Shown here: positions 1 to 64,000 of the stretch, one piece after another
Numbering within the stretch: the first letter of the stretch is position 1
Layout of the letters: each line of letters begins with the position of its first letter
Origin: a virus
Length of the DNA: 64,000 nucleotides
Reading direction: 5' to 3' (one strand)
Virus record (IMG/VR): IMGVR_UViG_3300021387_000118
Span: 13,168 to 77,167 of that record
The notes under the pieces: model-generated
What the model was told of the DNA's origin: nothing
Databases searched by the model: none
The model's input: the letters and a program-made list of their open reading frames with translations, nothing else
Made by a program: the position numbers and the translations under genes

Positions 1-4
1 TCAT

Positions 5-1939
5 ATGGACATTGATACATTTATTAATGCCAAAGCAACAGATAAAAACAAACTTAACCATTTTAATTTATCGGTTATGGTTGATGACGATTTTATTTCT
101 GCCGTTAGAAAAGACGAGAATATTTGGCTTCATCATCCAGTATATGATGAAAATGGTAATGTGTTAAAAGATCCAGATAAGTGGATATATAGTAAACAAG
201 TATCGGCTAAAAAAATTTGGGATGAAATTATTCAGAAAGCATACGATAACGGCGAGCCTGGAATATTTTTCCTAGATAATTTAAATAGAGATAATAATAT
301 CTGGTATATAGAGAAGATAGTTTGCACTAACCCATGTTCGGAATATCTTGCTGGAACTCTTTATGGTAACAATCCAATTACTGGAGAACCAATTAATCCT
401 AAAGAATATGGTGGAGCTTGTAACCTTGGAAGTCTTTTCTTACATAGGTTTGTTGTAGATGCTTTTACTAACAATGCTCATATTAATTGGGAATTATTAA
501 AAGCAACGATTGAAACAGCAGTGAGAATGCTTGACAATATTATTGACATTAATAAGTTCCCGGATCCGATATATGAAAACTATCAGAAACATTTCAGGAC
601 TATCGGCTTGGGTTTCACGGGTCTAGGCGATTGTTTGGCAATGCTTAATTTAAAATATAACACCAAAGAAGCAAGAGATTATGTAGATAATCTTGTCGAG
701 TTCATTGCATTAAATGCATATAAGGCATCAATAGAACTAGCTAAAGAACGTGGCTCATTTGATTTTCTTGATAGAGAAAAATTTGTGCAGAGTGGATATA
801 TTCTTAAGCATTGTAAAGAAATTGATAGTTCATGGCGTGAAGTAAAAGAAGATATACTTAAATATGGTATTCGTAATGCCAAAATTCTTTCTGTGGCCCC
901 AGTAGGAACACTTAGCATTACATTTGGTAATAATTGTTCTTCTGGTTTGGAACCTATTTTCAGCCTTGAATATGAGCGAAGAGTAAAGATCGGTGGACAG
1001 ACAGAAGAAAATGAAAAGATTGTGCCGATGCGTGATTATGCGTATGGTAAATGGTTAGAGGTTAAAGACCGTCCAACCACGGTAGTTAAGAAAGATGTGT
1101 TCGTTACCGCTTTAGAAATGGATGTTGATGATCATATTGATATGCTCGGCGTTATTGCTAAACATATTGATATGTCTTGCTCTAAAACAATTAATGTTCC
1201 AGAAGATTACTCTTTTGAAAAAACTAAAGAGATTTATATGAAGTGCCATGACCTTGGAATTAAAGGCTGCACCATATTTAGACCAAACCCGCTCAGACAG
1301 GGGGTACTATTAACAAAGAAAGAAGATAAGAAACAATTCACCAATAATTCTATCGAATACACCGAGGATACATTACCTCGTGGCGTAGTTATTAAAGCTG
1401 ATGATAATTGTGTTGGCAAAAAAAGAACGCTTATAACTGGCTGTGGTACACTTCATTGTGAAGCATTCTTTGATCCATACACTGGAGCATTATTGGAAAC
1501 ATATTTTTCAAAAGGTAGTGAGGGTGGTTGTAATTCATTTATGGTCGCTTTGTCAAGAATGATTTCTTTAGCTTCTAGAGCCGGAGTAAGCATTGATTAT
1601 ATTATTGATCAGTTAGAATCAACAATTATTTGTGCATCATATGCTGTCCGTTCTGCTAAAAAACATGATACAAGTAAAGGTAATTGCTGTCCTAGTGCAA
1701 TTGGTAAAGCATTAAAGGATATGTATGAAGAAATGCAGGAAGAAATTAATGGTGACGATGACGATGACGAAGAGGATGAAACAATTCCTACTGCTGTCAA
1801 TAAGACACTAAATGAAGAAGTATCAAATATGACGGTCATAGAAGATAATAATGATAAATGTCCTGAATGTGGAGCCAAAGTTGAACATATTGGTGGATGC
1901 GTACAATGTCCTCAGTGTGCATGGAGTCGTTGCGGTTAA
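5..1939 (+). CDS. nrdJ: Class II (adenosylcobalamin-dependent) ribonucleotide reductase, 5'-truncated by window edge
   Basis: The ORF is open from the window start and has no in-frame TAG. Motifs TNPCSE and CNLGS lie ~11 aa apart, as in monomeric class II RNRs (thiyl-radical Cys and partner Cys). The C-terminus is a CxxC..CxxC zinc ribbon (CPECG...CVQCPQC). TAA stop at 1937-1939. Confidence 0.75.
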
Positions 1940-1950
1940 GGAGGAGTAAA

Positions 1951-2274
1951 ATGAGAATTCTTTATGTTGAGTCAGTGCCAAGTGGATTAAAAATATTCCT
2001 TATAGTATTTCTACTCATAGCATGCATAATAACTGGAGCATACAGTGTCAATACATGGATAGATCGCACAATTAAATCGGCAATTATTTCTACGGCAATA
2101 TTTGTTGTTTCCTTAACTGGAATAGTATTAGTCTCAACACTTATGCCAGAATATCTGCCTAATAAATACATTTATTATGTAGAAGTAACTGATGAAGAGA
2201 ATATAAGTGAATTATTAAAAGATTACAATATCATAGAAACGTATGGATCTATTTATAAAATAGAGGATAAATAA
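1951..2274 (+). CDS. Small membrane protein (two predicted TM helices)
   Basis: ATG at 1951 is preceded by RBS AAGGAGGAG. Hydrophobic segments LKIFLIVFLLIACIITGAY and AIISTAIFVVSLTGIVLV. TAA stop. Confidence 0.55.
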   Translation: MRILYVESVPSGLKIFLIVFLLIACIITGAYSVNTWIDRTIKSAIISTAIFVVSLTGIVLVSTLMPEYLPNKYIYYVEVTDEENISELLKDYNIIETYGSIYKIEDK

Positions 2275-2286
2275 CAGGAGTAAATA

Positions 2287-2658
2287 ATGGAATTTGGAAA
2301 CATGATTTTCGGATATTCACGGGGACAATATAGCGTTCCCCGTGGAATCTGGGAAGAACGATTTTATCAATTTTTAGAAAAAATCAACTCTGACAATTAT
2401 GGATATGCCAATGATCAGCACCATCCAAATGTCAATTCTCGCGGTGGATTTGAAACAACATTATTTACTATTAATCCATATTGGTGGGGAAGTTATGACG
2501 ATGACGAAGTTGGTAAACCCAATTTTATTTATCATCCAACAGGATATCATCTCACCTGGTACAAATATCCATTGAGAGATGCTTATGCTAATCAGAAAAT
2601 GACATATAAAGAATTTGATTTAATGTTGAAAGATTGTGAGGGATGTTATCATGGGTGA
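2287..2658 (+). CDS. Hypothetical protein
   Basis: RBS AACAGGAGTAAATAATGG; 123-aa uninterrupted ORF; no recognisable motif. Confidence 0.5.
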   Translation: MEFGNMIFGYSRGQYSVPRGIWEERFYQFLEKINSDNYGYANDQHHPNVNSRGGFETTLFTINPYWWGSYDDDEVGKPNFIYHPTGYHLTWYKYPLRDAYANQKMTYKEFDLMLKDCEGCYHG

Positions 2659-2889
2659 TGGTGAAGAAGAAGAATATGGCTGCTACGGCGATAATAATGA
2701 AGACAACGAAGACGAAGAGTGGGATGATTAAAATATGGGAGTAATTATAGCCGGAGTTGATTGTGACGATTGTATTTACTCCACCATTGATGATACTGAC
2801 AAGGCTCGTATAAAAGTTTATTGCGATGCTAGGGATAAACAGTATTGGTGGGGTCAAAGTATTCAATGTGAAGATAAGGAGAAAGAAAA

Positions 2890-3090
2890 GTGAACCCAGT
2901 ATTTGTGTTTTTAGTAATTTTAGGGGCTGCATTTTTATGGCTTCTTCTTTCTGGGTTGTTTAGGTTTGTTGGTAGTTTGACTCAGCATACTATTGAGAAA
3001 ACAAAAGATGCATTAGAAAATGATGATATTGGCAAACCAGAATCATTTCTTAATGGTTTTAAAAGTTCATTTAGAAAGGATAATGAGTAA
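2890..3090 (+). CDS. Small membrane protein (GTG start), possible NfeD-like partner of the SPFH protein
   Basis: RBS AAGGAGAAAGAAAAG is followed by GTG. N-terminal TM segment VFVFLVILGAAFLWLLLSGLF. The gene sits immediately upstream of, and is translationally coupled to, the SPFH gene (TAATG overlap at 3087-3092). Confidence 0.45.
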   Translation: MNPVFVFLVILGAAFLWLLLSGLFRFVGSLTQHTIEKTKDALENDDIGKPESFLNGFKSSFRKDNE

Positions 3091-4073
3091 TGAAAAAGGG
3101 TACTATTGGTGGAATTGTACTTGGAGTAGTAATTTTAATTTGTTTAATTATTGGATTTTCATGTGCTAAGAAGGTTCCGGCTGGATATGTTGGAATTATT
3201 TACAGTATGAATGGTGGTATTTCTGATGAAGTTCTTACACAAGGATGGCATATTATATCACCTACAAAGGAAGTAACACTATATTCGATTGGTATTGAGC
3301 AGTCCTATCTTACTGCCGGAAAAGATGGCGATTCAGAGGGTGATGATAGTTTTGAAGTTCCCTCATCAGATGGTAAAGGGTTGAAAGTGGATCTTACATT
3401 TACTTATAGATATGATGCTAATAAAGTTACTAGCTTGTTCACCAGGTTCAAGGGGCAGTCTGGTAAAGGTGTAAGAGATTCATTTATTAAACCCAACATT
3501 ATCTCATGGACAAAAGAAGTTACAGCAAAATACCCTGTAACTGATATTCTTGGTGATGAAAGAGCAAATCTTAATAAAGCAGTATCTGACTATATTAGAG
3601 AAAAATTTGAACCTTATGGAATCATTATTGAAAATGTTAGCTTAATTGATATTGATGCTGATGATGAAACAAGAGCCTCTGTTCAGAGAAAAGTAAATGC
3701 CCAACAAGAATTAGAACTTGCACAGATCGAACAAAAGACAGCCAATGTCCAGGCCCAGAAAGATAAGGAAGTTGCCCTTGTTAAAGCAGAACAGGATAAA
3801 GAGACTGCTTTAATTGCCGCAAACCAGGAGAAAGAAGTAGCTGCGATCAATGCCGAAAAAGCAAAGATTAAAGCAGAAGGTGAAGCTGAAGCAGCAAAGA
3901 TTAAAGCTGAAGCAGAAGCTGAAGCTAATAAGAAAATTGCAGAATCATTAACACCTGAACTTATTGAGAATAATAAGATAAATAAGTGGAATGGTACTGT
4001 TCCGGCGGTATCTGGATCTGGTGCAACAATTGTTGATGTTGGAAATATTACACAACAGAACGATGCGGAATAA
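3090..4073 (+). CDS. SPFH/band-7 (stomatin/prohibitin-like) membrane protein with C-terminal coiled coil
   Basis: N-terminal TM segment (GGIVLGVVILICLIIGF), a body typical of the SPFH domain, then a long E/A/K-rich coiled coil (QQELELAQIEQKTANVQAQKDKEVALVKAEQDKE...AEGEAEAAKIKAEAEAEA). Confidence 0.55.
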   Translation: MKKGTIGGIVLGVVILICLIIGFSCAKKVPAGYVGIIYSMNGGISDEVLTQGWHIISPTKEVTLYSIGIEQSYLTAGKDGDSEGDDSFEVPSSDGKGLKVDLTFTYRYDANKVTSLFTRFKGQSGKGVRDSFIKPNIISWTKEVTAKYPVTDILGDERANLNKAVSDYIREKFEPYGIIIENVSLIDIDADDETRASVQRKVNAQQELELAQIEQKTANVQAQKDKEVALVKAEQDKETALIAANQEKEVAAINAEKAKIKAEGEAEAAKIKAEAEAEANKKIAESLTPELIENNKINKWNGTVPAVSGSGATIVDVGNITQQNDAE

Positions 4074-4420
4074 TGATGGAACCTAAGAAATATAAATTTG
4101 AGAAAGGTGTTCCCGCTGAGACTATGATAAAATCTGGGTTTAGGCTTCGCGGGAGTCACTTCTCTTATAGAACAACTTTATACGAATATGATAATACTAA
4201 ACAACCATATGTTGAAATGAATATCTGGATTGAAAATGGAGTGCACATGACAATTGAAGTATTCTGTAATACTGGAATATATATCCCGTTTTATAATCCA
4301 AATATGAGACATGATAATCTAGTATATGAAAAGATTGTTAGCAATTATAACAACATTATGGATAGGTTTTGTAAGAAGAAAATATTAAAACATGATAGGA
4401 GAAAACATGGTGAGGATTAA
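4073..4420 (+). CDS. Hypothetical protein
   Basis: 115-aa ORF coupled to the upstream stop (TAATGATGG); no motif recognised. Confidence 0.45.
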   Translation: MMEPKKYKFEKGVPAETMIKSGFRLRGSHFSYRTTLYEYDNTKQPYVEMNIWIENGVHMTIEVFCNTGIYIPFYNPNMRHDNLVYEKIVSNYNNIMDRFCKKKILKHDRRKHGED

Positions 4421-4847
4421 TTTTAGAAAAATTGATAAGAATGCAACTGTTCCGAAGAGAGGAAGCAACGAAGCTGCCGGATACGATTTGTATGCAGATG
4501 TGGATGATATTATTGAGGTTATGCCTCATAGCACAGTAAAGATCGGAACTGGATTGGCGATGGAAATTCCCGATGGATATTTTGGAGCGATTTTTGCACG
4601 ATCTGGTCTTGCTACTAAAGAAGGACTTAGACCAAGCAATTGCGTGGGCGTTTGCGATCAAGATTTCCGGGGAGAGGTCGTTGTTGCTCTTCATAACGAT
4701 AGTGATACATCTAGGTTTATTACTCCTAACGAAAGAATTGCTCAGTTGGTTATTATTCCTTACCTTGAAGTAGAATTCAACGAAGTAGAAAAACTTAATA
4801 CAACAAGTAGAGGGACTGGTGGATTTGGTAGTACAGGAAGAGAATAA
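4407..4847 (+). CDS. dut: dUTP diphosphatase (dUTPase)
   Basis: Canonical trimeric dUTPase motifs in order: AGYDL, RSGLA, GVCDQDFRGEVVV, RIAQLVI, and the C-terminal RGTGGFGSTG. Likely start is the ATG at 4407, after RBS TAGGAGAAAAC. Confidence 0.85.
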   Translation: MVRINFRKIDKNATVPKRGSNEAAGYDLYADVDDIIEVMPHSTVKIGTGLAMEIPDGYFGAIFARSGLATKEGLRPSNCVGVCDQDFRGEVVVALHNDSDTSRFITPNERIAQLVIIPYLEVEFNEVEKLNTTSRGTGGFGSTGRE

Positions 4848-5016
4848 CCAATGTCCATACTGTGGTAATGAGTTAACAATTGTGGAACTCAATACTGCAT
4901 GCGGAAGATATTGGTATCAAGAATGTTTCGATTGCGGATGGTGCGGAGAGGAACACTATAGTAAAGATTTTTATTTTGGCGATCCAGATTTGGAGTGGGA
5001 TGATTTATGGGAATGA
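4819..5016 (+). CDS. Small zinc-ribbon protein
   Basis: CPYCG...CFDCGWCG four-Cys motif in a 65-aa ORF overlapping the dut 3' end. Confidence 0.4.
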   Translation: MDLVVQEENNQCPYCGNELTIVELNTACGRYWYQECFDCGWCGEEHYSKDFYFGDPDLEWDDLWE

Positions 5017-5432
5017 CTGTGATATTTATTATTTTATTAATCATATCACTTATGATATTTGCAATATTATTGATACATTTTGGAATTACCTTATTCGATT
5101 ATCATCAAGGAATCAACGATGAACAAACAATGACATTCAAACAATTTGAAAATCTATATTATACTAATCCAGACAAATGGATGTTTAAAGATTATTCCAT
5201 ACCATATGTTAGTTACTATTATGAGGGTAATAGTTACACCGACATATATATGTCGCACTATCTGGATTCAATAAAATTAAAAAAGATGTTTGCCAATATC
5301 AAGGATAAACTTAAAGAAAAGGAAAAAATTGAAGAGCGTAAAGATCTATTAAAATACTGGCAGAAAGATATTGATGATTATAACAATAAAATATTAAAAG
5401 AAATGAAAGGATTATTGAAAAATGAAAATTAG
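5007..5432 (+). CDS. Membrane protein, hypothetical
   Basis: N-terminal TM helix (VIFIILLIISLMIFAILLIHFGI) followed by a K/E-rich tail. Confidence 0.5.
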   Translation: MGMTVIFIILLIISLMIFAILLIHFGITLFDYHQGINDEQTMTFKQFENLYYTNPDKWMFKDYSIPYVSYYYEGNSYTDIYMSHYLDSIKLKKMFANIKDKLKEKEKIEERKDLLKYWQKDIDDYNNKILKEMKGLLKNEN

Positions 5433-5652
5433 TCATATTAGAGACATTGATAAATTTTTTAAAGTAATTGATTCATGTACCGGAAAGGTGGAATTGATCG
5501 GCGAAGATCTCCGGCTGAACCTTAAGAGCAATCTTGCCAAATACTTTGCCCTTGCAAATATCTTTAATGGTGGTGAAGAAATTCCCGAATTAGAGATTGT
5601 GGCATACAACCAGGAAGATATTAATAGGCTGATCCAGTATATGATTGGATAA
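5422..5652 (+). CDS. Hypothetical protein upstream of integrase (excisionase/accessory candidate)
   Basis: 76-aa ORF directly upstream of int; no confident motif. Confidence 0.35.
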   Translation: MKISHIRDIDKFFKVIDSCTGKVELIGEDLRLNLKSNLAKYFALANIFNGGEEIPELEIVAYNQEDINRLIQYMIG

Positions 5653-5663
5653 TTTATTAAACA

Positions 5664-5700
5664 AAGTCGGCGGATCAATTAGGTTCGCCGATATTTATAA
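5664..5700 (+). terminator. Putative rho-independent terminator
   Basis: GTCGGCG...CGCCGAT hairpin followed by TATTTAT. Confidence 0.35.
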
Positions 5701-5766
5701 GGATGTGATTTTATAGATAAGAAAGAACTTGAAAACATCCTTTCTGCTACTACCGAATATAAAGAA

Positions 5767-7023
5767 ATGTTGCAGTTATTTTTAAATAATGATATGATCA
5801 CATCGGAAACTGCGCAGGATTTATACATGGCAATTAGAAGAAAGGAGATACTAAAAAAATATAAACCGAGTTTAGGAAGCGATGGATTATGGTATGTCAA
5901 CATCAGATTTGCTCGTGGACCATCTGGCAGAAAAACCATTAGGAAAAAAGATCTGGATGAATTAGAAAATGAAATTGTCAAATTCGTTCTGAATAATGAA
6001 AACGCCAGACAACCGTTTGAGAAGAAGACGGTGGAATTTTTTCCGTATAGTTCTGCATTTACCAACTGGCTGAAAGCGCAGCATTATAAAAATCACAATA
6101 CCGAACAGCGCAATATGCGGGAGTATAAACGCTTCTTTGAGCGTCTTAAAGTCGGTCGGGAAATAGCTGACAAGGATATTAGAGATATAAAACCTTCAGA
6201 TATTGAGGGCTTTATGATTGAAGCTATTACTAAATACAATCTCACATCAAGGAAATCACGGGAAGATTATCATATGTTCTTTGAGTGTGTATATGAACAG
6301 GCTATCATCGACAGATTTATTCAGACGACAGATAACCCATGTGTTCTAATCCAGAAGAACAGGTTTTTGCAGTACGCCAGAAAAGAGATTTTTAATGACT
6401 CTGAACGTACAATCTCAGATAATGTTTCTGCGATTATTCAAGATGCTGTAGATAACGACCATTTTAAGAAAGAAGATTATATGCCGCCTTATGCCTGTGA
6501 ACTTTCAGCACTGACAGGATTAAGGTGTGGCGAACTTGCTGGCTTATTGTGGAAAGATGTTGACGAAAGTTTAGGACACATCAAAATTTGCCGAAGTCAG
6601 AAATATGATGAGAAAAATAAATCATATTATCTGGACGAAACAAAAAATGGGGTAATCAGGTATATCCCAATCACAGATGAAGTGCAACGTGTGTTGAATA
6701 GGATAAAAGCAATTCAAAAAACATATGGTCGTACTGGAGATTATGTTTTTTCAACATCAAAAGGCGCAGCCAATAACCGCCAGATCAGCGATTATATGTT
6801 TAATAAGAAGAAGCAGTATAAAATAAAACAGCCAATCAGCATTCACGCACAGCGCAGGACAATCAACAGCCGCATGGAAAATGCCGGAGTTTCGGCGGCA
6901 GTCCGTGCATCATTGCTTGGTCATACGGAGAGAACAAATATCAGTAACTATTCTTATGATGTTTCGTCATTAGACTACAAACGTGATGCTCTCTCGAAGG
7001 CTAGTATTGCACACAAAACCTGA
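5767..7023 (+). CDS. int: Tyrosine recombinase / phage integrase
   Basis: Box I LTGLRCGELAGLLWKDVD (catalytic Arg), HAQRRT (H-x-x-R), LLGH and the catalytic Tyr in SNYSY. N-terminal SAM-like arm-binding region. No in-frame TAG. An alternative start is the ATG at 5827 (AGGA spacer). TGA stop. Confidence 0.85.
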   Translation: MLQLFLNNDMITSETAQDLYMAIRRKEILKKYKPSLGSDGLWYVNIRFARGPSGRKTIRKKDLDELENEIVKFVLNNENARQPFEKKTVEFFPYSSAFTNWLKAQHYKNHNTEQRNMREYKRFFERLKVGREIADKDIRDIKPSDIEGFMIEAITKYNLTSRKSREDYHMFFECVYEQAIIDRFIQTTDNPCVLIQKNRFLQYARKEIFNDSERTISDNVSAIIQDAVDNDHFKKEDYMPPYACELSALTGLRCGELAGLLWKDVDESLGHIKICRSQKYDEKNKSYYLDETKNGVIRYIPITDEVQRVLNRIKAIQKTYGRTGDYVFSTSKGAANNRQISDYMFNKKKQYKIKQPISIHAQRRTINSRMENAGVSAAVRASLLGHTERTNISNYSYDVSSLDYKRDALSKASIAHKT

Positions 7024-7200
7024 TACGTAAACCTGATACGTAAGGTATGACTAACCGCAAGAAATAGCTTAAATACAATGAAAATTGATCTTCAGGGCGG
7101 GGCGCAATTCCCCTAATCGTATTTAAGAAAAAACCTTGATTATTCAACGAAAATCAGACCTCGATTTTGCGATTTTACCCTGATACGCCTGATACGTGAA
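7019..7200. other. Candidate attP: CTGATACG direct repeats (two tandem pairs) flanking a GC-rich core
   Basis: CCTGATACGTAA occurs twice in tandem at 7019-7042 and CCTGATACGCCTGATACGTG at 7178-7196. They flank an unusually GC-rich segment (GGGCGGGGCGCAATTCCCC) immediately downstream of int. Confidence 0.4.
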
Positions 7201-7325
7201 AATGACCACATAGAAAGGAGAAGCGCAGTTTCCTTCCTATTGTTTCCATATTTATTTATTCACATAAATAAGTTGACTTGTGTGATTAAATAAGTATGGA
7301 AAACGCATAAAAAATCGTAAAAAAT

Positions 7326-7351
7326 GGGGTTATCCAATTAAGGACAACCCC
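7326..7351. terminator. Bidirectional rho-independent terminator (end of the minus-strand late/lysis operon)
   Basis: GGGGTTATCC...GGACAACCCC hairpin with TTTAT on the plus side and ATTTTTTACGATTTTTT on the minus side. Lies just downstream of the last minus-strand gene. Confidence 0.5.
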
Positions 7352-7391
7352 TTTATAGTCAACTCAGTTTGCCGAGTAACTGAGCTATGAA

Positions 7392-8162
7392 TCATACTTC
7401 AATAATATCTGCATTAAAACCATTCTACCTCAGGAGCGTTTGACGTTCCTTGGCATTAGCTAATTTACTATATGAACCGCAATATACATATGTTTGATTA
7501 TTATTAACCTCGGTAAAACAGTCGAGATTGAGTTTGATCTTAATCCTCTGCTGAATAATAGTAACGTTTTCCGGTATAGAATAAATCCCAACTCTTACAC
7601 GAAAGTTCTTAGGTTTAGGCTGATCCCTCAGGCGAAGAATATACATAACCTTAGCATTAGGATGAGCAAGACTGCCGATCCATTTTATGTAGGTCGCGCC
7701 CTCACCAGATTCACCCCCAGTAAATGCATGTCCAGTGTCGTAGCTCTTTCCATTGCCATAATAAGCATTCGTATGAGACATACTAACATAAGTCAACACA
7801 TCTCCTGGCAGAAGAGTACCATCATTCATTAACTGCTTGACGGTCTTCTTACCCTTGATAGAGATAATCTTAAAATACTTCTTACAATCTTCTTTAGCCG
7901 TAGAATTCAGCCACACAATTTTTCCCGCACCACCATACCATTGAAGCGCACTTGCGGGAACTCCTGCTCCTTTCATGGCAAATATTACGCCGCCAGCACA
8001 ATTCGTATATCTCATATTTGCTTTACGGGTAGCTTCGAAAGTAGGTTTACTTCGATGGCTGCTATTATTATAATATTTCCAAGGCTTACCATCAGCCTTA
8101 TCCTATTTAACAATCTTATTATATTCTTTACACTTAGCAAGAAAGTTTTCAACTAAACTCAT
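7392..8162 (-). CDS. CHAP/NlpC-P60-like peptidoglycan peptidase (lysin), two in-frame TAGs
   Basis: RBS AAGGGGGAA precedes the ATG at 8162. The frame is continuous through TAG at 8103-8105 and 7425-7427 and ends at TGA 7392-7394. Motifs: Cys in YTNCAGGV, LLPGDVLTY, His in HTNAYYG. Confidence 0.55.
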
Positions 8163-8176
8163 ACCAACATTCCCCC

Positions 8177-9976
8177 TTAAATGGTTACAACAACACAATC
8201 AAATCCCTTAGACATGATTCTGCTACATAATTTATCTGCATTTTGTAATATCTCAAATTTCCCCGCCTAAACATACCACTGATCATCCTGCTGATACATA
8301 AGCGCATCAAAGCCGGATTTCTTTAATTTCTCTATTAATTTAGTAGCGTTCTATTTCTTGGTAAAGATCCCACACCGAACCTAGTATTGAGTAGATGGCT
8401 TAGATGGCTCAGAAGCTATTGTTTTAGCGTCTATCGTAGCAATAGCATATATCTGGTTACCCTCTGGATCAAAGACGCTTAAATGGGCTTTCTCGGCGGC
8501 TGCAATGGCATTCTCTTTAACAGTGTAAGCGCCAATTTGTCCAATATATGTCCCATTGGAATATGATTGAGCTACACGGTAATAGTTGTCTTTTATTTCT
8601 TGTGGAGTAACAGGTGCAGCACTTGAAACGGTATCAACCGTGCCATTTGAGATTGCGATCTGATCGTACTTGGTCAAATTATACTAATTAATTATGCGCA
8701 TTACACTAGTTATGTATGTCAGCCCTGTAGCATAACCTTTGTCTCGAATATAAGTAATCATTTGTTTAGGATCTTTCATTCCGACTACCGCACGATATTT
8801 ATATTCTCCACCTTGTTTTGCCCAGGTTAAGAACATTTCGTAATCATATAATGAATAAGCATAATTAGGATAAACTCTAAAATAGTCATTAATCCTTACG
8901 GCTACACCATTATATACTTCTGGAGTGTTTTTTAGAATTTGTTTCCCATCCCAGACGGTATAGTCTTTCCAGGTATCGTTGAGCAATGAACTTTTAATAC
9001 CCACAAGATTATTATTTTGTGTTAATACTAATGCATCACTAGCAGTTCCACCACCATTTTCAAGATAAGCCTATGCAATAACAACGGATGGCAAAATATT
9101 TGTATACTTATATAACTTCACACAAATTTCAGCAACCTTATTGATATAATCCTGTTGATTAACTGGCAATCCTTTGTAATCTGGCATTTCAGATAATATT
9201 TTCTGATTACGTTTTTGAATATCAGAGAGTTCTACAGTATATACCGCTTTCCCTTGGTAATCAAAAATTGAATAGCCAGCAGGACACTGAGACTTAGCTA
9301 TAGATAAATCTTTGAATGCTCCAAGCTATGATTTTTCATCTTCCCACGATTTGCGAATACGATACCATTTAACCTCTTCGGTGGTAGTAGCAACTCCATT
9401 CATAGCATTGGCAACATCTGCTCTAAACTTATCCATTGTCCATCCATAGCGGTTCCATATATGAGTTGGATCAACATGATTAGTGGATAAACCAGCTCTT
9501 CTACCTTCATCATGAGAGTATACTCTATATAATCCATTGCTCATTTTTTCTTGAGGATTCCAGCCATATTCCTTACATTTAAGTGCAAAGAATTGAACGG
9601 CAGTATTATACGCTCTAGTTACATCAGCTTTAAATTTCGCTTCATTAGTAACAGTGTAATTTGCACCTCCAGTATATTTCATATAATCTGATTCCATAAG
9701 TTCTACTGTAATAGAGTTATTGTTTCCAACACCACCATCTGCCCAGCTCCTACGATTATCTGGCAAAAACTGTAATACTAATCCATCTTGTTCAGCATCA
9801 ATACAATAATGAACACATGCTTGAATACCAGACTAATTCCAATAAGATGCGAGAGAAGCAGCAGTATTCTGTGCGGTACCAATCGTATGTAACTACATTG
9901 AATTGGGCGTGATTGTACGACCTGACTTATAACAATCATTCTTAGTAAGAATATTATTTTTAATTGTAATACTCAT
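8177..9976 (-). CDS. Multi-domain endolysin: N-acetylmuramoyl-L-alanine amidase (Amidase_2) + glucosaminidase + SPOR-like wall-binding repeats; several in-frame TAGs
   Basis: RBS AAGGAGG before the ATG at 9976. N-terminus KSGRTITPNSM(TAG)LHTIGT plus NNNSITVELME and SHDEGRRA..THIW match the Amidase_2/PGRP fold. The middle (NLVGIKS...KGYATGLTYITSVMRIINQY) resembles glucosaminidase PF01832. The C-terminus has YYRVAQS.. and QQDDQWYV repeats. Fragments 9326-9766, 8684-9004 and 8381-8677 share one frame joined by TAG. Real TAA stop at 8177. Confidence 0.75.
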
Positions 9977-9977
9977 T

Positions 9978-10172
9978 GTAATTCCTCCTTTAAATAAGAC
10001 GTTCGATTTTTGTTAGAAATATTATTTATCCACATAATATAATTCTATACTTTATCATATTCTTTTACTACTTTACGTAATGGACCGACTAATAATCCAT
10101 CTTTATATAATATATTCTTTATTTCATTAGTAACTGGATCTTTCGTATACATAATAACATTATCGCCCATAA
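9978..10172 (-). CDS. Small hypothetical protein (one in-frame TAG), first gene of the lysis transcription unit
   Basis: RBS AAGGAGAAC before the ATG at about 10172. 64 codons with a TGA overlapping the amidase ATG (CAATGAGT). Confidence 0.35.
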
Positions 10173-10224
10173 TTGTTCTCCTTATAAAAATCTCAAAAAT
10201 GATAAAAATCTCATTTTTAGAATT

Positions 10225-10244
10225 TGCAAAAAAGCAATTTTGCT
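10225..10244. promoter_or_regulatory. Overlapping palindromes GCAAAAaagcaaTTTTGC / AAGCAAttTTGCTT in the promoter region of the lysis cassette
   Basis: Perfect 6-bp inverted repeats in the 235-bp AT-rich gap between the regulator stop (10409) and the small-gene/amidase unit. Operator-like. Confidence 0.3.
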
Positions 10245-10408
10245 TTTCTTCTGAAATCCGTAATTACAAAAACACCCATAAATACTAGGGTTTTAAAAAA
10301 CAAAATTGTTTCAATAAAAGCATTTTTGCTCTGATGTAAAACGTTAAAAAACCCATATATATTAATAGTTTCTGACATTAATACCCGTCGGAAAACCTCT
10401 GTATAGTC

Positions 10409-10939
10409 TTAGGAAGTTCCCCATTCTGATCTTTCAAATAATCCAACAGCAGTAGCATTAACATTTTTACCTCTCAGATATATGCTAGGGTTAACAACAA
10501 TTTGTTCTCCAACGTATCCATCTTTCTTAGAACCTTCTCTAGAATAATTAATAACACCTTTTTTGTTTAAATTCATAATATTTCTTTTTAATGTACCCTC
10601 TGGAATTTTCATTAAATCTGCTAAATCTTTAATGCCTAATTTTTTACCGTTTTTATGACCACCAGTGCGAAGAATACAATCATCATAACAAACAAAATCC
10701 GCCAGAGACATAGCAGTGGAAAATTCTCCCTAATTATTCAGATATATTCTTAATTCATTCACTCCGTCAAATAATTTGACGAAATTCTTATTTCCGTTAA
10801 AATCTCTAATGATTAAATCAGACTCATTTTGATGAACTACGTAATCACCAAATTTCATTTCATCAACAATTTCACCTGTTGTTTTACTGACAACAGCATA
10901 TAAAACTTCATCTTCTTGTTCTTTATTATTTTCCTTCAT
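10409..10939 (-). CDS. Putative HTH transcriptional regulator (one in-frame TAG at 10730)
   Basis: RBS AAGGAGGAG before the ATG at 10939. Fragments 10730-10939 and 10409-10711 share a frame joined by TAG. The C-terminal LADLMKIPEGTLKRNIMNLNKKGVI resembles a winged-helix HTH. Real TAA stop. Confidence 0.5.
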
Positions 10940-11202
10940 ATCCTTTTCTCCTCCTTTAAATTAATAAACTCTCAATCATCTGCGCATAATGATTGAAAAA
11001 ACGCCGCGAGGCATGGAAGCCCCGCAGCAATATATATATAAAATATGATTTTTTCGCCACCGAAGTGGCGTGTCAGGAGAAAGCCGCCTTCTTCATAGCG
11101 GCACTTAAAATGCCAACCCTCTGTTGGAGAAGGACAGAGGGTGTATATATCAAACGGTAATTCCGTTTTACCGTTAGATACCAAAATTAATTAATAATAA
11201 AA
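10940..11202. other. Structured, GC-enriched intergenic region with at least four stable hairpins (candidate ncRNA, attenuator or terminator cluster)
   Basis: Hairpins ACCCTCTGT-n9-ACAGAGGGT, CGCCAC-cgaa-GTGGCG, AACGGTAA-n7-TTACCGTT and GCGGGGC-n6-GCCTCGC. On the minus strand the last is followed by TTTTTT about 40 nt upstream of the regulator RBS. The track ORF 10972-11184 here is probably spurious. Confidence 0.35.
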
Positions 11203-11463
11203 TTATTCCTTATAGGGTTCAATATACCCCATTGCCCTGGAAGAATCCGACAAACCATTAGTAGTCGGATCATTAACAACTCCAAGGATCACAAGTACGC
11301 CAAATACAGCATTGACAACAGCCAGAAGCTTATTGCCAAGATCGCCCAGATCAAGCTGGAAACCAAACACTGCGGCGATAACCTAAATTAACAGAAGAAC
11401 TGCCGGAATAAGAGACAACCAAAAGTTTCTGTTTAAAAATCTAATTTTCCAATTAATATTCAT
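11203..11463 (-). CDS. Holin-like small membrane protein (two TM helices, one in-frame TAG)
   Basis: RBS AAGGAGGAAG before the ATG at 11463. Protein is about 86 aa: MNINWKIRFLNRNFWLSLIPAVLLLI(TAG)VIAAVFGF..LLAVVNAVFGVLVILGVV, with a charged C-terminus. TAA at 11203. Confidence 0.5.
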
Positions 11464-11482
11464 AATTCTTCCTCCTTAAAAT

Positions 11483-11986
11483 TTACTCATCAATAATTTC
11501 CCACGTTTTGCTTGCGGGGACAGCAACTTCATCAATCCAACTATCTCCTCCGGCATTCTTATAGCTAGTAACCATATTGTTAAAAGCCCACGCTTCCATA
11601 GCGGTCCATTGGCCTTTCTTGCGATAGAAGTTATATGCTTGTGTTACCCTATCCCCCAATTTTGATCTGTCTGATTCGTCCATCTTTTCACGCATCTCTT
11701 TTACCTAATCTGATAAATCTCGCATAGATCCTTTCATTTCATCCATGCATTCAAATATCTTATTAAATTGCTAATCAGTCTTTTCAGCATGTCGCTTTAG
11801 CTCTGCTATGTCTTTTTGCTATTTTTCTTCCCTCGTTTTTCGCTTTGTTTGTATCCCTAGCTTAGAACAAAGATAGTCAAATTTCTGGATAACCCAAACT
11901 GCAATAATAATCAATGCTGCCACAAAAATAAGTCCATTCTTCCAATCCAAACTAAGGATACTAATAACATTTCCTATGTTGTCCAT
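11483..11986 (-). CDS. Membrane protein with N-terminal TM helix and coiled coil (lysis-associated?), three in-frame TAGs
   Basis: RBS GAAAGGAGG with an 8-nt spacer before the ATG at 11986 (MDNIGNV..). TM segment LIFVAALIIIAVWVI. Fragments 11819-12013 and 11483-11695 are joined by TAGs. Real TAA at 11483. Confidence 0.45.
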
Positions 11987-12090
11987 TGGTTCAACCTCCT
12001 TTCCCAAAATCATTAGTAGTCACAATCCTTTTAGTCCTTTGGGAGGTTAGTCCCCTTATATATAAACAGCTTATGAGGCTGAGAATATTG

Positions 12091-13095
12091 TTAATATGTC
12101 CAGGCTAATGTTACCGATTTTCCGTTAGAAGATTGCGGATTATACCCATCTATACATCCCAGAAGAACCTAGAATGAGTTGGCAGTACAATTCCTTACTC
12201 CATATACAAACAATGCGCTATTAGCAGAACAAACCTGAACAAGTGGATAATACGTTCCAGAAATATTGAGATTATGTGTAATCGTGCAAACATCAGAAGC
12301 ACTAGTAACAGTATGATGATATACGGGATGAACATTAGTACATGTTAAACTGCCGGATAAAATCATATTACCACTCCAATCTACAGTTAATGCATTGGAT
12401 CTTCCGGCAGTAGTATTAGCTGTGCCGTTACCAATAGTAAATGCATAATCACCAGTGTTACTATAAATAGCAGAGTCTCCAGAACCTGAAACTGTGGCTT
12501 TATTATATTTTCCAATAACTGTGTTGTAATCATTTAATGCTACTACATACGTTCCAATAGCCATAGACGAACTACCGGATGAAGTATTATGATGACCCAT
12601 AGCTAACGCATGAGTTTTTGTAGCATTATTACTCTTACCTATAGAAACAGCATATGCATCAGAAGAAGTATTAGTATATCCTATAGAAAATGAATAATCC
12701 GCAGATGCAGTATCATTATTTCCAATAGAGAAACAGTTATTTCCACTAGCTATACTCGAAACACCTAAAGCTATAGAATTATTCCCTGAAGCGGCGGAAG
12801 ATATTCCTAAAACAAAAGAATTAGAACCTATTATATAGTCATTACTTCTTACACCTAAAGTATAACTTCTAATATAACTACTACCAACATAAGCACCATT
12901 AAAAGAACCCAATAAAATGCCGCTGGCTCCGAAAAATGAAACACCAGAGGCCAATAAAGATATATAATTATCTCCTAAAGATTTACTGTAAATTTTATCA
13001 ACAGCCAAATTCCCCGACACTTCCAAATCATTACAATACAATTTATTTAAAATTCTTCCCACTCCATTAACGAGAAGATTATTAAGAATTGCCAA
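12091..13095 (-). CDS. Tail fiber with YadA-head/Hep_Hag-like repeats (TTG start)
   Basis: RBS TAGGAGGTGA with an 8-nt spacer to the TTG at 13095. Repeats NNSIALGVSSIASGNNCFSIGNNDTA..SIGYTN..AVSIGKSNN..ALAMGHHN..SMAIG. TAG at 12169 is read through to TAA at 12091. Confidence 0.6.
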
Positions 13096-13126
13096 TCATA
13101 TCACCTCCTAAATTATAGAGGCCATA

Positions 13127-13654
13127 TCAATTAGCCTCTTTCACATTGGTTGTTTCATCCATAAAGGACAGAATATTAAGTGCATCAAAATTGATAGCAG
13201 TATCATCGCTAAGACCATCAACGAAATCATCAAAATCAACTGTCGCAACATCAACCTCATTTGTTTCCAGAAGAATATCACGGAGCTTCGTATTTAACTC
13301 ATCAAATTCTTTCTGATAATCAGCCTGAAATTCTTTCTTCAAATGTTTGAGTTCTTGCATGATCTCGTTGCCGTCAGTATCCTTTACAACATTTCCATTG
13401 GCATCACGCTCAGGTTCAGAGATGATTTCCGTATTGTCATCCGTGAACCATTTCTCTTGGATTTTCTTAACTTCCCCATCTCTAAGTTCATCGAACCTCT
13501 TAGCAATCGGAATGATTGCGTCAAGATTCTTCTTCAAATACCACCTGAATTTCAGCGGTAATTCATTGCTCATTTCTTCCGTAAAATAGTTATTAATATA
13601 AGCTACGATGTTAACGATTTCTAATGTTGTAAATTCCTTTTTAATATTTTTCAT
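13127..13654 (-). CDS. Acidic hypothetical protein (no in-frame TAG)
   Basis: RBS AAAGGAGAAAAC before the ATG at 13654. 175 aa, D/E-rich. TGA stop. Confidence 0.5.
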   Translation of the reverse strand: MKNIKKEFTTLEIVNIVAYINNYFTEEMSNELPLKFRWYLKKNLDAIIPIAKRFDELRDGEVKKIQEKWFTDDNTEIISEPERDANGNVVKDTDGNEIMQELKHLKKEFQADYQKEFDELNTKLRDILLETNEVDVATVDFDDFVDGLSDDTAINFDALNILSFMDETTNVKEAN

Positions 13655-13681
13655 AATTGTTTTCTCCTTTAATTCATTATT

Positions 13682-14257
13682 TTAATATTCGATAAATTCG
13701 GTTGCCGAAATACAGTCACTATAAATTTTCATTATGTCTCCAGTTTCGAAAAATCCATGAGCAGGACCAACTCCATCATCTTCCGCACTCATACACCACG
13801 GAGTTGGTATAGACCCTTTTTCCAGTTTCCATTTTTCAATATACATATTACGATCACCATTGGCACCACCTGGTGAATTATATATATTAAGCCATAAATT
13901 CGCTGCATTTGCATGAGAGGCATTCGCCTCAGTTACAGTAAATGTCTAATATAAATAATCAGCATGACCATCAGTAAAATAATTTGTTCCAATCATGTTG
14001 CTACCCAATCTAACACTGCCTCCGCCCCAATAAACGCCCATTCCCAGAGTGTCAGCAGTTTTCGCCGTATGAGAAACATCAACATTCCAGAACTATATAG
14101 TATATGTCTAATTTGCGACAAGGTTCTCAGATAAGTTTAACTGATATGCATTATAAGCAGCTGGGTTATATGTTTTCGGATCTATTAATAATAAGTTTTC
14201 ATTAACATTACTGCCACCAGCTATAATGTTTCCTGTTTTATAAAATCCAACGCTCAT
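13682..14257 (-). CDS. Hypothetical structural protein (three in-frame TAGs; invisible in the ORF track)
   Basis: RBS GGAGGGA before the ATG at 14257. The frame is continuous to TAA at 13682-13684. About 191 aa: MSVGFYKTGNIIAGGSNVNENLLLIDPK... Confidence 0.4.
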
Positions 14258-14258
14258 A

Positions 14259-16154
14259 TTATCCCTCCACAAATTCGCTAGTAGTTAATAATGTTCCATT
14301 GTTGGCTATACTAATTGGGGTATGATATAACTCAAGAACCTAATCAGCAGTCAATGCGGTTGCATAAATGCGGAAATCAGATAAATCTCCACCATATGAC
14401 AATGCATTATTACTCCCATAATAACCAATTGCTCCGTTATTAAACGAACCAATAAATTGACCAGTATTAGAACGATTAGAAGTTGATTTTAATGTTCCAT
14501 CATAATATAATCGCATAATACCATCTTCAAATGTAAAACATATATGATGCCATTCATTTGCCGGAACTAAGAAGCCTGGTGCCCAAGTATTGCCAGAAAA
14601 AGATGAAGAAGTACCATGGTTCCAACCAATCCTAATTTTATAATCTCCAGAATATGTAAAAATTTGACAAATATCATTATACATATAATGATTATGAGAA
14701 TCGTCAAAATCATTTCTTTTCATCCAAAATGCAAACGTCATTTCATTATTTCTTGCTGCCGTAGTCCAAATATTTGGAATAAGAATCCTACTAGTTGACT
14801 AATCAAAATGCGAACTTGTACTATATTTTGGAGTATCAGTGGAGTATGTTATATTAGTTTTCGTACCGTTATGTTTGTATCCACTACAATCATATTCAAT
14901 TCCGTCATTAAGTCCCATGGCGGTATATTCGGACTCAGTTACGGTTGATGTCCATGGGGTAGCTTTATCCCCTTTTTCGAATTTCATATTTTTAACGTAC
15001 ACTTTACCTGAACAATCTCTTACATATACATATCCATACATACTCGTTGGGATCTAATTAAATCGGACAATTTGATACTATCTAATCCATCCTTTTCCAG
15101 ATGAATCATAAAAATATTTCTTTCCATTAACATAATATGCTCCTAACCATTTAGAAGTTCCATTATTATTGTAGGTTCCATCAAGATAAAATTCACACAT
15201 TGGATTAGTAGTTCCTTTTGTAAGATTTTCAACCAAAATATCGGCAGATATGGTATACATCTATGACAGATCCGATGGGTCTATTGCACTTAAAACAGTT
15301 TGACGAATATAATTAGTTTTACCAATTGCACAATTTGCAACAAAGCAACCAATGCCGTCTTTAGTTGTTATTCCGTCACCAGACTAATAAACGGTCCATG
15401 ATGTAGTATTCTTTTGCAATGCACTATTTATGAACATATTTGCCTATATAGATGTGCTTAGTGGATAATGCACAACCAACCCTTTTGCAATCTCGGCAAC
15501 TTCACGGGGAGAGAGAGGGGTATCATAAACACGAATATCATTGCAATAATACGGAATAGCTAATGTCTATCCATTGCCGCCATAAACCTACTTCATATTC
15601 ATTTTAAATGGATATTTGGGGATCGTAGTAATATTTGGAGTATTGGTTGTTTGAAATAATTCCCCGTTAATATACAACGATATTTTTTTACTTGGTAAAT
15701 CCATTATGCATGCAAGATGAACCCATTTATCCATAAGGTTATGATTCTTTAAACTATATGAAATAACATACAAATTACTACCTTCTCTTACTGGCGTATG
15801 AATAATAAAATTAGTATATGGTTTAGTAGCTGTCCAAGATAATGCTAAACCATTATAACTGTTGTAGCCCATTAAAGTACCAAACATAGTTGTGTGTGTA
15901 GTAGAATAATTATCAATATAACTTTGAATTTCACTTTCTGGAAATTTAAACCATCCACATAATGTTGCGCCATTTTCACCAATCCAATCAGTAGAAGTCA
16001 TGCCAGATTCAATTGTGCTATTATTTGTTTTAATACATTTACCAAGTTTACCTTCATTAGACGAAGAATAACCAGTAGTAGTAAATTGTTCGGTAGATAA
16101 TCCTTGATTGTGTAATGTCCCATCTGTCATTGGAAACCAATATTTTAACGCCAT
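14259..16154 (-). CDS. Tail fiber / receptor-binding protein with two concanavalin-A-like (LamG) lectin domains
   Basis: RBS GGAGGTG before the ATG at 16154. Fragments 15588-16160, 15078-15260, 14799-15041 and 14340-14741 share one frame and are joined by TAGs. The C-terminal domain TFAFWMK..WHHICFTFEDGIMRLYYDG..FRIYATAL is LamG-like. TAA at 14259. Confidence 0.6.
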
Positions 16155-16204
16155 AATCACACCTCCATTCTTATTCTATACTTCATAAAATCTCCTTATT
16201 AAAT

Positions 16205-16237
16205 AGAAGACCACGGAGTCGAACCGCAGTCTTCTTG
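16205..16237 (-). terminator. Intra-operon hairpin (attenuator/terminator) between fiber genes
   Basis: On the minus strand, GAAGACTGCGG-ttcgact-CCGTGGTCTTC is followed by TATTT. A GGTTCGACTCC T-loop-like string occurs within it but there is no tRNA cloverleaf. Confidence 0.4.
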
Positions 16238-19200
16238 TTAATTAAAAATAAAATCTAACGAATTAGTTGTTGAATTAAACTCCATTCTGCATCCACTCGT
16301 ATTAGTGGCATTTCCACCAACGGTTACTGAGCCATTAAACACAGCATTACCAATCGTTGATATTGAAGCAACCTGAGTCGGGGTTCTTCCGCCCTTCCAT
16401 ACCCAACCACGAGTTGCATCATTAGTCGTTGAAGTTGTCTTCATTGTAAAGTACGTTGCCCAGTCGCCTTGAACATAACCATGAGCGCCTTGATTCGATA
16501 CGTTGCGCATCAAAATACCATAATAGTCTGGATCAGTACCAAACAGAGCAATACCGCCAGCAGTAGCAGATTGGCCACTATTAGCCGCAAGGTATCCACT
16601 TGCCGCAAAACTTGTACCAGTAACAGCTCCAGTAAAAGCACCGCCAGATTTTTTCATGTAGGTAGTATTGATTGCATTCCCATCAGAGTCCTGTGTGGCT
16701 TTGGTTGCTGCTCCAACAGTAACACTGGAAGCTCTCGACCACTTCATCTGCCCACCAGATGCGAATGCATCAATACCAACAAGATATGTAAATCCGTTTG
16801 ATTCTGTCAATGAAGTTGCCGTCCATTTAAGTGGGCCTGTCATAGTTCCACCAGACAATGGAAGAGCATATGAGTCATAATTACTGGTGGTTAACATGTT
16901 GGATAAATCATATGTCTATCCACTTGTGCCTGTGAGCTTAAACCACCAAGTGGGGTCATCATCTGTTGCACCTCCATTCGATGATCCGGCAAAAGTAACA
17001 ATAGGTGTATTATACGCAACATCTAACATTCCCTTTGTGTCAGACGCTCCGAATAAAATTGCTGATGAATAACTACCACTATTCCAGGTCGCTTTTGATG
17101 ATGAAGGTCTTGCTACAGTTATCTTTGTACCACTTGTTGTTCCTCCAAGAGTTTTCCACCCGCCAGTTGCAAGAGAGACACCACTCACCGCCGCGAGAGC
17201 AATAGGTTTTCCACTCACATTTGCCCAAGCTACAGCATTTGCAGTAGTCGCAGTAGTAGCAGTAGTAGCATTGCCAGAGATAGAAATATCCCAAGTGCCT
17301 GATGCTCCATCGCCAGTTTTTGTAACAGTATAAGATGTATAGTTATGAGAATCTAATACTGTAAGCCAATTTCCCCAAGTATTCGCAGTTCCATATTCAC
17401 CTCTAATCTATAGGTATGGAGTAGATGAACTATGACAATAAGCTATCTATCCATCCCAAGCACCATTATCCCATGGCAGATGTAAGATATGAGCGTCACT
17501 TCCAGGTTTACCCTCGGTCATAGAACCTGTTGCTAAGAAGTATCTTACCTTGTTATCCGCAAAATTTTTATTTGCAGTTGTCGGTCTTGATGCTGTGCCA
17601 GATTGTGGTTCCCAAGATGAATTTAAACCACATAATGCAGCACTATCGACTGCGGTACAAGCAGTTATAATACCATGATTATCAACATAAACAGGCTAAG
17701 TTGCACTTCCTACATCTGCAAATGTTTTATTATCACTACCAGATGGTAATAGAGCAAATTTATACCATTTAGTCCATGTAGCTCCAGTATCTTGTGATGA
17801 ACGATAAAATAAATCGTTATTACCACTATCGAGAAATTGTCTAATAGTTTTAGGGCGATATCCAATATATGTTATTAATTTTAATCCAGCACCAGATACT
17901 GGAACCGTTCCAGATAATGTATTAGTTATAGTGTTACTAGCGCTATAATAAGTTCCGGCCTCCTTATAGTTAGTATCTATATTGCTTGATTCTGCCATGT
18001 CTGTTCCACAAGCTTTGATATATGCACCACCTAAATTAGTAATAGCATCAATAGCAGTTGTTGCACTAGTACCACCTTGAGCTATAGTAACTGTATTTTT
18101 TGATGTTAGAATTGCATATTCTTTATTAGATGTTAAACCTGCTGAAACAGCTGGTAAACTATATGTTTCATACTTTCCAGTTGTAGCAGTATCTGCTGTG
18201 CTATTAGGACTAAATTCTCTCCACTAAAACCTTCCTGAAGTAATATTAGTAGCATTTCCTGCATCATACCAAGATTCAGCTACCTATGTACCAGCATTAT
18301 TTTTATAATATATATCGCCGATCCATCGAACAGCTGTACCAGCATCGCCCCTACCAAGTAAATCTATATAACCAAATTGTTTACGACCTCTAAAAGCTTG
18401 TGTACCAGTAGTAACTATTCCACTAGCAGTTGGACTAGCACTTGGTATAACTGCGGTTTTAGTTTCACCTAAAATTGTCACACTTAAAGTAGGTCCAGCA
18501 GTTGTTCCATCAGAATATGACAAGTCTGTGAAAATATCTTCTGCTGATGTTTGACCAGTACCTCCTTGGGCTATTGTGACAGGATTTTTTGTTGACAACA
18601 TTGTTGACCAAGCACCCCAAGAAGTATTAGTTCCTCCACTATCATTTTGTCTGAATAAGAGAGTATCACCTCTAGCGACAATTTGGAATTTATCACCAGC
18701 ACTTCCAACCTATAAACCAACCCAATCAGAACTTCCAAATGGTTCACCAACACCCGCAAATGAGAATGTGCCAGCAGTATTATTTATTGTAGTACTATCT
18801 AAAGTTTTATTTGTTAATGTTTCTGCGGTAGTAGCACTTCCCGCAGTATCAGCATGTCCGGCATTCATCTTAGTCCATGCTGACCATGTACTGTCTGCAC
18901 TTTTCCACCAACGTTTATAAAAATATAAAGTCGATGAATCATGAACAACTAACTAAAACGGTGTGCCGATTGTTCTAGCATTTAACCAAACCATATGCCC
19001 AGTAGTATAAGCATCTGTCACGTTCCCCATAGTAAATGCTATACTATCAGTTTCAGATAAAGCCTATGCTGTCCATGTTGTCATATCATTAGTGTTGATA
19101 TAACGCATTCCAGATCCAGCCGCTGTTCCAGACATGTCGAGGCTAAATTTGTTAGATGATAATGTAAGACCAACTCCTGCACTATAAGTGGTATTAGTTG

Positions 19201-21250
19201 GGGTTGCCCAAGTACCGTCACCACGCAAGAACGATGATTGCTTTCCAGATCCAGGGGCGGGGACAAGACCAGATGTTCCATCAGCAGAAGCTGTTGCAGC
19301 ACCCATCGCTGAAACAGCAACAGTAATTGCACCACTCGCATTAGAAGTTACACTAACTGGAGCAGTACCCGCAATTTTACGCCGATCATAATTACTATTA
19401 TCTGCAAGTATTAAATAAGTATTGCCATTAGTAGTTGCCGCATTTCCAGTTGCGGAAGATCCACCAACATAAAAGTGTCCAGTAAGATGAGTATCTTTAT
19501 CATTTGGGACAGCCCAAGTTCCATCTGCTCTCAGGAATTTTGTATTATATCCATCTTTTGGCGGTACTGCGTTTACATAGCCAACAGTACCATTCGCAGA
19601 AGATGTTGCTCCAGTCATTGCTTCCCAAGTGTTCGTACTAGCAATTGTAATATTTCCATCTGCATCTGACTTAACCGTAGTGGCACCAGAACCAGCAATT
19701 TTTCTTCTGTCATAGTTGTCGTTGTCTGCCAATATTAAATAAACATTTCCATTTGTTGTAACCGCTGCGTTTCCAGTCGCCGAAGATCCGCCGACATATA
19801 GATGAGCCGTAAGGTGAGTATTTGTGTCGGTAGGAACTGCCCAAGTCCCATCTGCTCTGAAAAACTTAGCCTAATTGCCAGCACCAGGAGCCGGAACATA
19901 GCCAGCAGTACCATCGGCAGAAGCAGTAGCACCGACAAAAGCTGTCCAAGTATTATTATCAGTAGGAACAGCCCAAGTTCCATCACCACGTAAGAATTTA
20001 TTGTGATTTCCGGCAGTAGGAGCAGTAATATATCCATCAGTACCATTTGCTGAAGAAGTTGCTCCAACAAACTTCGTCCAAGTATTTGTTGAAGAAATCG
20101 TAATATCACCACTTGCATTTGATGTAACAGATGTTGCTCCGCTACCAGAAATTTTACGCCGTGTAGTTGCTGATCCACCATCCACAAGAATAAGATAAGT
20201 CGATCCGTTTGAAGTGGCGGCATTGGCTGATCCATTCGATGCTCCCGCATAAAGGTATGCCGTATTATGTGTATTGTTATCTGGTGGAACTGCCCATGTT
20301 CCGTCTTGTCTTAAGAATTTAGTGGTAGTGCTTTCATTTGGTAATTGAGGAACAAGTCCATCAGAATCTTTAGAAACAACATCATATTGAGTTCCTACAG
20401 GTGCTGCCCAAGTTCCATCATTTCTCAGAAATGTATTTGTTGCTGATCCAAGTTTTGGACCATTTGTAATTGTGTTTTCGCCATTAAATTTAACTAAATA
20501 TCCACTTGTACCGGAGCCAGTAATATTATTCTATATAACAGTTGGAAGACCGTTCTTAAAATAAACAGGGACGGATTCATTACCAACATTCGTATTAGTT
20601 CCTAAATTAGTAGCCGACGTAGCACTATCGGCAGTTCCGGCAGTTGCCGCTTTGCCAGAATATGTACTAGCATTAAGGCCAAGAACTGAATTAATTTTAG
20701 ATTGAACATAAGACCATAATACAGAAGCATTTCTACGAAAATAATCAGTTTTAGTGGTATCTGTATTCTATGTAATTATATAAGTACTATCGGTAATCGT
20801 TGTAGCTGTACCAGTATCTAATGCATTCAGAAAATTATTTGCGGCAGCTTTTGCAGTAGTTTGTCCAGTTCCACCATTGCCAACACCAAGAGTTCCGGTT
20901 ACCCCTGGAGTTATATCACTGGACCCATCAAAAGAGGCGGTGGAAGTGGAAGCTAAGTTTGTTCTAATGGTATGACCATTTTCTAATTTGGTGGCAGTAT
21001 CTGCATTACCAGTAACATTACCATATAATCCATTAATAAATCTGGCAGAACCAGTGTTAATAAGATTTCCACTTGTTAAGTCTGTTACATTTAATGCGTC
21101 AAAATTTTCTAGGTCAACATCTGAAGTAGTTTGATTACGTTTCTGCAATGTAAGAGTGTGACCAGAGAATTCCGCCGATCCTACTGCCTATGAATCTTTG
21201 AGATTATATGACTAATTATTTGGTAACTTTATTACAGATAAATCACTCAT
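16238..21250 (-). CDS. Giant tail fiber (~1670 aa) with repeated ~170-aa modules carrying F(L/F)R(A/G)DGTWA(V)P motifs; more than 20 in-frame TAGs
   Basis: RBS AAAGGTGGTGAG before the ATG at 21250. Fragments 20768-21148, 19871-20185, 19064-19732, 18284-18601, 17696-17998, 16916-17218 and 16238-16897 all have the same frame (end mod 3 = 1). Translation across every gap has no TAA/TGA. TAA at 16238. Confidence 0.65.
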
Positions 21251-21289
21251 TTATTTTCTCACCACCTTTCTATGTGAATAAAATAATTA

Positions 21290-22308
21290 TCAAGAAACAG
21301 TAATATCTTCTGCGGTACCTTGGAAAGTAGGCTGACTAACGCTACCAGCAGCGGTAGTTGTACCAGACAGATTATATTTCTTTCCTGTAAATGAGGGAGC
21401 GCTATTACTACCAACAGTGGTTCCCTTAACAGTTACAGTTTTATTTGTTCCAGTAAATGAAGCAGAAATGACCGTGTCGGTTCCAGTAAATATTGGATCA
21501 GACGCAAGTTGATATGATGCATCTCCGGTTTTAACGGTTTCATTCTCAGTTGTGATAGCGGCAGTAGTAGAATAACCAATTTGATACAAACTTAAAGTTT
21601 CTCCAGAAACAGAATAATACACTAAATTGTTATCTGGATGATCAGTACTACTAGGAGCAGCAACAGTGACTGCATTTGCAACAGTATTTATAGTTTTTGG
21701 ATTTTTGATTGTAGTAGTAGTACCAGCAGTATTTACACTGATATTTGGCTTACTAACAGTCCCCGCTGGTTTAAAATTTGTAGTACCAGTAGTTTCTTGA
21801 GTAATTGTAACATTACCAGTTGCCGCAAATGTACCAGTTGATGTCATTTCTCCTCCGGTAAACTATGGAACCCCAACAGTTCCACCAACCTAAAATGTTC
21901 CATTATTAGCTTCTGTAGCGGTAATATCAACAGTAGATTCCTGACCCTAAAAGTTTGGTTTCGTAACAGTTCCTTTTGGCGTATAATTTGCAGTTGCGGT
22001 ATCCTTAAATGCTAATGCTTTTAAAGAACCAGTAGAACCAAACTCATGCCACTTATTGTCCGTATCACTAAATATATATTCTTTGTTGCCATATATAACA
22101 ACATCTCCGGCAACAGCAGTATACTATTGAGTATCAATAGTAATTGGATTAGTCGTTGAACCATCAGCAATAGCAGTAGTGGTTACACCAGCATAATGCA
22201 TTGCACCACTACTTGTACCGGTAATAACCTCGATCTATTGTCGTGCATATGCATCTTTGATATTATATTCCGATCCAGACGGAAGTCGGATTTTTGAAAG
22301 ATCTGCCA
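21290..22308 (-). CDS. Structural protein with repeated PNF.G / FTG strands; apparent -1 frameshift near 22141-22150
   Basis: RBS AAAGGAGAAAATC before the ATG at 22308. The N-terminal 55 codons are in one frame and the remainder, down to TGA at 21290, in the -1 frame. Each frame is closed on the other side of the junction. Confidence 0.4.
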
Positions 22309-22427
22309 TATGATTTTCTCCTTTCTTAAATTATTGTAAATCTATCAAATTACAGAGTTGTTATTACTAAACACTCTGAATCATTTTCATCTATTAAACA
22401 TCTGTTTTTATTATTCCAATACTCACG

Positions 22428-22748
22428 TTCAGCCTATGTTATATGCACAACACGATCATTAACATGATCAAGGAATGTCTACTCATCAACCGTCATATAT
22501 GGCAAATCAACAACGTAAGCATTCCCATCGCCGAGTCTAAATGCGGGAACTTCATAAGTAGTATCATCCTTAGTAATAGTCCGATAATCAGTTGTCACAT
22601 AGAGTACACCTGGTTCAGATGTAGTTAATCCATCTATATCCCATTGAGATTTTGTCTTGGCAACCACCGTGAGTTTTTGGTTAATTCTCCCTGAAATAAT
22701 CTAATAAAACCTGATTAATCCATTTTTATCTAAATAGGAGTTTGCCAT
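22428..22748 (-). CDS. Hypothetical protein (three in-frame TAGs)
   Basis: RBS AAGGGGGTGAG before the ATG at 22748. Includes fragment 22479-22667. TGA at 22428. Confidence 0.4.
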
Positions 22749-22762
22749 TAAAGCTCACCCCC

Positions 22763-23566
22763 TTATGATCCGCTCGATGTCGTTGATGTAATTGTATCAA
22801 TTTCAGAGTTAGTAATAGCAACCATATCAGTAGTAAGCATATAGCCAGAAAGATCTACGTCAGTAGTTCCAATCTTTTCATATCCACTACCAGTCCAGAT
22901 ATATTCATCATATATATTAGGAGCAGTTCCGTTATTAGCTAAAAGATAAATAGTGCCAGTTTCTCCAGTTGCCGGAAGACTCTGGACAACTTCGTAGCTA
23001 ATTCCAGTAACTCCATCAAGTGCTTCATTAATTTTTCTAGTAACATCAGCGGCAGTTTGGTAACCCGCAGCATTAATAGCATCAACACCATCCTGGGCAG
23101 CTTCAGCAGCAGCAAGAGCGCCATAAACTGTCGGAGTGTCGGCAGTATCACCAATTCCACCAAGTACAGAGGCGGCAGATCCAGCCCTATCATAAGCATT
23201 GGAATTTGTATAAGCGGCAGAACCAAGTCCCGCAACACTTACATCTTCGCCGTTAATAGCAATCGCACCATCTGTAGTTCCAGTTTCAGCAATAATATTG
23301 ACCGCTTTATTTGCAACTGGAAGAGCGGCACCATTTACCTTAACCGTCTCAATAACATTAGGCTCACCACCAGTAGTAACAATTTCATCAAGCCTATCTT
23401 CAATGTCATCAACTTTAGTTTTGTATTGTCCATACTAGCTGTCTTTAACAGTATAATCATCATTTACCAGATCGGATTGCTTAGTCGGCACAACAGATCC
23501 AACGTATTGTTTTATTTTTTGCCATACATATAACAATCCATTCTCATCTAAATATTTTCTAGCCAT
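22763..23566 (-). CDS. Fiber/structural protein, member of a three-gene paralog family (N-terminal MARKYLDENGLLYVW, C-terminal GTIYLL..DEYIW..YEKIGTTDVDLSGY)
   Basis: RBS AAAGGAGGGGAAAT before the ATG at 23566. One in-frame TAG. TAA at 22763. The central part is Ala/Gly-rich. Confidence 0.55.
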
Positions 23567-23585
23567 ATTTCCCCTCCTTTCACAA

Positions 23586-24155
23586 TTAGGTCAATAATTC
23601 TTCAATTTCAAAATTTGTTAACGCTCTATCATTGCGTAAATAATCTATGCTTAAATCTCTGTCTCCGATTAATGTAGTACCATCAATTTTTGGTTTATTA
23701 ATTAATTTCTCATAATCATTAGTATATTTATTAAGGTCAATCAATACTGTCCAGAGACTCTGTGTTTCATATTTATATTCAATAATTCCATCATTATTCC
23801 GAATCTCCATTTTATCACCGTGAAGACTCGCAATCCATTCTTCTTCAGTACCCTCATAATCTGTGTAGATAACTGCAATTTCATAAGCACTTAAACCGCG
23901 AAGAGTAGCGTTGGAAAGTTTACCAGTCATATCAATGACTTTTGATAAACTTCCCGACAACTTCCTCTTCTCAGGAGATATTGCTCCTGTTAAATTTTGC
24001 GGACTTGATAAAAGTCCAGATAGTGCTTGTAGTGGAGTTACCGTTGAGCCAGAAAGGTCAATTGTACCATTGGTAATTTGTCCTGTTAATGAAGATACTG
24101 GATGGAGGGTGCCAGTTAGTTGACCTAATCCAGAAAGAGTTCCGGTAAGTTCCAT
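23586..24155 (-). CDS. Tail-fiber-like protein with LSAYEIAV..GYEGTEEEWIASLHG motif
   Basis: RBS GGGAGGTG before the ATG at 24155. No in-frame TAG. TAA at 23586. N-terminal LTGTL-type repeats. Confidence 0.5.
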   Translation of the reverse strand: MELTGTLSGLGQLTGTLHPVSSLTGQITNGTIDLSGSTVTPLQALSGLLSSPQNLTGAISPEKRKLSGSLSKVIDMTGKLSNATLRGLSAYEIAVIYTDYEGTEEEWIASLHGDKMEIRNNDGIIEYKYETQSLWTVLIDLNKYTNDYEKLINKPKIDGTTLIGDRDLSIDYLRNDRALTNFEIEELLT

Positions 24156-24172
24156 AGCAAAACACCTCCCGA

Positions 24173-24511
24173 TCACGAAACTTCTTCAGTTAGTTTTAGC
24201 TTACCGCTAATTATTGTGTCTACAATTTGATCTCCATAGGTTAATTGTATATCAAATACATATGTTTCTGGTTGAGCAAGATTTTTAGTATCTTCAGAAT
24301 CTACTCTAAGAATCATGGTATCAATTGGAATATTTTTCTCAATTAATATTTTTTTATCATTATAATCTTTTTTCAGAGCAAATCTAAGAGTATCGGTTTC
24401 TTCGGGAACATATTCATTTCCATCAGAATCTGTAATATTGATTTTTGTTATAAGAGTATCTGCACGGGTCATTAAAATCATATTTTTATCGGATCTAATT
24501 TTTACCGACAT
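24173..24511 (-). CDS. Hypothetical structural protein
   Basis: RBS GGAGGTGA before the ATG at 24511. TGA at 24173. 112 aa. Confidence 0.45.
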   Translation of the reverse strand: MSVKIRSDKNMILMTRADTLITKINITDSDGNEYVPEETDTLRFALKKDYNDKKILIEKNIPIDTMILRVDSEDTKNLAQPETYVFDIQLTYGDQIVDTIISGKLKLTEEVS

Positions 24512-24540
24512 ATAACTCACCTCCATTTAAGTTATTTTAT

Positions 24541-24879
24541 TTATCCCTCGGTCGGCGTTTCCTCTTCGGGTGTAGTTTCCTCTTCAGGAGTTGGCTCCTC
24601 TTCAGGAGTTGTCTCCTCTTCAGGAGTAGGTTCTACCTCCGGCTCTGGGATCTCATGGTAGTAGCACTGGTTCATAACCGCACGACCATCAGAGGTCAGA
24701 AGAGTAGCAGAGTGCTGTGGAAGTTCACTAACAGCAGCTGCCGCAAGAACCTCGTGATACTTGCTTTCAGCTTTAAGACGAGCCTTTGTTGCATCCTCAT
24801 CAAATGCGAAGTGGACAATATGCCCGTATTCCATACTAGGATAGTACTATTGCAGTTCAATAATATAATATTGTGTCAT
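24541..24879 (-). CDS. Hypothetical protein with C-terminal TPEEE(T/P) tandem repeat; one TAG
   Basis: RBS AAAGGAGGAAAC before the ATG at 24879. An 18-bp DNA repeat (CCTCTTCAGGAGTTGG-like) at 24550-24620 encodes PE-rich repeats. TAA at 24541. Confidence 0.45.
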
Positions 24880-24892
24880 AATGTTTCCTCCT

Positions 24893-25462
24893 TTAAATAA
24901 TAAAATCATTTCTAGAAGACACATAAAATGTCTTACTAATAGCGTCATACATTCCAATTTTCTAATCAGATTTCCGCCTACACGGAATTAAATACATTTT
25001 ATATTTCCCACTATTTTTAATCCAAAATTCGGCGATACTGCCAGTGTATCTAGCAGACCAGTTCCGCCTTTCTGCTATCCATAAATCTAATCCCGTCGTT
25101 CCATCCAATGGTGCCTCATATGGTACTGTTAATGTGTGTCCGTCTATGCTTAAAGCACCACTGCTGTTAATATCTAGATCATACCAGGCATCAGTCGCTA
25201 ATCCAAAATTGGCTGATCCTGTTGCGCTTGAAAAGTATTTAAAATACCATCCTGTCTAAGAAAAACCACTTATTAATACTAATTGATAAGTACCAACACC
25301 AGCAGAAAATAGGGTTCCGTTTTGTCCCTTATATCTTACGTGGATCTCATCATTCTGTTCTGGAAAATAAGTAGTTCTTAAAGACTAGTTTCCATCAGCA
25401 GTTATATAAGGAACCTTTTCATAAGCAGACGGAAGACTCAGTTCATCTTCTAATGTCGCCAT
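24893..25462 (-). CDS. Hypothetical structural protein (three in-frame TAGs)
   Basis: The frame is continuous from the ATG at about 25462 to TAA at 24893-24895, overlapping the next RBS. About 190 aa. Confidence 0.4.
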
Positions 25463-25485
25463 CATTATCCTATGTCTCAGTTCCA

Positions 25486-25899
25486 TCAAACTGACCATGC
25501 CATCACCACCCCATATACACCATCAAGAATATTAATCTCATAAATTGTATTCGTTGCAAGTGCTGTCGGATCAAACGAACTTGGAAACTTAACAGTTGAT
25601 GGTACAGTTAAAACCGCAACTGTACTTCCGCTTGTAAACCGCACATCGCAAATGCCACTTGCACATGGCGTAAAGTTAAGAGACGTAACCTCGCCACAAA
25701 CATACATGTGATTACTCTAAGCGGTTATTGCAGGAGTAGCACCAGTAATGTTCTCTATAATTGGAGCGGAGAGATTAGCAATATCTTGCTTATCAGTAGC
25801 AGTAAGAGTGTAAGTGTCTCCTTTATCACCTTTATCTCCTTTAATTGCGGGAATGTTTATCCATTGATTATTACTATCTTTAATTTTTAAAACGCTCAA
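25486..25899 (-). CDS. Small structural protein with GDKGDKGD collagen-like triplets (TTG start)
   Basis: RBS GGAGGTGA with a 6-nt spacer to the TTG at 25899. Fragments 25717-25899 and 25486-25707 are joined by TAG. TGA at 25486. Confidence 0.45.
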
Positions 25900-28800
25900 T
25901 AGTTGTCACCTCCAAATCGTTTAAAAAACAGAATAGCTTCGTAAAATGGTATTGACGTTGTAACCGTATTGCCATCAATATCTGTATCTGAAACACTTCC
26001 ACCATTCCATCCACCGACGTGACCACCAGTTGTAAAAGAACGAAGCCATGCTTGACCTCCACCATTCTTTATCATGTTAACCATAAACAGAGAATATCGA
26101 TAATATACAGTAGAGTCATCCATACAGTGCCAAATCTTAATCGGCACCGGATAAATCTTTTGCATAGAATTGTAGGCAGCGGCCTCTGCTTCGTTTCCAT
26201 AGTTTGCGTTAGCAGTGTCGTGATCACCTATTGTACGAATTAATAAATTGTCAAACCCTTTTATTTTGTCTATATTTTGTAAGAAATATTCTTGTGAAGG
26301 TGTAGTTGTTTTCCAATCTGGAAAGTTCCAATGCCCCGCTATTGATATCCTCTGATTATCACCACCCCATGAACCCAGATAATCCTGTTTATAAACAGAA
26401 AGTGCAGGGCAAAAGAGTGCGTTGGCAATTACTGGAATAATGTTTGTCTGTGTAATTAATGCGGCAGCACCGCCACCCATAGATATTCCAGTGACAAATA
26501 CACGTTCTTCCAAATTATACTTTTTCATAACATATTTGTAGCCGCTTAAGTAAGACTATAACAGATATTTGCTACAATAATGCAGATTCGTATATGGAAC
26601 ATCTCTTGCAACCGTCCATGCCGCTGATATCCCATTCATATCCATGACGGCATAGCCTTTTGCAAGAAAGTATTCCCACCCCTAGAGTGTTAATGGGTTA
26701 GTATTTGCTCCAATTCTGTCGGCAGAGCCTCCGCAAGCAATGATTAATTTTGTTGGCGTTCCAGTTGCCGAATAATTTGTCGGTAATGCTATAACACCAT
26801 AATCTGTGTATAGAGATTCTCCATCATTTGCGTCTTCAGTGTAATCGGAATAATTTACTGAGACGGAGAAATTATGATAACCAGACTCTGGCCTTTTATC
26901 TTTTACAGTTATGATGCTATCCGAAAGCTTACCATATAGATCAACTTCCCACTAGATAGAAAACATGAAGTAGATAGTTGATGAGGCTTTTGTAAACGTT
27001 ATCGTATCACCGACGTTTACGTTTGTTTGGCTTGATGACCATAAGCTACCATCTGTACAAAAAGTGCTATCACCAGGCGCATTAGCCCCAACCCATGAAG
27101 CTCTACAGTTTGTCGCTATTCTAAGATTCTCACTTGCTAATAGGTCAATATCAAATACGTTCCATTCATTGGTTACACAAGAAACATCTTTTTTGTAAAC
27201 AACAACATTTTCATCATTTATAAAAAGAATAGAACCCGTATTAGCTACGTTTGTACTAATCTTAACGGTTTTAATAACCGAGCCTTTTGATATAACCCTA
27301 TCTGACAAATAGTATAAACTCTGTCCAGTATTCCAGTTTGTAGGAAGTTCGCTTTGGATATTTGGGACTGATTCCGTTCCAATTTTGACACTTGTCTCAT
27401 TGACAATGTACTGCCGAGTTTCATTAATATTGGTTTCTAATGCATCTATTTTCTATTTCAAAGGATAATACTTAAACACATTGAAGTTAGTAAATGTGAA
27501 TGTATCACCAACAGAATTTGCATAATTATCTGAAGCATAAATACTGATCTGATTTACATCATTTTCAAAAACAATGCTATTCTTAATATTAGGTCCACGT
27601 TTAAGATTTAGTAATGTTATACCAGATGTAGTATAAGAAAATACAACAGTGCATATTGTAGCATCCGTATCTGTACTTTCAATATTATCAACGGTTATAA
27701 TATATTCTCCGGCGGGAATATCAACGTTGACCTATGTTCCCAATATTCCAGTGTATGTGTCGCTTAATACAGTACGATATTTAACATTTTCAATATTATT
27801 TAAACGACTGGTTAAGTCAGCTATTCCCTATGTATCAGTGTCTGGATCTCCAGAAGTATCTATCCAGACATTCTCATTGCCTGTTGGAGCTGTTTCTCCG
27901 ACATATACACCAGATTCACCACGAGGAATGCCAAGGTTTAATTCCATAGCATCATACTCACCTGTAATACTGGCAGTAGCATCTGAACCTGTGGGAAGAG
28001 TAGTAACAGTACCAACACTCATTGCAAAGTCATCTTTGTTAGCTTTTAAGTTCATCTCATCCACAACAGTTACTTCCACCGCATCCGTTCCATCAAAAGC
28101 ACCAGTAGCATGATCAGCTGTGAACCTATACAACTTCCCGCCGTTCATCACATAGTCTCCCTCCACATACGAATTACTCGCATCAAACTCATCCGCAATC
28201 ATAGCTTCAACATCTTCTAATGCTGTGTCGGTATATCCTTTTGTTGCCACATCCATTGCATTTGTAGGATCAGCGCCAACTGTTAATTTTCCGGCAAGAA
28301 CTTCATTGCCAGACCAATCGAGAGTACGAGCATTGGAACGAGCATTAATAGATCCATTGCCAACGATTTCAACATAGTTTGAACGCCTTTGGGAGTTAAA
28401 AGGATTTGATTCTATATTATATTCTCCAAATACATGTTCAGATAAACCTCTTGCTATAGTACCGCTACCTTCTGCATGAGAACAATTCCCTGTGGCAGTT
28501 GTACCACCACCCTCTGCATGAGAGCACTCACCCTGTGCTATAGTACCTCCACCTTCTGCGTGAGATGCTGCTGCTTGTGCTTGACTACCCTATCCCTCTG
28601 AATGAGAACCTATGCCACGAGCGGTGGTTCCACTTCCCTCTGCATGAGCACCATTACCAATAGCTTGAGTACCTAAACCTTCTGAATGAGCGCCTTGTGC
28701 TTTGGCTTGTGTGCTACCACCTTCTGCATGTGCAGATGTTTCAGTAGCTTTACTACCAACCCCCTCCGCATGTGAATTCTAACCGGAAGCCCCGGTATAA

Positions 28801-29117
28801 TTTCCCTCTGCATGTGAATTCTAACCGGAAGCCTCAGTATAATTCCCCTCTGCATGAGAATTCTAACCAGTCGCCCCAGAATGAAATCCTTCCGCATGAG
28901 AATACTCGCCGAGAGCACCAGTAGCAAACCCTTCCGCATGTGAATAATTGCCAGACGCTACATTGGCATTAATCTCAGAAATTTTCCCCTCAATTACAGC
29001 GCCGTCACCAGTCCCTTTTTTTATCCTATCCGAAAAATCAAAACTACGTGTAAAATCATATATATAAGTTTTAACCCTCTAAAGAGATGTCTTTAGTTGG
29101 TCTAATGTAATGACCAA
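25896..29117 (-). CDS. Tail fiber/tailspike (~1070 aa): N-terminal Hep_Hag-like SHAEG repeats, central domains, C-terminal alpha/beta-hydrolase (esterase; GxSxG = GISMGG)
   Basis: TTG start about 29117 after RBS GAGGTGA. At least 14 (N/Y)SHAEG..A(S/T)G repeats including 39-bp DNA tandem repeats at 28780-28900. The ARTLDWSGN motif is present. Fragments 27828-28256, 26952-27308 and 25896-26528 share one frame joined by TAGs. The C-terminus has LIIACGGSADRIG and GISMGGGAAA as in serine esterases. TGA at 25896. Confidence 0.65.
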
Positions 29118-29165
29118 AATAATCACCTCATTTCTATATAAATATTAATAAATTACAAACCATAA

Positions 29166-30737
29166 TTATTGTGTTGATGGCAATAAGGCAATTAACTGTT
29201 TAAGTATTTCTGGAGTTAATGTAACTTCATTTGCGGTTCCCATGCCAAGCGTGATGCTGCCGGAAAGAGATTCGTTTCCACTCCAGTCAAGCGTTCTGGC
29301 GTTGGAGCGAGCGCTATCACTAGTGCCGTTACCTACTATTTCTGCATAATTTCCACGAGCTGTTTCTGCAGCGGTGGAATTATCAAGAATATTATATTCA
29401 CCAAAAACATGCTGAGATCTATGATTTGCAGTTGTAAATGATCCATCCGCATGAGAATATAATCCGCTTGCAGTTGTTCCACAACCTTCAGCATGAGAAT
29501 TTCCACCGCTTGCAGTTGTTCCACCACCTTCAGCATGAGAATTTCCACCAATCGCTAAATTATTTGTTCCTTCACTATGAGAGCCTTGCCCATAGGCTCC
29601 TGCGGTATTATATATGACAGAATTAATAGTTTTTGATTTAAAGTTACTGGACTATCCCTCTGCATGAGAATAACTACCATTAGCTTTAGTACTACCACCC
29701 TCAGCATGTGATCCTATGGCACTAGCAGTTGTTCCGCTACCCTCTGCATGAGAATAATTATTAGATGCAGTTGTATCAGACCCCTCAGCATGAGAATAAC
29801 TACCAGATGCGGTTGTGCCAGACCCCTCAGCATGAGAATAATTACCATTAGCTTTAGTACCACCACCCTCTGCATGAGAAGAACTACCAGATGCGGTTGT
29901 ACCATTACCCTCTGCATGTGCGTTAATTGTGGTTGCTTTACTTCCATTTCCTTCAGCATGAGAATAATCAGCACTAGCTGTTGTTCCTGCGCCTTCAGCA
30001 TGAGAATATATCCCGATTGCCTTGGTACCAGAACCCTCTGCGTGAGAATAGTTTCCGCTTGCCTCAGTGTCGGTGCCCTCTGCATGAGAATTGTCTCCGG
30101 ACGCTACAGTACCATTACCCTCTGCATGGCTTGCTTTTCCTGATGCTATTGTATTTCTACCTTCGCTATGCGCGGCCTATCCATACGCACCCGCTTGATT
30201 ATACGTTTTATTGTTTATTTTTTTTGAAAAAGAACCATTTGTTTCACCCTCAGCATGGGAGCAACCACCAGATGCTTGGATATAATACCCTTCGGCATGA
30301 GCTTCGCTGCCACTAGCGGTGGTAGAAGCTCCTTCTGCGTGAGAAGCAGTTCCTGTTGCGTTAGTGCGGTTACCTTCTGCGTGTGCCCAATCTGTTGTAG
30401 CCTTGCTACCGAAACCTTCAGCGTGAGAGTGGTTTCCAGAAGCTATAGTTTGGCAACCCTCTGCATGAGACTGGTATCCAGACGCTTTGTTCGCTTTAGT
30501 ATAGTCATCTCTATCAGTTATTTGACCTTCGATTATTGCCCCCTCACCTTCTCCTTTCGCCATCCGGTCAGAAAGATCAAAGCTAGGCGCTGCATCAATA
30601 CTATCAGCCAAATCACTAAGATCAGTTTGCAACTACGATATATTAGCATCATTAGCAGCTATACCATCTTCAATATTATTTATCTTAACAGCAGTGATGA
30701 CATCTCCATCACTCCAAGTATTTTTTATGTAACTCAT
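29166..30737 (-). CDS. Shorter Hep_Hag/SHAEG-repeat tail fiber paralog (~520 aa)
   Basis: RBS AAAGGAGGAATGAT before the ATG at 30737. The N-terminus ..LADSIDAAPSFDLSDRMAKGEGEGAIIEGQIT parallels the upstream-gene paralog. SHAEG repeats. The C-terminus ...SNARTLDWSGNESLSGSITLG..TQ ends at TAA about 29166. Confidence 0.6.
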
Positions 30738-30750
30738 ATCATTCCTCCTT

Positions 30751-31140
30751 TCATGCAAATACCTAAGTCAGCATTGTATCTACCGCAGAATCCGCAGCAA
30801 TATCTGACTCGGTTAAGTATCCAGTAAGATTTACTCTTGTATCTCCAATTTTTTCAAACTTATCTCCAGTATAAATAAATTCAAAATAAACATTTGTAGT
30901 ATCTAATATGGTACCAGTACCAACAGCAGCAGTTCCAATTGTTGAATTATCAATAGACTTCGGCACAAGATATATCACACCAAGTTCACCCTCAAGTGTT
31001 GGAATATAAGTAGTGGTATCATATTCACCAGTTTGACAGACATAATATCTAGTGCTAGAGAAGTTTTCTAATGCCGATGAAATTATTGATTTAACGCCAT
31101 TATGATATCTCTATAATCCTTCATAAGTTAAATAAGCCAT
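30751..31140 (-). CDS. Small fiber-family paralog (C-terminal GVIYLVPK..FEFIYTGDKFEKIGDTRVNLTGY domain)
   Basis: RBS GGGGGTGG before the ATG at 31140. Two in-frame TAGs. TGA at 30751. Confidence 0.5.
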
Positions 31141-31154
31141 ATAGCCACCCCCAA

Positions 31155-31712
31155 TCAGGACGCAAGGATGGTATCAATTTGAGCATTACTAATAATATCG
31201 GTAATCTCTACGTATCCACTCAAATCGATATCTGTATGACCTAATTTTTCAAACACAGTATCGATCCAAATGTATTCATCAAATCCATCATTAGTACCAT
31301 GAGGATCTGTGACTAAATAAATAATACCCTTCTCACCAGTTTGAGGAAGTTCATTGACCTTTTGGAAATCAAATCCAGTAATTGTATCTAACGCTGCCGC
31401 GATAGCAGTAGCAACATCATCTCCAGTTTGATAATCAGCACCATTAATCAGCTAATTATTATTTGTCGGAACACTAATATTTACTGCCTTAGAGTCAATA
31501 GCCTACGTAACGTTATTGACTTTAATGCTCTCAATAATATTTACCTAAGAACCAGATTCAATATTATTGAGTTTATTTTTTTCTGTATCAGAATAATCAT
31601 TTGTACTCAAACCTTTTCCGGTTTCCTTATCAACTTTATTAGCTAATAAATTCTTAATGGCAGTATAAAAGTACAAAAGACCATCTTCCGATAAAAAACG
31701 AGGTTTAGCCAT
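31155..31712 (-). CDS. Fiber-family paralog (N-terminal MAKPRFLSEDGLLYFYTAIK; C-terminal GIIYLVTDP..DEYIWID..FEKLGHTDIDLSGY)
   Basis: RBS AAAGGAGTGA before the ATG at about 31712. Three in-frame TAGs. TGA at 31155. Confidence 0.5.
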
Positions 31713-31728
31713 TATTAATCACTCCTTT

Positions 31729-31989
31729 CATTGATTTAAAATTTCTAAAATTTCCAGATTAGTCATAGCATCATTAGGAGTCATCACATAATCAGAAAAT
31801 TCACCTTTTATTTCCACATCGTCAATTGTCGGCAATTTCTCAAGCATTTCATAATCCAATACTTGATAAATCACCTAATCTGGCTTCGTTATATTGCCAG
31901 TTATGCTTTTCATATTATTTACAGCGCCAGTTACAGACGTTAAATTATTAATAGTGGCAGAGAGTCCAGATATAAATGTCATACTCATA
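31729..31989 (-). CDS. Small hypothetical protein (~86 aa, one TAG)
   Basis: RBS AGAAGGAGGAG before the ATG at 31989. The TGA overlaps the next RBS. Confidence 0.4.
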
Positions 31990-32003
31990 ATATCTCCTCC
32001 TTC

Positions 32004-32360
32004 TATTATTCAATTAACGTAATCTCTGGCAAGATGTTAAATTTGCTAAGATTAACAAAAGTATAAATATCACCATTCTCATACTCTACCTATGCATCCC
32101 AAAAATATGTTCCAGTATCAAGATCCGCAGTATCCTCTGGCTTTATATGCCAGACGATCATGGTACTATCGTTATAATCGCGCAAAATATCCCCATCAAA
32201 CGCAAGATCTTCGTCGGGATTTTGGCGCACCTGGCAACGTATGACATCTTTTGCAGACAACTACGCTTCCTAGCCGTTTACCTTAATGCGGAACTAGATG
32301 TAAGCAGAATCGCCTCGTGTGATAGATATGTTACTATTATCTATTTTTAGCATAAATATC
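32004..32360 (-). CDS. Hypothetical protein (~118 aa, four in-frame TAGs)
   Basis: ATG at about 32360 (MLKIDNSNISITRGDSAYI...). The frame is continuous to TAA at about 32004. Confidence 0.35.
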
Positions 32361-32407
32361 TCACCTACCTTTATTAAATAGTAGGGCGGTAGTTAACCGC
32401 CCCATTA

Positions 32408-33096
32408 ATAAGTTACTCAGGAATTTCAATTCCATAATAAATAGCACCAATGTCAGTGACAGTTTGTAACGTCATAACATAGTGCTTTAATTTATTGAAG
32501 TATACTCTATGATATTCTTTGTTTTTCTATAGCTTATCATATATTTCAAATAAATCGCCGAGATTATATTCGCTATATGGTTCACCATCAGCATGGTAAA
32601 GTTTCTTTTCACCAGTTGCTACCCAAGGTTGAATACTTTGTAATTCAAGTTGATCCTCAATGGTGAAAGAGTAGTGTTTACCATTAATGTCTAAACCATC
32701 TTCAATAGCTTTCTTACATTCGGCACTGAGTTCTTTTATTTTCATATCACGAACAAACTCAAGATCAACATCGGTCACATCTTCTTTAATCGGCTCTTTC
32801 TTTTCCTCAATCTGCGGTTGAATAGTTTCCTGAACTTCAAGGGCAGAAGAGTAAGCATTGTATTCTTCTTCACTGATTTCAACAACAGATGCTTCTATTA
32901 ATTCGACAGGAATTTCCTGTGATAATGGTAACATCCAAACCGAGTCTCTGTAATACAGATCGCCGATTTGGATAAATTGTACATTATCAGGTTTTGTGAA
33001 AAGAATAATCTGATGCTTTAATTGATACATCCTAAAATCTTGAGTTGTTCCAACTCCGACAATAACATCGTTTTTCTAAATCTTATAATATCTCAT
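32408..33096 (-). CDS. Hypothetical protein (~229 aa)
   Basis: RBS GGGGGTGA before the ATG at 33096. Contains fragment 32527-33030. TAGs are read through to TAA at about 32408. Confidence 0.45.
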
Positions 33097-33114
33097 TCAA
33101 TTCACCCCCTGTTA

Positions 33115-36100
33115 TTATACTGAGAAGCAGACATCGATGCCAAAGCTACTATATGGATAGCCATATCCCCACATGTTACCAGTATAAGAAACATAGTGGA
33201 AATATTCGCTTGAATTTCTCATAGGAGATCTTAACCACCAATCTGAAGGTGCTAACCATAATCCGCCATTACTAGCTGTAATAGTCCCAGCATAACCAGA
33301 TTGATTAATAGAAGAATATACATGTTTACTTGCATCATCTGCTGAAATATAAATATAATACATGGAATTTGTATACCACACATCTCCAGGAATTACGTTA
33401 TTTGAGGAAACCGTAGTAGGATCTTCAGAAGACGTAAACGCACGAGATCCATCCGGTACATTTATATTATTATATTTGCTTCTTGTTTGAGGATTTGTAA
33501 ACCAGGCAATAAATGAATCTTTTTCTCCTTCTTCGGGATATGGAGATGTTGAGTTGGCAGTCACTTCATAAACAGAAGGAACATAAATATATGTATCGGC
33601 TGCCACAATTTCAGTTGAATTATTTCCGGCACTTGATTTAACACTAACTTTCTTTAAGATTGATTGATAGACAGTCGGTAGTGCATTGAATATTCTTGTA
33701 TTTAAGAATTCATACAGTTCGGTATCTGGAAAACCACCAGCGTTCGTACTGTTAGTGTTCATAATATAACCACAATCCAATAGGCTATTGGCTATAAATG
33801 AAAGTCTCGCATACTGACTAGTATATCCAACTCTAAATCTTTCGCCTGATCCAGTATATTCCATTCTCCATGTTTCATGAGGCCATGCAGCTAATTCTCT
33901 GGCATTTGCATCACCAAGATCAGCATACCAAATCTTACACCAATGTACCCAACCTTGAGCATAATTAATATGACCTCCATCAGAAGCTTTTATTGCGCCA
34001 AATACAAGAGGTATATCTGTTGATGTAGACCTATTCCTAACTAACTCGGAAAACGTAACATTTGTATCATATGTATATCCATTTAAATTAAAAGCATATA
34101 TATATAAAGTATCCGATCCTTTTAAATGACGAAGAACACAAATACCTCGGTGATTTGTCGCGCCGACAGTCTGGTTTTTATCTCCCCATTGAATACTAGG
34201 CGATCCATTATTATATCTCAATCTAAATCCTTCAGAGCCATTTTCTTCGAAACATGATACGAGCGTTCTATTATTTGTAGTCCCAACAAATTCAAAGTCA
34301 ATAGCTAAAGTGAAAGATTCAGCATCAGCATTGAATAACTAAATATCAGTATCTAAGTAGTCAGATGTTCCATTGAAATATTGTTCAGAACAAATCAATG
34401 CTGATTCGACATTATCAAATGAGAAATCATGTCCAACAGTGATATCTTTATAGTCTTTAATATTATCTTCGTCATTTATATATGCATCAATATTAATACC
34501 AGAAGCATTACCAAGACCATAGATTTGAGCAGGAGTCATATTATTAAGGAGAGTACCAGAAGTTGGAAGAGTAGATCTATCCCATATTGCATAAACATCT
34601 GTATTTCCAGTAATATATCCTGTGGATTTATCCCATCCTGCAAAAACATTATAAGTATAAGAGGATTCTTCGTCTGTTCTTGTAGGTCTATCCCATTCAT
34701 AAACCGCTTCATCTCCATACCGTTTTTCAACACTTCTAAGAGGAACACCTGGTCTAGAATACCATGTTACAGTATACGTTCTGATTGTTGGAGTATATAC
34801 TGCTGTAATTGTTCTAGGAGCAAGCATAATGGATTCGATTTCATCCCAACTGCTAAATGTATAAGTATATTGAGCATCACTTATTTTCGTAGGAGCTTGA
34901 ATTTCACCAGTAGCAACTGGATCTGGAGGATTAGAACCACGGTCAACATAAATTGAACATAGTTCAGTTCCATCATCATTAACATATGTAGCCAAATACT
35001 GTTCGACAAGATAATTCGGATTATATGTCACTTCAAGATCTGCCCATTTCGCACCATATTTTTCCAGTTCTTTTAAACGAACAGCACCATTAATATAAAC
35101 ACTACCAGTAAGAGTAGAAGAACTAAGATTTAATAATGAATTCAGTATAGTTGAATCTGGAACAGTCCAATTCAAATCATATAAATAAGCAACTTCAAGA
35201 GTGTCAATTACATCGTTAATAATTTCAAGACTATTTAATGTACCACCTTGTAAAGTTAATTGTTCAATGTAATCCATAGAACATTCAAAATCCTCAAGAT
35301 CATTAAGATTTCTCATTACCAAAGCATTGAGTGTTGATGGGAGATGAGCAATCTAAACCTTGCCATTTATGGCGAATGTTATACTACTTATCCTGGTTCC
35401 ATCAGCATATAATTTAATTAAGTTACTGCATTCAGCAAGATTAAGCGTTCCCGTCAGATTTCCACAGTTTCTTAAATCAAGTTCTTCAAGCAGCTTATTT
35501 GAACCAAGAGTTAATGATGTTAATCTCGGATTTGAGTATCCTGGGGTAGTATTACCAAGAACAAGTTTACGTAATTTGGTTGCCATAGAAAAGTTATTAG
35601 CGGCAATATAACAAGCAGATAAATCATTGAGCGCAGAAATTCTATTTGCACCATAAATTGTAACCTGAGTATCTGTTGTTGTACTAACACTAAAGTTCAA
35701 TACAACAGTTTCTCCGGCTTTTGCTCTAATTTGTCTCTGATCACCATTACCAAACATGGCAGATACATACATATCTTGGAATGGAGTAATACTTAAAGAA
35801 TAGTTTTTCGGAACAACAACATCGTTGCCAGGATCATAACACCTAAATGTAATACGGTTATTGTCACCAACAACACTATTCATCAAATACTTTGTACCAA
35901 AATACATTTCTTGATCTCTTACCCATTGTCTTCTCTGATATTTCTTTCTTCCTTGCATCATATCTCTAAGGTATTGAGTATCATGTTTTGGAATAGAATT
36001 ATCAACGGATTTTCCTGTATAAGTTCTGATGTATTTTCTTTCTATATCAAGTCTCCAAATTTCTTCTGGATAACAACCTTGAAATCTATCAAATTGATTA

Positions 36101-39100
36101 ATTAAATTCGTTGCGCTAAAACACTCTGCCGAAACAGTATTAAATGTTTCTGTTATTTCATTAGACAGAAGATCTCTTAGACGGCACCAGAATACAGATG
36201 TTGCACCATTAAATACCCATCCAGAAGATGAATTACCATCTATGTTATAATCAGTATCTTCTTTACCATATGGGAATATCAATTCTCCGTTGTTATTAAT
36301 TCCTATCGCAGTATCAGTGTCATAGCACCACAAATCAAACGCATACTAAGTATAATAAGTCTTTTCTGGATCAATAGCGGTATCTTCGGTAGGAACATAT
36401 TCGTCGTCGATAAGTTCGCAATAAATATGAAGCAATTCCTCTACTGGTCTAGATACCTCTCTATATATTCCTGTTTTTGCGAAATGCCAGAATGTATTCT
36501 TTGCCCTATTATCCATCATGGTGTAATAAAGCGTAAATGAGTAGAAAAACTCGGCAGCACTTCGTACACACCATTGATCTAGCTCCTGAACAAATTGTTC
36601 ATTAGTAGAAGTAATCACCCATTTATAAAACGCTCTCCATACCTTTTCATTAGTCTTTACTTGTTTTTTGCCATAACCAGAATAATCATTTACAAGTTTG
36701 CCATCACGATAATCACCGCAACAAGCATATCTGGGTTCAAACGAATGATCTCCATCAAATCCTTCATTATATAAACACCAAATTCTCATGTTAAGATAAC
36801 CAGTCTCATCACCATCATATTTAGAGTCTCCTGTTTCATTAATAACATGAATTGTACCTTGTTGGAACAGAAGAGCATCGGCCTAATCTGCCGGAACTGG
36901 GAATACATGGCTAGAAATACTTGTCTCAGACACAGCTGTTACTACAAGCTCACCTTCCTTATCTAATGTTTTAACAATGTGAAAATGCTCATAGTCTAAT
37001 GTTCCGTCACCAGTATCATAAACACCAGTCTGGAAAGTTGCATTGTTCTTTGTGTTATCAGATATTTCTATTGTAAACTCGTTCATATCCTCTGGGTCAT
37101 ATGCACGAGTATAGTCTGTCTTCTTTGAATCGCCAAGATTACCAAGAGCGTAAAAATGCCATTCATTATCTTGGAATTCATTATGAGTAGTCACATCTGG
37201 ATTGGTTTCTTTAATAAATAAAATAGCCGGAACAAATTCCATGTCATTCTTAATACGAGGATCTCTTCTTTTAGCTGGAGAGGTGTATGTCAAGAAATCT
37301 GTGTATCTCTTTTGTAAAAGTGCATTATTTGCATTTTCGCTAGAGGCGATGTTTACCTTGAGATTAAAGAAATTATTAGGAATAGATGTTCTGGTAAGAC
37401 TAACTTTACCTTTAGTACCTTTCCAATCATCGCAAGCTTCCGTATATGCATTTTCCGTATTATACCCAAGAGTTACCCTAGAAATATAATCTGGTTCTGG
37501 ATCTTTAATCTTATCACTTGGATTATGTCTGCCATCACAGTTAAATAAGAAATCAACGTTTCTACCAGAGTTACCATAGTTATCAGATGTTGTTCCCTGA
37601 CCAGAGTGCCATCCATTTTCGAAATACCAGTTATCATAGTATTCATCACCAGGATAAATATCTCCACCAGGAGCATGAATACATCTAAGGTTTGACTTTA
37701 CAAATGTCTTTTTACTAGTCGTAAAATGATCAGTTTCCAACATAAGAACTTTTACATTGGGAACCATCGGAGCGAGTCTTTCTGGATCAATAATGCCGTT
37801 AGTATTATAAGGAGAATACTCGCCAGTTTCAGTATTGTAGTAAATACTATTTCTATCATATCTCGCAAGCATAGTCGTTGAATCCCTAGAGTCTGCAATG
37901 AAGTTTCTCATAACTCCCTCGGAAGAGAGTGAAGTAGAATAAATTTTCAACCTATAAATTCTTACGTCACAATAATTAGAACCAATTACAATAGGCTTAG
38001 GCTCATATTGATAAAATCTATCACTTCTATCATAAATATATGCCTTTGCTGGAACACCGTCTTCATACGACATTACAAAAGCTGTAGATGTTTCATCATC
38101 TAAATCAATTGCATCGATATTAATATCCATTTCAATAATATCTTCTTCGCCATATGGCATATATAAATATGTATTCGTAGCAGCTACCATTTCAGAACCT
38201 TCGCCAGATACATCAACATCACTGGCTTTATTCGTTTTAAGCCAACCGTTATGCGCCCCCATCTGAATACCCATGCTTACGGTTACGGTAGTTTCATCAA
38301 CTGTCTGACTTCTGGTTTCTACATTACTAAACCAGACAGCATCTGGATCTTGAACATTTTCTGTCATAAATACAATTTTCATTTCAGATCCAGTTCTTGA
38401 CGGATTATTATCAACACCACCATTAAACATCATATAATCAAATGAAGCAGTAGTCCCAGCCTTAATTAAGAAATATGAGTTACCATCCTCATCGGTTTTA
38501 TAGCCACCATTTGCCCAGTCAAAGTTGTCTGACACAGACATATGATAATTATCATTTTCCCAAATCCTATTTTCGGAACTATTAGTGATACCAACTGGAT
38601 TAAAGTCTAATTCAAGTCCACCAGTAATCGGAGCAACATCAATGCCAAGTTCAGTAACATTAACAATTATTGTCACGGACGTATTACGACATTCAATGCG
38701 CAAAGTATGTTGACCAACAATGTCAGATTTAAAACTCCATGTACCTTGAGATGTTTCCATAGTATCTGTTCCAACAAGAACATCATCAACGTATCTTCTC
38801 ACTACCGGATAATTGGTAGTAGGATCGTAAACATTATAAATAATTGGTAACGTATCAAACTGTCTTACCTTGGCAAGTCCATGATAGTCATATCTATAGC
38901 TACATCCGATTACAGGATTTTTATAATTACCCTGAGCATCAACATTTGGGTCATACCACATAAGATCTTTATAAATATGATTTGTTTCAATGTCAGTGCC
39001 GTTAATCGTAGCGGTAATCCATACATCTAATAAATAAGAACCATGTTCCTGCGCGGGAACAGTGTAAGACTGTAAGATACCTGAAGAACTAGTTGTAATA

Positions 39101-41463
39101 GTTTCTTCTACTCCATTTAATTTAAAATGGATGGTCTTATTAACAGCGCCATAAGGTGTATATGTAAACGATGCAGATCTGCCAATTTCAATAGTATATC
39201 TATCGTTATAGTCAGACTCAATCCTTACATCAACCTTTTGTACTGTAAATGTTCTAACGGCAGTACTCCCGCCTAAGTCTGTTACATTCAAACTAAATCT
39301 CTGCGTTCCAATATTACAGTAAGAAGTTACATCAATTGAGTTTAATCCCTAGATACAATCGTCACTTGCAATAACAGTATTTCCAAGTTTTAATGTATAT
39401 GTACCGTCAATCTCTTCTTTCTAATCATCGTTCGTGACAGAAGAATATCTAAACTCAAGAATAACATCATCATTCGGAGTAACAATAAGAGGAGATGGAG
39501 TAACTCTTTCAACAACAAGATTTGTTGATGTCTGTTGACCACCGCCGCCACCTTGAATAACGAACTGACTAACGACTTCTTCCTCTTGACCTTTAACCCT
39601 ACGAAGTCTATAAACATTATCAGTTTCTTGACCACCTACTTCATAAGTGCCATAATCAGCATAATATTCATATCCCTCGGTATCTATTTCACTTACTGCC
39701 TGTTGTAATGAAGTAACAGTATTATTTAATGAGAGGATGTTAGATTGATTTTGAGTTATTCTTGAATCTAATCCATCAACCTTTGTATTAGTATTGGTTA
39801 TACTCAGATTTAAAGTGGCAACGATAGTGTCAAGATCTTCCTGAGAAAAACCAATCTATACAAATTTATTATCCATATATCTATAATGGGCAAGGTTATT
39901 CCCCACACCAAACTAGACATAATAATCCTTTGTATCACTGGGATTCACGACAAGATTATCAAATCCCCAATTATATGTATTTTCACCCTATTCAATAGGG
40001 TAGTAAACAATCAGCTTAGAAGTATCAAGAACATACTTATTAACATAATCCGCAGCATTAGCTTCTCTGGCAATAGGATCGAAGTAATAGTCAATGGTAT
40101 TTTCATAAGCAATTACTTCGCCACTTCCACCGGAGATTAATCTCCAATCATTATCAATCCATTTATAGTATTGATATTCACCATCATTGCTCAGAATATA
40201 ATCAATACTTGGAATTCCTGGATCTGGTAATTGATCTACAACAACAGTAGAAGAGGAACTTCCAACTTCTACAAAATCATCATTAATCCATCTGTAATGG
40301 GAATACGTTCCTAATTCATTAAGAATATAATAATCAGTAGTCTCATCACCAGATAACGGCAACGATTCCCTAACTTCCGCAGAAGAGCCGGAGATCATTA
40401 CCCATGTGTTATTTAAATATCTATACTGGGTAATTTTGCCATTATCATTCAATAAATAATTGACATTAGTGTCTGGATCAGGCGGTAAACTAGTAACCAC
40501 AGATGTCCTTGTATTGGCATAAGTATACGGATCTATACCAATATTATTAGGATTATAAACGCTTGGCTGCATAGCCGAATCTGCCTTAGATAATGTAGAT
40601 TCAAAGTCCGCATTAACCATTGGTCTTGAGATTGCCCCAATACCAATATTCTGCATAGCTGAGTCGGCCTTTGCTAAAGTTGCTTCAAAATCAGCATCAA
40701 CCTTGGCACGACTGATTGAACCATTATCAATACTTTGCATAGCAGTATCTGCCTTGGCAAGGGTAGCCTCAAAATCTGCGTTAACCTTTGCACGAGAAAT
40801 GCTCCCATCTGGTATTGCCATGTCAAGGTGACTAACAGTATCAAGAGTTTCCTGTACATCAGGTGTTAACATATTGTACGTTACAGAATTTGCATCGATC
40901 TACTGCATTGCGGTATCAGCCTTTGCCAGAGTCGCTTCAAAATCTGGGTCAACCTTTACTCTGGTAATAGTTCCGTCCTCAATTACAATATTAGAGAGAA
41001 TACCTTCTTCACGATATCTCTCAATAACGTTGTTGACATCATTCTGAATCATTTCATCAAAATCTTCCGGCGAAATGGTCTGACCAGTAACAGCTTCGAT
41101 AATCATTTCCATTACGGTTCTATTCATTTCGACACTATGAGCATCGTCAACAACCATATCCTTAGTAATACTCAAACTAAGGTAATTTGTGGTCGCTCTT
41201 ACCTCATCGTTTTTAGTTCCATAAAGAACAAGGATGCATTCACCTGGCTCAACTGTAGATGGTAAATAAACCATATTATCAGTAATATAATCCATTACAG
41301 CATTTTTACCTTCTTGAATGAACTGGGCGACCTTGGATAATCCATCCCAATCCTCGTTAAAATTAAACTTAAAACGAATGAATTTTTGCGTACCAGACAC
41401 TATGGGCTTTAAATTGGTAACTAGCTTAAGCTATTGCCCAACAACGTTTATTAATATATCCAT
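33115..41463 (-). CDS. Giant (~2780 aa) tail/baseplate receptor-binding protein: N-terminal domain, 4 ISRAKV.ADFEATLAKADTAMQ repeats, ~800-aa beta-rich middle, LRR-like segment, C-terminal lectin-like domain
   Basis: RBS AGAAAGGAAAG before the ATG at 41463. Fragments 40900-41400, 39988-40872, 36883-39291, 36346-36789, 35353-36333, 34339-35322 and 33115-34221 all have end mod 3 = 0 and are joined by TAGs. I translated every gap and found no TAA/TGA. TAA at 33115. Confidence 0.6.
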
Positions 41464-41489
41464 ATTGTCTTTCCTTTCTATATTTAGTT

Positions 41490-44400
41490 ACTTAATTTAT
41501 CTTCGAGTTCTTTGATTTTATTCTTCAATTCCTAAATCTATTCATGATCATTCTTGATCATCTAAAACATAAGAGGAACAACTATGTTGCTATTCCACAT
41601 TTCTGGTGATCCATCATCGTTATGATCAATAGCAATTGGCATAATATCTTCCCAGTCCTCAACAATAAAACCAGGGATATCTTTATCATATCTTTGATCT
41701 GTATCTGCGATATAACCGTCTTTATATTTGAACCAATACACAGGAACATCATATAATCTATCAATGTCATTATTAGTCATGTAATCTGATATATTTTTAT
41801 ATCTGATCGAAGATGATGGCGCTCTACACATAAATCCGGCACTATCAACACGTAAATTAGGAGTATCTGTCTCGGCAACAGTATTCCACATTGTTGGCAG
41901 ATAAACTGTTCTCAATGTTGCAGTTCCAGTTATGTCTAAACCACTTGTACCAGTGATACCACCATGAACCATAAAATTACTTAACGAATGAATAGTATTA
42001 TCAGTGGAATCGACAGAAATTATATTAGTAGTATCTACCACGTCGGCTTTCATTATTCCATTAGAAATAGCAGTGGTTGATTTCATTCCAACACCACCTA
42101 TTGAATATTGACCATCAGCACTTATGTATTGATAATCTACACCGCCAACTTGATTAAATGTAACACCATTAATAGTGCCACCACTGAGAATATTACCAGA
42201 AAGTGTTCCGCTTATATTAATATTTTTAATCTTAAGATCACCATTACTATCAATAGTACAACCACCAATAATCCCAGAAGTCGCCACAATTTGACCACGG
42301 ATTATTGCATTATTAGCTGTCAACAAACCATCCTTATTTATCATAAGATAAGTTTCTTCATCGTCAGTACTGTCACCTAATCCAATATTGGTCAACACAA
42401 AATCTCCAGATTCAATTTCTGTAAACTCTTGATCACCCACAGTGATAGTACGTTTTGTAACACCATTAGCAGTAGTAGCAGTAGACACGGTAACATCATC
42501 TGTATATAAAATGTTTGCACCTCCAGTCAAATCAGTAACATTAGTAGGTATTGTGGGAGTGTTACTGATTGAACTATATGGTATCTCAACATTATTTCCA
42601 AGAGTTAAAGATGTGGCATTAATATTTCCAGTAATATCAGCATCAGATGCATATAGATGTCCGGCATTCGTCACATAAAATGGAACACTAACAGTATTCC
42701 CATCATCATTCTTAACGCCGAAAACTGTATCTCCAGTAAAGCCATCAATGATCGATTCTTCCTCTTCATGTATATACCCACTCATAGATTCAACAGATAA
42801 TTCAGCCTATTCTCCATCCTTTTCGGCTGTCATATAAATAATATAATGCCCCAATGGAGTAGCAGATGGCATAGTCACGCTAAATTTAAAATCGGTAATA
42901 TGATCACTAATAGGAAATGACAACGCATAATCATCACCATACTCGGCAGATTCAAAAGTATAATACACCTTATCCTCTAAAATAATTCCTTCTTCTTGCG
43001 CTTGTTGTTCTTCTTCTGGAGTATGATATAATGTAGCCTCTCCACCAGTTATCAAATCATTTTCTGGATAAGTAGTCGAGAAATTAATTGTATAACCATA
43101 AAGATCTCCATCATATGTTATGACAGCAATTTTCTCTTCAATGTTACCATTATCGTTAGGGATAAAAGTAAAACTGCCATCTATATTCTTAACAATTCTA
43201 GAACTACCTATGCATTGCAGCATAACTGTGCGACCATTTGACTCAGAATACAAACATCCTTTCAAAATATTCCAACCGCCAATATCTCCACTTGGAGAGT
43301 TGAGAGTCCCTGCAAAGTAAGCATTCGATTCCCACACTGGATCATCTTTAGTCCCAGTATTTGTATTAATAACGCTAAATCCTGGAGTTTTGAAATTTCC
43401 GCTTAGTAAATTCAAATAACTTCCTGTGGTAGAAAACATGCTATCATCAGATGGGGCTTTATAATTATTGCTAACAATTTCATTAATCGCCAAATGTTTT
43501 GCAAGAATTGAAGTGGTTAAAAGATTGCCGCCAGTAACAGTAGTATCACCAGAGTCACCCTCTGTAATCCATGTTTTTATAATTTGATCATTACTAGCAC
43601 CAGTGTTGATAATCCAATCATTTACATCACTAATTGGTCCAATAACATTTTGATAAGATTCCATCATGGAGTCAGCAGATGAATTCTCAATATATGTCTG
43701 CATTCCACCCTATAACAACTTAATCAAAAAAGATGAATCAATAGAGTATGATCCATCAAGATGTTTGCTGTTAGAGTATGCAGATATTTGACTATCACCA
43801 ACTCCAGTTGATAACTGGAATAAATCAACAAAGTCGTTTTGTTTCGATTTATATTGAACGATACTGGAGAAAGTAATATCAATATCAGGCTCAATCATAA
43901 ATGGATTAAGACCAATAGATATAACACGAAGCTTGGTTAAATAGTTAATATTATTTCGTTCGTATTTTTCCGGCTCGGTAGTGAGCGGGTTTTTCTCCAT
44001 ACCGATTGTAATATAGTTACCGATATCTAACTACCTTTGCCAGCTTTTAAATTCTGGCATTAAGAACAGGTTACTCTAAGATGTTACCCATTTCCACTGT
44101 GGATGAGAGACAGCATATAGCTCTTCCTGCGCAGCTTTATATAGTTCATCTTCAGTATCAACAATTTCTTGACTAGTAAAGATATCAGTTATAATCATGT
44201 TTTCATTTACATAATCTGTATGAACATAGTATTCTTTAATAAGATCAAGTTCAGCTTCTGTAAATCCGTAAATTTCATTAGCCATATTACCTTGATCCTT
44301 TAAGTCTTGCATCTGTTCAGATAATGATTTAAGTTCTTGTAATTTATCTGCTTTCTCTTGTTCTCTCTATGCCTTTACTTCTTCAGCCTCTTTTAATGCT

Positions 44401-46577
44401 TTATCATACTTTTGATATAGTTCGTATTTACGTCTATGAAAATCATCGTCATATTGATTTGTCCCGCCAGACTCCTCATCACTACCTTCTTCTGAATCAT
44501 CTTGAGTTGTCGTAGAGGTATCATTTGTAGGATCTTCATCTTGATTGTTAGGATCTTCACTGTCTTTGCCACTATCTGGATCTATTGTATATCCTTTTGC
44601 CCATAATGATTGTATTTTATTTTTAAGATCAGTAATACGCACATCAATTTCATTGAGGCCATAACTGTCACCATAAGTTTTAAAGTTATACATGTAATTT
44701 TCCAAATATTCTTTTTGTCGTTTATATGATGTTTTCTTTTCTCTTTCAACCTGATCGTCAGTTTTTTCTACAAATTTACCATTTTGAATTTGACGATTTA
44801 ATAAAACAATATCAATCTATCCTAAATGAGCATTATCTTCCTATGACTAAATTAAATAATCTTCTTTAACAGGATCAAAATAAATTAAATTCAAAGCATT
44901 CAAAGGTTTACTAAGAATAACAGTGGTAATATAAAGATATTCATTCCAATCATCTGATTGTTCAATGGCAGCAATACTAAAGTTGTTATTCTCATCCACA
45001 TAAAATTGTTCTAACCCTCTAAGTATAGCTTCATATTTTTTTCTTTCTTCTTCTAGTTCTGTTTCAGAGAATGACTTGTATTGACTTGGATCTGCACCAT
45101 CAACAGGAACACGATCTACAATGTAAGACAACTCGTCAAGCTTATCATAATAATCAACTGCTAAAGTTTTATATTGTTGTCGAAGCTGTTCTCGTTGTTC
45201 AACCCAGTTATAGTATTTATCTATAGTAGACTGATCAAAGTGATCAGTATTCATATAATACGAAAGATCCACCATAGTATCCTCACCAAGATTGGCATAT
45301 TTTATGTCAAGTTCATCTCCACCATTCACATGAAAGACTGTTTTTATTGGATCTTCATTTGACCTCTCAACGCTGTTCTGAATGTTCGCAAAGTTAATAA
45401 TTATATTAGTATCAACCCCAAGATTATTAACATTATAACAATTTACCAGTTTATTAATTGTATCAAAAACAAATATACATCGAAAATATGGACTTGCTTC
45501 TTGCATCAGGAAATTGTAAATGTTAGAAGAGGAGATCTCAAAACGACCAACCTTATCAGGCAGCGGTTTTAGGTCGTCCTCATCATCTGACTCGGATAAA
45601 ACACTTCCATCAACAAAACCAACATTCCAATCACTATCTTCAAGGACAGCGTCCATCATCGATAATTCCTTTTGCCTTTGAAGTTCTTTCTGTAACATTT
45701 CCGGTATAGTTAAATTTGGCAATGTTTCTGGCTAATCAGATGCGATTTCTTCTGGATTTTCATTAATAACTGTCTGAGTCAAATCAATATCTGAAACATC
45801 AAGATATTCGATCAATTCAGGATATGACTGCGTTAGGAAATAAATTACTTGCTATTTTTCTAGGTTCTTTTTCCTTTTTCCAATAGTATATGATCTAAGA
45901 GTTTGCGCACGTTTTTCATCGGTCATATTATTTGCGCAATTTTCAATAGCCTGAACAACAGTACCAGTATTATATGTCACTCGCCACGATCTATATAAAG
46001 TTGGATAAGATGGCAAAATGGCAATCAGATCCTGCTTTGTCCAAGTGTCATCTACCATATTTATTACTTCCTATAATTCAGTAGTGTCTCTGTAAAACTT
46101 CATATTCGACCAAGAAAACAATGAGTCAGATCCATCTAATGCCTTATAAACATTATCAGTAGCTAACATTTCAAGAGATGAATTAGTACCCATATTAATT
46201 TCCATTCCCTTGATAAAATAATTGGCTAATTCAATTTCCAACGATTCCGCCCTGACAGACATAACCTCGGAATTTCCATCGCCACTGATTGACGGCGGTT
46301 CATAAATTTTAAACCATCCAACTCCAGGCACTTCCAATTCCATCAAATATTCTATTCTGTGATAAAACTAACTGACTTTACCATCTTTCATTTTATTAAC
46401 ATCAAATGTTAGAACAGCAGTGTTATTTAAATTAATATCCAATCGGCAAGTGCTTTCATCAACACCATTTAATACGCCCAATAATCTTTTGCCAGGATTT
46501 GCTAAAGCAATATATGTAGTATTTATATATCCGTATTTATTATAGCTATCAAATAAAGGATATGATCTAATAATCAT
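41490..46577 (-). CDS. Tal-like tail tip / tail-associated protein (~1695 aa) with C-terminal peptidase-S74 intramolecular chaperone domain
   Basis: RBS GAAAGGTGGGTG before the ATG at 46577. Fragments 46368-46577, 46071-46346, 45852-46058, 44847-45722, 44367-44705, 44076-44312, 43710-44000, 42807-43703 and 41562-42785 all have end mod 3 = 2 and are joined by TAGs. The C-terminus (SSSIRYK...RYDKDIPGFIVEDWEDIMPIAI) resembles the auto-cleaving chaperone of tailspikes. TAA about 41490. Confidence 0.6.
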
Positions 46578-47409
46578 TAATATGCACCCACCTTTCTAGG
46601 CTCTCTCCATGTAAACGTTACATTTGCACCCTGAGTAACCGTAAAGATATTTTCGCCGTTATATAATTTAGGCCAATAAAATTGTGTAAGATCAGCAATC
46701 CCAATGTCTGAAAATGCAATATCATTTCCATCCTGATCGTATATGAGATATTTTTGACAATCAATATTTACTTCGGTGTTGGATGGGATTGTTAGCGTTA
46801 ATGAATTATTACCATCTGTAACAGCAGTAATAGTAACTTCACCAGCTGAATCACTAATAGTTACAATAGGATATAATTCACGTTTCCTTTCCGCTGAATT
46901 AACAACTATCTGTAATTGATTATCATCCTAAGTACTTGAAATTTGTTTCTTTTTTTCTTCAGTCCATGCGAACGGCGAATTAGTGTGAAACGTACAATTT
47001 AATCCAATAATGTCTCCATTCCATACCTATGATTGAATGTCGCTAAACACCCCAAAATATTCATACCTTGTAAAACTTTCCAGATCATCGTCGTACATTT
47101 TTAATAAAGTAGGATAGTCGGGAGATGTGAGCCACGCAGCTATCTCATTTACTTCATATTCAGTAAAAATCATACCTTCATCATCTGGAAATTCGCAAGG
47201 ACTTTTTATGAATGAAACATCGAACGACAGAACGTCGGACCACTAAGTTCCCATATTTGTTGTAATAGATCTATATCTATTTAGTCCACTTGAAAGGACT
47301 TCGCGAGATAATCCCAATGGGATTTCTTCGCTGACAGATATGCCACCAATCATTAAATTATAACTGGTAGAATTAATTCCATCATAATCAAAACTAAATG
47401 TTCTCAATT
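46577..47409 (-). CDS. Distal tail protein (Dit)-like
   Basis: RBS AAAGGAG with an 8-nt spacer to a TTG at about 47409. Protein starts LRTFSFDYDGINSTSYNLMIGG... as Dit proteins do. The TAA overlaps the Tal ATG (TAATG). Coordinates approximate, because my hand translation has a 1-nt inconsistency. Confidence 0.45.
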
Positions 47410-47475
47410 TTTCATCTCCTTTCTTTTCCTATAAGAAATAGAAGAGTGCGCTTTGACACGCACCCTTCTTAATTA

Positions 47476-50400
47476 TCATGCTCTTTTGTTATATGCTCTT
47501 TTGAAATTCTATGTGTTATAATCAAATTGTTTTTGCATAAAGTTACGATCTTTTAATAAGCTGTTTGCTATAGCATCAATCTTATTCAACATGTCACCAT
47601 CTACATTACCATCAATTCTGATAAGAGATTCATAATAGTAGTTTCCACCACTATTTACACTGCTTACATTGCTAACATTTGGAACAGAAGTATTTGCTTT
47701 TGTCGGATCTATTTGACTCCATTTCCAAATATTATCAGATTGCAGTTTAGGAAGAACTTGCGAACCCTATGGTAACTGCCTCAAAATGGCCCCATTTCCG
47801 AGAATAATCTCGTCATTATGAGTCAGCGCAAGTTCATCTTCATTGATTCTCTTTGAGCCTTTACGATAAGATTTTAACTTTGACGCACTGGTAACTCCCA
47901 ATTTCTTCAAATGTTTCTTAAGCTCAGATAACACGGCATTGCTCTGTTGAGATGTCCATGTCTTATCTACATGAACACCAAGAGCATTGGCTAATTTAGT
48001 AGGAACACCTTTAGAAACAGATCTTCCAAAAGTAGATGCTATATAATCGCCAATTGCGCCACCGCCATTATTCTTACCTTTTGGTAACCCTTTAATAATA
48101 TCAACAACCCTATCTGAAGTATTTAATAACCAATTCGCATGTGAATCGATATACTACTAGGTCGCCGGATCTGATGATACTGTTCCTGTTGGAGTTGTAT
48201 TGGTAGTATTATTTATATCCGTATTGATTGATCCAATTCCCCCATCTGCGGCTCCAACAGTACTTCCAGCCTAAGATTGTGCCTTTGTTGCTTCAATCAT
48301 AGCGGCAGAATATTCTTTAGCTTTTTTAATGAGATAATCAAGTTTTTCGCCAGTTACAGTTGCAAATGTATCAATAGCAGTAGTATCAATGTTTTGAGCA
48401 ACAGCACTAGTGAATTTTTTCCAGTTATTAGTTGGAACAAGAGTTTCTTCATTGATCGCTCCAAAGAATGCATTTAAATTAGGATCTTTTAAGCAAGCGT
48501 CTGATGTTTCACTAACAACAGTTCCGGTAGCTTTAATCCTCTGGTCAACAGTGTCATATGCCTCTTGATAATGACCAACTAATTGATTCAACATCATTTG
48601 AACAATACGGTCTTGTTCATCCGTGTTTGCCGCAATATGACGGAGAGTCTGATCGAGTGTTTCTTGAATATCCTATGAAAGTTGATCATATCCTTGGTTA
48701 AGCATATCATAGCGATGGTTGTATCTGGTATCTTCTAATGACTCATCTGCATCAGATAATTGCTGTCTTAATCTTGCGGCCTCAGCTTGTGCTTGTTTAT
48801 TAGTGGAACCTTCCAAGGAATTTAATTGCGCAAGAACTTTATTACGTTCTCTATTTTGATTTGTCACTTGCTTCTGATAATCATAATATGATTTTTGTTG
48901 ACTTAAAGCCTCTTTTCTTAATTCTATATTTTTTTGAATAGCAGCATTTTCATTCTATATCTATACCTTGTACATTTCGATCAATGCGTTCTTGTCTTCC
49001 TTCAGGTCTACAGCCATGCTTTGGATTTGCTTTCTATATTCATCGACTTGTTTTTCGCCTTCTTCAACACTTATGTTGTGGTTTTCCATTTCTTCATTTA
49101 CTTTATCTATAGCCGATCTTAAATTACCCATTTCATTAATGGTTGTTTTATAGTGATTGCCCAATAATAATATATTTGCTAAACCTTTATTGGTAATGCC
49201 CCAACCTTCGCCATCATCATCAAAGAATTCTTCTTGACTAAATAAACCGCGAAGATGTTCGAAATCGGATCTAGTAGTCTCAAGTTTATCCTGAAGACTG
49301 TCAAACTCTTTCCAGCGGAGAGAGCGGATGGATTTCTTAAGATTCTCATTCTAAATCACCATTTGTCTGAGCGCGGCTTCATCAGCTTCAATAGCAGACT
49401 TCAATTGATCATACTGTTCAGAACCTTCTTCGTACCCCATTGTATCTAACAATCTCTTATTATAATCCAATCTTTGTTCTGTGTATATGATATTTGAATT
49501 ATTATTTTTGATCTGACTATTATAATCATTCTCAGTTATGTAAGAAGATGGATCATTAAGTAATGTACCTCTGGCTTCTTTAAGAGCAACCCTATCTTGA
49601 TACATTTGTGCTTCTGCTTTGATGCGGTTCATCATATAATCAATAGGCTTTAAGTTGAGATCATACATCGCTCTTGTTAAATCTCTTGCATTCTTTTCGG
49701 ACTGTTTTAATGCAGTTGCCATACCTTGATAAGCTGTTTGTGCCTTACGATATTCGTTACTATCTACACCGAAAATTCCGGCAGCATTTCGCATTTCATT
49801 AAGATATGCATTCATTTGTGCTCTATAAATTTCCTGCGATTTGCCCTCAAGAGCAATCTGGTTAGCATACTCCTGCATATTACCATAAGAATTATCTCTT
49901 AATCCTTTAGAAGCATTAAGATCAATAATGGCCTATGAGGTCTATGCAACGGCTTGAGCGTATTCGTTTAAGGATTCGTATTGCTCCGTGATGTTATCAA
50001 GTTTCATTTGCTGAAGTTCTTTTTGTTTTGCAATACACTCCTCGATAGCATCCTCACACTCCAAAATTTTTTCATACCACGTTTGATATTCATTAATATA
50101 CGCTGTTGCTCTGTTTTCTGTCTTACTAGAATCTTTTCCGCGTGATGTTTTCTTGGTTTTAAGATACTTAGAAAAGTCTTCTACTGTTAATCCGCCTTCT
50201 TTAATTAGTTTATTAAGACGTTTTGCTTCTTTAGATGTCACTAGTCCAGAAGATTTCGCTTTCTTAACAACCGTTTTTAAATGAGAGGTATATCCACCCT
50301 TCTTTGAAATGGCACTTTCATTGGTCTGTCTTAAACTGATATTGGTAGCCATTGCGTCATCTATATACTTATTCTTTGCAGCGTAACCAGTCTCGCCTTT

Positions 50401-53400
50401 ATATGATGACGGCGCATATCCTCCAGCTCCACCTATATTCTCTGCTCTGGATATTGCAAGTTCCATTGTTCGAGTCAATCTTTTGATGCGAACTTCAATC
50501 CAATCCATAAACGAAGATGCCCAGTTCTGGAATTTCTCAAGAGCAGTAGTAGTGTTCTCTGTTGCTTCGGTTTCTTTTTCTTTAGCATCTGTGTTAGCTT
50601 GTGTAGCTTTAGTGTTGGCTTTTTCAGATGACGATTTTGAAGTGGATGGACCATTATCATTAGAATGAATTGTCGGATTCTTAACATCTACTGAACCACC
50701 ATGTGCCGGACCTATAGGTCTTAAATCAGCCAACGAAACTCCAGATCCTTGAGCAAATGCTTTACCGTGACCTAAAGCTTTTCCATGTTCAATCAGATCA
50801 GTAGTTTGCATATGATTTAGAATTATATCTCCTTTTTTAAGAGCTTCTACATGCATACCACCTGGAATTAAGAACCATTTCCCATCTCTAATAATCGATT
50901 CGGTTCCTAATTCATTAACAAGTGCTTCTTCGTCTTGATCAAGTCCTACTTTACCATCAGCAAAAGCACCAGAAATAGGTCTAAGATTAATAGCATTATA
51001 AGCAGTTCCATCCGCATGAGCAGGAGAGATCATAGTACCAGTATATTTATGTGTTCCACCAGGTAAACCAAATACATTTGCGGCAACAGATATTGTAAAA
51101 GGTCTATTAAGCGCCGCATCAATACTACTACTAATCTATGATGTTTCGGCAGTAACCGGAATCTATGCAGTTCTAGAATTAATATCATGAACAGCAAAAC
51201 TAACGCTACTAATAGCCGGAGAAGTATTCGCATCAACTGTTATTTCTCCTTTTGTATCATTTGCTTTTGATTCAACATCCTCTATGGCTTGTTCTGCCTA
51301 CTCTGTATTGGCACCAACCTATACATCATTTTGCGTTAACGCAGTAATAGATTCCTGATCTAATTTTACAACTAAATCTGCACCTTTTGATACTTCGTCT
51401 AATACCCCTCTAAGAGTTTCAAGATCTTCTTCTCCAGTTATCTCTACCCCAATATCTTTTGTTTCATCTTGAGCCATTTCTTCAATTTGTTGTGGAGTAT
51501 ACCCTTGGCTTGATAATTCGTAAACAACATCAATAATCTGTTGTTTATGTTCTGTCTACTCTTGAATATCAGGATTAGCTTGCCTTAAATAATTCTGTTC
51601 TGCTCTTGTATCATCAATAGCATTACCAGTCTGAGTAGGAGCCTTTGGTCTTGTTGAGTACGATTGTTCTTCTTCCAAGCCAAACAATTCTTTTAAAGTG
51701 GTAACCAAAGCATTTCCAGCTTCTTGACCAAGACCAAGCTTTGCCAATAATGAATCAAGCGCTCCCTCAAGTGCTTCATCCTAAACCTTGCCATCACCAA
51801 ATATAATTTTATCAAAATCTTCTCCTGTATAGCCCTCTAAAGAACTCATAATAGAAGTCATTTCTTCGTCTAACCCATCAGCAGAAGTATATGCTTCTTT
51901 TAATTGAGCAACTATTCCATCATGAGTTTCATCACCATTTTCAGTAAGATTAGATATGTCAGCATTTTCTGCTATAACAGGAGTAATCTTGACTTCATTA
52001 TAATCTGGGAATGCTCGTTGCATTGCCTCTTCGTCAACTTCTTTTAAGTCTGGAGTTAATTTAATATGGGTTTCATCTGCAATCTATTGCACTCTGCGTT
52101 CAAATGTATCTTGATCAATTTCCCCACGATTAAACATGTTCTAAATTGATTTAAAATCAGCGATTCCATTCCTGAGTTCTTTTGCTGTTACCATTCCTTC
52201 TCTGGCAGCAACATCTTGCGTGTTTTCAACAAGTTTGCGCTGGCGAGTTTTAAGATCTGTTATCTAATTATTAAGATCCTAAAGCTCCTCGTCCGATGCT
52301 CCCTCTCTACGTGCCTTATTATATCTAAGTTGAGCATCAACAAGGTCTTCCATATTATCTTTAACTTTAAGTTCACCCTCCGCCTATGTATTAACAAGAT
52401 CGACATAAGCACCATAATCCTCGACCCTACCAAGAAGAATATCTAATAATTCCGTTGTAATACCAAGACTATGAGCTGCCTCATCCATGTCTGGCATAGC
52501 AAGAGTATATCCATCATCTGTTTTTGACCCAAAACCTTTATCGACAGCATCTTTTATAAAATTACTTAATCCAGTAGCATCTTCAGTGAAATATCTTTTA
52601 ATCTTTTCAATATTTCTATCATATGCAGCAACAGTATCAGATCCATATTCATCAATCATTGCCGTAAATGCTCTAAACTCATCAGTTCCGGTTAGTCCTT
52701 TGGAGTAAGCATCTTGCATATCTTTTAATGCGCTTTGTATTGTATTATATCTATCACCACCATTTGCAGTAGACTCAGCATTTTGCCATTGCGCAAAATC
52801 TGTGAATTGTTGCTTCTATTGATCGTACAAAGCTTGAAGCATAGATAATTCACGTTCAGCTGCGCTAATACGCTATTCAGCCGCTGCAACTGCCTTTTGC
52901 GCAGTTTCCGTTTCAGCATCACCGTACATTTCAATAATGTTTTTCTGTTCTTCAATCGTATCTTTTAACGTACTTACTTGCAGTTCATATTCTGCATCGA
53001 CTAAAGTTTCTGCTGCATCCGCATTCATTTTCATGCCATCAGCACTCTAATAGAAAATACTACTGACATCATATCCAACAAGATCACTAAATTGTCTCTA
53101 TAACTCATTCATAGTATCAATAGTTAATCCTGTTTCTGAGTTCATTTCGCTAAAAGCAGAAGAGAGAACCGATACTAGTTCTGAAGCATTAGTAGATACA
53201 AGAGATGTCATAGTCTCATACCAACCAATTTGACTTTGTTGCATAGCAGAGATAGAAGCATCTACATCATCAATCTGAGATTGATACTCACGCCATGTAG
53301 ATCCGCCACGCTGAACACCCCTTTGAAGATTTTCAAGTTCTTTTCTCTATTGTTTAAGATTATCAATTTGCTCATTACCATTACTAATCAAAGATTTGTA

Positions 53401-56400
53401 AAGAGATTCACTTGTCTTTTGATGTTTGACATCAGCAGAATTAAGTAAATCTTCAGTTTGAGAAGCTTTTGTTTGAAGATCAGTATATTCGTTTTGAAGG
53501 TCAGTAAGAGGTAATTCTTTTAATGTCTTGCTATATTCATAATACTTAGATGTTAAGGAGTCCAATGCTGTTTCTGCCTAAATATACTATTCATTACGTT
53601 CTTGCCAAATAGTATTAATGTTACCATTTTTATCAAACATTTCAGTATCATCAAGCAGATCCTTTGCGGCATCTCGTACAATTTTGGCTTGCTCTAATAT
53701 GCCATCATTACCCTCATATGGAGCCATTACACCCTCAATATAATCTTTCGTAACCTTTCTACCAAGATTTTCTAATTGTGAATAATCACTTTCAAGAGCT
53801 TCAGCCTACGACTGAAGTTTAGCTAATTCAGCAGAAGCCTATTGATATGGTAATTCTTCTTGCTCTTTTCTCATATTAAATCTTTGTGTAAGATTACTCC
53901 ACCAATCAGACTTATTGCTCTATCTATTACTCCTAGCATTCTATGCACGTTCAGAATTCTCTCCATATACAGCGGAATATATTGTTTCCTATGCTCCATA
54001 TATTGCATCAAGGACGTTATTTCCAATAATCTGTTTGCTAAGATTATCTATATTCTTTTTATAGTCAGAATCTGACATCCCTTGTCCTTTTGTCGCATTA
54101 AATTCCTACTCATTCTAAAGCTCTGTTAATGCATCTTTATATTTTTGAATAGCGTTAGCAGCTTGTTCTCCAGGAAGTTCAAATAATGATCTAGCAAAAT
54201 CAGACTATGTATCACGAGCGCTGATTAAAGAATCTACAAGTGAATCAATGGCATCTTTTTCCTGATAATATGCATCACTGCCATAAGCAATGGAGCCGTC
54301 ATTCATAGCTTCTTGTAATTTAACTCTTCTCCTTGCGATCTATTCTTCAATGTTTTCTATGTTTTCTTCGTTTAATCCCATTAAGTTCATATAACCACTA
54401 GCGGTCGGCTCTCTTTTTTCAAAATCAGCCTAAGCTTTTTCAAATGAACGAGATATTTCTGTGCCAGTACGTTCTAGCTCTCTAAATGGAAGTTCACTTA
54501 TTGCGTTTTTATATTCATATATTTTCTGCGTTAAATTATCAATAGCATCGGCATTACTATCATAATTGTTTTGCATTTCTTGCCATTCGCTATTATTACG
54601 TGCATATTCATCGAATGATGATTTTGCTTGCTCGAAAGACTCAAATTGATGACTTGCCATATATTCGCGCCTAAATTGATCCTGTTGTGCCAAAATTTCA
54701 TCTTGTTGATTAGCAAGATTAGACTTCTCAGCCCTAGCTGCATCAATTGCGCCCTAATATATTTCTTTTGTAATATCTCCACCCATAGTTTCTCTGTTGG
54801 AAATTTCTTTCTCGGCTTGTGCTGTCGCTCTGGCAAGTTCTGTGCCAATATTTTGAAGATTGGTTAATGGAAGTTCATTGATTGCTTTACCCCAATTACG
54901 GATTTTCTCTATAATAGAATCTAAAGACCCTTGGTTAGTGTCAAGATCTGCCATAAACTGTTGCCATTCCGTATTCTGCGCAAGTATTGAATCCTTTTGT
55001 TCTTCCCAAGCGGCATCTGCTTGTTCTTTCGACTCAAATTGATGACTCGCCATAAACTCTTTTCTTTGCATCTCTTCAAACTATGTGGCTTCATCAAGAA
55101 TTTCTTGTCTTGTTCTTTCAAGATTTTCTTTTTCGGCAGAAGCAGAATCAATAGCTTGTTGATACAATGACTATGTAGGAACATTGCCAATGTTCTCAAC
55201 ATTTTGAATTTGTCGTTCCGCATCAGCTGTCGCTCTGGCAAGTTCCGTACCAAAGCTTTCAAGTTCAACACGAGGTTGTTTTAATATAGCTAAATTATTT
55301 TTCTGTTTATTAGTTTTTTCGCCAAATATTAATCCGGTTAATTCCTTTACTCTGTTTTGCAATATGGTATTCTTAGGACTCTTAGCGAGTTTTTCTTCTG
55401 CTGCTTTTAGCTATCCTTCGTATGCTTTAATTAAACCATCACTTATTGCGTTGTCAGCTTCGTAATCCTCAATTGTCATTGCATTACCGAGAACATCATC
55501 TAATCCTTGCTTTTGAGAATTGAGATTTCTATCGGCAGTAAGAGAGTCAATTGTTTTCTGTAAGTTTTCTGTTTCAACTTCAAGATCCCATACAAGTTTA
55601 TAATCTCCGTATTTTTCGATCAATGTATCAACGTCACCAGAGAATTGATCTTGTAATGCAAGAACTATATTCCAATTAAGATCTTCACCGTATTTTTCTT
55701 TCAAAGCGCTTAGTTTATTGTTAAACTATTCGTACTGTGCAATCCTTTCTTCATTATCATAAGCTGGCGCAGTAATAAATGATTCCCTAACCTATTTTAA
55801 TGCCTCTTGTTCAGAGACATTAACTTTTCTATAACTAGCAGTAAAATTAGCAAGATAGGTATCAAGCTACTTAATTCCTTCATCAGAGAAATCAGTCCAT
55901 CCAGATTTAAACTAATCTATCCAATTGCTAAGTTCCTTTGTACCGAATTTTGAAATACCTTCCTCTGAAAAATCAGTCATGTCTGGAAACTCTTCTTGTA
56001 AATCGCGCATTTGCTCCGCTGTAAGAGATCCTTCTGTGCGAAGTGTTTCAAGCGCCCCCGTCAACGAGGAGAGTCTCTTCTCATATCCTTCTGTAGCAGA
56101 TTGATAGCTCTCGTCTGAGAAAATAGAAGAGAGGGTGCCATCTTTTTCGATTTCTGGTACTTTATCCTAATATTCTTTTATCCAATCGAGAAGATCATAA
56201 AATCCTCCGCCAAGTTTAAAATCAAAACTGCCATTATCTATTGCCTCAATTATGCTACCTTTTTGCCCTTGGGTTAATTTTGACAACATACGTTTATCTA
56301 TACGGCCTTCATCTCCACCAAGTGCTTCGTATATTTGATCGTTCACATTTTGATATGAAGCAAAATAATTACCATTCTCATCGACAAATTCATATTTTAA

Positions 56401-58040
56401 TGCAACCTTAAAAGTATGCTATAATTCTTCGTCTCCAGGGAATAATTTTTCTAAAATGTCATCTAATTGATTTGTCATTTCCGCATCTGTTAAATCAGAA
56501 GAGTCAAATGTAAATAAACTTTCAATTTGTTTAGTAACTTCTTCTTTATCTTGTTTTGTTTTGGCTCTATCAAATGCATTAGATAAACTATACATCAATT
56601 TATTTTTAATATAATCATCAAAGTTTTCGAAAATATCTTGCTCTTCAAATGCGGCATATGCCTTACTCAAATCAATACCAGACACAGCAGATGCTATGCC
56701 ATTTTGTATTGTCTCAGAGAATTCTTTATAGGTTGCTGTGGTTGTAAATTTTGACATAAGAGATGGTTTTAAGGATTCCCAATTATCTTTAATTTGTCTC
56801 TCAGAGATATTTATATTGTCTTCTGCAATTTTTGCCTCATCATAAGAAGAATCTCCAGAAAGACCAAGTAACTTGTTCGCTTCTTCAATAGCATCTTCTA
56901 ACTAATCAGTATCTGCATTAAAGAAATATGTGACTGTTGGAGCAGTAATATTACCTTCTGCATCCATTATATTCCCACCGGTAATCCATTGATCAGTTAA
57001 ATTGATTCCATTTTTACCAAATCCTTGCTCAAACGCTTCAGATACTTTTCCACCATAATCCATGCTTTGGTCAATAACTACCTTATAACCATCTTCGGTT
57101 TTTTCTATGAAAGATTCAATTCCATTTTTTGTCGCATCAATATTTGATTTAGTAGCTTTTACCATTGATTCATTTTCAGATATTGTGCGTAATTCTTTAT
57201 CATTCTATGCAAGAACACCATTCAACTAATCTTCGAATTTGTCTCCGATTTCTTTGTTCGCCAGATCTCTCTGTACAGCAAGCAAATCCTGTAGTGACTG
57301 AGTTGCTTTATCAGCATCTGTGCCAAGATTTACATATGCATTTCCTTGAGCATCTGTACCAGCCCTCAACGATGGGTACAAATCAACCAATTGCCTATTT
57401 ACATCTAAAAATTCATTATACTCATCAGTTGACAAAGATGCATTTTCGTATCCTTTACCCTCTTTATATGTTACACCAGACCTTAATTCATTATAACGCT
57501 TTCCTAAATCTGTTGTAGATGTTTCTCTTTCTTTATAATTTTTATTAACATCTTCAATTTGCTATTGAGCTTTTTTACCTTTTGCTATTAAATTATCTTG
57601 CTTTTTAATAACATCATTATATATCCACTCAATTCCTTTTCCGATTACTGTAATAATAGCTGTTACAGCAATTGTTGTTAATGCGGTTGATATTAAAGAT
57701 TTCAATGCCCCACCGAACTTAGCAAGCGATGAAACAATATTTGGCATTGCTTCTGGAACCATCCGTACAGTTGTCTACATTTTTCGCATTGCATCTCCCA
57801 TTGATAATGCCTATAATTCTGTATCGGACATACTGTCTTTTAATCTAGCAAAAGCATCGCTACTAACAACGATATTTTTAGCCCATTCATTAGTATTTAA
57901 TTGTTCCATAAAATTGCCATCAATTTTGAAATCTTTTAACGCTGTTTGTAATGAAGCACTAAGCGGTTTAAATACTTCTTCTTCAACAAGTTTTTTGTCA
58001 GGATCTCCAGAAAAGAAATTTTTTATAGCATAACCCCACA
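47476..58040 (-). CDS. Giant (~3520 aa) coiled-coil tail protein (tape-measure-like; TM helix, ~100-aa tandem repeats, putative peptidase region)
   Basis: All 18 track fragments from 57811-58074 down to 48271-48597 have end mod 3 = 0, and each begins at a CTA (TAG). The sampled gap 51034-51360 translates without TAA/TGA. Likely start is the internal ATG about 58040 (RBS GGTGA; MWGYAIKNFF...). Tandem repeats MASHQFES..GTELARATA at 54430-55362. TM segment LISTALTTIAVTAIITVIG. TGA at 47476. Confidence 0.5.
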
Positions 58041-58144
58041 TGTTTTCACCTTTAGAAGTCGTAGATAAAATCATTACATATAATAGTAAAATACATATGG
58101 TAAAATATAAATGCTAAAGATAATGTTTTTGTAGTTGAACAACA

Positions 58145-58175
58145 AAAAAGAGCGGCAAATCACCGCTCCATATAC
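58145..58175 (-). terminator. Rho-independent terminator of the DUF262 gene
   Basis: On the minus strand, GAGCGG-tgatttg-CCGCTC is followed by TTTTTTGTT, 8 nt after the TGA stop. Confidence 0.55.
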
Positions 58176-58182
58176 GACCAAC

Positions 58183-59169
58183 TCAGCAGATGAATCTGTT
58201 AAACTCATTATTCAATATCTCAATCCTTTTAGCAACATTAACTGCGTGTCCTGCGCCCTGAGAAGATGCTAAATTATATTCTTCACTAATGCTGCTTCCT
58301 TTTTCACCACCAAAGAAGTACTGAAGGAATGGGATTATTTTCTCATCATCTCCATGCTTTTCAATAAATGGTGTGAGAGTAGGTATGTTACCACGAGACA
58401 TTAATTTTCTCATAACAAACCTATTCTCTTTTTTATTTTCAGCAAGTGCATCATAAATGGTTAAGAATTTATCATATATACCAGAAAGTCTCTCAACATC
58501 TTGTGGCTCAATTTCAGTAGTACGCATAAATGGACCAATCTCTTTAGAGTCGAGACAAGGCTTATCATTAAACAACATAATCAGGCTTTGAATAACGATT
58601 GTCCTCTGCGCAAGTTTCGCCCTAGCGTTATTCGTTAACGCAACAAGGAATATTTTATGATCGCACAACTGGGAGATTTCATTTTTCGAAATAGCCTTCG
58701 CATAGTTACGATCATTAGCTTTGAGAGTAGTACCATTATTCAGTCTATAGAAGATATCTTCAATTTCTTCCTGAGTAATATCATCAAAAATAATAAGGTT
58801 CAAATTGTATTCATCAATTTTATCTCTAATTTCTTCCGGTAAATCAGAATATCTCATACCATTAATATCAGTTTCAAAATCATCCTCAATTATAGATGGA
58901 ACATCTTTAAGAGCGTATTTACCGTCCATAAAATCTATTATAGCAAAACATCTCTGTTTCCCGTCTATAAAATCGAAAGATGCTCGTCCGGCTTTAACAA
59001 CATAAAACGGTGGAACAGCATAGTCCATAATTAAACTATGAATTAGTAAAGATTTCTGCTGTACGTTCCAAACAATTCCACGTTGAACCTCATTATCAAA
59101 TGTTGCTTTGTTCGCTGTATATTGTCCATATAGTTTCTTTGCCGTCCAATTTGTTTGTGTTCGTATCAT
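58183..59169 (-). CDS. DUF262 (ParB/Srx-like nuclease-NTPase, GmrSD/SspE N-terminal type) protein; standard-code moron
   Basis: RBS GAAAGGAGTCAACT before the ATG at 59169. 328 aa with no in-frame TAG, unlike all its neighbours. DUF262 hallmarks EVQRGIVWNVQQKSLLIHSL and FIDGKQRCFAII (DGQQR motif). Own promoter upstream and terminator downstream. TGA stop. Confidence 0.75.
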   Translation of the reverse strand: MIRTQTNWTAKKLYGQYTANKATFDNEVQRGIVWNVQQKSLLIHSLIMDYAVPPFYVVKAGRASFDFIDGKQRCFAIIDFMDGKYALKDVPSIIEDDFETDINGMRYSDLPEEIRDKIDEYNLNLIIFDDITQEEIEDIFYRLNNGTTLKANDRNYAKAISKNEISQLCDHKIFLVALTNNARAKLAQRTIVIQSLIMLFNDKPCLDSKEIGPFMRTTEIEPQDVERLSGIYDKFLTIYDALAENKKENRFVMRKLMSRGNIPTLTPFIEKHGDDEKIIPFLQYFFGGEKGSSISEEYNLASSQGAGHAVNVAKRIEILNNEFNRFIC

Positions 59170-59195
59170 AGTTGACTCCTTTCGTTTTTTATTTA

Positions 59196-59223
59196 ACTCT
59201 AGCAGAGTACAACAATAGAGTCA
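59196..59223 (-). promoter_or_regulatory. Sigma70-like promoter for the DUF262 gene
   Basis: On the minus strand, TTGACT-17 nt-TAGAGT lies about 25 nt upstream of the RBS, in a 275-bp gap after the tape-measure stop. Confidence 0.35.
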
Positions 59224-59445
59224 AGATTTTTTAATATCCACTTTTATTATCAGTATTGCAAGCACGATAATGGGAGAGTGGTACCCATATATAGGATTTC
59301 GACTGTATATTACGATAAAAACAATTACGCCTGTTCTTACCACATCTTGTCAGTCTGTCGCTCGGATCTTCGATAGAAGAGTGCCGAGTCGGGATCGTTA
59401 TCATATTGATAGTTTTCCCCGATATTCGATATATTTTTATGGCTG

Positions 59446-62400
59446 TCATCTGACCTGTATTAGCAACATAATGGCATTGTTATTATGTTCTATACAGAGG
59501 GCATTTCTCCTACGACTTTTACCCTTGCCATTAATTTGTAGGAATATTCCTGCCGCTGCGCCCATTAATGTATTAAGATGACCAAACGCACCACCAAGAT
59601 CATTAAGTAAATTTAATAATTGAGTTCCAAGATCAATAAATCCCTTAATCCAGGATGAATCAATTGCTGATGCCGTTAATTCTTGAAGCGCATTTTGAAA
59701 TTGTGCAGCTTTACCTTGAATAGAATCAAGATATTTGTCTAATTCTTGTTGTGCTGAACCTTCTGAATTTAATGATGCTTCATATACCTCTTGTAATGTT
59801 TCAAAGTTGTCAAGAATCGAACTTGCCGCTGCAGCCCTTGTCTTACCAGCTATCGTTTCAAGCAAGAAAGACTATCTATTAGTTCCCATCTTTTTGTCTT
59901 CTTCGCCAATCTCTTTCCAAACTGATGCAATTCCTTTTAACATTTCATATGTTGTTTTATAGTTTCCGTTTTCATCAAGAATATCAAATCCCTGATAATT
60001 ATTGGCACTAACTTTAGTTGCATCCATGATTGTCGATCTTAATTTTGATTGTGTTGTTATAAGACCATCGATTTCTTCTCCGGCTTCTTGCATGTCTTCT
60101 ATGGAAGTTCCTGTTAATCTTAAGGCAATAGTACGAAGCGATTGACCAACCATTTGCGGGTTCTGAAGAACCTGATTTCCGGCTACTGTCAATGCGATGC
60201 TTTCGTCTATTGAATTTCCCGCAACCTTAAGTGTTCCGGCTGATCTTTGTAACGATTCTGCTAATTCGCTAGTTGAAATGCTAAAGTTATTACCTATGTT
60301 GTTCAGTTTATCAATGATATCAATTTTATCTAATTCCTGATAAGCTTGACTCATTGCCACCAGTGATTCTGTTGCAGTATTAATATCTTGAAACTCTGAT
60401 ACGTTGAGCAGAACAGTAGAGTATTCTGCACTTTTGCTTGCTTCTTTTAAATCCTCACCTAAGCGCATCCAATCGGCAGTACTAGCTGAAATCTATGCCG
60501 CAGTTGTTCCAACTCTATCTGCTATATCAAACGTTTCAAATTGATATTCTTGTAATGTTTGTAAACTTTCATCTGATACTTTTCTCATCTCTGTAAGTTG
60601 CGTATCAAGTTCTGTTACTGTTTGAATTGCTTCACGTCCATAACGAATAAAATCCTGGAAACTGAGATAATACGTCGCAAGACTAGTCATTGTGTTTTTG
60701 AATTGATCTTTGAAACGGTCACCGAGAGATTTGCCGAGAAGACCACGTTTTGCAGCATCTTCTTGTATTTTCTAAAATCTCGCAGTCCAATCTTGTGCAG
60801 CCCCCTTACTGCCAACCTATGATATGTCATCTTTTAATTGTTCAAGAGCTTCACTAAATTCTTTCGCGGCAATTTTATTCTGATTCATCCATTTCGCCAG
60901 ATCTGCGCCAGCCTTGGCCTACCAATCTCTTCCTACATCCTAAAAATCGATACTTTTGCTTACATCTTGATATGTTTTTCTTATTTCAAGTATCTATTGT
61001 TTAAAATCCTCTAATCCTTTCTCATCTATTATATCTGATGGATTTAAAGCCGTAAGCGAATCTTCTATTTTTTTTACTCTATCATCCCATCCATCCGCTC
61101 GCCATTCCGACTAACCTTTCATTTTATCTACACGATTAGCCATATCATTATACAATTTAGTGGCTTCGGCATTAATCGCGTTTTGTTTTAACATCTCTTC
61201 AGTATTCGTAGTAGATGCATTTTTTAATTCTTCTCTTGCTTGTACTTGTTTCTTTGACAAATTAAGACCTTCTGCTAAATCATCGTTCCAGCTCTATTCA
61301 ATACTTCTAATCTCTGTCATTAGAGATGCCATTTTTTGGAACTACTCATTTGTTAACGCAGTATTGCCAACTATATCTCCATTATCGTTTCGTTTCCATT
61401 CGCCACTTAATGCCTATTGATAAATTTTCTAATATTCGGCCCTGTCATTAGCATATTGATTTAATGTCTATCTTGTATTTTGTGCCTACATTTTCTTAAA
61501 TACAGACTTATATTTTGCTGATTGCGTCGGATCATTAAAAGAATCTTCGGCGCGAGTCCAACGATTCTACATTTGATTCGAAATATTACCATTAAATTTA
61601 TCAGTAACTTTATCGAGTGCTTCGCCAGCAGAAATAGCTGCTTCTTTTGCATCATTTAAATCTTGAACAAGCTTTGAATCTCCCTTTCCCCCAGACGCAT
61701 CCAATTTTGCTTGCAATTCAGCTACTTTGTCTGTAGCGTTTTCAAATGCAATAATAGCACTTTCTACTTCTTTAACAGATTTTTGATTAAAATTGTATTC
61801 ATCCTATGTATTTTTTAAATTCTGTTTTATAGTACGTAATTCATTCTAAAATCCAGTCATTGTATTTGAAGTAGCTTTGTCCTTAGATTTATTAAACCTA
61901 TCAATTAAATCGTTCAATTCCTTTTCAAGCTATTCTGTATCAGCATTTGATTCTTTCATGTCACGCAACGTTGATTGAAGATCGGTATTTAGTTTTGCCT
62001 TTGCTGCTTCTAAATTATCGGGACGAAGATTAGACGCTACTTTTTGATTTTTTTCAGCCTACTGAGCTGACAATCTATATTGCTTCAATAGATTATCTAA
62101 TTCTTGTCGCTCTACTTTATTTGTAGAACCCTTTGTACGTAATTCGCCAATTTTCTTCGTGACTGCATTATAAGCATCTTCAACCTTTTTCTTGTCTTCG
62201 CCTGAAAAATCATATGCACTACCATCAACATACTATTGCTTATATCTATTAAGTGTTGCTTCCTAACGACTTAATAACGCTTCTGTTTCTTCTATTGCCT
62301 TTTGCTTCAATTTTTCTCCGCTTGCAAAATCTTTTGCATCTTTTATGTCATTCTTTGCCTGATGCTTTTTCGTTTCGGCAGTAACTCTTTCATTAAATAA

Positions 62401-64000
62401 ATCAATTGAATAATTCCTATGTTCGTCAGCATAAGTTTTAGCCTATTCATTAATTGATCTTTGTTCTTCTTCAAGTAAATCAATATATTCTTTTATACTA
62501 CCAATTAACTTCTAATCTGGCGTGGAAGCTCTCTATGCTTCGTCAAGTGCCAACATCGCATCAGATAATTCGTTTGTAACACGAATAGCGTCACGTTCAA
62601 AAGAGAGGTAGTTAGTTGTTTCTGCACTAAATGGTTCCCAAGTTTTTTCTTTACGATTCCATTTTACACCTTCTTCATAAGTTCTACCACGTTCATCCTA
62701 ATATGTTTTAGATCGTTTACTTGGAGTTCTTTGCTCTTTGATGATTTTACCTTCTTTAGGAGACTAATCTGCATCACCAACCAAATTATCTTGCGCCTGT
62801 TTTTTTGCCGAATCACCTTCCTGTTTAATTCCCTCCGCAGCTTGTTTTGTTGCATCCGCTGTTTCTTTGGCAGAAGAGGCGACTTCATTATTTGCTCTTG
62901 TAAAATCAATTTTTGCGACAGCGGCAGTTTTCGCAGAATCTCCCTCGGTTTTAACACCTTCAGCAGCTTGTTTTGTTGCATCCGCTGTTTCTTTGGCAGC
63001 CTCGACAGTCTTTTCTTCTTGGTTAGTATCCTATCTATCACCTGTCTTTGATGCTTCTTCCTTCTTCTACTTTAATTCTTCTTCTGCCTTAGCAGCATCT
63101 TCCGCAGCTTGTTTTTCTTCTTTGTGCTGCTCAACCATAGGAGAGGAGGGCGGCTGCTGAACCCCAGATGCATCTGCGACTTTCTTTTCTGCTTCTGCAT
63201 GTTCTTCAGCGGCTTTAGCAGCTTGATGATGAGCATCAGCAGTCTCAGCGGCGGCATCTTTTTCAGCCTGTTTCCGCTTCTCTATTTCCGCTAATAAATC
63301 AACACCATATTTTTTGGCCTCATTTATGTAACTTTCTTGATCGGTTTCTATTATACGGCGATCTTCACTATCTGAAACACCAGGTCTTTTGGGAGGGTTC
63401 GATTTTTTCTCTTCAAGTCGTTGATACGCCTGTATTAAGCCCTCAACGATTTCCTACTCAGTCTTACCGGATTCAATTATCTATTTGCGACGCACAGCAT
63501 TTCTATCTGTATCCGCTCTCCATGGATCTCCATTTGCAATTGCAGCATCTTCAATCGCTTGAAACATTTCTTTTATTGCGTCCTCTGCCGACATCGAATC
63601 ATATTTAATTGCCTCAATCATCTCGTGATATTTAGCTTCTGTATCATCAAACGTCTTTGCAGAAACACCGTCCTCGAAATCTGGCATCGCTTTGTTAAAT
63701 GCATCAAGATTTGCTTGAATTTCAGGAGAAAACTAGATTTTTTGCCATTTCTAAGACGTTTCGTCAAACGCTACATCAAGGCGTTTCGCAACTTCCTCCA
63801 TACCTTTCATAGCATCTTCTGCACTAATCGCGCCAGAATTAATATCTTGGATATATTGCATATAAGCACGAGAGAGTGCCTCTGGTGGTTCTGTAGATTT
63901 TAATACGGATTTTGTCCAGGTGTTTTTAAAGTCATCAACGGTTGATGAAACTGGAGTTTCATCGGATAATTTACTTCTATATGATTCAATGCTTTCCTTA
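59446..64000 (-). CDS. Tail tape measure protein, TP901-family core region (partial; continues past the 3' window edge)
   Basis: Fragments 63481-63687, 60493-60690, 59872-60468 and 59446-59865 share one frame joined by TAGs. A continuous hand translation from about 62900 to 59446 has many TAGs and no TAA/TGA. The region DRFKDQFKNTMTSLATYY...LKVAGNSIDESIALTVAGNQVLQNPQMVGQSLRTIALRLTGT matches the TP901 tape-measure core. TGA at 59446. Confidence 0.65.

Follow-up and report, generated by a model that had tools for sequence, protein, structure and literature searches.

A standard-code early block and a TAG-recoded virion and lysis block meet head-on in the genome of a large gut phage

The 64,000-nucleotide stretch of viral DNA analysed here (the window) spans the head-on junction between two halves of a large phage genome that differ in code. 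The split is real and clear-cut: a plus-strand block of early and integration genes is written in the standard code, whereas TAG serves as a sense codon in a minus-strand block of virion and lysis genes (Table 1). As the original prediction had anticipated, the count of in-frame TAG separates the two sides of the junction. The plus-strand genes (1-7023) contained no sense TAG in 2,249 codons, compared with 202 in the 18,401 codons of the 31 minus-strand genes (7392-64000), i.e. 11.0 per 1000. At the late rate, 24.7 TAG would have been expected in the early block (P(0) = 1.7e-11), and the proportion of TAG relative to CAA plus CAG differed between the blocks with a Fisher p of 8.5e-8. Codon counts likewise confirmed that the genes for NrdJ, the SPFH protein, dUTPase and integrase are free of in-frame TAG. 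The 644 codons first given for NrdJ describe a fragment, as the window opens in the middle of this ORF; the complete gene (L004) begins upstream, encodes 802 aa and also lacks TAG.

Table 1. Genes and junction of the two code blocks (window positions).
Feature	Position	Strand	TAG content and other evidence
Class II ribonucleotide reductase (NrdJ-like), C-terminal 644 codons	1..1939	+	Pfam Ribonuc_red_lgC from profile position 89, plus TSCPD; no in-frame TAG; stop TAA
Four small early ORFs	1951-2274, 2287-2658, 2735-2893, 2890-3090	+	No TAG; stops TAA or TGA
SPFH/Band-7 protein, 327 aa	3090..4073	+	Pfam Band_7, E = 2e-26; no TAG; stop TAA
115-aa ORF	4073..4420	+	No TAG
dUTPase of 146-151 aa, according to the start codon used	4407..4847	+	Pfam dUTPase, E = 2e-30; no TAG
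141-aa early ORF, N-terminal membrane helix	5007..5432	+	Stop is TAG at 5430-5432
76-aa ORF	5422..5652	+	ATG inside end of preceding gene; no TAG; stop TAA
Tyrosine integrase, 398 aa (ATG 5827) or 418 aa (ATG 5767)	5827..7023	+	Pfam Phage_integrase, E = 3e-17; no in-frame TAG; stop TGA
Intergenic head-on junction of the two code blocks	7024..7391	.	Late-strand terminator-like hairpin, 7351-7326
Putative second lysin, 256 aa, C-terminal SPOR-like domain	7392..8162	-	Sole family match a weak SPOR (E = 1e-4); TAG at codons 20 and 246
Endolysin, 599 aa: amidase_2, glucosaminidase (GH73) and SPOR domains	8177..9976	-	Eight in-frame TAG
176-aa ORF	10409..10939	-	One TAG, codon 70
Holin (Phage_holin_1), 86 aa	11203..11463	-	TAG at codon 27, within the Pfam holin domain
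Recoded tail, fibre and very large virion genes	11483..58158	-	ORFs include 1670, 1076, 2782, 1708 and 3560 aa; TAG about 11 per 1000 codons
TAG-free genes within 11483..58158	13127-13654, 23586-24176, 24173-24526	-	TAG counts
GmrSD_N/DUF262-family gene, 328 aa	58183..59169	-	No TAG though inside the recoded block
Tape-measure protein, C-terminal 1,517 codons	59446..64000	-	Continues past right window edge; 3,226 aa and 73 TAG in full

The window is 100% identical to the 142-kb ENA contig NODE_139, and the source genome is probably ∼200 kb in size. Beyond the window the same split held, with no sense TAG in 84 early genes (12,435 codons) and 302 in 60 late genes (25,105 codons; Fisher p = 6.9e-39). 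Upstream of the window, these include ∼36 kb of early genes, among them those for DNA ligase, ThyA, RNA ligases and an HNH endonuclease, that had no sense TAG, so that no early genes with late-like TAG use were found elsewhere. Altogether the standard-code block measures at least 43 kb; it holds genes for nucleotide metabolism and repair and replication-associated genes, the final gene being the tyrosine integrase. The recoded half extends over at least 87 kb, with terminase and portal first, capsid and tail next and holin and lysins last; here TAG reaches ∼12 per 1000 codons, or about one-quarter of the glutamine-type codons. Sense TAG is thus confined to structural and lysis genes, while the replication, metabolism and lysogeny genes keep the standard code.

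The two blocks differ in strand, and their GC skew is reversed, as an artefact of composition, strand bias or chance might produce. Such an artefact is hardly conceivable and was refuted by the frame-specific counts: out-of-frame TAG on the coding strand was equally dense in both blocks (19.3 per 1000 early and 17.4 late), and the absence of early TAG is therefore specific to the reading frame and not an effect of composition. The Fisher p of the split beyond the window, given above, points the same way. Likewise, reading TAG as sense raised the long-ORF total from 12,365 to 22,594 aa and yielded longest ORFs of ∼3,560-3,568 aa, whereas reading TGA or TAA as sense gave totals of only 15,352 and of 21,357 aa, respectively, with no ORF above 821 aa in either case. 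That giant ORFs appear under TAG as sense only also argues against an artefact.

In the late genes, TAG most likely encodes glutamine. When TAG positions were compared with the residues of relatives, a modest sample gave 23 Q, 13 E, 6 R, 4 K and 2 S. An equally modest comparison with solved structures placed Q at the conserved GH73 'AQA.LE' motif, into which TAG codon 302 of the endolysin falls, in three of three cases, and Q in the SPOR 'VQ.G' motif. In addition, the CAG:CAA ratio is 1.40 for the early genes and drops to 0.39 for the late ones, as an origin of the late TAGs from CAG would predict. The same reassignment was confirmed by metaproteomics in crAss-like phages (PMC9523058).

The claim that plus-strand genes never end in TAG did not survive inspection. 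TAG is the stop codon of three of the 84 early genes, namely the ORF at 5007-5432 and two genes upstream of the window, and each stop is followed by the ribosome-binding site and ATG of the next gene. Reading TAG as glutamine would extend the 5007-5432 ORF by five residues only, up to a TGA at 5448-5450; both ends of this ORF overlap neighbouring genes. These stops bear on the possibility that the host itself always reads TAG as glutamine, in which case there would be no switch, and chance or codon preference would have kept TAG out of the early genes. A host genome was not identified directly, and no suppressor tRNA was found in the window's own contig, as this reading would allow. We nevertheless consider it very improbable. 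About 150 sense TAG would be expected in the 12,435 early codons, relatives encode their own tRNA(CUA), and a related phage with a 71% identical major capsid protein, found on a contig of 378 kb in a Lachnospiraceae genome bin, is well readable with the standard code. The three early TAG stops, together with this standard-code relative, argue against a host that constitutively reads TAG as sense. No bacterium is known to use a constitutive TAG = Gln code.

Search of the 64-kb window revealed no tRNA gene, and no tRNA, suppressor tRNA(CUA) included, was found in ∼124 kb of the phage, mostly the window's own contig, of a genome that is probably ∼200 kb. A release factor/tRNA synthetase 'code-change module' was also absent from the 124 kb examined. 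A relative of 97-98% identity, L021, does encode tRNA(CUA) (6381-6472; Rfam tRNA, 59 bits), on the late strand inside the late block and 40 nt past the portal gene; the corresponding site lies ∼1.9 kb beyond the end of our phage's contig. Further relatives possess a tRNA(CUA) as well. In L024 it belongs to a tRNA cluster ∼9.7 kb upstream of the capsid gene, a position just ahead of the terminase gene in L021 and L038; in L038 the portal gene is followed by no tRNA(CUA). The location on the late strand inside the late block of a relative suggests that the suppressor is made together with the late mRNAs, not before them. Since a terminator-like hairpin is situated directly upstream of the tRNA in L021, co-transcription with the late genes is uncertain.

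These data are best accommodated by a mechanism that we judge somewhat more probable than its competitors taken together. The early half is written in the standard code of the host and the late half uses TAG as a glutamine codon, such that late proteins can reach full length only if an amber-suppressor tRNA(CUA) is present. The suppressor would be phage-encoded as in the close relatives, on the late strand and either within the late block or at its head, and late transcription would then supply the mRNAs along with the tRNA on which their reading depends. Genes for early functions and integration would have to remain TAG-free because unmodified host machinery translates them. The net effect would be a translational lock, with no build-up of virion or lysis proteins in a lysogen or early in infection. 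We infer the early and late timing of the two blocks, and the lock may or may not be a selected function.

Is the lock aimed at lysis? The lysins and the holin are full-length only if TAG is read through, and the internal TAGs predicted in both lysins (two and eight), in the holin and in a putative 'regulator' were all recovered; the last of these, the 176-aa ORF, matched no Pfam or PHROGs family. Two strong terminator-like hairpins (11102-11002) lie right downstream of the holin gene. Contrary to the original claim, amber suppression is not needed by every late gene: four of the 31 in the window and 10 of the 60 in the whole late block are without TAG, the latter against 8.2 expected by chance. 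Nor is the lysis cassette enriched, its TAG share of glutamine-type codons being 0.267 compared with 0.276 in the remaining late genes (Fisher p = 1.0). With lysis genes not enriched and one-sixth of the late genes TAG-free, the lock is neither directed at lysis nor complete.

The same numbers also speak for a passive origin of the partition. If a suppressor is present only late, CAG-to-TAG changes would do no harm to late genes and stay lethal in those translated earlier, and the partition would record expression timing without being a selected switch or lysis timer. The roughly even spread of TAG over the late genes, the unenriched lysis cassette and the depletion of late CAG in step with the gain of TAG all agree with such a by-product, and the existence of the standard-code relative fits published accounts of phages drifting into recoding recently and easily. 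Against it, late genes are to some extent heterogeneous in their TAG use (chi-square p = 0.001): TAG is depleted in the 2782-aa protein and enriched in the tape measure and a 651-aa protein. Moreover, TAG is rare even as an early stop, which suggests active avoidance. We regard the passive origin as possible but distinctly less probable than the mechanism above, although the functional lock comes out the same and the difference lies mainly in the evolutionary cause. The partition may act as a timing or licensing switch for lytic functions, as originally proposed; 'licensing switch' and passive by-product of a late-expressed suppressor fit equally well. The switch hypothesis itself is not new, having been stated explicitly by Borges et al. 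as a genetic-code-based lysis-lysogeny switch (bioRxiv 10.1101/2021.08.26.457843).

Alternatively, the early/integration block could have been taken recently from a standard-code phage and not yet have accumulated TAG. Phage genomes are modular, and the late block is TAG-free in stretches occupied by genes of a mobile or accessory kind (an HNH endonuclease, a second recombinase and the GmrSD_N gene). A recent acquisition is nonetheless improbable, given that the TAG-free block measures at least 43 kb and that its G+C content (∼0.34-0.35) falls inside the range of the late block (∼0.33-0.43). The replication genes of the relative L020 are also without sense TAG, and the same split recurs in unrelated recoded phage clades.

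The closest parallels in coding are Garnet and Topaz, TAG-recoded temperate gut phages of standard-code hosts, Clostridia (Oscillospiraceae) in the case of Topaz, which use TAG as glutamine in structural and lysis genes, have an integrase without in-frame stops and occasionally employ TAG as a real terminator (bioRxiv 10.1101/2021.08.26.457843). Our phage shares this coding, and its host, too, probably uses the standard code. In contrast, Garnet and Topaz prophages measure 22-34 kb, compared with probably ∼200 kb here, and nearly all of their genes except the integrase are recoded, whereas here at least 43 kb of early genes remain in the standard code. Integration of our phage is a prediction, and neither host flank nor attachment site was seen for it.

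Late structural and lysis genes in an alternative code are also found in crAss-like, Lak, Jade, Sapphire and Agate phages, several of these clades keeping replication genes standard. Large recoded clades encode suppressor tRNAs, and their genomes are split into code blocks, a block-wise dual coding detected by Mgcod. In crAss-like and Agate phages recoding is strongest in the lysis genes, which is not the case here, and the recoded genes form one contiguous block, as opposed to the several scattered modules that Jade, Sapphire, Agate and Lak possess. In genome size the phage resembles Jade or Sapphire, a likeness that does not by itself place it in either clade. Assignment to the crAss-like phages (Crassvirales) was rejected, as the capsid protein matches only Firmicutes phages and the holin and lysins are of Gram-positive type.

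This gut phage has virion genes of the type known from large tailed phages of Firmicutes. Its capsid protein is 28-31% identical to those of large Firmicute siphoviruses (SPbeta-like phages, the Lactococcus 949 group, Bacillus phage Kirov and similar), with which it also shares a very long tape measure and Gram-positive-type holin and lysins. Pfam families named after SPbeta proteins were detected as well, YonB here and YonJ and YonG in the relative L038, along with weaker matches to YomW and YomO. No DNA-level similarity to these cultured phages was found, and they use the standard code throughout, unlike the phage described here. SPbeta integrates by means of a serine recombinase, in contrast to the tyrosine integrase of our phage. 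Lachnospiraceae-type gut bacteria are most likely the hosts, to judge from the genome bin that holds the standard-code relative.

The two-code pattern has already been published for other gut phages, to which the present phage adds an example. More tentatively, it may be a ∼200-kb temperate phage in which TAG means stop early and glutamine late, and whose switch is an unusual long-armed tRNA(CUA) encoded inside the late operon, so that the late module would license its own translation. If this rather doubtful proposal is true in all its parts, the suppressor would carry a variable stem-loop of extra length, as Ser, Leu or Tyr tRNAs do, although TAG aligns with glutamine, and owing to this arm the tRNA could depend on a phage factor or be protected by one. 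Two early genes have TAG stops in the reading frame of the gene that follows, and these would then give rise to fusion proteins only late in infection.

In-frame TAG codons are partitioned between the two convergent gene blocks of the window, whose contents are listed in the table. The early, plus-strand genes contain none in 2,249 codons, whereas the late, minus-strand genes contain 202 in 18,401 codons, i.e. 11.0 per 1000, or 26% of the Gln-type codons. The late rate predicts 24.7 TAGs for the early block (P(0) = 1.7e-11); likewise, a Fisher test of TAG against CAA+CAG gave p = 8.5e-8. Out-of-frame TAG, counted in the two non-coding frames of the coding strand, was equally common in both blocks (19.3 per 1000 early versus 17.4 late); the early absence is thus frame-specific, rather than an effect of base composition or strand. 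Reading TAG as sense nearly doubled the summed length of long ORFs in the window, from 12,365 to 22,594 aa, with ORFs of up to 3,568 aa. TGA as sense gave a total of just 15,352 aa and no ORF longer than 821 aa; TAA as sense gave 21,357 aa, yet again the longest ORF did not exceed 821 aa.

Features of the phage and of related contigs, with coordinates on the sequence named
Feature	Coordinates	Strand	Details
Early block	window 1-7023	+	96% coding; class II ribonucleotide reductase (C-terminal 644 codons), SPFH protein, dUTPase, several small ORFs, tyrosine integrase
Early ORF ending in TAG	window 5007-5432	+	TAG at window 5430
Late block	window 7392-64000	-	two SPOR-domain lysins (one with amidase + glucosaminidase domains), holin (Phage_holin_1), many fibre-like proteins, virion proteins of 1670, 1076, 2782, 1708 and 3560 aa, C-terminal half of tape-measure protein
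Strong terminator-like hairpin	window 7351-7326	-	after last lysin
Strong terminator-like hairpin	window 11102-11002	-	two hairpins, just 3' of holin
GmrSD_N/DUF262-family gene	window 58183-59169	-	between tape measure and 3560-aa protein gene
Whole window	NODE_139 54,679-118,678		100% identical
Upstream early TAG stops	NODE_139 41,355-41,357 and 43,000-43,002 (L008/L011)	+	each in frame with next gene
Early genes upstream of window	L008 5905-6336; L015 1-948 and 2719-8441	+	PTH2, two RNA ligases + kinase, PARP/WGR protein, 805-aa MVP_shoulder protein
Standard-code island	L018 8712-13193 (NODE_139 about 129,200-133,700)		149-aa ORF, group I intron, 311-aa HNH endonuclease, 138-aa and 127-aa ORFs, 307-aa second tyrosine recombinase
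Group I intron of island	L010 579-913		Rfam 53 bits
End of NODE_139	L018 position 1 = L021 8311
tRNA(CUA)	L021 6381-6472	late strand	Rfam tRNA, 59 bits
Intergenic hairpins	L021 6473-6580		~100 nt, suppressor tRNA to GIY-YIG gene
tRNA, anticodon ATT (Asn)	L021 1077-1149		ARAGORN
tRNA(CUA)	L024 222-313		in Pro-Sup-Thr-Asn tRNA cluster
tRNA(CUA)	L022 20379-20474		about 9 kb downstream of capsid gene

The code partition is real and highly significant, and the original prediction of it, made from the sequence alone, needs three factual corrections. Both lysins, the 176-aa ORF and the holin (codon 27, within the holin domain) do carry internal TAGs as foreseen. The corrections concern a TAG-terminated plus-strand gene of the window, described below; the statement that all late genes need amber suppression, which was too broad, as TAG is absent from 4 of the window's 31 late genes; and the 644 codons ascribed to NrdJ, which are a fragment truncated by the window edge. 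In addition, the designation of the 176-aa ORF as a regulator is unsupported by any family match. The blocks converge on a 368-nt spacer bearing a terminator-like hairpin for the minus strand. Given the hairpins listed in the table, the lysins and the 176-aa ORF may form a transcription unit apart from the holin and tail genes.

The same partition holds for early genes outside the window. Exact look-up of the SPFH protein identified ENA contig ERZ12302816 NODE_139 (142,374 nt), which contains the window, and we walked outward by exact-protein look-ups. The plus-strand block reaches at least 36 kb further upstream, with genes for DNA ligase, thymidylate synthase, nucleoside deoxyribosyltransferases, two RNA ligases, a kinase, a PARP-like protein, an HNH endonuclease and PTH2 peptidyl-tRNA hydrolase, among others; the minus-strand block runs at least 24 kb further, up to the contig end, and encodes tail, capsid and head proteins. 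Over this wider contig, 84 early genes contain no sense TAG in 12,435 codons (stops: TAA 43, TGA 38, TAG 3), while 60 late genes contain 302 in 25,105 codons (stops: TAA 41, TGA 19). Were TAG as frequent there as in the late genes, the early ones would contain about 150 (Fisher p = 6.9e-39). Sense TAG is likewise missing from a relative's replication genes, DnaB-primase and DNA polymerase III alpha. The two RNA ligases and the kinase are possibly a tRNA-repair set; at the L008 and L015 loci, gene identities are precomputed Pfam matches only.

Importantly for the meaning of TAG in the early half, the stored gene calls used for these genes, to which code 15 was applied throughout, placed four in-frame TAGs in three early genes. 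Two of the three genes show a ribosome-binding site and the following ORF's ATG within 25-40 nt after the TAG, and in the third gene the TAG lies 5 codons ahead of a TGA. The in-frame TAGs of these genes are best read as true stops, so that the early half is in standard code and not just TAG-free. One plus-strand gene of the window does end in TAG, which the original prediction had denied. The early TAG stops also argue directly against a host in which TAG is a sense codon at all times. The two upstream stops lie about 13.3 and 11.7 kb before the window start and have in common the motif AATGAGTTTTTGAT[GA]GGAG 3' of each TAG. With the suppressor present, read-through would join each upstream gene pair into one protein, of 163 and 265 aa respectively.

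The late block itself is interrupted, outside the window, by a standard-code island. Five ORFs of this island contain no TAG in 1,032 codons, against about 12 expected; an 87-aa ORF among the island's ORFs has one. Within the window, the 328 codons of the GmrSD_N/DUF262 gene include no TAG (P about 0.03), and this gene may have been acquired recently as an accessory gene.

To assess which amino acid is inserted at TAG, the late proteins were compared by tblastn with related IMG/VR loci. In these alignments TAG stood opposite Q in 23 cases, E in 13, R in 6, K in 4 and S in 2; conversely, TAG positions of the relatives were mostly opposite Q in this phage. Specifically, lysin TAG codon 302 corresponds to the Q of the GH73 'AQA.LE' motif in three of three solved homologues, and codon 570 to the Q of the SPOR 'VQ.G' motif. 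The CAG:CAA ratio is 1.40 in early versus 0.39 in late genes, as expected if CAG was the origin of the late TAGs. Glutamine is the best-supported assignment, the sample being modest. In crAss-like phages, TAG = Gln was confirmed by metaproteomics (PMC9523058).

ARAGORN and Rfam detected no tRNA in the window, nor in the about 124 kb of this phage that were scanned. A capsid-protein search of IMG/VR returned L021, a 21.8-kb contig of a related phage whose DNA is 97-98% identical to the NODE_139 end and which reaches 8.3 kb further. About 1.9 kb beyond that end, L021 encodes a late-strand tRNA with anticodon CUA, 40 nt past the portal gene and with TAG-containing genes on either side. Its mode of transcription is uncertain, since a terminator-like hairpin lies immediately upstream. 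Two other related contigs carry CUA tRNAs, L022 and L024, the latter about 9.7 kb upstream of the capsid gene; the corresponding tRNA cluster lies just ahead of the terminase gene in L021 and in a further relative, L038, in which no tRNA(CUA) follows the portal gene. The Asn tRNA counterparts in L024 and L038 have anticodon GTT, and the ATT of L021 reflects a genuine A34 variant or else a difference in sequencing.

All three CUA tRNAs (91-96 nt) have a cloverleaf and an extra stem-loop in the variable region that resembles Ser, Leu or Tyr tRNAs, though TAG aligns with Gln. Insertion of Ser, Leu or Tyr, an idea raised by this long arm, was rejected on the alignment of TAG with Q/E/K/R and on the conserved Q motifs. 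The 5' half of the L024 tRNA presumably resembles tRNA-Gln, and its discriminator base we take to be G73. The variable-arm motif occurs in six IMG/VR contigs, and a literature search found no description of a long-arm tRNA(CUA). Between the L021 suppressor tRNA and the GIY-YIG gene lie several hairpins, including CACACAG...CTGTGTG and GGAGAGA...TCTCTCC; Rfam detected neither an HDV-like nor a theta ribozyme in the surroundings of the tRNA, and no known ribozyme in the intergenic stretch.

Three independent assemblies break roughly 0.8-2 kb past the portal gene (the ends of NODE_139, SHIW14 scaffold_391 and WILK20 scaffold_672, i.e. L038). This is the site at which L021 encodes a GIY-YIG homing endonuclease along with the suppressor tRNA; it could be a physical end of the genome or a place that varies among strains. 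The NODE_139 sequence recurs in a second sample, split over two scaffolds, ERZ28612940 scaffold_342 and scaffold_391, whose lengths are 105.8 kb and 99.5 kb and which abut inside NODE_139; contigs of relatives measure 185-206 kb. The genome is thus probably about 200 kb, and the 142-kb contig was rejected as the complete genome. In practice, standard-code gene callers split contigs of such phages badly, as L006 shows.

DNA searches of GenBank phages revealed no relative, the sole matches being 90 nt within the SPFH gene to Enterococcus phages. Neither IMG/VR nor the GTDB genomes contained an exact 45-mer taken from the window start, which did occur in one 5.1-kb metagenome contig; a search with the 1708-aa tail protein found a single distant relative in IMG/VR. 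The capsid protein shares 28-31% identity with its counterparts in SPbeta-like, Lactococcus 949-group and Bacillus phages, and several Pfam families named for SPbeta proteins match. The holin type, SPOR lysins and capsid matches indicate Firmicutes; capsid and lysis gene matches exclude a crAss-like phage. The closest relative found in a genome collection lies in JAFQBM010000040.1, a 378-kb contig from a goat-caecum Lachnospiraceae genome bin; its capsid protein is 71% identical, and it appears to use the standard code over the 21 kb examined. This relative suggests, indirectly, a Lachnospiraceae-type host, integration and a recent origin of recoding within the family. For the window's phage, neither a host junction nor an attachment site was observed; its source is likely ruminant gut samples.

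The most likely mechanism is the model of Borges et al. (bioRxiv 10.1101/2021.08.26.457843), who found recoding concentrated in structural and lysis genes and integrases of recoded prophages without in-frame stops, and proposed the genetic code as a lysis-lysogeny partition. Early and integration genes would be read by unmodified host machinery, and virion and lysis genes would yield truncated products only, until phage tRNA(CUA) is present; late transcription would probably supply this tRNA, which lies on the late strand in relatives. A passive origin, with TAG tolerated wherever the suppressor is already present, and an adaptive switch fit the data equally well. Recoding of the lysis cassette does not exceed that of the remaining late genes (TAG share of Gln-type codons 0.267 versus 0.276, p = 1.0), and TAG-free late genes number 10 of 60 versus 8.2 expected by chance. 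Both results temper the 'timer' wording of the original prediction. The switch interpretation is a published hypothesis, which our data fit and do not prove.

Block-wise dual coding, on which the tool Mgcod is built, is undescribed for this lineage and size class in the literature and databases searched, and the window is a very clean case of it. The phage is a new, large, integrase-bearing example of the known recoded phages, and its additions are modest. TAG is a stop in the standard-code half, so both meanings coexist within one genome; lysis genes are not the focus of recoding, so that the specific 'lysis timer' form of the hypothesis loses weight for this lineage; and the family's suppressor tRNA, with its atypical long variable arm, lies on the late strand. 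The case raises no new question, and is a good test case for the existing one.

What the first reader, a model, noticed from the sequence alone, without database searches (positions are those of the whole stretch)
7392..64000. Amber (TAG) codon reassigned to sense throughout the 56-kb minus-strand late module
Every minus-strand structural and lysis gene is broken in the standard-code ORF track at plus-strand CTA triplets (minus-strand TAG). Consecutive fragments share a reading frame (end mod 3 identical). Translation through the TAGs gives coherent proteins: Amidase_2 IHHT-like motif, LamG domain, TP901 tape-measure core, Hep_Hag repeats. Genes end only at TAA/TGA, and those stops are immediately followed by strong RBS + ATG/TTG/GTG of the next gene. 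TAG density is about 1 per 50-150 codons. In paralogous fiber repeats the TAG column aligns with Q/H/Y/T (GN[TAG]AKFFRADGTW vs GK[Q]SSFLRGDGTW vs GN[H]NKFLRGDGTW), which is compatible with TAG->Gln as in known recoded gut phages. No suppressor tRNA or release-factor gene is visible in this window.
Basis: partly seen in the sequence, partly recalled or inferred. Interest (0 to 1): 0.85.

Follow-up and report, generated by a model that had tools for sequence, protein, structure and literature searches.

The report
Amber codon read as glutamine
The tail and lysis genes of this large temperate phage use the stop codon TAG as a glutamine codon while its early and integrase genes avoid it, a known kind of phage genetic-code switch; a near-identical strain carries the matching suppressor tRNA, which has an unusual extra arm.

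Summary
If TAG is read as sense, minus-strand ORF coverage rises from 62% to 90% and the longest ORF from 822 to 3,569 aa. TGA-sense or TAA-sense readings give no such gain. I delimited 31 late genes at 7392-64000. They hold 198 in-frame TAGs, about 1 per 92 codons, and 27 of the 31 have at least one. All 31 end in TAA or TGA. The plus-strand early and integrase genes hold two TAGs, both in the last six codons of one gene.

TAG means glutamine. Five of eight endolysin TAG columns are about 95% Gln in 115 homologs. In relatives, TAG most often aligns with CAA or CAG.

The window has no tRNA. A strain 97-98% identical carries a tRNA(CUA) in the head-gene cluster, 1.9 kb beyond the end of the window's contig.

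This is code-15 recoding as described by Borges et al. and Babkin et al., here in an SPbeta-like phage lineage. The public protein database already holds this endolysin with Gln at every TAG.

One extra point deserves follow-up. The suppressor tRNA has a long variable arm whose 7-nt loop looks like a tRNA-Gln anticodon loop. This feature is widespread among phage tRNA(CUA) genes, and four searches of the open-access paper library found no description of it.

The parts
2..7023 (+). Early and lysogeny module that is compatible with the standard code. It holds the C-terminal part of ribonucleotide reductase (2-1939), Band_7 (3090-4073), dUTPase (4407-4847), o147 (5007-5450) and a tyrosine integrase (5827-7023).
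   Evidence: There are 2 TAGs in 2,136 codons, both in the last 6 codons of o147, which reads ...NEN-TAG-SY-TAG-RH-TGA. TAG is therefore probably the real stop of that gene. Pfam assignments come from the database gene calls. A further 22 upstream early genes outside the window have 0 TAGs.
7392..8162 (-). 256-aa protein with a C-terminal SPOR domain, the last gene of the lysis cluster; 2 in-frame TAGs.
8177..9976 (-). Endolysin (Amidase_2 + Glucosaminidase + SPOR), 599 aa, 8 in-frame TAGs.
   Evidence: Pfam matches. Five of the 8 TAG columns are 109-110 Gln out of 115 homologs, including a Parablautia protein that its NCBI/UniRef source names as a glucosaminidase domain-containing protein.
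11203..11463 (-). Holin (Phage_holin_1), 86 aa, 1 in-frame TAG.
   Evidence: Database gene call and Pfam; codon count.
12091..13095 (-). YadA-head (Hep_Hag) repeat fiber protein, 334 aa, 1 TAG.
14259..16154 (-). Laminin_G_3 (LamG) tail protein, 631 aa, 9 TAGs.
16238..21250 (-). Tail fiber with FLRxDGTW repeats, 1,670 aa, 14 TAGs.
25896..29117 (-). SHAEG-repeat fiber protein, 1,073 aa, 11 TAGs.
29166..30737 (-). SHAEG-repeat fiber protein, 523 aa, 3 TAGs.
33115..41463 (-). Giant tail or baseplate protein, 2,782 aa, 11 TAGs.
41484..46577 (-). Giant tail protein, 1,697 aa, 15 TAGs.
46577..47407 (-). Distal tail protein (DUF6558, DUF6558_C, SPP1_Dit), 276 aa, 3 TAGs.
47476..58074 (-). Second giant coiled-coil protein resembling a tape measure, 3,532 aa, 55 TAGs.
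58183..59169 (-). GmrSD_N (DUF262) gene with no TAG, lying between the two giant genes.
   Evidence: Pfam. It has 0 TAGs among 13 Gln-type codons; the chance of that at the late-gene TAG share is 0.02.
59446..64000 (-). C-terminal 1,517 aa of a 3,226-aa tape measure protein (PhageMin_Tail). It has 32 TAGs in the window and 73 over the whole gene.

Best explanation
The window is part of a large temperate siphovirus genome, an SPbeta-like lineage whose relatives occur in Clostridia. It is written in two codes. The plus-strand early and lysogeny genes (nucleotide metabolism, integrase) avoid TAG, so an unmodified host can translate them. The minus-strand late module (tape measure, tail, fibers, holin, endolysin, and the head genes outside the window) uses TAG as a glutamine codon. 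TAG makes up 26% of Gln-type codons there (TAG + CAA + CAG), and it never terminates a late gene. Decoding is done by a phage-encoded tRNA with a CUA anticodon. That tRNA lies inside the head-gene cluster on the same strand as the late genes, so it probably appears only when late transcription starts. Structural and lysis proteins are therefore truncated until the suppressor is present, while integrase and early proteins need no suppressor. What is shown: the recoding, its restriction to the late module, the Gln meaning, and a tRNA(CUA) in a near-identical strain. What is inferred: that this exact genome carries the same tRNA, the timing of its expression, how it is charged with Gln, and how RF1 is outcompeted. 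The last point matters because the 3,226-aa tape measure protein has 73 TAGs, so at least about 99% read-through per codon is needed for a useful yield.
For: ORF coverage and length gains occur only with TAG as sense and only on the minus strand. The late genes have 198 in-frame TAGs and no TAG terminator. Early genes have 2 TAGs against 56 CAA/CAG codons, and late genes 198 against 574 (Fisher p = 2e-5). All 32 called early-strand genes in locus L005, which extends 8 kb upstream of the window, end in TAA or TGA. Pfam domains span the TAGs. For the Gln meaning, 5 of 8 endolysin TAG columns are about 95% Gln. Orthologous codons aligned to TAG in relatives with 78-91% capsid-protein identity are CAA 27, CAG 13, TAG 14, Glu 17, Lys 10 and Ser 7. 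CAG is depleted in late genes, at 27% of CAA+CAG against 62% in early genes, as expected if CAG mutated to TAG. The tRNA(CUA) at L097:6381-6472 scores 59.3 bits on the Rfam tRNA model and was also found by ARAGORN. L097 is 97-98% identical to the contig that holds the window, and the tRNA lies 1.9 kb beyond that contig's end. Relatives L098 and L100 are also TAG-recoded and carry a tRNA(CUA). More distant relatives with 38-44% capsid-protein identity show little or no gain from reading TAG as sense. The pattern matches Borges et al. and Babkin et al..
Against: No tRNA was found in the window, and none in about 125 kb of the same or a sister contig. The suppressor is therefore documented only in a 97-98% identical strain. 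The tRNA has a long variable arm and G73, an architecture otherwise typical of bacterial Ser, Leu and Tyr tRNAs, which does not by itself predict Gln. No release factor or aminoacyl-tRNA synthetase gene was seen in the explored part of the genome. How RF1 is beaten at 55-73 TAGs per ORF is therefore unexplained. There is no protein-level evidence.
Confidence: 0.87

Rival explanations
1. TAG is a sense codon but encodes Ser, or Leu or Tyr, because the suppressor tRNA is a class II-type tRNA with a long variable arm and G73 that SerRS could charge without reading the anticodon.
For: The tRNA(CUA) of the close strain is 92 nt long with a 19-nt variable-arm insertion and G73. In bacteria, long variable arms are otherwise confined to the Ser, Leu, Tyr and Sec tRNAs (my own knowledge).
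Against: TAG columns are about 95% Gln in five conserved endolysin positions and never predominantly Ser, Leu or Tyr. Orthologous codons aligned to TAG are 40 Gln against 7 Ser, 3 Leu and 1 Tyr. CAG depletion in late genes matches a CAG-to-TAG origin. The D-stem has 4 bp, and the 1:72 pair is A-U or U-A as in tRNA-Gln.
Confidence: 0.06
2. There is no code switch: the host bacterium itself reads TAG as an amino acid, and the phage simply matches its host.
For: No release-factor or synthetase gene was found in the explored genome.
Against: Early and integrase genes avoid TAG, with 2 TAGs in 2,136 codons, and the only two lie at the end of o147 where TAG fits as a real stop. A phage matched to a code-15 host would have no reason to avoid TAG in early genes. 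The phage carries its own tRNA(CUA). Relatives of this family occur in genomes of isolates from ordinary Clostridia genera (Ruminococcus, Lacrimispora, Clostridium). Borges et al. found only standard-code hosts for TAG-recoded phages.
Confidence: 0.03
3. The late module is a decaying prophage or an assembly artefact, and the TAGs are nonsense mutations or errors.
For: Under the standard code the genes look fragmented. A JGI gene call of the same DNA lists 49-198-aa fragments.
Against: There are 198 TAGs and no TAA or TGA in 18,212 in-frame codons. Domains are intact across the TAGs. The sequence is identical in three independent assemblies. The TAGs fall at conserved Gln columns. A cognate tRNA exists.
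Confidence: 0.01

Closest known systems
[quoted passage not shown]
   Same: Structural and lysis genes are recoded while early genes are compatible with the standard code. The integrase is free of in-frame stops. TAG is not used as a terminator. A suppressor tRNA(CUA) is present. The hosts are standard-code Firmicutes. Those authors already proposed recoding as a gate on late and lysis genes and on the lysis-lysogeny decision.
   Different: I could not place this phage in one of their clades because no terminase comparison was possible. The genome size of its relatives (about 190-205 kb contigs) is in the range given for Jade and Sapphire. Here the tRNA(CUA) sits inside the recoded head operon rather than in a standard-code 'code change module'. 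Single ORFs carry 55-73 TAGs.
phAss-1 / proposed Phassvirus (OQ749652; Babkin et al. 2023, PMC10607447)
   Same: It is a large siphovirus-type genome (136 kb) with a tape measure protein above 3,100 aa. TAG-to-Gln recoding affects 41 ORFs. It has tRNA-Sup-CTA genes, and one of them (about 91 nt) has the same long variable arm with the CUCUGAA loop.
   Different: The major capsid protein is only 25% identical and there is almost no other protein similarity. phAss-1 has 36 tRNAs, against 3 found in the close strain here. Gene order differs.
SPbeta-like and other large temperate or virulent siphoviruses of Firmicutes (SPbeta-like Staphylococcus phages, Lactococcus 949 group, Bacillus phages Kirov and FADO)
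   Same: The major capsid protein is 28-31% identical. There is a Pfam YonB hit, with faint YomW and YomO hits, in the head module. The tape measure genes are very long, the genome is large, and an integrase is present.
   Different: I found no report that those phages are recoded, and I did not check their codon usage. Identity is low, so the relationship is at or above family level.
E. coli supE (tRNA-Gln with CUA anticodon)
   Same: The anticodon is CUA and the inferred amino acid is Gln.
   Different: supE is a 75-nt class I tRNA (my own knowledge). The phage tRNA has an extra stem-loop in the variable region.

Membership tests
Code-15 (TAG to Gln) alternatively coded phage | Many in-frame TAGs in otherwise intact, homologous genes; reading TAG as sense restores full-length proteins. 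| tested here: met
Code-15 (TAG to Gln) alternatively coded phage | TAG is not used as a terminator in the recoded genes. | tested here: met
   All 31 late genes end in TAA or TGA.
Code-15 (TAG to Gln) alternatively coded phage | TAG positions correspond to Gln in homologs. | tested here: met
   Five of 8 endolysin columns are about 95% Gln. There are 40 CAA/CAG among 100 orthologous sense codons aligned to TAG.
Code-15 (TAG to Gln) alternatively coded phage | A phage-encoded tRNA with anticodon CUA. | tested here: inconclusive
   It is absent from the window and from about 125 kb of the same or a sister contig. It is present in a 97-98% identical strain 1.9 kb past the contig end. Borges et al. 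detect one in only 40% of TAG-recoded genomes, so it is not strictly required for membership.
Code-15 (TAG to Gln) alternatively coded phage | Early genes are compatible with the standard code, as expected for a standard-code host. | tested here: met
Code-15 (TAG to Gln) alternatively coded phage | Gln at TAG positions confirmed at the protein level. | not testable with these tools
   This needs LC-MS/MS, as done by Peters et al. 2022 for crAss-like phages (PMC9523058, abstract seen).
Phassvirus-related group (Babkin et al. 2023) | Nucleotide or protein similarity and synteny with phAss-1. | tested here: not met
   No megablast hit in the phage collection. The capsid protein is 25% identical and only two other weak protein hits were found.
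SPbeta-like large siphoviruses | Head and tail proteins homologous to the SPbeta YonB, YomW, YomO and tape measure proteins. | tested here: inconclusive
   There is a Pfam YonB hit, with faint YomW and YomO hits. The capsid protein is 28-31% identical to SPbeta-like and 949-group phages. No terminase or portal phylogeny was possible.
Class II (long variable arm) tRNA of Ser, Leu or Tyr identity | A long variable arm together with identity elements and the amino acid of Ser, Leu or Tyr. | tested here: not met
   The long arm is present. However, the inferred amino acid is Gln, the D-stem has 4 bp, and the arm's loop is like a tRNA-Gln anticodon loop.

The most novel reading that the evidence does not exclude
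The amber suppressor tRNA of this phage lineage is a tRNA-Gln derivative that carries a second, anticodon-like stem-loop in its variable region, and so are most long tRNA(CUA) genes of the one anticodon-arm sequence family I sampled from IMG/VR phage contigs. The loop reads N-U-(C/U)-U-G-A-N. That is U33, the Gln anticodon CUG or UUG, and A37, closed by a stem that covaries. The reading is that this arm arose by duplication of the anticodon arm. It would present the native Gln anticodon to the charging machinery (GlnRS, or non-discriminating GluRS plus GatCAB) while the true anticodon CUA reads UAG on the ribosome. That would solve the problem that an anticodon change to CUA weakens Gln identity. 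The evidence is as follows. Among distinct tRNAs of at least 84 nt, 42 of 51 with a CUA anticodon have T(C/T)TGA in the variable region, against 2 of 77 with other anticodons. The 3-bp closing stem is 92% paired, with compensatory changes in all three pairs, and 0 of 500 shuffles reach its covariation score. All 30 phage tRNA-Gln(UUG/CUG) genes in the same loci are 71-77 nt, while 70 of 116 tRNA(CUA) genes are 85-96 nt. Of 48 loci that carry only long-arm tRNA(CUA), 36 gain more than 10% ORF coverage with TAG as sense. Four literature searches found no description of this. The function of the arm is untested, and the geometry of a variable arm does not obviously reach a synthetase's anticodon-binding domain.
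Probability: 0.25. Interest if true: 0.75.

Novelty: new member of a known kind. Interest (0 to 1): 0.42.

Why it matters
For annotation, any standard-code gene call shreds this 56-kb module into fragments; a JGI call of the same DNA gives 49-198-aa pieces. Code 15 restores tail, fiber and lysis proteins of up to 3,532 aa. For biology, it is another independent lineage, a temperate SPbeta-like phage whose relatives occur in Clostridia, that puts lysis and virion genes behind a translational lock while leaving integrase and early genes readable by the host. This supports the model that links lysis-lysogeny partitioning to the genetic code. ORFs with 55-73 TAGs set a hard quantitative demand of about 99% read-through per codon, which makes this phage a good system for asking how RF1 is neutralised. 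The suppressor tRNA with a long arm and a Gln-anticodon-like loop gives a concrete, testable handle on the open question of how such suppressors are charged with Gln.

Tried and rejected
- Megablast of 50 kb of the window against INPHARED phages gave no hit.
- tblastn and IMG/VR scans with the Dit protein gave nothing.
- An exact 47-mer from the window end is absent from IMG/VR and from the GTDB genomes.
- Rfam at gathering threshold found nothing in the window.
- A chimeric query (a 133-aa early protein joined to the tape measure N-terminus) for walking along the contig returned nothing. It was probably swamped by coiled-coil words, and it cost one homolog search.
- I then walked the contig using exact cluster look-ups and encoding-contig look-ups. 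This covered record positions 26.9-142.4 kb and a sister scaffold, and found no tRNA.
- ARAGORN at relaxed thresholds gave one weak call (16204-16297) at -ps90 and 127 obvious false positives at -ps80 -i. I rejected these as suppressor candidates.
- A nearest-neighbour comparison of tRNA halves to assign isotype was invalid because the ARAGORN sequence output was truncated at 50 nt. I discarded it.
- RNAalifold on a MAFFT alignment of whole tRNAs did not recover the variable-arm helix because that region was misaligned. I re-tested it on motif-anchored 17-mers.
- The sample origin could not be confirmed from the literature. The record names suggest sheep-rumen metagenomes, but that rests on my recollection only.


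Full report
**Observation**

The window has 36% G+C, and strand asymmetry switches near position 7,000. Under the standard code, ORFs of at least 100 aa cover 62% of the minus strand and the longest is 822 aa. With TAG read as sense, coverage becomes 90% and ORFs of 3,569, 2,791, 1,725, 1,671 and 1,518 aa appear. Reading TGA or TAA as sense gives no comparable change, and the plus strand gains little.

I delimited 31 minus-strand genes between 7392 and 64000. They hold 198 in-frame TAGs in 18,212 codons, about 1 per 92. They have no in-frame TAA or TGA, and all end in TAA or TGA. Most start codons are preceded by AGGAG-type ribosome-binding sites. Twenty-seven of the 31 genes have at least one TAG.

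Pfam domains run straight through the TAGs. Examples are Amidase_2, Glucosaminidase and SPOR in the 599-aa endolysin (8 TAGs), Laminin_G_3, YadA_head, PhageMin_Tail and a Dit-type distal tail protein. The holin has 1 TAG.

The window is 100% identical to contigs from ENA, Logan and JGI, so the TAGs are not assembly errors. A JGI standard-code gene call on the same DNA shows the expected fragmentation into pieces of 49-198 aa.

**Restriction to the late module**

The ten plus-strand genes at 2-7023 hold 2 TAGs in 2,136 codons. These genes include ribonucleotide reductase, Band_7, dUTPase and a tyrosine integrase. The comparison is 2 TAG against 56 CAA/CAG in early genes, and 198 against 574 in late genes (Fisher p = 2e-5).

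Both early TAGs lie in the last six codons of one gene (5007-5450...NEN-TAG-SY-TAG-RH-TGA). TAG is probably the true stop of that gene before the switch.

Locus L005 overlaps the window and extends 8 kb upstream of it. All 32 plus-strand genes called there end in TAA or TGA, and the only two in-frame TAGs are the two just described.

Four late genes lack TAG. Only for the GmrSD_N (DUF262) gene at 58183-59169 is this unlikely by chance (P = 0.02).

**Meaning of TAG**

The public protein collection already holds this endolysin with Gln at every TAG, which means it was called under code 15. As independent evidence, I aligned the protein with X at the TAG positions to 115 homologs, leaving out the four closest. 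Five of the eight TAG columns are Gln in 109-110 of the 115. This includes a Parablautia protein that its NCBI/UniRef source names as a glucosaminidase domain-containing protein.

I also compared orthologous codons between a near-identical strain and three relatives with 78-91% capsid-protein identity. TAG is aligned with CAA 27 times, CAG 13, TAG 14, Glu codons 17, Lys 10 and Ser 7.

CAG is depleted in late genes, at 27% of CAA+CAG against 62% in early genes. That is the expected result of CAG-to-TAG transitions. Together these results support Gln and argue against Ser, Leu or Tyr.

**The rest of the genome and the suppressor tRNA**

The window has no tRNA (ARAGORN) and no Rfam match. It maps to positions 54,679-118,678 of a 142,374-bp ENA contig.

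I walked that contig and a sister scaffold using exact protein look-ups. This covered about 125 kb. The early genes found include thymidylate synthase, NAD-dependent ligase, PARP with Macro, T4-type RNA ligases with a polynucleotide kinase, and PTH2. I also found a head module with a Pfam YonB hit and faint YomW and YomO hits. No tRNA and no release-factor or synthetase gene turned up.

A capsid-protein search of IMG/VR then found a contig (L097) that is 97-98% identical at nucleotide level to the end of the ENA contig and runs 8.3 kb beyond it. It carries a tRNA with anticodon CUA at L097:6381-6472. The tRNA scores 59.3 bits on the Rfam tRNA model. It is on the same strand as the late genes, just after a terminator-like hairpin that follows a 544-aa gene I take to be the portal gene from its position alone. 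It lies 1.9 kb past the point where the ENA contig stops. Two other tRNAs, Asn and Thr, lie upstream.

Relatives with 91% and 78% capsid-protein identity are also TAG-recoded and carry a tRNA(CUA). Relatives at 38-44% identity show little or no gain from reading TAG as sense.

**Mechanism**

The simplest reading is the published model. Early and lysogeny genes are translated by the unmodified host. Late transcription supplies both the recoded mRNAs and the suppressor tRNA. Virion and lysis proteins, including holin and endolysin, then become translatable.

Three things are inferred rather than shown: the presence of the tRNA in this exact genome, its timing, and its charging.

There is also a quantitative gap. 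The tape measure gene has 73 TAGs and the second giant gene has 55. At 95% read-through per codon only 2% and 6% of chains would be completed, and about 99% read-through is needed for roughly half. Something must nearly abolish RF1 action, and I did not find it.

**Comparison with what is known**

The phenomenon is established. Borges et al. describe eight clades with recoded structural and lysis genes and TAG-free integrases, and they detect suppressor tRNAs in only 40% of TAG-recoded genomes. Babkin et al. describe phAss-1, a 136-kb TAG-to-Gln siphovirus with a 3,149-aa tape measure protein. NCBI taxonomy has a 'Caudoviricetes code 15 clade'.

This phage is not a Phassvirus, because its capsid protein is only 25% identical. 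Its capsid protein is 28-31% identical to those of SPbeta-like, Lactococcus 949-group and Bacillus phages.

Its PARP gene has 1,932 homologs at E-values of 1e-20 or better in the metagenome protein database, on contigs of up to about 200 kb. PARP homolog loci also occur in genome assemblies of Ruminococcus, Lacrimispora and Clostridium isolates.

I therefore rate this as a new member of a known kind. It may belong to one of the Borges clades, which I could not test.

**An extra observation outside the window**

The suppressor tRNA is 92 nt long with a 19-nt insertion in the variable region.

I scanned IMG/VR for one common anticodon-arm sequence and recovered 107 tRNA(CUA) genes, of which 63 are 85-95 nt.

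In 42 of 51 distinct long tRNA(CUA) sequences the variable region contains T(C/T)TGA, against 2 of 77 long tRNAs with other anticodons.

The motif sits in a 7-nt loop, N-U-(C/U)-U-G-A-N, closed by a stem that covaries. The stem is 92% paired, all three pairs show compensatory changes, 0 of 500 shuffles reach its covariation score, and slid registers score far lower. The loop has the form of genuine tRNA-Gln anticodon loops seen in related phages, such as CTTTGAA and TTTTGAT.

Loci with long-arm tRNA(CUA) are mostly TAG-recoded. One of the three annotated Sup-CTA genes of phAss-1 is of this type.

Two caveats apply. The segments used for the stem test were picked by the loop motif. The sequences are also related to one another, and all came from a single anticodon-arm sequence family.

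Whether the arm acts as a Gln-anticodon mimic for charging is a hypothesis. Four searches of the open-access paper library found no description of it, which does not prove that it is new.

**Verdict**

The finding is a clean, well-supported example of a known phenomenon. The added value is in three points: the tRNA's location inside the late operon, the extreme TAG load of the giant ORFs, and the unusual architecture of the suppressor tRNA.

Noticed in passing
L097:6381-6472 (IMG/VR contig IMGVR_UViG_3300031867_000640, outside the window); also L098:20379-20474, L100:222-313, L014:12442-12532 (phAss-1): The amber suppressor tRNA(CUA) has a long variable arm whose 7-nt loop (N-U-C/U-U-G-A-N) looks like a tRNA-Gln anticodon loop. 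The feature is shared by 42 of 51 distinct long tRNA(CUA) sequences in the loci I fetched, mostly IMG/VR phage contigs, and the stem that closes the loop covaries.
   Followed up: partly
window 58183-59169 (-): A GmrSD_N (DUF262) gene with no TAG lies between two giant genes resembling tape measure genes (3,226 aa with PhageMin_Tail, and 3,532 aa). It may be a mobile or defence-type insertion that splits, or sits beside, the tape measure gene. The two giant genes together encode about 6,750 aa.
   Followed up: partly
window 16204-16240 (-): A hairpin, AGAAGAC-TGCGG-TTCGACT-CCGTG-GTCTTCT followed by ATTT, lies between the 1,670-aa fiber gene and the LamG gene. It has the form of a tRNA acceptor/T-arm minihelix with a canonical T-loop. 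ARAGORN calls it only at a relaxed threshold. It could be a terminator or a tRNA remnant.
   Followed up: partly
window 5007-5450 (+): This early-strand gene reads ...NEN-TAG-SY-TAG-RH-TGA at its end. It would end at TAG in the standard-code state and gain a 6-aa extension once suppression is on. It holds the only TAGs in the early module.
   Followed up: partly
L010:579-913 and L098:17464-17809 (head region, outside the window): Group I introns (Rfam 53 and 59 bits). In L010 the intron lies next to a 311-aa TAG-free ORF containing a CSNCHH motif that I read as HNH-like, and it apparently interrupts a head gene. A LAGLIDADG-like ORF is also present in L012.
   Followed up: no
L006:7050-7481, L011:6556-9761, L011:620-2268 (early region, outside the window): The early region encodes a PTH2 peptidyl-tRNA hydrolase, two T4-type RNA ligases with a KTI12/AAA_33 kinase (a possible tRNA-repair set), and a PARP with Macro pair. 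The PTH2 gene and the putative tRNA-repair set could bear on translation during the code switch.
   Followed up: no
L008:1628-3274; L016:12997-14511; L016:682-5214: A 548-aa protein with RRXRR and HNH domains. In a relative, a TnpB/Cas12f-like ORF and a DNA polymerase III alpha gene that contains an intein.
   Followed up: no
L097:1078-1148: ARAGORN reads this tRNA as Asn with anticodon ATT. The corresponding gene in relatives has GTT. An A34 anticodon is unusual for bacterial-type tRNAs.
   Followed up: no
L105:3362-3454 and L106:6760-6852 (JGI metagenome contigs): The same 92-nt suppressor tRNA (97% identical over 98 nt) occurs on contigs with no other nucleotide similarity to L097 or to the head-module locus L012 of this phage. 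This suggests that the tRNA moves between phages.
   Followed up: partly

What the first reader, a model, noticed from the sequence alone, without database searches (positions are those of the whole stretch)
10940..11202. Hairpin-dense, GC-enriched 260-bp gap between holin and HTH regulator (candidate ncRNA or attenuator)
At least four strong hairpins occur where neighbouring intergenic gaps are 10-30 nt (ACCCTCTGT/ACAGAGGGT; CGCCAC/GTGGCG; AACGGTAA/TTACCGTT; GCGGGGC/GCCTCGC + T6 on the minus strand). The standard-code ORF called here (10972-11184) has no RBS and a poor-looking sequence. The region could be a processed sRNA, a terminator/antiterminator switch controlling read-through from structural genes into the regulator and lysis genes, or even a divergent suppressor-tRNA-like element. 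I could not fold a cloverleaf by eye.
Basis: seen in the sequence. Interest (0 to 1): 0.5.

Follow-up and report, generated by a model that had tools for sequence, protein, structure and literature searches.

The report
Hairpin-rich terminator spacer after phage holin
The 263-base gap after the holin gene of this TAG-recoded phage is a real, non-coding string of six RNA stem-loops, of which one is a strong transcription terminator, one is a conserved leader hairpin of the next gene and four are specific to this lineage and unexplained; it is not a tRNA or any catalogued RNA family.

Summary
Window 10940-11202 folds far better than shuffles (minus strand -89.7 kcal/mol, z -7.1), is GC-enriched (0.43-0.48 vs 0.36) and holds six stem-loops on the gene-sense (minus) strand.

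- **Not a tRNA or known RNA family:** ARAGORN and Rfam find nothing.
- **Not coding:** the 70-aa ORF has no homologue outside this lineage, no ribosome-binding site, and its C-terminus is frameshifted in sister contigs.
- **H5 (11028..11003 plus U6):** the strongest minus-strand hairpin in the window and a canonical intrinsic terminator. Its G·U pairs, and two more G·U substitutions in sister contigs, fit only minus-strand RNA.
- **H6 (10999..10969):** the only part shared with the next lineage (78% identical downstream protein). All 11 pairs are kept, with compensatory changes.
- **H1-H4:** found only in three near-identical contigs. Other relatives have gaps of about 10 nt or 130 nt.

Best reading: a terminator and insulator boundary between the late/holin block and a self-contained winged-helix regulator cassette. 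An independent ~190-nt sRNA is not excluded.

By-product: distant homologues of the downstream gene carry a ~60-nt three-stem RNA that pairs with the ribosome-binding site. It has strong covariation, 42 copies across 39 viral contigs, sits mostly before homing-endonuclease-like genes, and has no Rfam match.

The parts
11203..11460 (-). Holin gene, with one in-frame TAG read as Gln. It is the last gene before the gap.
   Evidence: Pfam PF04531 Phage_holin_1, E 1.8e-26, residues 3-83 of 86, matched across the TAG. DNA-level similarity to annotated holins of Firmicute phages.
11147..11181 (-). H1: A/U-rich 13-bp stem-loop with one U·U mismatch and a 7-nt loop.
   Evidence: Energy -13.1 kcal/mol on the minus strand and -12.1 on the plus strand. 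Identical in L001 and L006. Absent from all other relatives.
11116..11142 (-). H2: perfect 9-bp stem with a CU-rich 9-nt loop, CCUUCUCCA.
   Evidence: The terminal pair is broken in L001 by T->C at 11116.
11083..11102 (-). H3: 6-bp GC stem (GCCGCU/GGCGGC, one G·U on the minus strand) with an 8-nt loop.
   Evidence: -9.6 kcal/mol minus, -7.0 plus. It lies in the longest stretch that is invariant among the three copies.
11075..11082 (-). UUUCUCCU: single-stranded CU-rich 8-mer, an exact complement of AGGAGAAA in the ribosome-binding region of the next gene.
   Evidence: The MFE structures of the window and of L006 pair it with 10945-10952. A duplex test against shuffles is not significant (122 of 1000).
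11055..11070 (-). H4: 6-bp GC stem with a UUCG tetraloop, followed by A6.
   Evidence: -9.7 kcal/mol.
11029..11054 (-). A/U-only tract with a (UA)n microsatellite. Its length differs by 2 nt from the sister contigs.
10996..11028 (-). H5 plus U6: intrinsic (Rho-independent) terminator. 10-11 bp, 8 G-C pairs, 2 G·U pairs, 6-nt loop, then UUUUUU.
   Evidence: Top terminator-like hit. It is the most stable 44-nt minus-strand hairpin in the 64-kb window at -21.4 kcal/mol. Energy is -21.2 on the minus strand against -12.7 on the plus strand. Stem substitutions in L001 (C->U at 11019) and L006 (C->U at 11006) both give G·U pairs.
10969..10999 (-). H6: 11-12-bp leader hairpin with the conserved loop UGCGCAG. 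It overlaps the terminator U-tract and sits 30 nt before the start codon.
   Evidence: This is the only segment shared with the 78%-identity lineage and with L033. 11 of 11 pairs are kept in 4 distinct sequences. 6 pairs vary, 2 of them by double changes. Slid controls give 39-59% paired.
10937..10955 (-). Ribosome-binding site AAGGAGGAGAAAAGG and the ATG of the downstream gene.
   Evidence: Read from the sequence.
10409..10939 (-). 176-aa winged-helix-like protein gene with an in-frame TAG at 10730-10732. Standard code reads it as two ORFs of 69 and 100 aa.
   Evidence: It is one continuous protein in homologues. The TAG aligns with CAA (Gln) in L018. Family hits are weak: HTH_24 E 0.027, Rrf2 E 0.069, PHROG 'transcriptional regulator' E 0.004.

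Best explanation
The gap is non-coding RNA punctuation on the gene-sense (minus) strand. It marks the boundary between the long TAG-recoded late block, which ends with the holin gene, and a self-contained winged-helix regulator cassette that is probably horizontally mobile and has been inserted into the lysis module.

Proposed mechanism, step by step:
1. Transcripts that come through the holin gene end at H5 plus U6, a canonical intrinsic terminator. The signature is shown; activity is inferred.
2. The four upstream stem-loops H1-H4 then form a structured 3' UTR. They would protect the holin/late mRNA 3' end or act as back-up pause or termination sites. This is inferred. They are lineage-specific additions and may be largely dispensable.
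3. H6, directly after the U-tract, is the conserved 5'-leader hairpin of the downstream gene. It occupies the position where distant relatives carry a ~60-nt three-stem RNA that pairs with the ribosome-binding site. That motif is also found in front of homing-endonuclease-like genes.
4. The net effect is to insulate the regulator gene from late read-through. Any read-through RNA could additionally pair UUUCUCCU (11082..11075) with the ribosome-binding site. That pairing is possible but not statistically supported.
For: Structure beyond chance: z -7.06 on the minus strand.

Strand:
- H3, H5 and H6 contain G·U pairs and are 2.6-8.5 kcal/mol more stable on the minus strand.
- Two of the three stem substitutions among the three copies create G·U pairs in H5.

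Terminator:
- H5 is the best terminator-like site and has a U6 tail.
- It is the strongest minus-strand hairpin of the window.
- It lies just after the last gene of a gene block that has almost no other gaps.

Non-coding:
- The ORF has no family and no homologue outside the lineage.
- A 2-nt indel shifts its frame in the sister contigs.

H6 conservation: it is kept with compensatory changes across lineages whose gaps are otherwise unrelated.

Cassette nature of the downstream gene:
- Its homologues sit after ClpP, after HU plus tRNA, after GOLLD RNA, or after a holin.
- It is flanked here by two ~240-260-nt non-coding spacers.
- In seven homologue groups it carries a leader motif that elsewhere precedes homing-endonuclease-like genes.

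H1-H5 are dispensable: relatives have ~10-nt (L004) or 130-nt gaps, and L001/L006 have gained a further hairpin between H6 and the ribosome-binding site.
Against: - There are no expression data. Termination at H5 is inferred from sequence alone.
- A role for H1-H4 is unproven. With only three ~98% identical copies, covariation cannot be tested.
- Other terminator-like hairpins between late genes of this phage are single, so four extra stem-loops are unusual for a plain 3' UTR.
- The gap is slightly better conserved than its flanks: ~98% against 92-97%. This hints at more constraint than a passive spacer would have.
- No promoter for the downstream gene can be named with confidence. Promoter-like matches are barely above chance, 10 found against 5.4 +/- 2.7 expected.
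Confidence: 0.5

Rival explanations
1. Stand-alone small RNA gene. A ~190-nt transcript would start near 11185 from the sigma-70-like TTGAAC-17-TATTAT site that overlaps the holin stop. It would fold into H1-H4 and end at terminator H5. Its CU-rich single strands (the H2 loop CCUUCUCCA and UUUCUCCU) would bind ribosome-binding sites of phage or host mRNAs.
For: - The architecture of promoter-like site, several stem-loops and an intrinsic terminator is typical of bacterial sRNAs.
- The structure is minus-strand specific.
- The 65-nt H3-H4 core is invariant among the three copies, and the gap is somewhat better conserved than its flanks.
- The CU-rich motifs are complementary to the ribosome-binding site of the next gene.
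Against: - The promoter match is only 9 of 12, in AT-rich DNA where such matches are near chance.
- No copy exists outside one lineage.
- There is no complementarity longer than 13 nt to anything else in the window.
- Pairing with the ribosome-binding site is not better than shuffles, 122 of 1000.
- No Rfam family matches.
Confidence: 0.2
2. H1-H4 have no function of their own. They would be hitch-hiking or scar sequence left by repeated cassette exchange at this recombination-prone junction. Only H5 (terminator) and H6 (leader) would be under selection.
For: - Gap length and content differ completely between relatives: ~10, 130, 263 and 297 nt, or tRNAs and GOLLD RNA.
- The holin type is swapped in L004.
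- A 34-nt hairpin insertion and a microsatellite indel separate near-identical copies.
- H1-H4 have no detectable relatives.
Against: - Random or decaying sequence is not expected to give four perfect GC-rich stems and z -7.
- There is no source sequence in the genomes or viral contigs searched.
- The gap is slightly more conserved than the flanking genes.
Confidence: 0.17
3. Transcription attenuator or riboregulator. The leader of the regulator gene would begin upstream of H5, and a factor would decide between termination at H5 and read-through. The UUUCUCCU : AGGAGAAA pairing would act as a second, translational lock.
For: - A terminator lies 60 nt before a start codon, and an exact 8-nt complement to the ribosome-binding site lies upstream of it.
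- Sequestration of the ribosome-binding site is a recurrent theme in leaders of this gene family.
Against: - No competing antiterminator helix was found. The MFE and centroid structures show only independent hairpins.
- The complementarity is not significant.
- No riboswitch or leader family matches.
- The 78%-identity lineage lacks H5 and its U-tract.
Confidence: 0.08
4. A DNA-level element: replication origin, packaging site or attachment site.
For: An A/T-only tract lies between GC-rich palindromes, next to a DNA-binding protein gene.
Against: - There are no iterons or direct repeats.
- GC skew does not turn here.
- Hairpin asymmetry with G·U pairs argues for RNA.
- The likely attP, with repeated CGTATCAGG sites next to the integrase gene, lies at about 7019-7196.
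Confidence: 0.03
5. A divergent suppressor-tRNA-like gene, or a small protein from ORF 10972-11184.
For: - The phage recodes TAG, and no tRNA is found in the window.
- One small hairpin (11113..11097) has anticodon-arm geometry. Its loop is UUUUAAG here and UUUUGAG in the sister contigs.
- The ORF is open in all three copies.
Against: - ARAGORN finds nothing at default or with its thresholds lowered (-ps). Only junk appears at a much lower cut-off (-ps80) and in mitochondrial mode.
- No Rfam tRNA hit at E<=10.
- There is no acceptor stem or T arm, and H3 competes for the stem of the anticodon-like hairpin.
- The ORF has no ribosome-binding site, no family and no homologue outside the lineage. 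Its C-terminal 19 residues are replaced through a frameshift in L001/L006.
Confidence: 0.02

Closest known systems
Rho-independent (intrinsic) transcription terminators of bacteria and phages
   Same: H5 has a GC-rich 10-11-bp stem, a 6-nt loop and an immediately following U6. It lies in gene sense directly after the last gene of an operon-like block.
   Different: It is preceded by four further stable stem-loops without U-tails. Other terminator-like hairpins in this phage are single. Activity was not tested.
RNA hairpins that sequester the ribosome-binding site of T4-type homing-endonuclease genes (I-TevI, I-TevII, I-TevIII, segB, mobE), and the seg43(25) hairpin that lies just upstream of the ribosome-binding site (review PMC2988022)
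   Same: A stable hairpin lies in the leader of an inserted, cassette-like gene. In the 78%-identity lineage, H6 extends to 13 bp and covers a ribosome-binding-site-like AAGGAGA. Distant homologues use a three-stem RNA whose P3 loop pairs with the ribosome-binding site. In T4 the logic is that read-through transcripts are translationally silent and only transcripts from a proximal late promoter are translated.
   Different: In the window itself H6 stops 14 nt before the ribosome-binding site, as in the seg43(25) case. So sequestration by H6 is not shown here. No late promoter can be identified. The downstream protein is a winged-helix protein, not a recognisable endonuclease.
GOLLD RNA and tRNA islands of phages (Rfam RF02032; PMC12286853)
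   Same: The same genomic slot, immediately upstream of homologues of the downstream gene, holds tRNA-Pro, tRNA-Met, a GOLLD RNA (159 bits, E 6e-43) and tRNA-like elements in L021-L024.
   Different: The window gap has no GOLLD or tRNA match at any threshold. It is only 263 nt long and consists of simple hairpins.
Clusters of REP/BIME-type palindromes, and intercistronic stem-loops that stabilise the 3' end or are cut by RNase III, such as the phage T7 RNase III sites (from general knowledge, not tested here)
   Same: Several GC-rich stem-loops lie in tandem in a 3' UTR between co-oriented genes.
   Different: H1-H5 are not copies of one another, and no other copy exists in the window or in the genomes searched. 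So it is not a repeated-element family.
Theta (minimal HDV-like) ribozymes of TAG-recoded gut phages (PMC10879173)
   Same: The context is similar: a non-coding region of a TAG-to-Gln recoded phage, in gene sense.
   Different: No tRNA is adjacent. No HDV-like nested double pseudoknot was found by a home-made descriptor that could not be validated. No Rfam ribozyme hit.

Membership tests
Intrinsic terminator (H5) | GC-rich stem of at least 5 bp with a 3-8-nt loop | tested here: met
   11 pairs, 8 of them G-C, loop 6. Energy -21.2 kcal/mol.
Intrinsic terminator (H5) | U-tract immediately 3' of the stem, on the transcribed strand, downstream of a gene | tested here: met
   UUUUUU at 11001..10996 on the minus strand, about 200 nt after the holin stop codon.
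Intrinsic terminator (H5) | Transcripts actually end there | not testable with these tools
   No transcriptome data are available.
tRNA / suppressor tRNA | Cloverleaf with acceptor, D, anticodon and T arms | tested here: not met
   ARAGORN finds 0 genes in the window and 0 with its thresholds lowered (-ps). Only implausible hits appear at a much lower cut-off (-ps80) and in mitochondrial mode. The Rfam tRNA model gives no hit at E<=10.
Any Rfam 15 family (riboswitch, leader, sRNA, ribozyme, CRISPR repeat) | Covariance-model score at or near the gathering threshold | tested here: not met
   No hit at gathering threshold in the 64-kb window. The best hit inside the gap itself is 19.3 bits against a 46-bit threshold (ncS025, generic two-hairpin shape).
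GOLLD RNA | Match to RF02032 | tested here: not met
   None in the window. Positive control: L021 and L023 score 158-159 bits.
Three-stem leader that pairs with the ribosome-binding site, found in relatives (model R1 built here) | P1-GACAG-P2-UUUY-P3-AUUA-P1' architecture | tested here: not met
   The best window hit is 6.1 bits (E 1.7) and uses only the H6 stem as P1. True members score 33-76 bits.
Independent sRNA gene | Own promoter | tested here: inconclusive
   TTGAAC-17-TATTAT at 11222..11194 matches 9 of 12 positions. Such matches number 10 against 5.4 +/- 2.7 expected in this AT-rich region.
Independent sRNA gene | Conservation of sequence and structure in related genomes | tested here: not met
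   Found only in three ~98% identical copies. Absent from other relatives and from the collections searched.
Transcription attenuator / riboswitch | Mutually exclusive terminator and antiterminator helices | tested here: inconclusive
   The MFE and centroid structures show only independent hairpins. No extended complement to the H5 arms was seen by eye. No dedicated alternative-structure computation was run.
Protein-coding gene (ORF 10972-11184) | Homologues, a ribosome-binding site, and a reading frame kept among relatives | tested here: not met
   No Pfam hit. The only hit among 5.8 billion proteins is the same locus in L001. There is no Shine-Dalgarno sequence before the TTG start. A 2-nt indel changes the C-terminal frame in L001/L006.
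HDV-like / theta ribozyme | Nested double pseudoknot with a catalytic C in J4/2 | tested here: inconclusive
   A home-made descriptor found 0 candidates on either strand, but it could not be validated on a known ribozyme. No Rfam ribozyme hit.

The most novel reading that the evidence does not exclude
H1-H5 would be a new, lineage-restricted phage small RNA of about 190 nt. It would be made either from its own promoter or as the stable 3'-end product of the late/holin transcript. Through its exposed CU-rich segments it would dock on the purine-rich ribosome-binding region of the adjacent TAG-containing regulator gene, or of other lysis-module genes. It would thereby take over the insulating role that the three-stem, ribosome-binding-site-pairing leader plays in related phages, and would help set lysis timing in a recoded phage.
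Probability: 0.12. Interest if true: 0.5.

Novelty: new member of a known kind. Interest (0 to 1): 0.3.

Why it matters
The gap itself matters little. It is a terminator and stem-loop boundary of a familiar kind, and its extra hairpins are confined to one lineage.

It is useful for annotation:
- It shows where the 50-kb late block of a TAG-recoded, integrase-carrying ~140-kb phage probably ends.
- It shows that the 'HTH regulator' is one 176-aa TAG-containing protein.
- It shows that this gene behaves as a movable cassette inside the lysis module.

The more valuable result is what the comparison turned up in relatives. This is a ~60-nt three-stem RNA with very strong covariation whose loop pairs with the ribosome-binding site. 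It is present in at least 39 viral contigs, mostly in front of homing-endonuclease-like and other selfish genes, and has no Rfam match. If it holds up, it generalises the T4 principle of 'silence the mobile gene on read-through transcripts' to a conserved, searchable RNA family.

Tried and rejected
- **tRNA or tmRNA:** ARAGORN at default, with thresholds lowered (-ps, -ps80), in intron mode and in mitochondrial mode. Rejected.
- **Rfam:** whole window at gathering threshold, and 10700-11500 at E<=10. Nothing meaningful.
- **Protein:** Pfam on both ORFs in the gap, and a 5.8-billion-protein search with the 70-aa ORF. Only the same locus was found.
- **Similar DNA:** GenBank phages, with the 1.1-kb locus and with the gap alone at E<=10. 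Only the holin gene matched.
- **Exact-pattern scans:** H2, H5 and the H3-H4 core in IMG/VR, and the H3-H4 core in GTDB genomes. Only the sister contig was found.
- **Sensitive blastn:** the gap against all 75 fetched loci and against the rest of the window. Only H6 is shared.
- **sRNA target search:** no complement longer than 13 nt elsewhere in the window.
- **Pairing with the ribosome-binding site:** not significant, 122 of 1000 shuffles.
- **'GC hairpin plus TATAATAAT' as a mobile promoter cassette:** the 9-mer is not enriched in the window, 4 found against 4.0 expected.
- **HDV-like descriptor:** no hit, but the descriptor was not validated.
- **Prophage copies of the downstream gene in 185,579 genomes:** none.
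- **GenBank phages encoding the downstream protein:** none.
- **Model R1 of the relatives' leader on the window:** no match.

Full report
**Context.** The window comes from a phage that reads TAG as a sense codon.
- Recoding TAG raises the DNA covered by ORFs of at least 100 codons from 57 kb to 88 kb. It joins fragments into giant minus-strand ORFs with up to 56 in-frame TAGs. The plus-strand genes at 1-7023 contain none.
- Around the finding all genes run on the minus strand:
  - a 176-aa membrane protein (12013..11483);
  - the holin (11460..11203; Pfam Phage_holin_1, E 1.8e-26);
  - the gap;
  - a 176-aa protein (10939..10409);
  - a ~238-nt AT-rich spacer;
  - a 65-aa protein;
  - a ~600-aa endolysin. 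Its counterpart in the sister contig L006 is called as 678 aa and hits Pfam Amidase_2, Glucosaminidase and SPOR.
- The '69-aa' and '100-aa HTH' ORFs seen under the standard code are one gene.
  - Homologues are continuous across the junction.
  - The TAG at 10730-10732 aligns with CAA (Gln) in L018 and is kept as TAG in L017.

- On the minus strand the 263 nt fold into six consecutive, independent stem-loops:
  - H1 11181..11147
  - H2 11142..11116
  - H3 11102..11083
  - H4 11070..11055
  - H5 11028..11003
  - H6 10999..10969
- Folding energy is -89.7 kcal/mol against -59.3 +/- 4.3 for shuffles (z -7.06). The plus strand folds less well (z -4.92).
- GC reaches 0.48 against 0.36 for the window.
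- The terminator-like scan finds 6 sites in 1.5 kb where 0.7 are expected.

**Which strand.**
- H3, H5 and H6 contain G·U pairs that would be A·C mismatches on the other strand. H5 scores -21.2 kcal/mol on the minus strand and -12.7 on the plus strand.
- Among the three available copies (window, L001, L006) three substitutions fall in stems. Two of them, both in H5, convert G-C to G·U.
- The functional molecule, if there is one, is therefore RNA in gene sense.

**What it is not.**
- Not a tRNA or tmRNA. No Rfam tRNA hit at E<=10.
- Not any Rfam family.
- Not a recognisable HDV-like ribozyme, although that test was crude.
- Not a protein gene.
  - ORF 10972-11184 has no Shine-Dalgarno sequence and no Pfam hit.
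  - Its only match among 5.8 billion proteins is the same locus in L001.
  - That copy has a different C-terminus because a (TA) indel shifts the frame.
- Not a repeated element. No other copy exists in the window, in 75 related or unrelated loci, in GenBank phages, in IMG/VR or in GTDB genomes.

**What the parts are.**
- *H5* is the most stable 44-nt minus-strand hairpin in the whole window and is followed directly by U6. It is a textbook intrinsic terminator, placed after the last gene of a block that otherwise has almost no intergenic space.
- *H6* is the only segment with relatives.
  - In the lineage whose downstream protein is 78% identical (L007-L017), and in L033, the gap is 130 nt and otherwise unrelated.
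  - The H6 stem is kept there with two double (compensatory) changes and four single changes. All 11 pairs stay intact in 4 distinct sequences. The loop UGCGCAG is invariant. Slid controls give 39-59% paired.
  - In that lineage the stem extends to 13 bp and covers a ribosome-binding-site-like AAGGAGA.
- *H1-H4 and H5* exist only in the window lineage, as three copies that are ~98% identical over the gap against 92-97% in the flanks.
  - Another relative (L004, 68% identical protein) has a different holin and only ~10 nt before the gene.
  - L001 and L006 have gained a further 34-nt hairpin between H6 and the ribosome-binding site.
  - This junction therefore gains and loses stem-loop modules quickly.

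**Synteny.**
- Homologues of the downstream gene sit in different neighbourhoods: after ClpP, after HU, after a holin. They are usually preceded by structured non-coding DNA.
  - In L021-L024 the 1.3 kb upstream holds tRNA-Pro, tRNA-Met, a GOLLD RNA (159 bits, E 6e-43) and tRNA-like elements.
  - In L025/L026 it holds tRNA-Met and then 757 nt that fold with z -4.4 and have no Rfam match.
  - In L030 it holds a tRNA-Met.
- GOLLD is known from phages near tRNA islands, and its function is unknown (PMC12286853).
- The window gap has no similarity to any of these sequences.

**A conserved leader in relatives.**
- Seven homologue groups carry a ~60-nt three-stem junction that ends 35-40 nt before the start codon. 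Its layout is P1(7 bp)-GACAG-P2-UUUY-P3-AUUA-P1'.
- In 8 sequences 95.8% of cells are paired, and 14 of 15 pairs show double changes. No shuffle out of 500 matches this. Slid controls give 28-43% paired.
- The P3 loop is complementary to the ribosome-binding site and its variable flank in every instance. The mean exact complement is 7.0 nt against 5.2 for shuffled loops, always 6-27 nt after P1'.
- A covariance model (R1) and a pattern scan then found 42 full-length copies in 39 IMG/VR contigs.
  - Of these, 31 are distinct. They are 95.2% paired against 61% for shuffles, with 172 cells carrying double changes.
  - None lies under an Rfam hit.
  - By eye, the genes that follow look mostly like LAGLIDADG-, GIY-YIG- or HNH-type endonucleases, a TnpB-like protein, and DnaD- or DUF1376-like winged-helix proteins.
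- This parallels the T4 paradigm. There, hairpins silence homing-endonuclease genes on read-through transcripts, and a proximal late promoter yields translatable RNA (PMC2988022).
- The window lacks the motif. The best R1 score is 6 bits, from H6 taken as P1. H6 does sit at the same place, followed by a similar UUUAUUA linker.

**Most likely mechanism.** This is part shown and part inferred.
- Late transcripts that pass the holin gene terminate at H5. The signature is shown; activity is inferred.
- H1-H4 form a structured 3' UTR. A protective or back-up role is inferred, and they may be largely dispensable.
- The regulator cassette behind the terminator is thereby insulated. It is expressed with its own leader, which contains H6.
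- UUUCUCCU (11082..11075) is an exact complement of the ribosome-binding-site segment AGGAGAAA and pairs with it in the MFE folds of both gap versions. The complementarity is not better than chance. I treat it as a possibility only.

**Rivals.**
- An independent ~190-nt sRNA (0.2). The architecture fits, the promoter evidence is weak, and there is no conservation.
- Functionless recombination scar for H1-H4 (0.17).
- Attenuator (0.08). No alternative helices were found.
- DNA-level element (0.03). The likely attP lies next to the integrase gene at about 7019-7196.
- tRNA-like element or protein (0.02).

**Verdict.** The finding is real but ordinary in kind. It is a lineage-specific cluster of stem-loops around an intrinsic terminator and a conserved leader hairpin, at the edge of a movable regulator cassette in the lysis module of a TAG-recoded phage. 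Interest is about 0.3. The three-stem motif uncovered in relatives deserves its own follow-up.

Noticed in passing
L002:3884-3942, L028:2432-2490, L018:282-345, L019:1203-1265, L021:2402-2461, L034:154-215, L035:51-110, L036:530-587, and 42 matches in L037-L075 (not in the window): A ~60-nt three-stem RNA, laid out as P1-GACAG-P2(GGUAGCUCC)-UUUY-P3-AUUA-P1'. Its P3 loop pairs with the ribosome-binding site of the gene that starts 25-40 nt downstream. Covariation is very strong: 95% of cells paired, 14 of 15 pairs with compensatory changes, 0 of 500 shuffles as good. No Rfam 15 match and no literature hit for its sequence. The downstream genes are mostly homing-endonuclease-like (LAGLIDADG, GIY-YIG, HNH), TnpB-like, or winged-helix replication/regulator proteins. 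One copy lies ~30 nt 3' of a group I intron core (L059). It looks like a mobile-gene translational silencer.
   Followed up: partly
window 10409-10939 (minus), TAG at 10730-10732: The 'HTH regulator' is one 176-aa protein with an in-frame TAG exactly between its N-terminal domain and its winged-helix domain. Under the standard code it splits into a 69-aa ORF and a 100-aa ORF that has its own ATG. The TAG is conserved in L017 and is CAA (Gln) in L018. The code switch could therefore toggle between a truncated and a full-length product.
   Followed up: partly
L021:1059-2393 (also L022-L024): Immediately upstream of a 50%-identical homologue of the regulator gene lie tRNA-Pro, tRNA-Met, a GOLLD RNA (RF02032, 1677-2152, 159 bits) and two odd tRNA-like elements. 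One (~2215-2300) has a 7-bp acceptor stem, a T arm and an 18-nt anticodon loop; this was read by eye only. The other is an 85-nt ARAGORN call at 2309-2393 whose anticodon is gcc in L021, L023 and L024 and gtt in L022.
   Followed up: partly
L025:1736-2492 (also L026): A 757-nt gene-free stretch lies between a tRNA-Met and a homologue of the regulator gene. It folds with z -4.4 and has no Rfam match at E<=10. It is a candidate unknown large structured RNA, in the position where GOLLD sits in L021.
   Followed up: partly
window 5701-7023 (+) and about 7019-7196: A tyrosine integrase gene (PHROG 1, E 8e-39) lies at the end of the plus-strand block. Next to it are four copies of CGTATCAGG in two tandem pairs, which are candidate integrase arm sites (attP). 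A bidirectional terminator at 7309-7368 lies beyond them, towards the minus-strand genes. The phage is probably temperate, yet no prophage copy of the regulator gene was found in 185,579 genomes.
   Followed up: partly
window about 10171-10408: A second long (~238 nt), AT-rich non-coding spacer follows the regulator gene. It has only a weak hairpin (AAAGCAAAATTGCTTTTTTGC). The regulator gene is therefore bracketed by two long spacers, like an inserted cassette. The 53-aa ORF 10217-10378 in this spacer has no ribosome-binding site.
   Followed up: no
L001:3944-3990, L006 (same position), L007:2410-2450: A GC-rich hairpin immediately followed by TATAATAAT occurs twice independently at this junction. 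One is the 34-nt insertion between H6 and the ribosome-binding site in L001/L006. The other lies in the 130-nt gap of the 78%-identity lineage. It may be a small promoter-carrying module. The 9-mer is not enriched in the window.
   Followed up: partly
window 11097-11113 (minus): A small hairpin has anticodon-arm geometry: a 5-bp stem and a 7-nt loop with U33 and a purine at position 37. Its loop reads UUUUAAG here (anticodon UUA) and UUUUGAG (UUG, Gln) in L001/L006. There is no cloverleaf around it, and H3 competes for its stem. It is probably a coincidence, but curious in a phage that reads TAG as Gln.
   Followed up: partly
window 16201-16244 and 47437-47480 (minus): Two strong hairpins at junctions between late genes share their flanks (AATTAA..AAGAAG-stem-CTTCTATT). 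This may be a phage-specific terminator or processing signal.
   Followed up: no

Follow-up and report, generated by a model that had tools for sequence, protein, structure and literature searches.

Two consecutive tail genes occupy the minus strand between positions 33115 and 46577 of the window, that is, the whole 64-kb stretch of DNA that was analysed. Gene A (41484..46577) encodes a Tal-like tail-tip hub/fibre protein of 1697 aa, and gene B (33115..41463) encodes a multidomain tail protein of 2782 aa, a putative receptor-binding protein (RBP); they contain 15 and 11 in-frame TAG codons, respectively, and both terminate in TAA. The ATG of gene A overlaps the stop codon of the gene for a Dit-like distal tail protein (46577..47479, minus strand; 300 aa, 4 TAG), whose orthologue on contig L005 carries DUF6558 and DUF6558_C together with a faint match to SPP1_Dit. 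The tape measure gene (TMP) is found on the same strand in two pieces (59446..63999+ and 47476..58074) and matches PF10145, PhageMin_Tail (E 9e-18); in relatives, it forms a single uninterrupted ORF of at least 4330 codons. TMP, Dit, gene A, and gene B follow one another in this order, and Shine–Dalgarno-like motifs are present 5' of both gene A (AAGGTGG) and gene B (GAAAGGA). Downstream of gene B lie several further fibre-like genes (32413..33096, 31155..31712, 29166..30737, 25896..28256, and 16238..21250). The window has a low GC content (36%) and no nucleotide match in a phage collection of 50,697 GenBank records. Clostridium sp. chh4-2, Clostridium transplantifaecale, Ruminococcus sp. YE282, and many Clostridia MAGs contain homologues. 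The window probably represents the late (structural) arm of a ~100-kb siphovirus-type phage infecting gut Clostridia.

In their own frame, genes A and B have no TAA or TGA other than the terminal stop. The two other frames of gene A contain 41 TAA + 36 TGA and 99 TAA + 128 TGA, and those of gene B 70 TAA + 40 TGA and 153 TAA + 188 TGA; with 77–341 such codons in the alternative frames and none in-frame, a chance origin of both reading frames is excluded. An earlier note on this DNA had already described each gene as a single frame without TAA/TGA over 5.1 and 8.3 kb, and its coordinates are confirmed; its lengths of 1695 and 2780 aa are to be corrected to the computed values given above. Two peptides that it quoted, SSSIRYK and GFIVEDWEDIMPIAI, are indeed encoded by gene A. 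Reading with the standard code splits them into 16 + 12 in-frame pieces, among which 9 + 8 reach at least 60 aa, in agreement with the "about 17 fragments" previously reported.

This fragmentation is not restricted to the two genes. When TAA and TGA are taken as the stops, the minus strand holds 16 ORFs of at least 250 codons, amounting to 16358 codons, and when all three stops are applied the ORF total is only 4777 codons. In-frame TAG codons number 197 in the genes of the minus strand (55 of them in a piece of the TMP gene), and every one of these genes terminates in TAA or TGA. The early/metabolic genes on the opposite strand (RNR, dUTPase, integrase) contain none. It could be argued from the 28 in-frame pieces obtained with the standard code that the TAGs are genuine stops and that the region holds genes for many small proteins, or decayed pseudogenes. 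This interpretation is already effectively refuted, and its probability is negligible: the frames run through 5.1 kb and 8.3 kb with no TAA/TGA, and homology to full-length proteins is uninterrupted at every TAG; these proteins include the gene B orthologue of the standard-code relative L004, which is one ORF of 2673 aa with no TAG. Moreover, in comparison with contig L005, which is 98% identical, all six changes at TAG positions are exchanges of TAG and CAG, and TAG swaps with no other codon. The other codon differences between the two (215 synonymous and 56 non-synonymous) are distributed along the entire ORFs, and this ratio downstream of the TAGs indicates purifying selection. TAG is a sense codon here, as had been proposed from the in-frame TAGs without TAA/TGA; the alignment of TAG with glutamine and the TAG-free orthologue now support the same conclusion.

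As judged from aligned orthologues, TAG most likely encodes glutamine, which is by far the best-fitting residue. In the gene B orthologue alignment, genuine CAA/CAG codons stand opposite TAG in 60 of 117 cases, followed by Ser and Glu (11 each). Glutamine thus accounts for 51% of the residues opposite TAG against a background of 2.6–3.2%, and every other residue for 9% or less. ARAGORN identified no tRNA, including no suppressor tRNA(CUA), in the 64-kb window or in the relatives' loci L002–L007, L049, and L050 (~100 kb); the search of the phage itself covered the window, and ~35–40 kb of its genome lie outside. With no suppressor tRNA detected, the anticodon and identity cannot be read directly, and in distant orthologues roughly every second residue aligned with TAG is something other than glutamine, so that translation as another residue, or ambiguous translation through low-efficiency read-through, might be envisaged. 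We consider this very improbable, in view of the enrichment of glutamine over background, which no other residue approaches, and of the exclusive replacement of TAG by CAG in the near-identical relative. Furthermore, inefficient read-through of 15, 11, and 55 TAGs (gene A, gene B, and the TMP piece) would leave virtually no full-length product.

Genetic code 15 usage is established in gut phages (Borges et al., bioRxiv 10.1101/2021.08.26.457843; Peters et al., PMC9523058), and the late genes of this phage would be read in the same way. As in those phages of the human and animal gut, in-frame TAGs are concentrated in late/structural genes and align with glutamine, the GC content is low, and close relatives (L004 and L057) use the standard code. 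Unlike phAss-1, which has three suppressor tRNAs (PMC10607447), none was detected in these 64 kb, and unlike the crAss-like code-15 phages, this would be a ~100-kb siphovirus-type phage of Clostridia. The giant tail genes A and B are real, and they appear broken only through the reading of TAG as glutamine.

The product of gene A has a homologue, P0121, that is 98% identical and has been annotated on two public contigs with a length of 1697 aa, and it matches PHROG 6211, "minor tail protein" (E 3.6e-20). Its residues 1–960 (43698..46577, minus strand) correspond to a gp27/Tal-type hub module, as indicated by homology, an AlphaFold2 (AF2) model, and Foldseek. This module is common to all the homologues listed (at least 120), and includes a variable insert at approximately aa 150–300 as well as long helical insertions. 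The AF2 model was obtained for residues 1–958 of P0121 (pLDDT 79), and in Foldseek searches of the PDB it matches the monocin tip (9j1k_L, 6e-7) and Listeria prophage gp18 (3gs9, 1.9e-4), in addition to the 80alpha baseplate (6v8i_AE), T4 gp27 (2z6b_D), NF5 Tal (9m7n_A), and VgrGs. The description of gene A as Tal-like therefore holds, both from its position after TMP and Dit and from this model of a near-identical homologue, in which the N-terminus shows a Tal-type hub fold. Neither Prophage_tail (PF06605) nor Prophage_tailD1 (PF18994) matches gene A of the window at E <= 0.1; since the homologue P0198, 44% identical over aa 17–138, passes PF18994, membership of Prophage_tailD1 is only transitive. 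In addition, no peptidase, lysozyme, or amidase family was detected in gene A with Pfam or PHROGs, and for this reason the protein is designated a Tal-like hub and not a demonstrated lysin.

The likeness to the Tal/gp27-type hubs of Gram-positive siphophages and tailocins lies in the gene position, the N-terminal hub fold, and the long, variable C-terminal extension. Unlike these hubs, gene A has a module enlarged to ~960 aa by an insert of ~150 aa and by long helical/acidic insertions, and it is devoid of a detected peptidoglycan hydrolase domain or Pfam Prophage_tail match. The N-terminal ~960 aa would form a trimer that closes the tube beneath the Dit ring in the virion. Residues 961–1588 (41814..43697, minus strand) form a variable distal region, shared by few homologues, in which only aa 1402–1449 match a family (PHROG 5269); these ~630 aa would presumably form a trimeric fibre.

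The last 109 residues of gene A (aa 1589–1697; 41487..41813, minus strand) correspond to an intramolecular chaperone of the Peptidase_S74 type, with Ser1589, Lys1594, and a C-terminal coiled-coil helix. Alignment shows the S74 motif: in the five aligned homologues, four of which are 40–54% identical to the window, Ser1589 and Lys1594 are invariant, with the spacing S(+5)K. S74 was matched in all five of these homologues (best E 1.4e-6), and P0122, P0129, and P0216 exceed the gathering score of PF13884 with 25–43 bits. The earlier note had proposed an S74 chaperone domain; this assignment is sustained by the dyad and the homologues, and fails at the Pfam gathering score of 22, below which the window domain remains (17.1–17.6 bits, E 0.005–0.007). 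This low score, and the fact that a single-sequence search gives a best solved-structure match of only E 4e-4, could suggest a degenerate, non-cleaving S74 relic or a domain that is not S74 at all. Such an origin seems improbable, however, given that the serine and lysine are invariant in every aligned homologue and three homologues pass the gathering score. Similarly, a profile of the region improves the match to the phage S16 fibre chain 6f45_A to E 8e-6, covering the SS..R.K motif, and the domain ends, as T5 pb1 would lead one to expect, in a coiled-coil helix.

Several features of this domain agree with the S74 domains of K1F endosialidase, T5 pb1, and S16 gp37: it is C-terminal, it measures ~110 aa, and, like T5 pb1, it has a coiled-coil helix at its C-terminus and the same Ser/Lys spacing (Ser1264/Lys1269 in T5 pb1). 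It differs from them in its divergence, being sub-threshold in Pfam, and in being carried by a Tal-type hub instead of a side fibre or tailspike, an arrangement also seen in the homologue P0216. The S74-type chaperone would nucleate the folding of the gene A fibre and then cleave itself at Ser1589 using Lys1594.

More than 120 clusters make up the family of gene B, which has full-length members of 2500–2900 aa in phages and prophages of gut Clostridia. Its N-terminal domain (aa 1–130; 41074..41463, minus strand) matches PHROG 19695 (E 8e-8) and, from its position, is presumed to mediate baseplate attachment; it had no Pfam match in seven homologues, nor any match to a known baseplate-attachment family. 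Four repeats with a 22-aa core and a 28-aa unit (IS R.KV.ADFEATLAKADTAMQ) follow at 40567..40947 (minus strand). All four of these repeats, already noticed in the first reading of the sequence, were located by motif search, with [AP]DFE[AS]TL[AS]KAD[ST]AMQ cores at aa 173–187, 229–243, 257–271, and 285–299; the last three were also detected by TRF as 2.8 copies of an 84-nt period (40567–40797). The beta-rich region at aa 612–1239 (37747..39630, minus strand), putatively Ig/PKD-like and jelly-roll-like, is common to Hankyphage-type proteins. It matches PHROG 14959 (E 1e-64), while its PKD-like match is weak (E 0.03), and aa 688–1213 share 22% identity with Bacteroides phage p00 (tblastn).

A CotH-kinase-like domain spans aa ~1240–1950 of gene B (35614..37746, minus strand). 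The AF2 model covering this region was that of an 85%-identical orthologue (pLDDT 82), and it shows a CotH fold, with Foldseek matches to the B. cereus CotH structures 5jd9/5jda (E 8e-6, prob 1.0, target-normalised TM-score 0.57 over 559 columns). No match to the Pfam CotH family (PF08757) was obtained for gene B of the window, and four of eight distant members gave sub-threshold matches (17.5–20.8 bits for a gathering score of 23.8). This core is the most conserved part of the gene B family. It contains the invariant motifs DNRAKN (D1651, N1656) and YDTDT (D1715), and the D-x4-N and D(+23) residues are invariant across the family, the +23 spacing being that of insertion-free members; gene B of the window has an insertion of ~41 aa between the two Asp motifs. 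The spacing between Asp-x4-Asn and the Asp at +23 equals that between the catalytic D228 and the metal-binding D251 of B. subtilis CotH, a correspondence of spacing and not a residue-level structure alignment, and the kinase activity of the domain is putative. The earlier note had missed this domain.

CotH domains are present in other phage proteins, such as those annotated "Spore coat protein" or "CotH kinase protein" in BFVD (Siphoviridae, Myoviridae, crAss-like) and gp353 of Bacillus phage G, and phage CotH domains have been described as "currently unstudied" (Benler et al., PMC8008677). Unlike the atypical kinases of the CotH family, the domain of gene B is embedded in a 2782-aa protein made of structural modules, and unlike the cases of Benler et al. 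(PMC8008677), it lacks a fused C-type lectin/DGR target; DGR-like repeats were looked for and not detected.

Beyond the CotH-like domain, Foldseek identified a leucine-rich repeat (LRR) domain at aa 1961–2135 (35059..35583, minus strand), with boundaries set according to the modelled secondary structure. The best PDB match is InlB 36-392 (E 5e-6), with LGR5 and biglycan also matched, and homologues give weak LRR_4 and LRR_EndoS matches below the Pfam thresholds; the "LRR-like stretch" noticed earlier is confirmed by the modelled fold. Two beta-grasp B-repeats of the Listeria-Bacteroides type follow at aa 2156–2300 (34564..34998, minus strand), for which Foldseek returns the InlB B-repeat and tandem ubiquitin/ISG15 folds; one homologue matches Flg_new (E 3.8e-5), under the gathering score. 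The model shows both folds in the same succession, an LRR solenoid and then beta-grasp B-repeats, as in Listeria InlB and BspA-like surface proteins. Unlike those proteins, gene B carries them internally in a phage protein that lacks a cell-wall anchor, and the sequence similarity does not reach the Pfam thresholds. The C-terminal domain (aa 2570–2782; 33118..33756, minus strand) is DUF6273 (PF19789; 32 bits for a gathering score of 23.5, E 1.4e-7), which is found in nearly all family members.

The gene B product would be an appendage attached to the baseplate, with the following order: an N-terminal anchor, the repeats and a coiled coil, the Ig-like/jelly-roll region, the CotH-kinase-like domain, the internalin-like LRR, the two B-repeats, a putative LamG-like stretch, and DUF6273. 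Adhesion to the host surface is its most likely function; a more specific role in receptor binding is suggested by two elements only, gene position and adhesin-type domains. Alternatively, gene B might not be an RBP, and instead encode a tail-associated CotH-based enzyme/effector or a non-virion surface protein, with host recognition left to the downstream fibre genes, any of which could be the true receptor binder, or to the distal part of gene A. The invariance of the Asp/Asn residues in a core that is the best conserved of the family would fit such an enzyme, as would the presence of several other fibre-like genes 3' of gene B and of a variable distal fibre presumed for gene A itself; receptor binding has been demonstrated for no family member, and phage CotH domains are among those "currently unstudied" (Benler et al., PMC8008677). 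We nevertheless regard this alternative as rather unlikely, though it deserves consideration. The LRR, B-repeat, Ig-like, and C-terminal DUF6273 domains are typical adhesin modules, and the gene directly follows the Tal-like gene; likewise, in phage NatCom_3357, TMP, Dit, and an 800-aa protein precede the gene B homologue. Moreover, an enzyme domain and a role in adhesion are mutually compatible.

Altogether, a late arm using code 15, in which gene A would provide the hub with an S74-type fibre and gene B an adhesion appendage, is with good probability the best explanation of this locus. Genes A and B add new members to protein families that are already known but unstudied, a result that is unsurprising in itself and helpful for annotation.

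The window has a G+C content of 36%, and its minus strand is packed with long open reading frames (ORFs), starting at about 7.4 kb and continuing up to the right edge, when only TAA and TGA are taken as stops. Sixteen ORFs of at least 250 codons are then found on this strand, amounting to 16,358 codons, as against 4,777 codons when all three stops are applied. Gene A (41484..46577, minus strand) encodes a Tal-like tail-tip protein of 1697 aa and contains 15 in-frame TAG codons; gene B (33115..41463, minus strand) encodes 2782 aa and contains 11. In both coding frames the terminal TAA is the sole TAA or TGA, as the earlier note had claimed in describing each gene as a single open frame; read in its two remaining frames, the DNA of gene A contains 77 and 227 such codons, and that of gene B 110 and 341. 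Cutting at TAG yields 16 in-frame pieces from gene A and 12 from gene B, of which 17 reach at least 60 aa, in agreement with the "about 17" fragments reported there for the standard code. The protein lengths given in that note were each 2 aa short, but the remainder of the observation was exact, and the peptides that it quoted, together with four repeats, were located in the gene A and gene B translations. Shine-Dalgarno-like motifs precede both starts, and the ATG of gene A overlaps the stop codon of the preceding, Dit-like (distal tail protein) gene.

The identity of TAG was approached along three independent lines that sidestep the circularity of database translations. Three IMG/VR relatives match the gene B segment from aa 706 to 1526, with 71–87% identity, and one of these three, L004 (IMGVR_UViG_3300045988_132409), which uses the standard code throughout, carries the gene B orthologue as a single 2673-aa ORF with zero TAG. 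When orthologues of gene B were aligned with TAG translated as X, the residue opposite TAG was a CAA- or CAG-encoded Gln in 60 of 117 cases, followed by Ser and Glu (11 each), against a Gln background of only 2.6–3.2% in the orthologous proteins. A public contig, L005, is 97.7–98.5% identical to the window in DNA over 15 kb; across gene A and gene B, the two have 23 TAG positions in common and differ at six, all of which are exchanges between TAG and CAG. The other codon differences (215 synonymous and 56 non-synonymous) are spread over the entire ORFs, a ratio that points to purifying selection downstream of every TAG. Minus-strand genes contain 197 TAG in 17,726 codons, alongside 164 CAG and 415 CAA codons, and none of them ends in TAG. 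The plus-strand genes at 5–7023, which encode a ribonucleotide reductase with a TSCPD domain, an SPFH/Band 7 protein, a dUTPase, and a tyrosine integrase, have zero in-frame TAG in 1903 codons. This strand split is the same as that of code-15 gut phages, in which TAG is read as Gln, early and metabolic genes are TAG-free and late genes are TAG-rich (bioRxiv 10.1101/2021.08.26.457843; PMC9523058). The alignments indicate that TAG is translated, as the glutamine with which it aligns.

A scan for tRNA genes, whatever their type, came back empty for the window, which covers about two thirds of the genome, and for the related loci L002–L007, L049, and L050, and a TAG suppressor is thus unaccounted for among the window and the related loci that were fetched; the relatives measure 101–107 kb, which places one third of the genome outside the window. 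Both L004 and a second relative, L057 (IMGVR_UViG_3300001520_000029), whose tail proteins are 56–71% identical, use the standard code, and their homologous ORFs contain no TAG or a single one, which implies that the recoding was gained or lost inside this phage group. As proposed for code-15 phages, recoding would limit late-protein synthesis to cells with an active TAG suppressor.

Re-annotation with TAG as sense restored a module of tape measure protein (TMP), Dit, Tal, and fibre, with two full-length proteins. Gene A is preceded by a tape-measure gene (PF10145, E 9e-18) and by a gene for a Dit-like protein of 300 aa; the orthologue of the latter has DUF6558 and matches SPP1_Dit faintly. The tape measure (47476–63999, minus strand) is apparently one gene, at least 5000 codons long, which the window phage has in two pieces: the piece with the PF10145 match (59446..63999+) is open at the window edge, and about 1.4 kb further on the homology picks up again, without a change of frame, in a second piece (47476..58074) of 3532 aa with 55 TAG. 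In L051 and L057, one continuous ORF runs over the junction (at least 4335 and 4330 codons, respectively, open at both ends). Tape measures account for about 1.5 Å of tail length per residue, and at least 5000 codons would imply a tail of at least 750 nm. The insert contains an ORF of 328 aa without TAG (58183–59169, minus strand), in which a GmrSD_N/DUF262 domain was recognized (E 6e-16). Rfam gave no match in this insert and no group I intron in the window; the insert may be a spliced intron, or the tape measure protein may be produced as two pieces. Besides its insert in gene B, described below, L005 has one of 1.4 kb in its tape measure gene (5186–6583), at the point corresponding to window 50075; it is absent from the window and encodes a Cys-rich ORF of 341 aa, for which Pfam gave no match.

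Other minus-strand genes resemble fibres. At 28453–30486, the adjacent ORFs 29166..30737 and 28283..28969 contain long arrays of a 42-nt (14-aa) repeat that encode SHAEG.GT.ASG units, and look like a fibre or adhesin head-repeat protein. Two more large fibre-like genes occupy 14259–21250: an ORF of 1670 aa with internal repeats of 117–132 nt, and one of 631 aa with two Laminin_G_3 domains (E 2e-31).

Among PHROGs, gene A matches 6211, "minor tail protein". A database search returned 546 homologues; one of these, with 98% identity, has been annotated on two contigs with precisely the same length of 1697 aa. The region from aa 1 to about 960 is common to all 120 homologues listed and the region beyond is found in a handful only, which by sequence conservation corresponds to the usual picture of a conserved hub and a variable distal part. 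The domains seen in distant homologues are Prophage_tailD1, CBM_4_9, and Peptidase_S74. Sequence and profile searches of the hub against the PDB gave nothing significant. AlphaFold2 was run on residues 1–958 of the 98%-identical protein, rather than on the window sequence; the model (pLDDT 79) matched, all with probability 1.0, the monocin tip (9j1k_L, E 6e-7), Listeria prophage gp18 (3gs9), a phage 80alpha baseplate chain, the Bxb1 tail tip, T4 gp27, the tail-associated lysin of phage NF5, and many VgrGs. An insert at roughly aa 150–300 adds to the size of the hub, as do long helices and an acidic low-complexity stretch, and no lysin domain was found in gene A in Pfam and PHROG searches. The designation "Tal-like" in the earlier note is borne out by the TMP/Dit gene order and by these gp27-type model matches.

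The last 109 aa of gene A start with S1589-S-I-R-Y-K1594. This is the same Ser(+5)Lys arrangement as in T5 pb1, where Ser1264 is scissile and Lys1269 activating (PMC4690869). The window protein itself scores 17.1–17.6 bits against Pfam S74, under the gathering score of 22, but the Ser/Lys dyad is invariant across aligned homologues, all five of which match Peptidase_S74 (best E 1.4e-6), and three relatives score above threshold. In addition, a profile of the domain matched the phage S16 long-tail-fibre chain 6f45_A (E 8e-6), over a span that includes SS..R.K and the terminal coiled coil. On these alignments we accept the S74-type chaperone that had been proposed for this end of the protein; autocleavage would probably follow. 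Gene A is a Tal-type tail hub, its hub fold predicted by modeling, with a putative fibre extension and an S74-type chaperone. No relatives of its C-terminal part were found in IMG/VR. Identity to the counterparts in L002 (2562–6842) and L003 (2640–6932) is only about 26%, though that of gene B is about 70%, and the closest full-length relatives of gene A are on contigs other than these two; judged from these identities, the module is mosaic.

Full-length homologues of gene B form more than 120 clusters of 2500–2900 aa, with 31–77% identity; nearly all family members carry DUF6273, and their source contigs measure 100–190 kb or more. In GTDB genomes, the family is present at 42 loci, mainly in MAGs of Clostridia, Lachnospiraceae or Ruminococcus, and in isolates it occurs in Clostridium sp. 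chh4-2, Clostridium transplantifaecale (within a 1.35-Mb contig), and Ruminococcus sp. YE282. From this distribution, the family belongs to phages and prophages of gut Clostridia, and the integrase in the window suggests a temperate lifestyle. In the phage NatCom_3357, a 1673-aa homologue follows TMP, Dit, and an 800-aa protein. A nucleotide search of the phage collection with the window gave no match.

Whole-protein Pfam searches with gene A and gene B returned DUF6273 and the weak S74 match only, and sequence and profile searches of gene B against the PDB yielded nothing significant. The N-terminal domain of gene B belongs to PHROG 19695 and has no Pfam match; a BppU_N-type anchor was considered there and found no support from the search. 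It is followed by the four repeats, and then by hairpin motifs of the YY..W type together with a coiled coil, both recognized by eye in the sequence; next comes a beta-rich region common with Hankyphage-type proteins (PHROG 14959, E 1e-64). A model of aa 1240–2395, made from an 85%-identical orthologue (pLDDT 82, pTM 0.69), matched residues 36–392 of the Listeria internalin InlB (LRR and B-repeat; E 5e-6), as well as tandem beta-grasp folds and other LRR proteins. What had been noted as an "LRR-like stretch" is, by this match, a real LRR domain, at about aa 1961–2135, with two predicted B-repeats after it. A candidate LamG-like stretch, likewise seen in the sequence, comes next, and DUF6273 (32 bits, above threshold) lies at the C-terminal end. 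A DGR-type variable repeat was sought in gene B and none was found.

The best-conserved part of the gene B family, absent from the earlier note, is a CotH-like domain, common to more than 120 protein clusters from Clostridia phages and prophages. The model of aa 1240–2395 matched the B. cereus CotH kinase (5jd9/5jda) with E 8e-6, probability 1.0, and a target-normalised TM-score of 0.57 over 559 columns, and each of three independent alignments shows full conservation of the motifs DN[RV][ACS]KN and YDxDT..G..N.G. Insertion-free members have two Asp 23 residues apart, with Asn at +5, and the window copy has an insertion of about 41 aa; the spacing of the Asp pair is that of the catalytic residues D228 and D251 of B. 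subtilis CotH (PMC7821199). Pfam CotH gave consistent yet sub-threshold matches in four of eight distant members, and two narrower CotH-core profiles returned only spurious designed-repeat or RNase matches, without residue-level alignment to a CotH structure. The core may be catalytically competent. Among predicted viral structures, CotH/LRR-like proteins turn up frequently in uncultured phages (contigs of Siphoviridae, Myoviridae, and crAss-like phages), and Bacillus phage G gp353 was matched as well; they appear under the labels "Spore coat protein", "CotH kinase protein", "Leucine-rich repeat protein", and "Internalin-like protein"; Benler et al. (PMC8008677) had already described phage-encoded domains of the CotH family as "currently unstudied".

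In L005 and L003, an insert of some 1.05 kb (20283–21337 and 13149–13982, respectively) breaks up gene B; it contains an ORF resembling a GIY-YIG homing endonuclease with NUMOD1 (E 2e-6). The insertion point corresponds to the junction of window positions 36296 and 36297, the window being the insert-free allele, and exactly splits the invariant CotH-like motif (YDTDTA.GIN/NNG). In these relatives, Rfam detected no group I intron in the insert, and inspection of the junction revealed no way of dividing exon from intron by which the insert would end in G.

The genes for TMP, Dit, hub, and large appendage follow one another in this order, and the CotH, LRR, and B-repeat folds of gene B are predicted from the model. 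General knowledge of siphophage baseplates and S74 chaperones is the basis of the steps that follow. Gene A would trimerise beneath the Dit ring, and its distal part would form a trimeric fibre, folded on the C-terminal chaperone and then cut at Ser1589. The N-terminus of gene B would serve for attachment, and its C-terminal adhesin-type domains would face the host. As the chief alternative, gene B may serve above all as a tail protein that carries an enzyme, in which case receptors would be recognized by the distal part of gene A or by downstream fibre-like genes, several of which do follow gene B.

These results do not overturn current knowledge: code-15 late genes, S74-capped Tal extensions, and CotH/LRR tail domains have been reported previously or are in public databases, and gene B is a CotH/LRR tail protein with hundreds of unannotated relatives already public. 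The observation in the earlier note is correct and useful for annotation. Standard-code annotation breaks the whole tail module into dozens of meaningless fragments, whereas reading TAG as Gln gives a textbook TMP, Dit, Tal, and fibre module and two full-length proteins fit for host-range or structural work. The gene B family is big and essentially unannotated; its proteins, of about 2500–2900 aa, bear the label "DUF6273 domain-containing" only. We consider it unlikely that its CotH-like core is an active kinase on the virion tail tip, phosphorylating a host surface component or a phage protein in adsorption or assembly; if true, this would be a widespread enzymatic step, which nobody has studied, in the infection of gut Firmicutes. 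The predicted CotH-kinase-like heart beside an internalin-like LRR is a testable lead on how these phages make contact with Gram-positive gut bacteria.

What the first reader, a model, noticed from the sequence alone, without database searches (positions are those of the whole stretch)
47476..64000. Tape measure apparently split by the DUF262 insertion; more than 5000 aa of coiled-coil protein between the major tail region and Dit
The upstream gene carries the TP901 tape-measure core but ends at 59446 with an odd, non-glycine-rich 28-aa tail (INGKGKSRRRNALCIEHNNNAIMLLIQVR). That looks like read-through into inserted DNA. After the moron, the 3520-aa downstream gene (coiled coil, central TM helix, tandem ~100-aa repeats, peptidase-like region) continues in the same frame and lacks an RBS at its first ATG; an internal GGTGA-ATG at about 58040 may restart translation. 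Either the tape measure is expressed as two polypeptides or the downstream gene is a second, independent giant tail protein. Either is unusual, and the implied tail length would be extreme.
Basis: inference. Interest (0 to 1): 0.6.

Follow-up and report, generated by a model that had tools for sequence, protein, structure and literature searches.

The report
Self-splicing intron inside giant tape-measure gene
The two huge tail genes are one 6,733-codon tape-measure gene of a stop-codon-recoded phage, interrupted by a self-splicing group I intron that carries the DUF262 gene; the predicted tail is about 1 µm long.

Summary
Read that way, the minus strand carries a tape-measure (TMP) N-part (59521 to beyond 64000), a 1,449-nt insert (59520-58072) with a TAG-free DUF262 gene, and a 3,531-codon C-part (58071-47476), followed by a Dit-like gene.

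The insert is a group I intron, not a plain moron insertion.
- Its first ~290 nt fold into P1-P9.
- On five diverged copies at the same TMP site, 96.6% of cells pair and 32 of 77 pairs carry compensatory changes. Slid controls give 1-4.
- The U·G 5' splice site, a bulged-A P7, a covarying P10 with the 3' exon, and a terminal G are all present.
- Rfam's model misses it.

Splicing gives ...INGKG|ILSTTSK..., which is colinear with uninterrupted TMPs of relatives (more than 7,509, more than 5,251 and 5,206 codons). The "odd tail" is 24 translated intron codons. The shared frame and the RBS-ATG at 58041 are not conserved. One relative has ACG instead of ATG at the exon-2 boundary.

The intron ORF has a ParB/GmrSD-N fold, is NsnA-like, shows no recognisable nuclease domain, and has its own promoter and terminator.

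Verdict: a known mechanism with unusual cargo in a record-size gene. Splicing itself has not been tested.

The parts
59521..64000 (-). TMP exon 1, in-window part (1,493 codons). The full exon 1 is 3,202 codons and starts about 5.1 kb beyond the window end in the source contig. It ends ...GIFLQINGKG with GGU.
   Evidence: TAG-sense ORF. Source contig L015 gene 44..9724 with RBS AGGAGGTG. The homology break with L002 falls exactly after INGKG.
59890..60519 (-). PhageMin_Tail (TP901-type) tape-measure core domain.
   Evidence: Pfam PF10145, E 4.3e-17, residues 1161-1370 of the in-window ORF. tblastn hits annotated TMPs of Enterocloster, Lactococcus 949 and Bacillus phages.
58072..59520 (-). Group I intron, 1,449 nt. 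The 5' splice site follows U59521 and the 3' terminal G (omega G) is 58072.
   Evidence: Splice sites come from colinearity with the uninterrupted L002 and with intron-bearing L018, L021, L022 and L076.
59235..59520 (-). Ribozyme core P1-P9. The P1 guide GCCC is at 59502-59499 and pairs with exon GGGU 59524-59521. The P10 guide GAAAU is at 59507-59503. The P3-P8 core is ~59440-59293.
   Evidence: RNAalifold gives 79 pairs, 29 of them compensatory. The manual group I structure gives 96.6% paired cells and 32 of 77 pairs compensatory, against 1-4 in slid controls. MFE z = -3.9. Custom CM R1 hits 59293-59440.
59446..59520 (-). The 'odd tail': 24 intron codons (KSRRRNALCIEHNNNAIMLLIQVR) plus a stop, read in frame from exon 1 on unspliced RNA. 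It overlaps the P1 loop and P2.
   Evidence: The tail is conserved in L018 (KSRRENALYTEHNNNAIMLLVQVIL) because the RNA is conserved.
59196..59224 (-). Sigma-70-like promoter of the intron ORF (TTGACT-17-TAGAGT with extended -10 TG), followed by RBS AAAGGAG.
   Evidence: TTGACA and TGnTAnnnT are conserved in L021, L022 and L076.
58183..59169 (-). Intron ORF: a 328-aa DUF262 / GmrSD_N (ParB-Srx fold) protein, NsnA-like, with no in-frame TAG.
   Evidence: Pfam, PADLOC NsnA 1.1e-28, phrog_2598. AF2 model pLDDT 92. Foldseek top hits are BrxU N-domain, ParB/Noc and SspE. TAG-free in four lineages.
58139..58169 (-). Intrinsic-terminator-like hairpin plus T tract after the intron ORF, on the same strand as the TMP.
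   Evidence: Equivalent hairpins occur in L018 and L021.
47476..58071 (-). TMP exon 2: 3,531 codons plus TGA, beginning AUUUUAUCU (ILSTTSK...).
   Evidence: It is colinear with the distal part of the uninterrupted L002, L003 and L008 TMPs.
58039..58041 (-). It is codon 11 of exon 2.
   Evidence: There is no equivalent in L018, L021 or L022.
57628..57708 (-). The single strongly hydrophobic segment of the TMP (aa 3324-3350). It is the second membrane-like helix after the core.
   Evidence: Hydropathy scan. The order core-TM1-linker-TM2-coiled coil is the same in the Enterocloster phage PMBT24 TMP.
52645..55263 (-). Diverged tandem repeats of ~135 aa (TMP aa 4139-5011).
   Evidence: blastp of one unit against the TMP.
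46577..47479 (-). Dit-like distal tail gene. Its ATG overlaps the TMP stop codon (ATGA).
   Evidence: Pfam DUF6558 N and C domains plus SPP1_Dit. Sequence.

Best explanation
Window 47476-64000 (minus strand) is the distal two thirds of a single tape-measure gene of a TAG-recoded (TAG = Gln) siphovirus-type phage.

**The intron**
- The gene is interrupted after codon 3,202 by a 1,449-nt group I intron (59520-58072).
- The ribozyme core (P1-P9) occupies the first ~290 nt.
- The rest of the intron is a loop-out. It carries a self-contained, standard-code expression cassette (promoter, RBS, 328-aa DUF262/ParB-fold ORF, terminator), followed by ~70 nt that end in the terminal G.

**Proposed expression (inferred)**
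- On late transcripts that read through the cassette, the guide sequence pairs with exon 1 (GGGU/GCCC, U·G at the splice site) and then with exon 2 (AUUUU/GAAAU, P10).
- The intron is excised and the exons are ligated to ...GIFLQINGKG|ILSTTSKGENMWGYAIKNFF....
- The result is one 6,733-residue TMP.
- At ~1.5 Å per residue this predicts a tail of roughly 1 µm.
- Unspliced RNA would give only a truncated N-part ending in 24 intron-encoded residues. That is the 'odd tail'.
- The DUF262 gene is cargo that can be expressed independently of the code switch. It is either a passenger (defence or competition gene) or the intron's mobility factor.

**Shown**
- The anatomy, the conserved and covarying RNA structure, and the splice-site definition.
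- Colinearity with uninterrupted relatives.
- The fold of the ORF.

**Inferred**
- That splicing happens in vivo.
- That TAG is read as Gln.
- The tail length.
- The role of DUF262.
For: 1. **Continuity in relatives.** The closest relative, L002 (86% identity in the core), has one TAG-sense ORF of at least 7,509 codons through the site. L003 has more than 5,251 codons. L008 has 5,206 codons in the standard code.
2. **Exact junction.** L002 reads INGKG-ILNYDQ. The window reads INGKG|[insert]|ILSTTS, and L018 reads NGLG|[insert]|IFNYDK. The spliced junction aligns as one HSP with L002 (E 8e-78) and L003 (E 4e-36).
3. **Conserved structured RNA.**
   - The same insert sits at the same site in four further diverged lineages whose DUF262 is 74, 60 and 53% identical.
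   - RNAalifold finds 29 compensatory pairs.
   - With the group I topology, including the P3/P7 pseudoknot, 96.6% of cells pair and 32 of 77 pairs have double changes. This compares with 1-4 for slid partners and 0 of 500 shuffles.
4. **Group I hallmarks.**
   - Invariant U·G at the 5' splice site.
   - P7 with a bulged A whose closing pair switches C-G to G-C.
   - A-rich J4/5.
   - P10 covaries: L022 exon 2 AUCUU pairs with guide AGGAU, and the others have AUUUU with (G/A)AAAU.
   - The terminal G is present in 5 of 5 copies.
5. **Against independent translation of exon 2.**
   - Intron length mod 3 varies.
   - L022 has ACG at the boundary.
   - There is no RBS at the first ATG.
   - The RBS-ATG at 58041 is unique to this lineage.
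6. **Intron hot spot.** The TMP core of relatives has nine Rfam RF00028 hits of 65-86 bits. A CM of this intron's core also finds other interruptions (L005 E 3.6e-5, L013 3.5e-4, L010 8e-4).
7. **Not an artefact.** The identical arrangement occurs in three independent assemblies (ENA, JGI, Logan).
8. **Code.**
   - The ORF has 0 TAG in four lineages, against 1.6-3.3% TAG in the exons.
   - TAG aligns with Gln in 15 of 37 well-aligned positions, against a 5% background.
Against: - Rfam's group I model RF00028 does not detect this intron in any of the five copies, even at E<=10 on a 381-nt slice.
- P1 is invariant, so it has no covariation of its own.
- Only five sequences, effectively four lineages, underlie the covariation.
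- A terminator-like hairpin lies inside the intron on the TMP strand. In L018, L022 and L076 there is also an antisense gene. Late transcription must read through both.
- The ORF is not a recognised homing endonuclease, so the origin of the intron's mobility is unexplained.
- No RNA or protein data were available, so splicing is not demonstrated.
- The window lineage has a good RBS-ATG 11 codons into exon 2. That could allow separate synthesis of the C-part.
Confidence: 0.8

Rival explanations
1. Gene in pieces. The intron is no longer spliced, or is spliced too rarely to matter, and the tape measure is made as two polypeptides. The N-part is 3,226 aa ending in the intron-encoded tail. The C-part is ~3,521 aa started at the RBS-ATG at 58041. 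The two associate, for example through the two hydrophobic helices that flank the break, to act as one ruler.
For: - A good Shine-Dalgarno plus ATG lies at 58041.
- A terminator-like hairpin between the halves would separate the transcripts.
- The break falls between the TM1-like and TM2 segments.
- Splicing has not been shown.
Against: - All helices of the ribozyme are intact in the window copy.
- P10 and the terminal G are maintained across lineages whose ORF has diverged to 53% identity. That implies selection for splicing.
- The RBS-ATG is absent in L018, L021 and L022, and L022 has no ATG at the boundary.
Confidence: 0.1
2. A non-intron mobile cassette. The conserved 5' RNA structure is a regulatory or processing element of the DUF262 gene, not a ribozyme, and the TMP is simply disrupted or split.
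For: - There is no Rfam group I hit.
- The DUF262 gene has its own promoter and terminator.
- Homologues occur as ordinary genes next to integrases.
Against: - The structure lies upstream of the DUF262 promoter, so it would not be in that gene's transcript.
- It pairs with both exons, through P1 and a covarying P10.
- It has the group I-specific helix order with the P3/P7 pseudoknot and a bulged-A P7.
- It is absent from the integrase-linked DUF262 loci.
Confidence: 0.05
3. The downstream ORF is a second, independent giant tail protein, and the upstream ORF is a complete tape measure.
For: Gene callers annotate two genes. No Pfam domain was found in the downstream ORF.
Against: - Both parts lie in one uninterrupted ORF in L002, L003 and L008.
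- The N-terminus of the downstream ORF is not conserved as a start.
- The domain order matches a single TMP.
Confidence: 0.02
4. Assembly chimera or a recent defective mutant.
For: The data are metagenomic only.
Against: - The same arrangement occurs in three independent assemblies of the same phage.
- It also occurs in three diverged lineages.
Confidence: 0.01

Closest known systems
Phage T4 group I introns (td, nrdB, nrdD/sunY) with embedded, separately promoted ORFs (from my own knowledge)
   Same: - A self-splicing group I intron inside an essential phage gene.
- The ORF is looped out of the ribozyme and has its own promoter.
- As in sunY, the catalytic core lies 5' of the ORF and the 3' splice site is far downstream.
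- Unspliced RNA yields a truncated product.
   Different: - The host gene is a virion tape measure rather than a nucleotide-metabolism gene.
- The ORF has a DUF262/ParB fold rather than a GIY-YIG or HNH endonuclease.
- A terminator-like hairpin follows the ORF.
- The exons use a recoded stop codon while the ORF does not.
- The intron is not detected by RF00028.
Group I introns in phage structural and packaging genes: Lactobacillus phage LL-H and Bacillus phage Moonbeam terminase (PMC4299906); Cluster J mycobacteriophage capsid and tail genes (PMC3706429)
   Same: Introns interrupt late morphogenesis genes of Firmicutes- or Actinobacteria-type siphoviruses and myoviruses.
   Different: - Those carry canonical homing endonucleases or no ORF.
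- My searches found no paper describing an intron in a tape-measure core.
- No comparable density of sites is reported there. Here at least 7 sites fall within ~250 codons across relatives.
Genes in pieces created by free-standing homing endonucleases, e.g. Aeromonas phage Aeh1 nrdA split by mobE (from my own knowledge)
   Same: An essential phage gene appears as two ORFs flanking a mobile gene.
   Different: There the halves are translated separately and assemble. Here a conserved ribozyme and splice sites indicate RNA-level repair.
[quoted passage not shown]
   Same: A multi-thousand-residue TMP in a siphovirus, with extreme predicted tail length.
   Different: - This TMP has 6,733 codons and a relative has at least 7,509, which I believe is longer than that of P74-26.
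- The host environment appears to be gut or rumen, not a hot spring.
- The tail has not been measured.
Stop-codon-recoded gut phages (Borges et al. preprint 10.1101/2021.08.26.457843)
   Same: - In-frame TAG in late or structural genes, with standard-code-compatible early genes.
- That paper also notes a group I intron endonuclease in a recoded phage.
   Different: There the intron endonuclease itself is recoded and sits in an early gene. Here the arrangement is reversed: a code-neutral ORF inside an intron of a heavily recoded late gene.
GmrSD / BrxU / SspE and Menshen NsnA (DUF262-containing defence proteins; PMC4619093, PMC12065111)
   Same: An N-terminal DUF262 ParB/Srx-fold domain with the DGxQR motif, and the best profile match is to NsnA.
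   Different: - No DUF1524/HNH nuclease domain; the C-terminal half is all-helical.
- No NsnB or NsnC partners are adjacent.
- The gene is located inside an intron.

Membership tests
Group I intron | 5' splice site after a U that forms a U·G wobble in P1 with an internal guide sequence | tested here: met
   Exon GGGU (59524-59521) pairs with GCCC (59502-59499). U·G is present in 5 of 5 sequences, but it is invariant, so there is no covariation.
Group I intron | Terminal G (omega G) at the 3' splice site | tested here: met
   The intron ends AAUG in four copies and AACG in one. The G is kept while the preceding base changes.
Group I intron | P10: the guide sequence pairs with the first bases of the 3' exon | tested here: met
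   A 5-bp helix with 100% of cells paired and one compensatory change (A-U to G-C in L022).
Group I intron | Core helix order P3-[P4-P5]-P6-P7-P3'-P8-P7'-P9 with the P3/P7 pseudoknot, supported by covariation | tested here: met
   Overall 96.6% of cells pair, and 32 of 77 pairs have double changes, against 1-4 in slid controls. Double changes per helix: P3 2, P4 2, P5 2, P6 4, P7 2, P8 3, P9 and P9a 8.
Group I intron | P7 guanosine-binding helix with a bulged nucleotide next to a G-C pair | tested here: met
   C-A(bulge)-GACUG / CAGUC-G. The closing pair switches C-G to G-C in L021 and L022, and the G-C pair is invariant. The assignment as the G-binding site is by analogy with Tetrahymena and td, from my own knowledge.
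Group I intron | Match to the curated covariance model (Rfam RF00028) | tested here: not met
   No hit at gathering score or at E<=10 in the window, L018, L021, L022 or L076. The same model scores 65-86 bits on other introns of relatives' TMPs.
Group I intron | Guanosine-dependent self-splicing | not testable with these tools
   Needs an in vitro transcript assay or RNA data.
Intron-encoded homing endonuclease | Membership of a known HEG family (LAGLIDADG, GIY-YIG, HNH, His-Cys box, PD-(D/E)XK, EDxHD) | tested here: not met
   The only Pfam hit is GmrSD_N. The AF2 model is a ParB-like domain plus a helical domain, and the Foldseek hits are ParB/Noc, BrxU N-domain and SspE.
Intron-encoded homing endonuclease | Cleaves the intron-less allele near the insertion site | not testable with these tools
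   An intron-less allele is available for a test: L002, AACGGTAAAGGG|ATATTAAATTATGAT.
GmrSD type IV restriction enzyme | DUF262 N-domain plus DUF1524 (His-Me/HNH) nuclease C-domain | tested here: not met
   DUF262 is present. There is no DUF1524 by Pfam, and the C-terminal half is all-helical.
Menshen (NsnABC) defence system | NsnA together with adjacent NsnB and NsnC genes | tested here: not met
   There is an NsnA-like profile hit at 1.1e-28. The neighbours, however, are the two TMP exons, plus an antisense Zn-ribbon gene in some relatives.
Tape measure protein (TP901-1 / PhageMin_Tail type) | PF10145 core domain | tested here: met
   E 4.3e-17. Homology to annotated TMPs.
Tape measure protein (TP901-1 / PhageMin_Tail type) | Gene position immediately upstream of Dit in the tail module | tested here: met
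   A Dit-like gene starts at the TMP stop codon with an ATGA overlap. The upstream tail chaperones lie outside the window and were not examined.
Tape measure protein (TP901-1 / PhageMin_Tail type) | Protein length sets tail length | not testable with these tools
   Needs electron microscopy. The ~1 µm figure is an extrapolation.
TAG-recoded phage (genetic code 15-like) | Many in-frame TAG codons in long conserved ORFs, aligned with Gln in relatives | tested here: met
   There are 128 TAG codons in the spliced TMP. ORF total rises from 5,375 to 17,228 aa when TAG is sense. Gln lies opposite TAG in 15 of 37 positions, against a 5% background.
TAG-recoded phage (genetic code 15-like) | Phage-encoded suppressor tRNA(CUA) | tested here: not met
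   There is no tRNA in the 64-kb window. The rest of the 142-kb genome was not examined.

The most novel reading that the evidence does not exclude
The group I intron is a vehicle for a self-transcribed, standard-code ParB/DUF262 (NsnA-like) gene. That gene is either a new class of intron mobility factor or a defence or competition gene that hitch-hikes inside an essential, recoded late gene, where it cannot be lost without precise excision. On this reading, the intron class that Rfam misses is widespread in the giant tape-measure genes of these phages.
Probability: 0.25. Interest if true: 0.7.

Novelty: new variant of a known kind. Interest (0 to 1): 0.5.

Why it matters
1. **Annotation.** The result turns an apparent split or duplicated giant tail gene into one gene. 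It shows how recoding plus introns can fragment phage genes in automated annotation. Gene callers report 2 genes here under the recoded code and about 30 fragments under the standard code.
2. **Size.** The spliced TMP has 6,733 codons, and relatives reach at least 7,509. These are among the largest phage genes. They predict tails at or beyond the ~1 µm record of P74-26, which electron microscopy of rumen or gut viromes could test.
3. **Intron biology.**
   - The TMP core of this phage group is an intron hot spot.
   - Part of these introns escape the Rfam model.
   - The alignment and structure here could seed a better model.
4. **Cargo.** An intron that carries a non-canonical, code-neutral ParB/DUF262 gene with its own promoter raises a testable question. 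Are such proteins new homing factors, or defence cargo protected by residence in an essential gene?

Tried and rejected
- **Standard-code reading.** It gives only fragments, so it was abandoned for TAG-as-sense. TGA or TAA reassignment gave no gain.
- **Rfam.** Searches on the window (gathering), on 57700-59800 and 59180-59560 at E<=10, and on L018, L021, L022 and L076 gave no group I hit, only chance snoRNA/sRNA matches.
- **tRNA scan.** No tRNA in the window.
- **Near-identical phage DNA.** Megablast of the region against GenBank phages found no match.
- **DUF262 in IMG/VR.** No locus found.
- **15-mer scan of IMG/VR** (GGGTAAAAGTCGTAG). It gave 49 loci, all chance matches by nhmmer.
- **Genome-collection scan** for the intron 5' motif. 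No hits.
- **Fetching the end of L002's TMP.** Attempts via the C-terminal protein, the Dit protein and walking by exact DNA failed beyond 7,509 codons.
- **Intein hypothesis.** Rejected, because stop codons and a separate promoter and RBS lie within the insert.
- **Sequence similarity to relatives' introns.** blastn and nhmmer of the intron 5' region against the relatives' Rfam-detected introns found none.
- **Repeats.** TRF found no DNA tandem repeats, and whole-protein self-blast was uninformative. A single-unit query was needed.
- **Solved structures.** A PDB sequence search with DUF262 gave no hits.
- **Literature.** Searches for DUF262 with intron or homing endonuclease found nothing relevant.

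Full report
**1. Checking the observation**

Under the bacterial code the region 47476-64000 contains only short minus-strand ORFs and no 3,520-aa gene. Testing each stop codon as sense showed that only TAG reassignment makes long ORFs. The total in ORFs of at least 300 aa rises from 5,375 to 17,228 aa.

With TAG as sense the minus strand carries three ORFs in one frame:

| ORF | Coordinates | Notes |
|---|---|---|
| Upstream | 59446..>63999 | at least 1,517 codons, 32 TAG, runs off the window |
| DUF262 | 58183..59169 | 328 aa, no TAG |
| Downstream | 47476..58182 | 56 TAG |

- The upstream ORF has the PhageMin_Tail/TP901 tape-measure core (PF10145, E 4.3e-17).
- The middle ORF is DUF262 = GmrSD_N (PF03235).
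- The downstream ORF has no Pfam domain at E<=0.1.
- A Dit-like gene (DUF6558 + SPP1_Dit) starts at the stop codon of the downstream ORF with an ATGA overlap.

TAG aligns with Gln in 15 of 37 well-aligned positions, against a 5% background. There is no tRNA in the window.

Some details needed correction.

**2. Are the two giant ORFs one gene?**

The upstream C-terminus matches annotated tape measures of Enterocloster, Lactococcus 949-like and Bacillus phages up to residue ~403 of 429. That is exactly where the odd tail starts. In the Enterocloster phage PMBT24 TMP the order is core, hydrophobic helix 1, linker, hydrophobic helix 2, then a long coiled coil. In the window the break falls between helix 1 and helix 2.

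Thirteen related loci were fetched from IMG/VR.
- In the closest, L002 (86% identity), one TAG-sense ORF runs through the site. It is at least 6,877 codons in the locus and at least 7,509 after extension.
- L003 has more than 5,251 codons.
- L008 has a 5,206-codon ORF in the standard code with no TAG at all.

At the junction L002 reads ...GIFLQINGKG-ILNYDQLLGGWEFGG...IKQIFSGD. The window reads ...GIFLQINGKG|KSRRR...QVR* on one side, and on the other side ...ATG|ILSTTSKGENMWGYAIKNFFSGD. So the two ORFs are halves of one tape measure. The 'independent second giant protein' reading is excluded.

**3. What is the insert?**

The identical arrangement occurs in three independent assemblies: the 142,374-bp ENA contig that is evidently the source, a JGI contig and a Logan contig.

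Diverged DUF262 homologues (74, 60 and 53% identity) sit at the same TMP site in other phages: L018/L019/L020, L021, L022/L023 and L076.

More distant homologues (44-47%) are ordinary genes next to integrases of temperate phages, with no such flanks.

In L018 the foreign tail is conserved (KSRRENALYTEHNNNAIMLLVQVIL*). Exon 2 there begins precisely with IFNYDK after an ATG.

Aligning the ~300 nt between the TMP break and the DUF262 promoter in these lineages showed blocks of conservation with obvious compensatory changes. RNAalifold predicted 79 pairs, 29 of them with double changes.

I then assigned a group I topology by hand:
- P1: exon GGGU with guide GCCC, U·G at the splice site.
- P2 and P2.1.
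- P3, which forms a pseudoknot with P7.
- P4-P5, then P6.
- P7 with a bulged A, then P8.
- P9 and P9a.
- P10: guide (G/A)AAAU with exon-2 AUUUU.

The counts on an alignment that includes the 3' splice region are below:

| Measure | Result |
|---|---|
| Cells paired | 96.6% |
| Pairs with changes on both sides | 32 of 77 |
| Same measure with partners slid by 1-3 columns | 1-4 pairs |
| Shuffles reaching the observed values | 0 of 500 |

Three details are specific to group I introns rather than to any structured RNA:
- P10 covaries with the 3' exon. L022 has exon AUCUU with guide AGGAU.
- The closing pair of P7 next to the bulged A switches C-G to G-C.
- The last intron base is G in all five copies, although the preceding base changes (AAUG in four, AACG in one).

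The window copy folds more stably than shuffles (z = -3.9) and has all helices intact.

The intron is therefore 59520-58072 (1,449 nt).

**4.

- **Frame.** Intron lengths in the five lineages are 1449, 1961, 2161, 1517 and 2035 nt, i.e. 0, 2, 1, 2 and 1 mod 3. The shared frame in the window is chance.
- **First ATG.** The first ATG of the downstream ORF (58074-58072) is the end of the intron. Its G is the terminal G. In L022 it is ACG, so exon 2 there has no start codon.
- **Restart.** The RBS-ATG at 58041 has no counterpart in L018, L021 or L022.
- **Odd tail.** It is the in-frame translation of the P1 loop and P2. It looks conserved because the RNA is conserved.
- **Spliced product.** Splicing yields 3,202 + 3,531 = 6,733 codons with 128 TAG, starting at a strong RBS in the source contig. 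The spliced junction aligns as a single HSP with the uninterrupted L002 (E 8e-78) and L003 (E 4e-36).

**5. The caveat: Rfam**

RF00028 does not detect this intron in any copy, even at E<=10 on a 381-nt slice. Yet it scores 65-86 bits on nine other introns in relatives' TMPs. I therefore record the curated-model criterion as not met and rest the assignment on the structural hallmarks.

A covariance model built from the P4-P8 core of this intron (R1) finds only this copy in the window. It also hits interruptions of relatives' TMPs that Rfam misses:
- L005 9061-9224, E 3.6e-5.
- L013 9754-9904, E 3.5e-4.
- L010 10981-11131, E 8e-4.
- Weak hits exactly at the 5' ends of the 1.5-kb insertions in L011, L012 and L014.

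Across relatives the TMP core is interrupted at seven or more sites within ~250 codons. Several of these interruptions carry zinc-finger or HNH-like ORFs typical of homing endonucleases. So this gene is an intron hot spot, and the window's intron belongs to a class that the public model covers poorly.

**6. The intron ORF**

The ORF has several features of an independent expression unit:
- A sigma-70-like promoter with extended -10 (59224-59196), conserved in the other lineages.
- A strong RBS.
- A terminator-like hairpin (58169-58149 plus a T tract).
- No TAG in any of four lineages, while the flanking exons have 1.6-3.3% TAG. The chance of zero TAG is about 0.002 for the window copy.

It can therefore be translated without the code switch.

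On what the protein is:
- It matches PADLOC NsnA of the Menshen system (1.1e-28) and phage family phrog_2598 of unknown function.
- It has no PDB relative by sequence.
- A confident AF2 model (pLDDT 92) shows a ParB/Srx-like N-domain and an all-helical C-domain.
- Foldseek's best matches are the BrxU (GmrSD) N-domain, ParB/Noc CTPase domains, SspE and a DndB-like protein.
- There is no DUF1524/HNH or other recognisable nuclease domain, so it is not a member of any known homing-endonuclease family.

Two readings remain open. It may be passenger cargo. Supporting this, homologues are ordinary moron-position genes next to integrases, and the same intron loop also accepts an antisense Zn-ribbon gene in L018, L022 and L076. 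Alternatively it may be a new kind of mobility factor.

I found no paper linking DUF262 to introns or homing.

**7. Mechanism proposed, and what is unresolved**

*Shown:* the anatomy, the conserved ribozyme, the splice sites, and colinearity with intron-less relatives.

*Inferred:*
- Late transcripts read through the cassette.
- The intron self-splices with guanosine.
- One 6,733-residue TMP is made.
- Early or unspliced RNA yields DUF262 and, at most, a truncated N-part.

The terminator-like hairpin on the TMP strand, and the antisense gene in relatives, are the main tension. Either late transcription is termination-resistant, or splicing efficiency is modest. Much less likely, the halves are joined in trans or work as two chains. 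The last possibility is the principal rival, at about 0.1.

**8. Comparison with what is known, and novelty**

Group I introns with separately promoted ORFs in essential phage genes are classical (T4 td, nrdB, sunY; from my own knowledge). Introns in phage terminase, capsid and tail genes are documented (PMC4299906, PMC3706429). Recoded phages with intron endonucleases have been noted (10.1101/2021.08.26.457843). So the mechanism is known.

What differs:
- The host gene is a tape-measure core, and my searches found no description of that.
- The cargo is non-canonical and code-neutral.
- The curated model fails to detect the intron.
- The gene is exceptionally large.

P74-26 is described as having the longest known tail, at nearly 1 µm (PMC10034513). 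At ~1.5 Å per residue, 6,733 residues predict ~1.0 µm and the relative's 7,509 or more predict over 1.1 µm. This is extrapolation, not measurement.

I rate this a new variant of a known kind, with moderate interest (0.5).

Noticed in passing
window 1-64000 (whole): The phage uses TAG as a sense codon in its late and structural genes, with best support for Gln. There is no suppressor tRNA and no Rfam family anywhere in the window.
   Followed up: partly
window 33115-41487 (-): Several standard-code ORFs lie in one frame, separated only by single TAG codons: 33115-34338, 34339-35352, 35353-36345, 36883-39348 and 39988-40899. They merge into a 2,790-codon ORF if TAG is sense. This may be another giant structural gene, or several genes that use TAG ambiguously.
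   Followed up: no
L004-L014, around locus positions 10460-14150: The tape-measure core of related phages is interrupted at seven or more different sites within ~250 codons. There are nine Rfam group I hits (65-86 bits), plus further interruptions that Rfam misses. Some of the latter are hit by a model of the window's intron core: L005 9061-9224, L013 9754-9904 and L010 10981-11131.
   Followed up: partly
L006 18471-18751: A further Rfam group I intron (84.5 bits) lies far downstream in the distal part of a relative's tape-measure gene. Introns are therefore not confined to the core domain.
   Followed up: no
L018 ~11100-11620; L022 6053-6565; L023 1270-1782; L076: In three lineages the same intron also holds a ~170-aa zinc-ribbon gene on the opposite strand, with its own promoter and RBS. 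It lies between the DUF262 terminator and the 3' splice site.
   Followed up: no
L002 + L077 (IMGVR_UViG_3300021387_000308): The closest intron-less relative has an uninterrupted TAG-sense tape-measure ORF of at least 7,509 codons, and its end was not reached.
   Followed up: partly
L008 3563-19180: A related phage encodes a 5,206-codon tape measure with no in-frame TAG. Recoded and standard-code members therefore coexist in this phage group.
   Followed up: no
L024, L025, L026: DUF262 homologues (44-47% identity) sit directly after the integrase gene of temperate phages, opposite the lysis cassette. This is a typical moron or defence position, and no ribozyme is present.
   Followed up: partly
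window 52645-55263 (-): At least five diverged tandem units of ~135 aa (20-45% identity) lie in the distal half of the tape measure. They suggest the gene grew by internal duplication.
   Followed up: partly
window 47476-47479 (-): The tape-measure stop codon TGA overlaps the ATG of the Dit-like gene (ATGA), which suggests translational coupling.
   Followed up: no
window 59525-59528 with 59435-59438 (-), approximate; alignment A4 columns 4-7 with 95-98: RNAalifold also pairs the exon bases GGCU/GGCA, just upstream of P1, with an invariant AGCC after P2.1. I cannot tell whether this is a real exon-intron contact or chance.
   Followed up: no
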